From Leidyana gryllorum EB-2025a (Eukaryota > Protista > Apicomplexa), in contig JBLWGC010000006.1 in NCBI GenBank assembly GCA_048772705.1, positions 1 to 27,652 on the forward strand: a stretch of 27,652 nt of DNA, written 5' to 3'. Numbering within the stretch: the first letter of the stretch is position 1; every line of letters starts with the position of its first letter. Shown here piece after piece: positions 1 to 27,652 of this stretch. The translations under genes were made by a program, and so were the position numbers. The notes under the pieces were generated by a model. The model searched no databases, was not told where the DNA came from, and saw nothing but the letters and a program-made list of their open reading frames with translations.

Positions 1-445
1 CACTCACACCCTAACAGACAAACCATCCAAACCAATATCACTCACACATAGCCTTCTAAGTTGCTCCATATTCACTTTAGCAAACTGAGCATACTACACA
101 TCACAGCACAGTTACCCAAATACACGCCATACACTCATGCAATCATGCATCTCCAGCTCATATAGTCTCACAAATCAATACATAACAAGCACGATACCTG
201 TCAACATACTAAGCAACACAACTATATTGTCACAGTCTTTTATTAGCACAATACACACCACATCAGACCTTACTTGCGCACGCTACAGCAACCGCAACGT
301 GTACAGAATTGAAAGCTAAACAGTCGCAAACACGCAAACACAGTACAGTGCAGCGATAACCAAGCACATAAACCACATAATCCGAAAGCAAACAGCAGTC
401 ACAACAGCCATCGAAGCCGACCGAAACGCCGAACCAAAGGTTACA
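1..445 (-). repeat. Probable LTR of an unrelated element, running off the window start and inserted into the 5' LTR of element A
   Basis: The minus strand begins TGTAACC at 445 (plus ggttaca). It is GT-rich, has no credible ORF and has AATAAA on the minus strand near 238-243. It abuts the point where A's 5' LTR stops matching A's 3' LTR. The other end and TSD are outside the window. Confidence 0.45.
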
Positions 446-620
446 GGCAAACTAGTCTGGCAAAGCCAGTCCAGCTTACCAGCATCTCTGTGTCTCCAAT
501 GCCGGCCGGCACCGGCACCGAGACGGGGAGAGACGAACGACACACACTTACGAAACATGGAGTTACGTAGCAGATCACTTACCAATCTTGATGCCGATGA
601 GAACAGACCGCCAGGTTATA
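446..620 (+). repeat. Element A 5' LTR (5'-truncated), contains gag ATG at 557
   Basis: Shares gtctggca(a)agccagtccagcttaccagc and the terminus ccgccaggttata with 5570-5796, and is followed by C plus the PBS. Confidence 0.85.
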
Positions 621-621
621 C

Positions 622-632
622 TGGTAGCAGTG
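622..632 (+). promoter_or_regulatory. Primer-binding site TGGTAGCAGTG (probably initiator tRNA-Met)
   Basis: Lies 1 nt after the LTR end. The identical 11-mer follows the LTRs of B, B' and F. It is complementary to a tRNA 3' end ...CACUGCUACCA. Confidence 0.85.
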
Positions 633-1480
633 CGTCAGACAAGGACGGATCACCCAAGGCCATAGAAGACCAGAAAGAACCTTCGACAACCAGCGAGCCC
701 AACTTCACCAAGCACAAGCAGGTTGACAACGTGACTTACGCCAAGGGGTCAGAGCACAGCGGCATTGACCAGGTATCACGTATTATGACCTGGATACGGA
801 CAGCCATCCAGGTGGCAGGGCCCTACGAGGGCAGAACCGAGCCCAGACTCCACCTGGACACGCTTGAAAACTGTTTCCGGAACTCACTCCTACCCGAGCA
901 GCACTGGCCAACAGTGGCCTGTGGCACGTACGAGGCGAGGCGTCCGCCTGGGCCAACGCGGTTCGTCAGGACATTCGCAGGATGACGTGGCACAGCTTCA
1001 GGGAACTGGTCATCGGCGAATTCGAAACCGACAAACGCGGCTCTCTCGCCAAACTGGCTACCCTCGCCCCCCAGAACGGACGCATCAGAGCCTTCGCCAT
1101 GGCATTTCGTCAGCATCGGCGGGGTATCACAGCAATCCCAGAGCCAGATCTGATCGAACTGTACCTCAGCAAACTGCCACGAATGGAGCAAATGGCAATC
1201 CGCGGCAGGGCCCCCACCACGCTGGCGGAAGCAGTGTCACTTACCTTGACAATGTGCCCGAGGGATCAGGAGGTTGGACGAGCTATGGTCGTGGAGAAAC
1301 GGGGAGTGGGGCCGAAGAATCCGTATAGTCGGGAGCATTGCGAGCAAAACCGCTTATGCTACATATGCGGCAAGGCGGACCACATGACGAGGCAGTGTCC
1401 AGAACGTCGAAAACGAAACGAGCCGAAGCCACAGCGCACAGTATACAACGCCATGGAGGGTAACCAACCGGGATTATCAG

Positions 1481-1667
1481 CGCGCGTACGGTTGTTCGTT
1501 TGCCGGTTGTCGGGTGCTTCAGATCCCAGCTCACTGAGGCAGTCCAACCTATTCTGTGCGGGTTGTCGTCAAGTCGTAATGCTGTGAAACAGCTGGGTTC
1601 CCCCCGGTGCTTTCGGTGGGCCGGGGGTGCGGTCAAAAATCCTCCTTCTCGGAATCCGTGCTATTCT
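1481..1667 (-). other. 187-bp inversion covering the gag end, frameshift signal and start of pol
   Basis: Flanked by TATCAG (1475-1480) and CTGATA (1668-1673). Flipping it back restores in-frame ...NQPGLS-ENSTDSEKEDF* and ...TTVRA-LIDS. Confidence 0.92.
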
Positions 1668-4028
1668 CTGATAGACTCGCCGCCGAACTCAATATACTCG
1701 ACACGTCCAAGCGGGACAGAATAGGGCTCTCGGCACGATTAGCAACTCTGCAGTGGATCGAAGGCATGGGCAGTGTCGCCTGCGAAGGCGAAACCCAAGC
1801 AATAATAGCCACGCCACACCATGAATATGGACCCATCAACTTCGCAATAGCGAAGATCAACGGCTATGACGCCATCCCGGTGATCCATGAGGCCAACCTG
1901 CTACTGGGGAGGGACGGGAAAGGACACATCGTGGTGGCCGAGCGTACCACTCTCCGATGTGAGCAAACAGTATTCACGATGCCGGTGCCCACAACCACAG
2001 CACAGGAAGGGGAACGAATCACGAGCGAATTCGCCGACTTGCTACAGGAAGACTTACCATACCCACCAGATAGAGGATTTTTCAATTTTCGAATCCAACT
2101 GACACCAGACGCTCAACCATTCAACGGAAGGCCATACGGAGGTACAGAAGAGAATCAACGGGAACTTCGCAGGCAAGTAATGGAACTACTCGCACAGGGC
2201 AAAGTGACACGTTCGAGATCGGAGTGGTCCGCCCCATGTTTCCTCGTCGAGAAGAAGGACACGACCATTCCTCAGACGGTCGTGAACTACAAAGCCCTCA
2301 ATGACAACACAGTGTCATACACCTACCCAACGATGACAACAGAGGAGAACCTATCCAAGCTCAGAGGAGCACGGGTCTTCTCAAAACTCGACCTGAAATC
2401 CGGCTTCCACCAAGTACGCATCGAGGAAGAATCACAGCCACTTACCGCGTTCATTACCCCCTTTGGGAAGTTTCAATACACCGTGATGCCCTTCGGCCTG
2501 AAAAATGCGCCATGCTCGTTCATTGCTCTGATGACTCACGTCCTGGACGGCATGATTGGGAAATTCGTTGTGGCTTACGTAGACGACGTGCTGGTGTACA
2601 GCACCACAGCGGAAGAGCATTACGGACACCTCAAGGCAGTTTTTGAGCGACTCAGAACCCATCAATTATTCTTGAATCCAAAGAAGTCTCAATTCTTTCT
2701 ACAGGAGGTTCATTTTACGGGACACCATGTCACCACCAATGGGATTCAGCCAGATCAGTCCAGAGCTCTTTTCTTCCGCCACCACCCACCCCCAGAGACC
2801 GTCCAAGTACTGCGAGCCATCATCGGTTCCATGACGTACTACGCCCGATTCATTCCCCTGTTCGCCGCACTCACCCGCCCCTTCCACAAACAGATAAGCA
2901 ATGCGAGACGCGCATCCGAGAAGGTGGAATGGAACGAAGAGCTGGTGACTGAGTGGAGAACGCTCACCGAAGCATTTGCAGACAACAGCAAACTTGGACA
3001 CATGGATAGGTCTCTACCTCTCTTGATCACAACGGACGCGTCGAACGAAGCAATCGGAGCCACGCTGGAGCAAGAGCAAGACGGCCAGAGGTTGCCGCTG
3101 GAGTTCATGAGTACTGCACTGACACCCGCACAACGCAAATGGCCAGTCGATGAGCGCGAATTGTATGCCATCGAGATGGCATTGGAGCGGTGGCAACACT
3201 TTCTGATGGAGAAGCCATTTCGAGTCCTTACCGATCATAAACCACTGGCTACCCTGGTGAAGGCGAAGAACGTATCGGACAGGGTAGTACGGACGCTAAT
3301 CAAGATATCACAATACCCGTGTGAGATAGACTATATCAAAGGGAAAGACAATTACCCAGCAGACCTGTTGAGCCGACCAACCCGAACCCAGTGCATGGCG
3401 GCGACAGCAGCCCATCAGGAAGAAGAGTTCCTCCTGGCACTCAAGCGACTTAACGCCACCATAGAGCTACAGCATAACCTTTACCGCCACGAAGGCTTGG
3501 TTTACGACCAGGAAGGAAGAGTTGAGGTTCCCATCAAACTCAGCCATCAGAATGAAAATACTTGAAGAGGCACATACATCACCTTCGGATAGAACACTGC
3601 GCAGAATCGCGGCACTCTTCAGCTGGGAGGGATTAGCACAGGACGTGAGAGAGTTCTGCAACAAATGCGACTCATGTCAAAAGACCAAAGCAACGAACCA
3701 CCGACCGCTGGGCCTCCTTTCACCGCTCCCCCCCCTACCGGACTTGGAAAGAGGTGAGCATAGATCTACTATGCCTACCAAAAGATAGGGAGACCGGAGA
3801 GGACTGTGTACTCACCATGATAGATCGACTCACCAGAAAGATCATACTCGCACCAGAAGGCACCGCGAAACTCTTGTTTGACTATTTGATACGACCGCAC
3901 GGCTGCCCCGAAAGCATCGTCGCCGACTGCGACTCCAGGTGGTTGTCAGAGGCCTGGGCTGAAATCCTCAAACTCACAAATACCCGTCTGCGCACCAGCT
4001 CGGCATTTCATCCGCAAACCAACGGGAT

Positions 4029-4631
4029 CGTTGTAGTTCGTGTTTGCCTGATGGTCAACTTCCTATCGGGTTGCCAAATTCGACTTGGTGAAATTTCCAA
4101 TCGAATTAACATCCATCTGGATACTTCCCTACATATTTGGCACTTATATAGGGGCATGTATAAGATGGTGAAAAGGCATTATTAACGAACGTAGAGCAAC
4201 TACTACTAAAGCGTAAAGGCTGATGCACCCTAGTGGTCTGAACTCTCTGTGACAGTGTAACTGTGCAGACACTCGTATGAATGATCAGAGTGTGGTGTCG
4301 GGGAGAACTACCGTGTGTGTCCAGCGCGAGGCTCCGCAAGAGTGCGAGCGACTGGCACATGGGTAGAGTGAGAGAGACACCAGAGTGAGAGACACACGCA
4401 AGCAAAGTTGACTAAGTCAGAGTTGGACTAGGCAAGAGGCGGCCTAAGATAACTTTTGCACTTGGTACAACAAGTCGTAGTTCTTGTTTTGCGCCGTCGT
4501 GTGCGACATATTCGTGGTAGACTTGTCGGCAAAAATACTAAATTAGTTCCTAAGTCTGACTTGTGGTCGAAAGTATGCAGAGATGAGAACTGGGCCTCGT
4601 TCCCCTTGAGTAGCGACTTGGGGTTACAACA
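4029..4631. mobile_element. Solo LTR, 603 bp, of an unrelated family, inserted in A integrase
   Basis: Termini (C/T)GTTGTA...TACAACA and TSD GGGAT (4024-4028 and 4632-4636). Removing it restores HPQTNGMAERAH. Orientation is not determined. Confidence 0.85.
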
Positions 4632-5141
4632 GGGATGGCAGAGAGGGCACACCGCACCGTCATCCAGATCCTAAGAAACATATGCAACGAGATAGGCGAC
4701 GACTGGAGGCACCTCATATCCACGGTAGAAATGGCGTTCAACGCCACCTTCAACGAATCCATAGGGATGTCACCACACGAAGCGGAAACAGGCAGAGCCT
4801 TTCGAGGACCCTTGGAGGCGACTATCCCAACGGCCCCCACCAAAGTGGACCGATCCAACTGTACTCGGAGCGAATCAGCGAGGTTCTCGATCGAATAAAC
4901 CCCGCTCAACAAAAACAGAAACGGAACGCAGACCGCCACAGACAGGATGAATCTTTTGAGGTTGACGACTGGGTGCTACTCTCCACCAGCAGCTTGAAAG
5001 GACTGAGACGTACGAAGCTCTCCCCCTCACGCATAGCCCTTCCGCATAACCCAAGTGATCCCAGGAAATGTGTACGAGCTCGACCTACCGACTGGGCTGC
5101 GCATCTACAACCGTTTCCACGTCTCACGACTCACCAGGTAC

Positions 5142-5297
5142 TGTAATTGGGCTGGGCACTAGATTCTCTGGCTGGGACTAAGGTACGACTTCGTAGATGC
5201 ATGTATATTCGTTTTTGTCGTTCCGGGTTTTTTGACCTAACTAAAAAGTGTGTGTTCTCTGTGTCTCCGTCTCGCCGGCCGGCCGGCACACCTTACA
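5142..5297 (-). mobile_element. Solo LTR, 156 bp, inserted in A between integrase and chromodomain
   Basis: TGTAA...TTACA termini and TSD GGTAC (5137-5141 and 5298-5302). The minus strand from 5202 encodes MHLRSRTLVPARESSAQPNY. Confidence 0.92.
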
Positions 5298-5569
5298 GGT
5301 ACAAAGGAGACCCACCGGTAGAGACCACCCCCGTCTATCTCATGGACCGAGTGATCGGAGAGAGGGTCACCGCAAGAGGAATACACTGGTTGGTCAAATG
5401 GCAAGGCTACGATGAGCCTCCTGGGAGCCTATCGGGACGCTACGCGAAGGCGACGCCTTGGACCTGGTGTTGGCTTACCGGAACGAGTTCAACCGCAGAC
5501 CGACCACACGAGTTCCCTATACGCCCGCCCAGCTGAGAGGCGAGGACCTCTTAACCAGCCCCGGAGGAG

Positions 5570-5796
5570 TGTAGCGGCTAGCCGCCACCCCTGTACATGC
5601 GTGACCCCTTTTTAATTGCATATCACTGTCTGGCAAGCCAGTCCAGCTTACCAGCGTCTCTGTGTCTCGGAGGCCAGCCGGCACCGGCACGGAGACACAG
5701 AGACACGCACGAACGAACACACGCAATAAGACATGGAGCTACGCAACCACAGACTTACCGATTCCGTAGAGGATCTTACCTTACCGCCAGGTTATA
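5570..5796 (+). repeat. Element A 3' LTR (227 bp)
   Basis: TGTAG start after ggaggag and end ccgccaggttata like the 5' LTR. ATG 5733 encodes MELRNHRLTDSVEDLTLPPGY. Confidence 0.88.
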
Positions 5797-5804
5797 TGCA
5801 CTTC

Positions 5805-6197
5805 TGTAAGCAACACATGTGTTCCCTTTTTAATGTTCATGCGACCGGCACTACCCGGGAATACAAACACGACACACACTAGATCTAGATCCGAACTTAC
5901 CACTACCAGAAGACCATGACCAGACGAGCTAGCAGACCCAGCATCCTACCTAAGGCACTTTCCCTTAAGGCTAAGAAGGCCACCAAGACTGGGGTGGACG
6001 AACCCCCGACTTACTCTGGTAGCAGTGACTACAACCTGGAAGACGGAATTGCCACGGTAGATCACGCCACCTATGCACCGACATCGGTGGTGAGGGACAT
6101 CAAGCTGGTTACCCAGCTCACCAGCTCCTTCAATGGCACCCAAGACCCCAGATGCCACCTAGACAACCTAGAGGCGGCATTTGATACACTCATGATC
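5805..6197 (+). mobile_element. B': inverted copy of the element B 5' end (LTR 5805-6015, PBS 6017-6027, first ~94 gag codons)
   Basis: Near-identical to the reverse complement of 10221-10622 except for a 9-bp deletion and a few substitutions. Confidence 0.93.
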
Positions 6198-9100
6198 ATG
6201 GGCTCCCATGTGGCTTCCTCTTTCGGATACCCAATCCACTTCACTAGGAACCTCAGAGTTCCTTGGCTGTTGCTCTGTGCCAGGATCTTCTCCATTTGAA
6301 ACACCTCTCCACTGTCTTGTGTGGGGTCTCCTTCGAATCTCTTGAGTCTGGAGACCTGGAAGTTGCGCAACCCCTGCCATGCTCGGGGCATATCCAGTTC
6401 GTAAACGTCTGTCTCTAGACATCTCGTGACCCTCATCGGTCCCATGTATGCTTTGCTCAGCTTATGGCGCGGGCCTCCTTTGAGTCCCCTGGTCTTCAGC
6501 AGCACCATGTCTCCCTCCTGGAAGCTCTCCTCGGCTCGTCTGCGGTCATATGTTTTCTTCTGTTGGCTTTGCGCGGCTTTGATCCGATCCTGTATGGTGG
6601 ATATCCTTTCCGAGTGTATGGAGAACTGTGCTGTCGGTCCCGTTTCAATTCCTAAGGTGAGGGGGATTCTTGGGATGTATCCTCTTTCGGCCTCGAACGG
6701 GGAGCTTCCCGTTGAGGCATTTGCCATGGAGTTGTATGCGAACACGATGGCGGCTAATCGCTCGGTCCACTTGGGGCCCACGTCCTCGCAGACGCAGCGC
6801 AACATCTGTATGATGCTCCTGTGTCCTCGTTCCACTAATCCATTGGATTGTGGGTGGGCTGCTGTGCTTGGTTTCAGGGTTATTCCGGCTCTTCGTGCCA
6901 TCTCCGTCCATAAATCACTCAGCCATCTCGAGTCTCTGTCACAAACAATTGTGGTTGGAAATCCATGCTCTCAGACCACTCGGTTCATGAGAATGTGACC
7001 ACAGTCCTCGGCCGTTGCGGTAAGGAAACAGGGTTCGAGGAGTAATCTGCGTGTAAGTCTGTCTATAATGCTCATGACGCAGTCGGGTGTTCCCTCCTGT
7101 TCGGCTGGTAATTCCAATAGGTCGATAAATAACTCTTGCCATGGAAGCTCTGGTGGAGGAATTGGGTTCAGTAGGCCCAGTGGTTTCTTGGTGCTTGATT
7201 TGGCCCTCTGGCACATGGGGCATTCCTTGCAGTACCTGCGTACGTCCTCCGTGACTCCTGACCAGTTAAAATGGCCTCTGACTTTCAATAGCGTTCGGTC
7301 GTGAGCGAGATGTCGCGCTAGTGTAGAGTCGTGTGACTCTCGGATGACCATCAGTCTGAGGTCATTCTCGCCTGGCACGTATAGCCTCCCAAATTCGTCG
7401 TATATCCAATCCCCTTCTCGTTCGAATCCTTCCGGGGGGTGTTCGGTTCGGGCTGTTGCCTCTCTCAGCAGCTTGGCGAAATCTGTTTCGGCTCTAAATG
7501 TCACCAGGACTTCAGCCCTGGCACGACTCAGTAGACATTTTTCTCTCCCGGAATGTGGTCGATTGTGGCTGGGTACTGTGAGATCTTAATAAGCCAGCGA
7601 ATGACTTTGGGGCTTAGAGCCGTGCTGGTCTTCTGCAGTACCACCAGCGGCTTGTGGTCGGTGTGAATGAAGAAATCACGGCTCAGAAGGTAGTGTTTCC
7701 AGCGTTTTAGGGCCGATAGGATTGCCCATAACTCCCTCTCGTGAACAGCCCAGTTGGCCTGAGTGGTGGTCAGGTGTGTGCTAACATGTTCAATGATCCG
7801 TCGGGACTTTCCGTCTTGGCTCCATTGCTCCAGAGTTCCACCTGCAGCTACGTTGCTGGCATCGGTTATCACATGAAAGGGTAGAGTGTCGTCCACCACT
7901 CGAAGGGTCAGATCCGAGCCGAACGCGTCGGTGAGCGTCGTCCATTCTTTCTTAGTTTCGTCCGTCCACAAAATTTTGTCCTTCGGATTTTGGTACTGGT
8001 TAATGAGCGTGTGGAAAGGACTGGTGAGCTCGGCGAATCTAGGTATGTATTTAGCGTAATATGTCATCCCCCCAATAGCTCTTCGTAGATCTTTCATCGT
8101 GAATGGTGGTTCTAGCAGACTGAAGGCGTTCTGTCGGTATTGGTTCGGTCGCACTCCTCGGTGGTCGAGGTGTTGGCCAATGAAGTCGACTTCAGTAAGG
8201 AAGAAACTTGACTTCTTCGGGTGTACCTTCAGTTCATGTTCGGTGAGTCTTTGCAGGATTGGGTGGAGGTCTGACCGGTGAGTCTGAAGCGAAGGGCTGT
8301 AGACTAGTATGTCATCAACGTAAGCAATTGCGCATTTCCCCAGCCATGGTTTCAGATGTCTTGGATGAACGCCACGAAGGCTGGTGGTGCGTTCTTCAGT
8401 CCGAATGGCAGGACTCGCCAGTCGAACTTACCCACTGGTGATGAGAAGGCCGTGAGATGGCGACACTCTTCCTTGAGCAGGATCTGGTGCTATCCCGACT
8501 GGAGATCCAGCTTTGAGAAGACGCGAGCCTTGCGTAGCTCTGGTGCCACCAGGTCTGAGCGCGGTATTGGGTACGCATAGGTTTCTGTTGCATCATTGAG
8601 TTTCTTGTAGTTAATTGCAGTCCGGCTGTTCCGTAACCCGGCCTACGTGCGTACCACTGCGTAAGCTGCGTCCCATCTTAACCGTGTCTTATCTCCAGTT
8701 GGTTGTTCGTTAGTTTGTCTGTCTATTACGTGTGTCCGAAAAACCCTTGTAAGAACCCCTGTAGTGTATAGCCTGAGTAACCTTGCCCTAAGGGCTATAT
8801 TAATGACTAGGCGTGGTAGGGGGGTGTCCTACTTCGGCACTAGGAAGCAAGGAGCTCCCCATTCCGACTTGGATCGTTGTATCTTGCCCTGTTCAAGTAG
8901 CTCCTGTAGTTGTCGATCTATTTCCTGTCTGTTCTGTTCGGAGCATCCGTAGGCTCTGTCCGCGCTAGGAGTGTGCCCTGGTCGAAGTTTGATGTCGAAA
9001 TCGTGGAAGCCTCTCGAGGGTGGCACTTCCGTATTGGGTTTGAACAAGCCACCAAAGTCGGAGAGTATCCACTCCTCTTCAGGGGGAGTCTTCAGTGTCA

Positions 9101-9604
9101 GCGCTGTCGCAATGAGTCTTTGTTGCTCTATTGGTGTCGCATTCTTCTTGGTGATTGAAACTTGTTCCAGTATTGTTATTTGACCCCGGCTGTCCGTGCC
9201 AATCGCTAGTTGGAGCGCCCTGATGGTATCGATTCCAAGGATTACGTCATATGGCTCGATCTCCGCTATTGTGTATTCCAGTTTGAATGTTTGATTTGCC
9301 GGCGTGTGCAGGGTCGCTGATGGTCGATCCCTGATTGGTTTGTTGGCCTATGCCGTTGAGAATCGTTCGTCGTGATGTGTTCACTATGAGGCCTAGTTTT
9401 CGAGCTGAGTTTGGGCTGAGCAGGTTGATTTCAGCTCCTGTGTCCACCAAGCATAATGCCCTGATCTGCTTCCCTCCTCCACTAATCCGCCACGTCACGG
9501 CTGCCCTTGATTGCTCGCCGACTCTGAACATATGTGCCACTGATGCTCGGCATTCGTCTTGCCCCCACTCCCACTTTCATGGGTGGAGCTTCTTTCAAAA
9601 ATCC
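6198..9604 (-). pseudogene. pol: Element B pol, fragmented
   Basis: Minus-strand ORF pieces 9540-9247 (PR), 9047-8829 and onward (RT), 8154-7528 (RNase H), 7504-6971 and 6901-6198 (integrase, chromodomain). Closely similar to element D pol. Confidence 0.92.
8616..8799 (-). mobile_element. Solo LTR, 184 bp, inserted in B RT
   Basis: TSD TTAAT (8611-8615 and 8800-8804). Removing it restores PRLVINYKKLN. Termini are degenerate (TATAG...CTGCA). The minus strand from 8676 encodes MGRSLRSGTHVGRVTEQPDC. Confidence 0.88.
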
Positions 9605-10502
9605 TCGTCCGCACTATCGGACGTTTGGTCTTCGGTCGCTTGAACTAAACAGCTCCTTTTGGGTGGTCTGCTCGTATTCGTTCGTTCGTTCCTGCTACGC
9701 TTCGGGCAGTTCGGGGCTAGGTGCCCTTTCTCCCCGCACGTGAAGCAAGGCCCGTTACTTTGACAGTGTTCGCGTGAGTGCGGATTGTTGTATCCCACTC
9801 CCTTGGGTCGCACTACCAAGACACGTTGAGTTCCGACTTGTTGTGAGCGTTCCCTTCCCAGTTCTGCGAGTAAGTCCATTGCTTCTTCGATCGATTGCGG
9901 ACGTCGGGCCATTAGCAAGGCCTTCTCCGTAAGGCTCTTCTCACTATGTGCAGTAGTTCGGTTTCCTCTAAGTTGAACAATCCACGACGCAATTCTCGTA
10001 CCCTTCGGACAAAGGTGGTCAGATCGTGGGCTTCTGGCTTTAGGTCCATAAGTTCCTCCAGGTCGCTGCGGGTGGGTGTGCCGAATTTTCTTATGAAGCG
10101 CTCAATGAAATCACTCCAAGGTAAGCTTCGTATTGGTTCGGTGCGCGCTACGGCATTAAGCCAGCGTGCGGCTGAGTCCTTTGGGGTTCCGAATGCGATG
10201 CGGGTCCGGTCGGGTTCTGGGATCATGAGTGTATCAAATGCCGCCTCTAGGTTGTCTAGGTGGCATCTGGGGTCTTGGGTGCCATTGAAGGAGCTGGTGA
10301 GCTGGGTAACCAGCTTGATGTCCCTCACCACCGATGTCGGTGCATTGGTGGTGTGATCTACCGTGGCAATTCCGTCTTCCAGGTTGTAGTCACTGCTACC
10401 AGTGTAAGTCGGGGGTTCGTCCACCCCAGTCTTGGTGGCCTTCTTAGCATTAAGGGAAAGTGCCTTAGGTAGGATGCTGGGTCTGCTAGCTCGTCTGGTC
10501 AT
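9595..10502 (-). pseudogene. gag: Element B gag (one frameshift near 9915)
   Basis: ORFs 10502-9912 and 9918-9595, with a CFTCGEKGHLAPNC knuckle and end EDF* at GGATTTTTGA. Confidence 0.92.
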
Positions 10503-10622
10503 GGTCTTCTGGTAGTGGTAAGTTCGGATCTAGATCTAGTGTGTGTCGTGTTTGTATTCCCGGTGTCTCCGGGTAGTGCCGGTCGCATGAGCATTAAAAA
10601 GGGAACACATGTGTTGCTTACA
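10403..10622 (-). repeat. Element B 5' LTR (220 bp) containing gag ATG at 10502
   Basis: TGTAAG...CTTACA followed by C and PBS TGGTAGCAGTG (10401-10391). Confidence 0.92.
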
Positions 10623-13351
10623 ACAGTCGGTTTTCGTCTATCTAGACGATGTTCTGGTCTTCTCTCAGACGGAGCCTCAACACGCACGTGACTTGGCAAG
10701 AGTTATAGAACGTCTCAGCCAGAACAAGTTGGTTTTACACACTCGGAAGTCACACTTCTTCAAGCGGGAAGTTCAGTTCCTCGGGCATGTACTGACGGCT
10801 GAAGGCATCAAACCAATCGAGGATAAGACGAACGGCTTCCTGGAACTCGAGTACCCGCAAACACTACGAGACATGCAACGAATACTCGGTGCCTTCAATT
10901 ACTATAGACGGTTCGTCCCTCGCTTTGCAGACATAGCAAAGCCACTCTACTCGCTCACACACGGACTGAAACGGCCAAACGATCCTATACCACAGAGCCA
11001 AGACGCCTCCCAAGCTCTGCACGAACTGAAAAAGCACCTTGTCAACGCGGTGCAACTTCATTACCCAACACCAGAGACACGAGAACTCACCATAGACACC
11101 GACGCCAGCATCTCCGCTATTGGAGCGGTCCTTCAACAGAAGACTTCCGAAGGCTTAAGACCCATAGAATTCCTGTCAAGGACACTGACTGAAACACAGC
11201 AAAGATATCCAACTCACGAGCGCGAGTTGATGGCGATCGTCGTCGCATGCCGACATTGGCGGCACCTGCTAGTGGGACGCAAAACTATTATCCGTACCGA
11301 TCACAAGCCATTGACTTACCTCATGACGCACAATCATCTGTCTGACAGACAGGTGCGATGGCTTACCACGCTGGCCGAGTTGGACATACAGATAGAGTAC
11401 ACTCAAGGGACGCAGAACGTGATAGCTGATCTCTTAAGCGGGCCGCGAAAAAATAAAGAGGACTACAAAAAATGGAAACCCGAATGTCTGACGGTGCAAC
11501 TGGAACCCGTGGCGGGCAATTGACACCCGAGAGGCTCGGTGAGGAGCCAGAAATGTCACGAACACGGGATTCCTCGTTGGAGGACGTGATACGAATGGCC
11601 TGGCGGGGCCATGAAAGCGAGGCCGGACAATTTGGGCCAGTTGAATGGATACAAGAGATTCCGATCACTCCAGAGGGAGTTGTAGAGATCCCATGCGAGG
11701 TGGCGCTGATCAAGCGGATTATTCGCGATAACCACGATAGCGCTCTCGCCGGCCACTTAGCGGCGGACAAGACCTGCGGCAGGGTAAGAGCGTTATTCGC
11801 CTGGAAAGGCATGGCGGCGGACATCGCCGAATACTGCCGAACCTGCCCCGTGAGCCAAAGAGCAAAGAAGCAGTCGCATAGACCGTACGGTCTGCTACAC
11901 CCCATTTCGAACCCCACTCTACCTTAGACCGAAGTGGGACTGGATTTTTTAGAGCTACCAAAGGACGAAGAGACGAATCAAGACTTCCTTATGGTAGTCA
12001 CGGACAGGCTGACGCGTCGAATCAGGCTGATACCATGCGCCAAGACCATAAGTGCAGAGCAAGCAGCCCGACTGTTCCTGGAGAACGTAGCAAGGATCCA
12101 CGGCGTGCCATGGAAGATTATCTCAGACAGAGATCCCCGCTTCACGACGAGACTGTGGAAAGAACTTATGACATCACTGGGCATAAACTTAGCCATGTCC
12201 TCATCCAGGCACCCCCAGTCGAACGGGCTTACCGAACGAGCCAACAGGTCAACGTTACAAATACTCAAATGCGTTTTAGCAGGGAATACGAGCCAGTGGA
12301 CACGGCACCTCAGCAGTACAGAAATGGCATACAATTCCGCAGTACAGACGTCAACTGGAATGACGCCTCTCGAGCTAGACACTGGACGAACGACCTTCAT
12401 GCCAACTAATCTCCACGACATCTGTTCACAGAGAGCAACCATGGGACGTGTAATGGCCATCGGTTCCGGGGGCGTTGTCGGTGAGTTCTCGGCCACTACG
12501 TAATTGCATCTTAGACGGTTCGTACGTAGGTTCAGTGGTCATGTCGGTCGGTTCGCACGTAATCAAAAAGGTGAGTTCACACGGGTGATCTAACTGTGTA
12601 TCTCCGTGTCTCCGGCGTGCCGGCCGCCCGGCCGGAGACACAGACACGATGAGGGCGGACTGACTTCGGTTGGACGTCGTCAAACGCCTCGGTGACGGAG
12701 TAGCCTTCCTCCGACGGTGGTGCCTTGGGTCGGTTCTAGCGTCGGGGCTCTATCGAGGAGGGGTGTTCGTTGCAGCGGTGCCGGCAGTGGAGCTAGAGTG
12801 TTACAGGACGCCTGTACACACAAAAGTTACAAGAAGCCTATGATAGGCTCAGACATGCAGCGAGGAAACAGAAAGAGCAAGCTGACAGAAAGCGAACGGA
12901 GCGGAAATTCCACGAGAATGAACTGGTGCTATTGAGCACTGAGGATTTGACACACGCACCTACAACGAAACTATCACTACCGTTCTGTGCGCCCTTCAAA
13001 GTGATACGCGATGCAGGAAATGACACCTATGTACTCGATCTACCACAGTCATGGGGACTCTTCCCGAAGTTTCATAGCAGCCGCCTCGAACCGTACCACA
13101 CTGCAGGAACCCCAGAAGTGAACAGAGAGTCCGGAGAGCTGTACATCATGGAATCGATATTAGGGTGGCGACCAACGAGCGAGGGGATCGAGTATCTCAT
13201 CAAGTGGGCCGGGTACGAAGACCGCACATGGGAGTCCGCCAAGACCGTCCTTGACGCAGAAGGAGCGGACCTAATTGAAAGATTCAGGACGAAGTGGAAC
13301 CGACAAAACCCCCGTAACCCGTTCTTGGAGAATGAAGGGGGAGGAGTGTAA
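10623..13351 (+). pseudogene. pol: Element C pol fragment with frameshifts, a stop and a solo-LTR insertion
   Basis: ORF pieces 10623-11523, 11472-11927, 11934-12448 and 12926-13351. The stop codon TAA falls within the first 5 nt of the 3' LTR. Confidence 0.9.
12449..12805 (-). mobile_element. Solo LTR, 357 bp, related to the F-family LTR, inserted in C integrase
   Basis: TGTAAC...ATTACA termini and TSD GGACG (12444-12448 and 12806-12810). Encodes a Pol-tail peptide (12805-12680) and the Gag start MQLRSGRELTDNAPGTDGHY (12509-12449). Confidence 0.93.
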
Positions 13352-13486
13352 CCCCTGATAAGGACGTGTCTCCGGACCGGCACACGGACGGCAGGCCGGA
13401 GACACACAAGATACAAACACGATTTTTGGAACACACGTTTTTGGGTACACGCCTAGAAACAGAACAGATCTTAGATGCACCTGCGC
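13347..13486 (+). repeat. Element C 3' LTR, truncated after ATG CAC CTG CGC
   Basis: TGTAAC follows the PPT, with a hairpin at 13366-13405. There is no TACA end; the sequence switches to D-type gag. Confidence 0.82.
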
Positions 13487-13708
13487 GTGCTGGTGGCGAG
13501 ACCCAAAGGCGTCGGATACCGAAACCCCCATACCAGGGAACATTGTCAGAAGCACCGACTATGCTTCACTTGTGGTGGAAATGACCACCTAGCTCCCAAT
13601 TGCCCACACAGGGAACGGAATCAGAACCGGGGCCCACACCAAAGGAGAGCGATGATGATACAAACCGGAGAGGCTGAAGGAGAATCAACGGCGGAGCAGG
13701 ATTTTTAG
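13475..13708 (+). CDS. gag: Chimeric mini-gag: LTR-derived MHLR fused to element D nucleocapsid (CCHC)
   Basis: VLVARPKGVGYRNPHTREHC...CFTCGGNDHLAPNC matches the B gag C-terminus. Ends EQDF* at GGATTTTTAG. Confidence 0.75.
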   Translation: MHLRVLVARPKGVGYRNPHTREHCQKHRLCFTCGGNDHLAPNCPHRERNQNRGPHQRRAMMIQTGEAEGESTAEQDF

Positions 13709-13710
13709 AT

Positions 13711-16700
13711 ATGGCCCCACCACCGACACAGGTAGCGGTGGGGCAGACAACAAAGGAAGTGTTCATCATAGGCAACAGGGGTAGGGCGGCGGTGACATGG
13801 ACGCTCGGTGGACCCCACCAGGACGCCCGCGCCTTGTGTCTGGTGGATAGCGGAGCGCAAGTGAATCTAATGAACCCAAACATAGCACGCAGGTTGCAAT
13901 TGGAAATCAAAGAGGCAAACCGGTGTGAAGTGAAAGGCATTGGAGGCGGCCAGTCTACACTGGGTACGGTCAAAGCAGGCGTGCGCATACAGGCAGGGGC
14001 GAAGTTCAATTTGGAGTTTCAAGTCACTCCGATCGACGTATATGACGCCATCATTGGGACCGAAGCCATTGTGGAGCTGCAATTAGCCATTGGATGCAAT
14101 CAGAGAGGGGAACTCACGGTACTGGCGCGAGTGTCGTTGGAAGCAGCAGCGGTGAACGAGAAGGAAACACAAATCATGATCGCGACGGCACAGACGATGG
14201 ACATACCAGTCCAAGAGGAGTGGATAATGTCGGAGTTCGGGGATCTGTTCAAAACCGGTGGAGGAATCCCGCCAACCAGGGGCTTCTATGATTTCGAAAT
14301 TCAACTCCACCCTGATGCACAGGCGCATTTTGAACGACCCTACACGGGTTCCGAATCCACGAGAGCAGAGATCACACGACAGCTTACCGAATTAGAGCAG
14401 CAGGGACGGATAAGGCCCTCTAAATCGGAGTGGGGAGCGCCGTGTTTCCTTGTTCCTAAACGAGACAACCCAATTCCGCGCCTTGTAATCAACTACAAGG
14501 GGTTGAATAGCCAAACAGTTACCTACGCTTACCCGATTCCCAGACCGGACCTGACATCACCAGCCCTCAGGGCAGCTCGATGCTTCACGAAGCTGGACCT
14601 CCAGTCCGGCTATCACCAAATCCGAATACAAGAACCCTACAAACACCTGACCGCTTTCTCGACCCCAGTGGGCCAATATGAGTGGAATGTCTTACCCTTC
14701 GGATTGAAGAACGCCCCACCGGCGTTTGTTGCTTTCATGGAATTTGTCCTCAGACCCTGGATAGGAAAATGCGTCACAGCATATGTTGACGACGTACTGG
14801 TTTACAGTCCAACGTGGGAACAACACCGAAAGGATCTCAGGGGCATACTGCAGGCATTTACGGAACATCAATTGTACATTCATCCACGGAAGTCCAAATT
14901 TTTCACGGACCAGGTGACCTTCATCGGACAGCATATTGATGCGAACGGCATCCGGCCAGAGCCAGAGAGACAGAATGCGTTTGCAGAGCTACCACCACCG
15001 ACCACGCTGGGTGATCTCCGAAGAATTATCGGTGGGATGACCTACTATGCCCGGTACATCCCGAATTTCGCTGGACTCTCAGCCCCTTTCCACGACATTA
15101 TCAAAGGCCTGCAGAAGAAGAGCGACAGAATCGAATGGAGTGAGCGACGAGTGGAGCAATGGCGACAACTGAAACAAGCCTTCGGCCGAAATCTCACATT
15201 GGGAGTGGTAGACGAGAGTCTGGATTTTCACGTGACCACCGATGCGAGTGATTTCGCGGTAGGAGGGACACTGGAACAGTGGACGGCGGACGGGAGGAAC
15301 ATCATTGAACACTTTAGCACCAAACTGAACTCCACCCAGCGAAACTGGGCGGTGCATGAGCGCGAGCTGTGGGCGATTATCGCAGCCCTGAAAAGGTGGA
15401 AACACTACCTGCTGAGCAAGGACTTCTTCATACACACAGATCATAAGCCTTTGGCGGTTCTAACCAAGGGAAGCGGTGCACTGAGCCCCAAAGTGATCAG
15501 ATGGTTGGTCAAGATCTCCCAGTACCCTGGGAAGATTGACTACATTCCCGGGGAATTGAACCTACTGGCCGACATCCTGAGCAGAGCTGGCACGAAGGAG
15601 GACCCAAGGAGAGTCCTTATGACCACTCAACAGGCCGAAACAGATTTCGCGGTACAGTTCAAAGAAGCCCTAGCAAGGGTTACCAACATTCCCGATGGAT
15701 TCGAGAGGTCAGGCGAATGGATCGCTGACGAGTACGGCAGGCTGTTCGTCCCTCAGGAATTACGCCGACTAGTAATCGGCGAGAACCACGACTCAATGCT
15801 AGCCGGACATCTGGCACAGGACAGAACACTACTGAAGATTAGAGGGCATTTTAACTGGCCCGGCATCACCGAAGATGTGCGCAAGTACTGCCAAGAATGC
15901 ATCCAGTGCCAGAGAACGAAAGGCCTGACAAAGAAACCTCTAGGGCTTCTCAATCCAATCAACCCGCCAGCCCTACCGTGGGAGGAGCTGTCTATCGACC
16001 TAGTAAGTATGCCACCGGATAATACCACAGGCCAAGACTGCATATTTACAATGATTGACCGACTCACCCGAAGAATCTTACTGGAACCGTGTAAGCATAC
16101 GGCGGGAGCGGAGGAGTGCGCCAAGATGCTCGTACATCGAGTGGTACGAGAACATGCGTTCCCGAAGGCCATCATCAGCGACCGGGATGCCAGGTGGCTC
16201 AGCGATCTGTGGGAAGACATGCTGAGAACAGCAGGAACGAAACTCCAGGCAAGTACACGGGGACACCCACAGACAAATGGGTTACTCGAGAGAGCCCACC
16301 GGACGATCATACAAGTACTCAGAGCGGTATGCGAGGACGAACTGAGCGCGGACTGGGTGTCAAAACTCCCAGCGATAGAGTTCGCGTACAACACACTGCC
16401 GAACAGCTCAACTGGCATCAGCCCATTCGAGGCTGAACGAGGATATATCCCCCGCGTTCCACTGACGCTCACACTGGACACTGGGAGGGTACAGTGCGGA
16501 TTGCATTCGGAGAACCTCGTCATCATACAGGACCGAATCAAGGAAGCCCAGACTCGGCAAAAGAAGGAACATGACAAACATCGGGACCCATCCAGCTTTC
16601 GAGAGGACGACTGGGTCCTCCTGCGAACTCAAGGGCTAACAGCGGCTCCCAAAGGAAAGCTACGCAGAACGTACATGGGACCCTTTAGGGTGGTCCGCTC

Positions 16701-16959
16701 CCTCCCGGGGGATGTCTTCCAACTAGAAATGCCAACCGAATGGCGCGGGATCACCAAGTTTCACTGCTCGAGACTCAAAGAATTCCATGGAGCTCACCCT
16801 GATCGACAGACGGGAGAGTTGTACCAGCTGGAGAGCGTACTGGCACAGCGACTCACCGACCGCGGCCTGAGTTTTCTAGTCAAGTGGGAAGGGTACCCAC
16901 GAGATCAGGCAACCTGGGAACCCCTAGCTGCCCTCCTGGATGCGGATGCAGTGACTTGA
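13711..16959 (+). CDS. pol: Element D Pol polyprotein (PR, RT, RNase H, integrase, chromodomain)
   Basis: LVDSGA, YVDD, TTDAS, HDSMLAGH/CQECIQC, SIDLV...SDRD...ERAH, MGPF, YQLESV...VKWEGY...TWEP. A frameshift near 16950 cuts the last ~33 aa (natural stop probably 17057). Normally entered by -1 frameshift at 13699-13705. Confidence 0.95.
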   Translation: MAPPPTQVAVGQTTKEVFIIGNRGRAAVTWTLGGPHQDARALCLVDSGAQVNLMNPNIARRLQLEIKEANRCEVKGIGGGQSTLGTVKAGVRIQAGAKFNLEFQVTPIDVYDAIIGTEAIVELQLAIGCNQRGELTVLARVSLEAAAVNEKETQIMIATAQTMDIPVQEEWIMSEFGDLFKTGGGIPPTRGFYDFEIQLHPDAQAHFERPYTGSESTRAEITRQLTELEQQGRIRPSKSEWGAPCFLVPKRDNPIPRLVINYKGLNSQTVTYAYPIPRPDLTSPALRAARCFTKLDLQSGYHQIRIQEPYKHLTAFSTPVGQYEWNVLPFGLKNAPPAFVAFMEFVLRPWIGKCVTAYVDDVLVYSPTWEQHRKDLRGILQAFTEHQLYIHPRKSKFFTDQVTFIGQHIDANGIRPEPERQNAFAELPPPTTLGDLRRIIGGMTYYARYIPNFAGLSAPFHDIIKGLQKKSDRIEWSERRVEQWRQLKQAFGRNLTLGVVDESLDFHVTTDASDFAVGGTLEQWTADGRNIIEHFSTKLNSTQRNWAVHERELWAIIAALKRWKHYLLSKDFFIHTDHKPLAVLTKGSGALSPKVIRWLVKISQYPGKIDYIPGELNLLADILSRAGTKEDPRRVLMTTQQAETDFAVQFKEALARVTNIPDGFERSGEWIADEYGRLFVPQELRRLVIGENHDSMLAGHLAQDRTLLKIRGHFNWPGITEDVRKYCQECIQCQRTKGLTKKPLGLLNPINPPALPWEELSIDLVSMPPDNTTGQDCIFTMIDRLTRRILLEPCKHTAGAEECAKMLVHRVVREHAFPKAIISDRDARWLSDLWEDMLRTAGTKLQASTRGHPQTNGLLERAHRTIIQVLRAVCEDELSADWVSKLPAIEFAYNTLPNSSTGISPFEAERGYIPRVPLTLTLDTGRVQCGLHSENLVIIQDRIKEAQTRQKKEHDKHRDPSSFREDDWVLLRTQGLTAAPKGKLRRTYMGPFRVVRSLPGDVFQLEMPTEWRGITKFHCSRLKEFHGAHPDRQTGELYQLESVLAQRLTDRGLSFLVKWEGYPRDQATWEPLAALLDADAVT

Positions 16960-17084
16960 TCCTGGACTACAGGAGAAAGTGGAACGAAAACAGACGAGGC
17001 GGCGTACCGTTTACCGAAGATGAACTCAATGGCCTAGATCTAGTGCCCATCAGCTAGGAAACAAAACAATGAAAGGGGGAGCAG

Positions 17085-17332
17085 TGTAAGGAGTTACACT
17101 AGTCTACTCTTTCAGAAGCTCGCAACGGAACAGTTAGCCTACTAAATGTTTAGTTTTTAGTTGCATGAAAGCCGGTGTCTCCGAGGAGACACCGGCAATA
17201 CACACACGGAACACTCGACTAGAATGACTGTTACAACGCGATCTAAAAAGCATTCTATCCTACCCAAGAAGCTAACCAGAAAGACCAGAACTATTGCCCA
17301 ACCAGATCTAGACCCAGAACCGGACACTTACA
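17085..17332 (+). repeat. Element D 3' LTR (248 bp)
   Basis: TGTAAG...CTTACA with a hairpin at 17171-17196. ATG 17224 encodes MTVTTRSKKHSILPKKLTRKTRTIAQPDLDPEPDTY, homologous to the B gag N-terminus (SILPK.L). Confidence 0.92.
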
Positions 17333-17587
17333 CACAGGGGCTTCGGGCTCGGAGGGCTTTGGAGGGGGACTTACCTGTGTCAGAGAAGGGGGCGAACTCT
17401 CAGCGGGCTGGGTAGAGGGGGTAGCAGGGCTGTTGGGGGGCGACTCGGGAGGGGTGGCCTCGAAGGTCTCTTCTTCGAGCTCAGTGTTGCTCGAGGCTTC
17501 CATGTTGAGCGCCGTTGGTACGCTGGGAAGGGCCAGAGCCTCAGCTTGAGCTTCAGTGGGTGCGTCACAAAGGGCTTTCTGTGCCAT
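17333..17587 (-). pseudogene. 5' part of a Pro/Ser/Glu-rich gene of unknown function, interrupted by element D
   Basis: ATG 17587 in ACCATGG context after an AT-rich intergenic stretch. The frame MAQKALCDAPT...PSEPEAPV is open up to the D LTR boundary. Confidence 0.5.
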
Positions 17588-17890
17588 GGTCAATCTTAAG
17601 CGATACAAAAAACTGGTGGCAACTTTGTATTTACGAAAAAATTGGTAACGAGATAAGGGTGACGACATTGGTAGAATCGCGCAAAATTTGCCTAAAAATT
17701 TCGATGAGACTTGAACGGGTTAAGGATGACGACAAGAAAAAACACGCAAAATATTTGCACTGGCATTGGCAACTGTATGAGCCATTGAAGGTACATAAGG
17801 TAAGAGACTCACCTATTACATGTCTTGTTCTCGTACGTGATCACTTCTTGTATCTTATGCTACAACGCTGTCGTCTTACCATCTTTTGTT

Positions 17891-18435
17891 TTAGATGATG
17901 TTGCCCATCTCAACTTGGAACCCTTTCCCGCAAATCTGACACTTCATGTATCCCCGATGTACATGAGGAGGGGTAGGGGGAGCTAGGGGAGGGGTAGGGG
18001 CTGCCAGCCTTGGCAATGGCTTCAGGTCCACCGTCGAGGCCAGTGAGTCTCTGCGAGTGCTCAATAACTCTGTTTGCTCATCTTGAACAACCGTTGAGAG
18101 ACACCCAATGACCTCAGTAGACGAGACCGAAGCTGAGGGAGACTGAGAATCACTCAGTGGCATGATAACTGGGGGGCCACTGGATGCTGGTTGGGGGAGG
18201 GAGCGAATGGGGGAGGGGTTAGCTGGCTGGGGAAAAAACCGAACAACCGGGGGTTCAGGCTCCATTGGCTGGAGCTCTACTCGCAATTGGGGTCGCGGGG
18301 CATCCCAGTTCCTCGCAAAGTGCCGAAGCTCTTCCTCGGCTATGTGAGATGTGTGGGGATGAGTTGCGGGAACTTACTTGGTGTGGGAACGTGCCAGACC
18401 AGTCTGAGTGGCACGAGGTCTTGTCTTGGGAACAT
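17891..18435 (-). CDS. Predicted 168-aa Pro-rich protein with C-terminal CxxC; two exons (18435-18378 and 18339-17891)
   Basis: A 38-nt GTAAGT...CATAG intron (18377-18340) joins MFPRQDLVPLRLVWHVPTP in frame to TEEELRHFARNW...KCQICGKGFQVEMGNII*. TATAA upstream at 18614-18610. Confidence 0.55.
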
Positions 18436-18897
18436 CTGGGGGGGAAGAAAGTGAGCGCGAGCGAGAAGAGGGCTTTTTCGATCTGAGAACAAAAATAACA
18501 GTCCAAGTCCCACGTCTCGCACACCAAATCTTGGGGAAACTGGCTCGTTTGGGCTGCTATCTGTTGCTTGCGAGCCGCACGAGAGCTAAATTAAGGAGTC
18601 TGACGACCCTTATATCTCGATGGGAGGCTAGTTTGCTGTAGCGAACGAGCCAATTGAAGTTTGGGAAGTCTCATTTTTGCAAAAATCAGGCCTTCTCGTG
18701 TCTCCGAGAGCTCGAGAGAGTCGCCTATCTCTTATTCTGGCGGTGAGATTTCGCCTAGAATGTGGCTGCTAACTAATCAGGCCACTACTATTCCTAAGGT
18801 AAGCGAGAGAGCTAGTCTAGAGCTTCTAATCAAATTCCTATTTCACTAAAAGTCGTTTCTGGTACCCCCTAAGAACCCCCAAAAAACCTACGGTAAT

Positions 18898-19112
18898 TGT
18901 AGAGGTCCCGTGCCCTCTCCTCTACGTCGGAGGTACAGTCAGGATCAGTGGCTGGGGTTTCCCGAGCCCTCTTGCCTCTAGTTGTCACCATTGTTCTAGT
19001 TTGCTCTTAGTACCTTCGTACTTGTCCGTCTGTCTGTCTGTCTCTGTTTGTTACCCCCCGAGTGTCTATCTGAAAAACCTAAAATGTGTGTAAGTTTGGT
19101 GTAACTCCTACA
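18898..19112 (-). repeat. Element E 3' LTR (215 bp)
   Basis: TGTAG...CTACA directly after the PPT. ATG 18991 encodes MVTTRGKRARETPATDPDCTSDVEERARDLY. Confidence 0.85.
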
Positions 19113-19126
19113 CTCCTCCCCCTCTG

Positions 19127-20366
19127 CTATAAGAGATCGTCTCCCCTGAGTTCTTCGGTTGTGTAGGGTGGGGCATTGGGTCGCTCTGTGTTCCAGCGTA
19201 GCCTGTAAGCGAGTATGAGGTCGTGAGCTTGCCCATCGCGGATCGTTTCTATCCCCTCCCATGTGTTGTCCGCCTCAGCGTATCCAACCCATTTGATGAG
19301 CCACTCTTTGTTGCCCGTTTGTCTGTTGACCCTTTCTCCTTTCACTTCCTCCATCATATAGATCGCTTCTGGTAGGGTGTCGTCCGCTCCTATAAAGGGT
19401 TTGATTCGGGAGATGTGGAATTTATTGAAGCATCTCCAGTTGTTGGGTAGTTCCAGTTCTACCACGTCTCCTTTGGTAATGGCCTTTATGCGGAATGGTC
19501 CGCAGTAGCGTTTGGTGAGTTTGTCCTGAGGTAGGCCCCGAAGGCCTTTGGTCTGTAATAGCACTAGTGTCCCTGTCTGGAGGTCGATTTCCTTGTGATG
19601 TTGGTCGTATTGTTTCTTTTGTTGATTCCCAGCCGCTCTGATGCGATCCTGAAGTTGTGTGAGTCGCTCAGCGTAGGTCCATAAGCTCTTGTCGCTTGTG
19701 GGTATATCTAGGGTTATCGGGTGTCTGGGGATGTACCCCAGTTCGGCTTCGAACGGTGCCATTCCAGTACTCGCGTTTGGTGTCATGTTAAAGGCTATTT
19801 CCGTGGCAGCCAGATATTGGTGCCACTCGTCCGTAAACTCTCCGCAAACTGTCCTAAGCATCTGAATGGTGGTGCGGTGTGACCGTTCGACCGCTCCGTT
19901 GGTTTGTGGATGTTGGGCCGTACTCAATGATAGCTTGGTCCCGCTCAGTTTGAAGAGTTCCGTCCATAGTGCTGATAACCATCTGGGGTCTCTGTCGCCC
20001 ACTATCCTGTTGGGGAATCCTTTCTCTCGTATGATTCGGTTGAAGATGATTGCGGCACACTCTTCGGCATTGGTCGTGTGTTTGCATGGTTCCAGGATCA
20101 ACCGCTTAGTGAGGCGGTCTATTGCCACAAAGAGTGAGTCATAACCGGTCCGCTTATCCTTGGGTAGCGACAGTAGGTCGATTGATATGGCCTCCCACGG
20201 GGTCGATGGGGGTTCAACTGGGTTGAGAAGTCCCAGTGGTAGTTGGCACCGGTCTTTCGCCGTTTGGCACGTCAGACATTCCCTGCAGAACTTACCTACG
20301 TCGTGTGCCAAACCTGGCCAGGTGAAATGTGCAGCGATCCGTCCTTGGGTTCTCGTGTACCCTAAG
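19127..20366 (-). pseudogene. pol: Element E pol 3' part (integrase core plus chromodomain)
   Basis: Open frame with CRECLTC, SIDLL, GDRD, HPQTNGAVERSH, YCGPF and a chromodomain. Confidence 0.93.
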
Positions 20367-20743
20367 TGTAACACTATGTTACCCGAACCCCAAGCCCCTC
20401 TACTGGACAGACCGACACAACTCAGTCCGGATGAAGGGACGGTCCTCGGAGGCCGCCTGCTACGTCAAAGGCGGATTGTATGACGACATTTGGCCGCAGC
20501 CAATATGTCCACGTGTCTGTGTCTCCGTCTCGTGCCGGCCAGCCGGCCGGCACACATACGGAGACACGGACCAGACAGACAGAGATAGATCAGGATAGAT
20601 CACGTGACTTACCTTTTTGTGTGCCCGCCGATTGACCGTGAACCTACCGATTGAACTTACCAATACCACAATGGACGCACCCATGACGTTACGCAATGGA
20701 CGGGAAGTAACCCCCGCCACCGTGGACCCGCCGCCGGGTTACA
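20367..20743 (+). repeat. Element F 5' LTR (377 bp)
   Basis: TGTAAC...GTTACA, a direct repeat of 25211-25589. Confidence 0.97.
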
Positions 20744-21795
20744 CTGGTAGCAGTGCGTCGTTGAGGTCTGGACCCGGCGCGGTCGGCCTCAACGACGCAC
20801 CCGCGGACGACGGACCCCCAGCGGAAGGAACGTACGACCGCTGCGCCGAATTACAACAGGTCGTAAATGCGGCCCAAAACCTCATACGCCAGATGGAGGC
20901 TCTTACCCAGTGCCCCATCAATGCGGCGGCCCCCACGCCGAAGGAAGGAACGGAACCGCTAGGAAGGGCAGAAGAGTCGCACTCCGCCCCGAGCCGACTA
21001 GCTCAGGCGGCTGTGAAGAAACAACCGGACTTCACCGGCGAAGATGCCGTTTCCGCTAGATCCTGGCTTGAAGCATGCGAAGCGAAGTTCGCCGCATTCG
21101 GCATCAGCAACCATACCGACCGCATACGCGCCCTCGGAACGATACTTGGCGGAAGCGCTGCAGAATGGTACGCGGACACCGTTGAGGAAGGACTAATGAC
21201 CACCTGGGAGACTTACAAGAAGCGTTTCCTGGCGGAATTCGAAACCCGAAGCGTCGCGGAAGACGATCTGACAGCTTGGGCCGATCTCCGCCGCTCGGGA
21301 ACGATGAGCCAATACATAGCACAAACTCGCACGCTCAAGCGTCGCTGCGGGAAAGACGTCACGGAACGGGGTGCCACGGCCTTCTTCTTCCGAGGACTCC
21401 GCCCCGAAGACCGTATTGCCTTAGCCGCTCATGCCGGGAAACCCTTTGACGAGCTCTGCCGAGCAGCCATACTCTGTGCGACGATCGCGGACCATCAGGC
21501 GCCAGCCATTACCACGGGGAGTTGTGTGAACGCAATCTCCGCCATGAATCGGCCGGAAGCCTCAAGACCGAGGACGGTGGGCAAGCGCTGCCGGTTCTCT
21601 CACGACCAGTGCACCAGCGAAGGAAGGTGCTATAACTGTGGTGAGATGGGACACCGCAATGCCCAGTGCCCCCAGCCGAGGGAACACAGACCTCGAACCC
21701 AACGACCTCGCACATTCGCCACCAACGTCCTGGAGGAACCGGATTTTCTCGACGGCCTGAACACGGAGGAGCTAGTGTCTCAGGCGGCGCAGTAG
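20671..21795 (+). CDS. gag: Element F Gag (374 aa from ATG 20671)
   Basis: PDFTGE...SWL...LGGSAAEWY...TWETYKKRFLAEF retrotransposon-Gag signature and CYNCGEMGHRNAQC knuckle. Confidence 0.94.
   Translation: MDAPMTLRNGREVTPATVDPPPGYTGSSASLRSGPGAVGLNDAPADDGPPAEGTYDRCAELQQVVNAAQNLIRQMEALTQCPINAAAPTPKEGTEPLGRAEESHSAPSRLAQAAVKKQPDFTGEDAVSARSWLEACEAKFAAFGISNHTDRIRALGTILGGSAAEWYADTVEEGLMTTWETYKKRFLAEFETRSVAEDDLTAWADLRRSGTMSQYIAQTRTLKRRCGKDVTERGATAFFFRGLRPEDRIALAAHAGKPFDELCRAAILCATIADHQAPAITTGSCVNAISAMNRPEASRPRTVGKRCRFSHDQCTSEGRCYNCGEMGHRNAQCPQPREHRPRTQRPRTFATNVLEEPDFLDGLNTEELVSQAAQ
20745..20755 (+). promoter_or_regulatory. PBS TGGTAGCAGTG, inside the gag reading frame
   Basis: Lies 1 nt after the LTR end and is absent after the 3' LTR. 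Confidence 0.88.
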
Positions 21796-24700
21796 GACCG
21801 GAACCCACCTTGACAGTTCGATGGATTCTGCGCAACCCTCGCTCCGACCTTGAAGTACCCGCGACCGTCCTGCTGGACACAGGCAGTAACACGAACTGCG
21901 TGAGCGCCAGCATGGTACACCGACTCGGCTTACTTACACACCCGTGCGCTGAACGGATCAGCACGCTCGCACCGACCGACACGCCTTGCAAAGAAGAAAC
22001 GGAACTCACGTTGAAAAGACGAGCATCCCAGCAGATGCCAATTCGCTGCCTTGTTGTACCCGACCTGCCCTACGACTTGATTGCATCGACTTCGACCATT
22101 CTCGCGCTTCGACTCCTCCTAGGACGCAATGCCGAAGGGAAGTTAACTCTTTTGGAGGGAAGGAGCTTACCTTCAGATGACATAGACCCCATGTGGCTGA
22201 AAGAAGACCCAAATCGCCCATCAGGCGGCTGTAGAGTGATGACAGCGGAAGCGAAGGACATGCTGGATACACCAACCTCCGAAACTTGGGTATTAGACGA
22301 TTTTCCCTCCGTATTCCTCCAAAACTTACCCATGCCACCACACAGAGCGCGAGTAGACCACGCCATCTACCTACACGACCCTACAACCTTACCATTCGTA
22401 CGCGCGCCTTACAAGGTCCCCCAACGATTCCTGGAAGAAATGAGGAAACAGATCACGGAACTCAGAACGGAGGGAAAGATTAGACTCAGCCTCTCGACCT
22501 GGGCCTCCCCGTGCTTATTCGTACCGAAGAAAGACACCAGCGTCCCACGCCTGGTGTGCGATTATCGAAGACTAAACCAAGCGACAGTGCGCATAGCGTC
22601 TCCGATGCCTTCGCTGGAGGAAGCCCTGCAGGTGTTGGCCGGGGCAACCATTTTCTCCACCCTGGACCTGAAGAGTGGATACCACCAAATACGAATGGAC
22701 CCCGACAGTTGTGCACTCACCGCGTTCTCCACACCGTGCGCCTGTTCGAATGGACTGTGATGCCCAACGGTTTAATGAACGCGCCGGCCACCTTTATGCT
22801 GCTGATGCGATTAGTCTTCCACGACATGATAGGGATTTTCGTCTTCGTTTACCTCGATGACGTCTTGATATTCTCGAAATCCCGCGAACAACATCGATCA
22901 CACCTGAGACAAGTATTGAGGAGACTACAGGAACACCAGCTGATAGCTCACCGGCGCAAGTCGCATTTCTTCCGCACGGAAGTGGACTACATCGGTCACC
23001 GAATCTCGGCACGAGGTATAATTCCCCTGACGGACCGAGTAGCGGCACTGCGATCTCTCCAAACGCCCAAAACACTGAAGGAAGCTCAAAGCTTTTTGGG
23101 ATCCTTTAATTACTATCGGCGGTTTATACCGCATTTCTCCGACATTGCGAAGCCTATCTACGAAGGAACCCATGGGCTCAAATCACCCAACGCACCACTG
23201 CCAGACGATCCAGCCATTTCAGCAGCCGTAAGGACCCTTAAGGATTCACTATCTCATACCATCTGCCTTTCCTTCCCGCGACCACAATGCCAAGAATTGT
23301 GGGTCACAACAGATGCAAGTGCAATCGCGCTAGGAGCAGTCCTGGAGCAAGAAGAGGAAGGATCTAGGGCCCCAATCGAGTTCTTCTCAAGAACACTGAC
23401 AGATGTCGAAAGACGATACGCCACCCACGAAAGAGAACTCTTGAGTATCGTCATGGCGTGCAAGCACTGGAGGCATCTCTTACTGGGGAGGAAGGTCATC
23501 ATCCAGACGGACCACAAACCGCTGACGCACATACTCAACCAGTCGCGTCTGACGGACCGCCAGATGAGATGGATCACGGTCCTGTCAGAGTTCGACTTGG
23601 ACATCCGTTACATACCAGGGGCGAACAACCTAATCGCCGATTTACTTAGCCGTCCGAATCCGCGAACGATCGAGATAAAAGCAAATCGACTCTTGGAGAT
23701 GAAGACGGGAGTTCCCTCACAACCCATAGGAGAGGCGACGGTGCTCGCGACACAAGCCGAGCCAACAAATCTGGAAGACCGACTTCGCCAAGCATGGGCC
23801 GAGAGGCGAGCCTCAATTGAGGATGCACCGGACGTTGAATGGATCGAAGGCCTGCCTATAGAACCGGACGGCGTCATACGCGTGCCGCCGGACCCGGAGA
23901 TCATCCGACTCATCATAGGGTACAATCATGACACCAGATTCGCCGGCCACCTAGGACCTGACAAGACGGCCGCTCGCATACGGTCTCTATTCAACTGGCG
24001 AGGGCTTCAAGCGGACACGATCCAATACTGCCACCAATGCGACATTTGTCAACGAGCCAAGAAACGTAACCACCACCCAGCGGGGCTGTTGAACCCCATC
24101 AAGTGCCCGATGTTCCCATGGGAGGATGTGGGACTGGACTTCTTGGAGTTACCCACAGACCCCGAGACCTCCTACGACTACGTCATGGTGGTCGTCGACC
24201 GTCTCACACGACGAATTCGACTCACCGCTGGCAACAAAACAATCACTGCCGCCGACACCGCCACACTATTCATCGAAAACATTGTCAAGATACACGGAAT
24301 CCCTCGCCGAATCCTAAGTGACCGGGATCCTAGGTTCACGTCAGCGGTGTGGCAAGAAATGATGACACAACTAGGGGCACAAGTGACGCTGACCACCGCT
24401 TACCATCCACAAACGAACGGGCTGGTGGAGAGGGCCAACCGTTCTATACTACAAATACTACGCTGCACGCTGGAAGGAATCGGCCATCGGTGGAGCCACC
24501 TTCTCACCGCGATCGAAATAGCCTACAACACGGCGAGACAGAGCTCCACTCGTTGCTCTCCTTTCGAATTGGACACAGGAAGGACGAATTTGGGACCACC
24601 ACGCCAGATACTCCCCGCGCAACACAGCCTCCCGTTCCGAGTCTACACCCAGAAGCTCCAGGAAGCGTCGGACCGTCTCGCTGAGGCCAGTGCGGCGCAG

Positions 24701-25327
24701 AAGAGACAAGCGGATAAAGGCAGGATAATGTTGAAGTTTCAACCCGGGGATCAAGTGCTACTGTCAACTCGCAACCTTCACCATGTACCGCCTAGGAAAC
24801 TCAACCTACCGTATTACGGACCCCTGACGGTGGTCACGGCCCACCAAGGCGACACTTACACACTGAACTGCCCGGAAGGATGGCACATACATCCGAAGTT
24901 TCACGTCTCCCGATTGGAGAAGTACGTCCAGCCGACCCAACCCATGACGAGACGGGACGACACTCAAGTACAGCAACCCACCGAACCACCGCCGTTATAC
25001 ATGATGGAACAGATCATTGGAGAACGGGTGAACCGTAGTGGCGAACTGGAGTACAAGGTGAAATGGTCAGGCTTCTCGGACTCGGAATGCACCTGGGAAC
25101 CCGCGCAGCATGTGCTAGAAGGAGACGGCGCCGACTTGATCTCGCGATTCCGCCACGACTGGAATCGCCGACACCCAGAAGCCCCCTACAACGAAGCGGG
25201 TGGGGAGGGATGTAACACTATGTTACCCGAACCCCAAGCCCCTCTACTGGACAGACCGACACAACTCAGTCCGGATGAAGGGACGGTCCTCGGAGGCCGC
25301 CTGCTACGCCAAAGGCGGATTGTATGA
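21741..25327 (+). pseudogene. pol: Element F pol (-1 frame to gag; one 1-nt deletion near 22740); extends 117 nt into the 3' LTR
   Basis: LLDTGS, FSTLDLKSGYHQ, YLDD, TTDAS, HDTRFAGH/CHQCDIC, LDFL/SDRD/ERAN, YYGPL, YMMEQI...VKWSGF...TWEP. Confidence 0.95.
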
Positions 25328-25589
25328 CGACATTTGGCCGCAGCCAATATGTCCACGTGTCTGTGTCTCCGTCTCGTGCCGGCCCGCGGGCCGGCACACA
25401 TACGGAGACACGGACCAGACAGACACAGAGATAGATCAGGATAGATCACGTGACTTACCTTTTTGTGTGCCCGCCGATTGACCGTGAACCTACCGATTTA
25501 ACTTACCAATACCACAATGGACGCACCCATGACGTTACGCAGGGGACGGGAAGTAACCCCCGCCACCGTGGACCCGCCGCCGGGTTACA
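25211..25589 (+). repeat. Element F 3' LTR (379 bp)
   Basis: Follows the purine tract ggggaggga and is followed by TSD CTAAG. Confidence 0.97.
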
Positions 25590-25594
25590 CTAAG

Positions 25595-27652
25595 TGTCCA
25601 GCCAGAATGGAAGTGTGAAATTCCTGCATAATTTCCTTTCGTAGCGTTTCCTCGGGTATCACCACTCTCCCTTCCGGTGAGAAGAGGATGCCTTCCTTTC
25701 TCGTGTGCTCTGGTGGGGTCTGTATGGCGGCGCAGGCCTCCTTTAGTCTTGCCATGAAGTCTGCGGTACACGTTGGAACTGTCGCGTTGTGTTCCTCCGG
25801 TGTGTGTGTGTCTTCCTCACATCCTGCCCCCTGTGTGGTTGTGACGTTCATGACCTGTTGTACTTCTCGGTACGTCGTCTGTTCGCTCCGGCTGAGTAGA
25901 TCTGCTAAGATGTTTTGTTCCCCCGGGATGTAGTCGATGGTGATAGGGAACTGGCTTATTTTGATGAGCCACCTGGTGATCTTGGGTTTCAGTTCTTTTA
26001 GATCCATTAGTGTTGTCAGTGGTTTATGGTCCGTTCTTGCCGTAAAGGGTCGGTTCATGAGGTAATACCTCCATCGTTTGACGGCTGCGTACAGTGCGAA
26101 CAATTCCCTTTCGTGCGTCGGCCATTTCTCTTCCGTTGGATTCAATTTTTTGCTGAAATTTTCAATGATCGTTATCGTGTCGTCCAGTGGATCTTTCTGT
26201 TCTAAGGTGGCCCCGATGCCCGTGAGGCTCGCATCCGTTGTCACTTGAAAGGGGTGATCTGGTTCACCGTCCCCAGCTTCAAGGTTGGTGAGAATGCATT
26301 GGTCAGTTGGGTCCATTCTAGTACTGTTTTCGGTGACCAGTTAATCTTGTCGGTAGGTTTGGTGGAATTCTTGATGATTTCGTGCATCGGAGCGCTCAGT
26401 AGGGCGAACTGGGCCACGAACCGGCTATAATAGGTCATTGCCCCCAGTTGAGTCCGCAGCTCCTTGACTGTATGTAGGGGTATGAGGTTCCGGAAGTTCT
26501 CAAGTCGTTTGGGGTCTGGTCGTATCCCGTTCTCGTCCAGTTGGTGTCCCACGAAGCCTATGGATGACACGAAGAATTCCGACTTCTTTGGGTGTATGAA
26601 CAGTTCATGTTTGCCCAGAATTTCCAGTACTTCGTTGACGTGGTGCGCGTGTTGCTCGACATTATGGCTGTAGATGAGTATATCATCGACGTATGCATAA
26701 ACCGACTTCCCAATAAGTGGTGCGAGTATCTCCGTAACGAACGCGACGAACGCACTCGGCGCATTCCTCAACCCGAAAGGCATCACATTATACTCGAATT
26801 TGCCCATTGGTGTCTGAAAAGCCGTGAGTTCTCTGCATTCCTCCCTGATGAGTATTTGATGAAATCCGGATTGTAGGTCAAGTTTGGAGAACACCTTGGC
26901 TCCCCGCATCTGGATGAGCATCTCCTCAATTCGCGGTAGTGGGAAGGCGTAGAAGATGGTCCGTCTGTTGAGGCGTTGATAATTGGTGACGAGTCGAGAG
27001 ACTGGTGTGTCTTTCTTGGGAACCATGAAGCATGGTGCTCCCCATGGTGATTTGGATCGGCGAATCTTCCCTGCCCTCAGTAGTTCATCTATTTGTTTGG
27101 TGAGTTCTTGGGTTTCTTTCTCTCTGAGGTGGTAGGGCGGTGTGCATATGGGTGGTCCTGGAGTGACTCTGATTTCGAAGTCATGGAAACCCCTGCTGGG
27201 TGGTAGTTGTGTCGGCGGGTGGAACAGGTTCGCAAATTTGTCCACTATCCATCCCTGGTCTCTGGGTATCTTGAGATTGAGGGCGTCGGTGTGTTCCTGT
27301 GGTCCTGAGTGTATGTTGTAGCAACCGGTGAGAGTACATTTCTCCACCACTGTGGTTATTCCTTCTGAGTTGCATCCTACTGCTAGGCCCGCCTTGTGGA
27401 AAGACGGTAAACCCAATATCATGTCTAGGCCAGTAAGTCTTGTGATGTGGGGTTGTAAGTGAATGTGTTGTGCTTGGTTGGTGACCAAAACTACTTCGCA
27501 TTGTCCCAGGGTTTCGATTCCCCCAATCGTGATGCGAATCTGTTTTGAGACCGGTATGTCGAGTCTCTGTGCTGTTGTGCTGTCGATGAGATCCGTGTCT
27601 GCTCCGCTATCCACGAGTACTATAACCGGTTCTTTTGAATATGTCGTTCTAG
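25595..27652 (-). pseudogene. pol: Element E pol 5' part (PR, RT, RNase H, start of integrase), frameshift near 26250-26300
   Basis: ORFs 27614-26241 and 26316-25585. The frame is open to the window end (RTTYSKEPVIVLVDSGAD). Confidence 0.93.

Follow-up and report, generated by a model that had tools for sequence, protein, structure and literature searches.

The window analysed here, a stretch of 27,652 nucleotides from Leidyana gryllorum, is made up of nested Ty3/Gypsy chromoviruses of small size (~5.2 kb), whose LTRs are also short (156–379 bp), and Gag of these elements probably begins inside the 5′ LTR, at a start codon 20–36 codons (61–109 nt) upstream of the LTR end. Judging from the sequence, we put the probability of a genuine Ty1-like gag-in-LTR layout in this chromovirus clade, with Gag translated from the LTR ATG, at roughly three in four. 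A gag start within the LTR is known from yeast Ty1 and is not usual for Gypsy elements.

In the arrangement that we propose, transcription would start upstream of the LTR ATG, probably in an ATG-free, CA-rich stretch that follows a conserved palindrome, and the ATG would then lie in R or U5 as the first AUG met by a scanning ribosome. The Gag frame itself, as the sequence shows, opens at this ATG, crosses the terminal (T)TACA recognised by integrase, one spacer base and the primer-binding site (PBS), and runs through a variable N-terminal stretch into the capsid and zinc-knuckle domains. Reverse transcription would rebuild both LTRs from one template, which would explain why this open reading frame (ORF) is also present, though unused, in 3′ and solo LTRs.

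Elements and LTRs in the window

Element F has the features of an LTR retrotransposon: a pair of LTRs with TG...CA ends (98% identity, 5′ versus 3′), a target-site duplication (TSD; CTAAG at 20362–20366 and 25590–25594), a PBS and a purine tract. Solo LTRs C, D and G are flanked by 5-bp TSDs. The Pfam domains RVT_1, RT_RNaseH, Integrase_H2C2 and rve occur in this order in E and F, as in Ty3/Gypsy elements, F also encodes Ty3_capsid, and a chromodomain (PF00385, Chromo) was found at aa 832–881 of F pol and aa 1038–1077 of E pol. LTR borders were set by target-site duplications and polypurine tracts, giving the following inventory.

448..620, plus strand: 5′ LTR of A; left border not defined; ORF 557–620
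4029..4631, strand not assigned: solo LTR X, non-conforming; TGTTG...CAACA ends, TSD GGGAT
5142..5297, minus strand: solo LTR C, 156 bp, TSD GGTAC; ORF 5202 down to 5142
5570..5796, plus strand: 3′ LTR of A type; ORF 5733–5796
5805–6015, plus strand: LTR copy of B; last base T; ORF from 5916; spacer 6016; PBS 6017–6028
8616..8799, minus strand: solo LTR D, 184 bp, TSD TTAAT; ends decayed to TATAG...CTGCA; ORF 8676 down to 8616
10622 down to 10403, minus strand: 5′ LTR of B; spacer 10402; PBS 10401–10390; ATG 10502
12449..12805, minus strand: solo LTR G, 357 bp, TSD GGACG; in-frame ATGs 12542 and 12509
13347..~13486, plus strand: truncated 3′ LTR of element I; palindrome kept; ATG-CAC-CTG-CGC (M-H-L-R) at 13475; followed by the tail of E gag
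17085..17332, plus strand: 3′ LTR of E; ORF 17224–17332 (36 codons + 1)
18898..19112, minus strand: LTR H, the 3′ LTR of element J; ORF 18991 down to 18898 (31 codons + 1)
20367..20743, plus strand: 5′ LTR of F, 377 bp, TGTAAC...GTTACA; Gag ATGs 20671 and 20683; frame ends on base 20743
25211..25589, plus strand: 3′ LTR of F; ORF 25517–25589; purine tract before 25211

The 3′ and 5′ LTRs assigned to A share only 86% identity over 78 nt, and their U3 parts are unrelated. Region 1–447, which ends in GGTTACA, was considered as a further LTR but left unassigned, having neither an in-phase ATG nor defined borders.

An ATG-started frame in one phase at the LTR end

An ATG-started, stop-free frame of 3n+1 nt is present in eleven LTR copies, which represent about eight chromovirus LTR families; in each copy, its final base is also that of the LTR. 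Its length is 64 nt in both A LTRs, 61 in C, 61 in D, 100 in B, 109 in E, 61 in G, 94 in H and 73 in F. The sequence-only reading had listed nine such frames, and for all nine the translations and the 3n+1 length proved correct. It had also placed their ends exactly on TAC-A; every frame does end on the last LTR base, but the final bases are TAT-A in A, TGC-A in D and TAC-T in the plus-strand copy of B. The 3′ LTR of F (25517–25589) and the plus-strand copy of B (5916–6015) add further copies of the frame, and its start is kept in the truncated LTR at 13347–~13486. The assertion that every family has the frame went too far: LTR X (4029–4631), whose termini suggest a Copia-type element, has no 3n+1 frame beginning with an ATG, whichever strand is read.

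Could such frames be chance products of a T-poor, stop-poor strand and of shared LTR ancestry? The sense strand has a strong positive AT skew, and region 1–447 is open for 22–45 codons in all three phases, as this explanation would predict. We shuffled the last 150 nt of each LTR with dinucleotide composition preserved and scored open frames in the 3n+1 phase that start with ATG and reach 20 codons or more. Such a frame appeared in 2–14% of shuffles per LTR, and the product over nine LTR types is ~7e-12, a joint probability that overstates independence because the families share descent. By contrast with the 3n+1 phase, the remaining two phases of the real LTRs contain such a frame in 0/9 and 1/9 cases. 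Since, moreover, all distances are 3n+1 and the frame is kept between families as distant as 35% identity in pol, we consider a chance origin highly improbable. Stops are rarer on the T-poor sense strand than in random DNA, and the shuffles allow for this T-poverty.

The frame crosses the primer-binding site into Gag

Where internal sequence follows the LTR, the frame can be read onward.

20744..20756, plus strand: F one-base spacer (C) and PBS TGGTAGCAGTGC, read as (T)-G-S-S-A; PBS at 20745
20671..21795, plus strand: F gag ORF, 374 codons, from the LTR ATG through the PBS to capsid and CCHC
621..982, plus strand: A spacer C (621), PBS 622–633 and N-terminal part of gag; 142 codons in frame with the LTR ATG, then a frameshift
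9915..10622, minus strand: B 5′ LTR and gag ORF; 196 codons from ATG 10502; Retrotrans_gag

F Gag contains Ty3_capsid (aa 112–278) and the zinc knuckle zf-CCHC by Pfam. In F, in the minus-strand copy of B and, up to its frameshift, in A, the frame indeed continues from the LTR through the PBS, as T-G-S-S, into Gag; in the plus-strand copy of B, the LTR frame likewise crosses spacer and PBS. A, both B copies and F show the gag-in-LTR layout, and in the other conforming LTRs the phase of the ATG frame is identical. The last bases of the LTR encode Tyr and supply the first base of a Thr codon; the PBS encodes Gly-Ser-Ser. One of the three frames is closed by the stop in TGG-TAG, and of the two in which the PBS can be crossed, every family uses the same one. 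At the sequence level, these results bear out the proposal that the integrase attachment (att) end, the PBS and 20–36 Gag codons overlap in one fixed phase.

The PBS in these elements is TGGTAGCAGTG(C/A); we take its start to be that expected for pairing with the initiator tRNA 3′ end, ...GCUACCA. ARAGORN found no tRNA gene in the window for comparison, and an Rfam search of the window gave no match.

Which ATG starts Gag

In every LTR, the first ATG after the conserved palindrome is the LTR ATG. C, D, G, H and I have no ATG upstream of it, and all of the other upstream ATGs (11/11) lie at or 5′ of the palindrome. The −3 position is a purine in 7/9 families, which we judged uninformative on so A-rich a strand.

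One alternative is that the LTR frame is not translated: transcription would start inside or after it, Gag would be made from the first Met after the PBS, and openness and phase would be kept for nucleic-acid reasons, such as a U5/PBS primer-annealing structure or the att site. The next in-frame Met, codon 75 in F and codon 77 in A, precedes the capsid block in both elements, which speaks for this alternative, and it could act as a start. In B, however, the first in-frame Met after the PBS is codon 93, which lies inside the conserved capsid block, downstream of the F-x-G motif at aa 71–73 (aligned to aa 121–123 of F and aa 89–91 of A); B Gag would therefore have to start in the LTR. F and B also have out-of-frame ATGs between the PBS and the next in-frame Met, which would intervene if scanning began later and so favour the LTR ATG. 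The 46–55 codons from the PBS to the next in-frame Met are open in all three elements (joint chance ~0.006). Furthermore, R and U5 would have to fit into less than ~60 nt in five families, and a constraint on RNA or DNA fails to explain why the ATG is conserved, why just one phase is free of stops and why residues are kept through codon-family switches (see below). We regard an untranslated frame as unlikely.

There could also be two isoforms, with long Gag initiated at the LTR ATG and a shorter form arising from an internal Met or from a transcription start site further downstream, an arrangement that may be likened to murine leukaemia virus glyco-Gag or to the truncated p22 Gag of Ty1. In the LTRs of both G and F, a second in-frame ATG stands upstream of the first; in F and A, additional in-frame Mets precede the capsid domain; and in Ty1 a truncated Gag is made from a subgenomic RNA (PMC4551931). 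Nevertheless, no sequence feature requires two isoforms, and B lacks a usable downstream Met; this reading appears quite improbable to us.

Taken with the statistics of the frame, the first-ATG rule, the position of the next Met of B within the capsid block and the out-of-frame ATGs point to the LTR ATG as most likely the real Gag start. The palindrome may count against this explanation: it has a folding energy of −24 to −45 kcal/mol and, if inside the 5′ UTR, would hinder scanning.

The peptide encoded in the LTR

The LTR peptides fall into two length classes. Those of A, C, D, G and F have 20–21 codons and start M-x-L-R-S/N, with a short M-G-R-S lead before L-R-S in D; only the M-H-L-R start remains in the cut LTR of element I. 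Those of B, E and H have 31–36 codons and start M-(T)-V-T-T-R-S/G or M-T-R-R. The att site fixes the end of the peptide, often P-P-x-Y, and its middle can vary freely.

The sequence-only reading had offered dN/dS as a check, with a value near 1 speaking against it, and here the check did not come out in its favour: pN/pS is near 1 (0.35/0.35 for the A 5′ versus 3′ LTR; 0.44/0.60, or 0.73, for F versus G), in comparisons to which 20 codons give almost no power. Most of the LTR peptide is without detectable purifying selection, a point in favour of an untranslated frame. What is conserved is the start, the openness, the phase, the length class and the two ends, not the middle of the peptide. Some residues are kept through codon-family switches: Arg is encoded by CGA or AGA, and Ser within S-I-L-P-K by AGC or TCT.

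Among distant Gags, some start MVSTRSG and MVTTRGD, resembling E and H. The N-terminal motif occurs in 6/142 distant Gags against a background of 1.6% (p = 0.024), a weak signal that was tested post hoc.

Distribution among chromovirus lineages

The layout is common to all six pol lineages in the window (6/6). In a FastTree pol tree with 94 database relatives, these lineages form two groups, (F,I) and (A,J,(E,B)), with support 97 and 100, and sit with P0197 and P0151 (support 80 and 91). The best outside pol identity is 35% for E and 51% for F, the latter to L112, a contig from another sample that has the same PBS, spacer and frame, its ORF being open to the contig edge. The nearest outside contigs in the tree, L048 and L049, are both cut inside gag. 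L113 and L114 (45% identity in RT) have no recognisable LTR or PBS.

When metagenome contigs were scanned for the LTR-end/PBS string, 43 loci were returned, mostly unrelated genes but including three chromovirus loci that serve as negative controls. In these three (L012, L040 and L023), the string is identical, yet no ATG frame precedes it, and so the string alone does not create the frame. In two outside chromovirus loci (L002 and L004), the Gag ATG lies ~50–100 nt after a PBS-like site, a placement that speaks for an untranslated LTR frame. That the layout defines a clade, as the sequence-only reading had it, is plausible: the six window lineages and L112 fit, whereas the support joining the two window groups is weak (80) and distant chromoviruses have the ATG after the PBS.

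A word-based search found no close relatives of F Gag, and a full HMMER search with it returned distant Gags only, none aligned to residues 1–44. Exact-protein look-ups of E pol and F Gag gave no record, and scans of viral contigs by DNA pattern and pol alignment yielded no useful relatives.

Comparison with known elements and implications

Ty1 (and Ty2) of Saccharomyces, members of the Ty1/Copia superfamily (Pseudoviridae), resemble the arrangement proposed here in that Gag starts inside the 5′ LTR and the PBS, for tRNA-iMet in Ty1, lies within the GAG coding region. The PBS starts TGGTAGC, as expected for the initiator tRNA. In Ty1 it occupies nt 95–104 of an RNA with a 53-nt 5′ UTR (PMC5454406). 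Ty1 differs in that it belongs to another superfamily, lacks a chromodomain and has integrase and reverse transcriptase in reversed order in pol; only ~14 codons precede its PBS, as compared with 20–36 here, and the LTR peptides are unrelated. In Tca5, a Ty5-like Copia element of Candida albicans, a long ORF reaches into the LTR, where it has two candidate ATGs (PMC4139406). Tca5 is Copia-type, its true start was left open by its authors, and it is a single family, in contrast to the divergent set in the window.

With Ty3 of Saccharomyces and typical Ty3/Gypsy chromoviruses, our elements share domain order, capsid fold family, CCHC, the 5-bp TSD and, putatively, tRNA-iMet priming. The 5′ PBS of Ty3, however, is in the 5′ UTR (PMC11381356). 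A chromodomain integrase is common to chromoviruses and the elements here. Murine leukaemia virus glyco-Gag (gPr80) is an N-terminally extended Gag whose translation starts upstream of the usual start; it differs in being an extra isoform of a retrovirus, with a CUG start downstream of the PBS. A full-text literature search of a limited collection, which is not proof of novelty, found no paper that describes a Gypsy element whose gag begins in the LTR.

If Gag truly starts at the LTR ATG, Ty3/Gypsy chromoviruses have likewise evolved or retained the Ty1 solution, which would be stable across lineages only ~35% identical in pol. It would offer a natural case in which three constraints (integrase end, tRNA primer pairing and protein coding) share bases in a fixed phase. 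The layout alone does not change the understanding of retrotransposition.

A broader reading, which we hold only tentatively and think doubtful as a whole, is that a whole chromovirus clade of an under-sampled eukaryote moved its Gag start into R/U5, such that one stretch of 75–120 nt would form the 5′ leader and code for protein while also supplying the integrase end and the primer site. The LTR peptide would then be a functional module: it would start with a basic M-x-L-R-S or M-V-T-T-R and, after a free linker, end in a P-P-x-Y through which WW-domain ligases could be recruited, as by retroviral late domains; its ends would co-evolve with att and PBS, and solo LTRs would scatter ready-made first exons. 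The earlier idea that solo LTRs supply flanking DNA with a promoter, an ATG and a peptide gained no support in the window, where the read-out frames stop after 1–27 codons. If Gag does start at the LTR ATG, annotation pipelines that seek gag only after the PBS will truncate it in genomes with this layout, and gene finders may call short spurious ORFs at every solo LTR.

Results

Retroelements of the window and their LTRs

The window, 27.6 kb long, consists of nested LTR retrotransposons and includes a single short stretch that looks like host DNA (17333-18897). Internal regions were mapped by tblastn, with the two best-preserved pol genes as queries, and six were found. LTR borders were set by target-site duplications (TSDs), polypurine tracts and LTR pairs.

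Elements located by tblastn with pol
621-5569, plus strand: A internal region
10402 down to about 6197, minus strand: B internal region
10623-13346, plus strand: I internal region, 5'-truncated
about 13487-17084, plus strand: E internal region, 5'-truncated
27652 down to 19113, minus strand: J internal region, split by F
20367-25589, plus strand: F element

LTRs
F, plus strand: LTRs of 377 and 379 bp, 98% identical, ends TGTAAC...GTTACA, TSD CTAAG, inserted in J's integrase
5142-5297: C, solo LTR, TSD GGTAC
8616-8799: D, solo LTR, TSD TTAAT
12449-12805: G, solo LTR, TSD GGACG
18898-19112: H, which proved to be the 3' LTR of J, preceded by purine tract GGGGGAGGAG
17085-17332: E 3' LTR
5570-5796: A-type 3' LTR
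10622-10403: B 5' LTR; second, inverted copy at 5805-6015
13347-~13486: I 3' LTR, truncated
4029-4631: X, solo LTR of 603 bp, TSD GGGAT, ends TGTTG...CAACA, inside A's integrase

E and F encode protease, RT, RNase H, integrase zinc finger and core, an SH3-like domain and a C-terminal chromodomain, and F Gag has a Ty3-type capsid and CCHC knuckle (Pfam). By domain content the elements are classed as Ty3/Gypsy chromoviruses. Their closest database pols, at 35% (E) and 51% (F) identity, come from environmental or read-archive assemblies. Nothing points to DNA of human or animal origin.

Several elements are rearranged. The LTRs flanking A (1-620 and 5570-5796) are not a pair: the identity between them is 86% and spans just 78 nt, the U3 parts show no relation, and 11 of the 21 peptide residues differ; upstream of A, 1-447 is A/C-rich. 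B has no 3' LTR, and the end of its pol (about 6197) is followed, in inverted orientation, by a copy of the element's own 5' LTR and ~60 first gag codons, 99% identical (5805-6197 and 10221-10622). This copy may stem from a deletion between two copies in opposite orientation or from aberrant replication, or it may be an artefact of assembly. At 13347-13710, I's 3' LTR breaks off just past ATG-CAC-CTG-CGC, where the zinc-knuckle end of E gag takes over, giving one open frame (M-H-L-R, then the E gag tail) until a stop before E pol. F is nearly intact, yet carries one pol frameshift in the RT region near 22743 (22740-22746); its pol, in the -1 frame, shares about 130 nt with gag.

An ATG-started frame runs from the LTR into Gag

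The sequence-only reading had proposed that Gag begins inside the LTR in every family, in a stop-free 3n+1 frame ending on a terminal TAC-A. All the frames it listed translate as described and are 3n+1 nt long. In 11 of 11 chromovirus LTR copies, a stop-free run has its ATG 20-36 codons before the LTR end and leaves one base after the last codon; X is the LTR that does not conform to 'every family'. The terminal TAC-A is not universal, as A ends TAT-A, D TGC-A and the plus-strand B copy TAC-T. G and F also have an additional in-frame ATG upstream, beyond the earlier account.

The remaining two phases almost never hold such a run (0/9 and 1/9 LTR types, against 9/9 for 3n+1). We shuffled the last 150 nt of each LTR, preserving dinucleotides and fixing the terminal five bases; per LTR, 2-14% of trials produced an ATG frame 20 or more codons long in a given phase. 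Multiplied over nine LTR types this comes to about 7e-12, a figure that overstates independence because the LTR families share descent. Nucleotide identity of the ORF between families is 32-65%, so that they have diverged enough for an unselected frame to have decayed. That the frames arose by chance on a stop-poor strand is thus a very improbable explanation.

Wherever internal sequence follows the LTR, the frame continues into Gag, as had been claimed. One base (C) precedes the PBS, TGGTAGCAGTG(C/A), and the junction is translated T-G-S-S. F has a single 374-codon ORF from 20671 to a stop at 21793, in which Ty3_capsid spans aa 112-278 and the knuckle aa 319-335; minus-strand B has 196 open codons, with Retrotrans_gag at aa 108-192; A has 142, then a frameshift. 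TGG-TAG shuts one of three frames across the PBS; of the two left open, every family uses the same. Many divergent families share a continuous ATG-started ORF through the LTR, att end, PBS and Gag in fixed phase.

The LTR ATG as the probable start of Gag

Five lines of evidence suggest that the LTR ATG is probably the Gag start. It is the first ATG past a conserved palindrome in every LTR: within the LTRs of C, D, G, H and I no ATG precedes it, and the 11 ATGs that do so in the other LTRs are all located at the palindrome or 5' of it. In B, codon 93 is the first in-frame Met past the PBS, and the capsid block begins before it (F-x-G at aa 71-73 and the next helix align to F from aa 121 and A from aa 89 onward), so that a start there would cut into a conserved domain. 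Out-of-frame ATGs also intervene between the PBS and the next in-frame Met (one in F, three in B). The 46-55 codons over this interval are open in all three elements, with chance probabilities of 0.34, 0.12 and 0.14. Production of both long and short Gag isoforms, the latter from an internal Met or a downstream transcription start, seems to us unlikely.

Slightly less unlikely is that the LTR frame is untranslated and preserved for nucleic-acid reasons. The fourth line of evidence for the LTR ATG is that codon-family switches keep the conserved residues: Arg in T-T-R is CGA in E and AGA in H, and Ser in S-I-L-P-K is AGC in B and TCT in E, while M-x-L-R uses TTA, CTA or CTG for Leu and CGT, CGC or CGA for Arg. 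A dN/dS near 1 had been named as a refuting outcome; pN/pS over the whole peptide was 0.35/0.35 for the two A LTRs and 0.44/0.60 for F versus G, comparisons of 20 codons with almost no power.

In the fifth line, distant Gag N-termini, MVSTRSG and MVTTRGD, resemble those of H and E, which suggests that the motif is a genuine Gag N-terminus, here placed upstream of the PBS. In one such distant Gag (L002) the ATG lies about 50 nt past the apparent LTR end and a PBS-like site. These motifs are weakly enriched among 142 distant Gags (p = 0.024, post hoc).

Constraint is visible in the kept start codon, in a frame free of stops and frameshifts, and in phase, length class, and the first few and last few residues; the middle of the peptide behaves as a free linker. 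Lengths are 20-21 codons (A, C, D, G, F) or 31-36 (B, E, H), and I's cut LTR retains just the M-H-L-R start. The peptides end P-P-G-Y (A, F) or P-P-T-Y (B), and the TACA end dictates the final Tyr.

The palindrome is GC-rich, with arms GTGTCTCC...GGAGACAC, and lies 23-104 nt 5' of the Gag ATG. It is conserved in six LTR families that cannot otherwise be aligned; B has a weak version, C half of it, and D and H none.

Palindrome copies
20509-20571
12601-12655, minus strand
5655-5704
484-536
13363-13410
17169-17198

Folded as RNA, it reaches -24 to -45 kcal/mol (z -2.8 to -7.9), and it may be a promoter element, a 3'-end structure or something else. We infer that transcription starts upstream of the LTR ATG, which would place the ATG in R or U5. 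The start likely falls in the ATG-free, CA-rich stretch past the palindrome, because such a hairpin within the 5' UTR would hinder scanning.

Every LTR family also has a five-T run (such as CTTTTTG, GTTTTTAG or CTTTTTAA), on a strand that is T-poor elsewhere. The run lies 24-119 nt ahead of the ATG, upstream of the palindrome in some families and downstream in others.

Five-T runs (examples)
20612-20616
5243-5247, minus strand
13422-13426
17154-17158
5610-5614

Distribution of the layout among relatives

Each of the six pol lineages of the window can be linked to an LTR that has the frame. A FastTree phylogeny (263 RT/RNase H columns, 94 database relatives) gives support of 97 to (F,I) and 100 to (A,J,(E,B)); they join each other and an outside pol (P0197) at 80, and another (P0151) at 91. 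The two groups are about 35% identical to each other in pol, no more than they are to outside chromoviruses. The contigs of P0151 and P0197 end inside gag.

One relative proved informative: L112 (Logan ERR10900103; 51% pol identity to F), an F/I-like element, which indicates that public reads include the same species or a related host. Its contig begins 30 nt ahead of the same PBS and shares the C spacer, and its gag ORF runs in the same frame through the PBS and off the contig edge, the first Met lying 40 codons past the PBS. The contig stops 27 nt into the 3' LTR, which leaves the LTR interior outside the assembly.

L112 end regions
1-60 and 4520-4559: contig breaks at both LTRs

Three outside chromovirus loci with an identical TTACACTGGTAGCAGTG string (L012, L040, L023) have no upstream ATG frame, and in L004 the ATG lies about 100 nt past a PBS-like site, which argues that the layout is not a by-product of att/PBS sequence. 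On sequence comparison, the gag-in-LTR layout is a trait of this lineage.

Discussion

By analogy, the closest working counterpart is yeast Ty1, which has a 53-nt 5' UTR and its PBS at RNA nt 95-104, within GAG (PMC5454406). In Candida Tca5 the ORF likewise extends into the LTR (PMC4139406). Both are Copia-type, whereas the elements described here are Gypsy chromoviruses. In Ty3, the type element of Gypsy, the 5' PBS lies within the 5' UTR (PMC11381356), in contrast to the PBS in the Gag coding frame of the window elements. Literature text searches, a limited sample in which older subscription-journal papers are missing, returned no report of a Gypsy/chromovirus lineage whose gag starts in the LTR. 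Such chromoviruses are of interest to retroelement specialists and useful for annotation, but do not amount to a new principle.

That solo LTRs might seed fusion proteins is speculation; read-out frames beyond the 3' and solo LTRs of the window reach a stop after 1-27 codons.

X, which lacks both an internal partner in the window and a Gag-start frame, looks Copia-like, its TGTTG...CAACA ends being typical of Copia-type elements. All insertions whose target can be read (C, D, G, F, X, B) lie within another retroelement's pol, as would be seen if the chromodomain guides insertion into repeat chromatin, or if the region simply consists of repeats only. The sole non-retroelement stretch, 17333-18897, has on its minus strand an exon-like ATG-started ORF from 17588 that ends at a GTAAGT donor, and further ORFs, with a C-x2-C motif among them. 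The stretch probably represents a host gene, which E's LTR end abuts in antisense.
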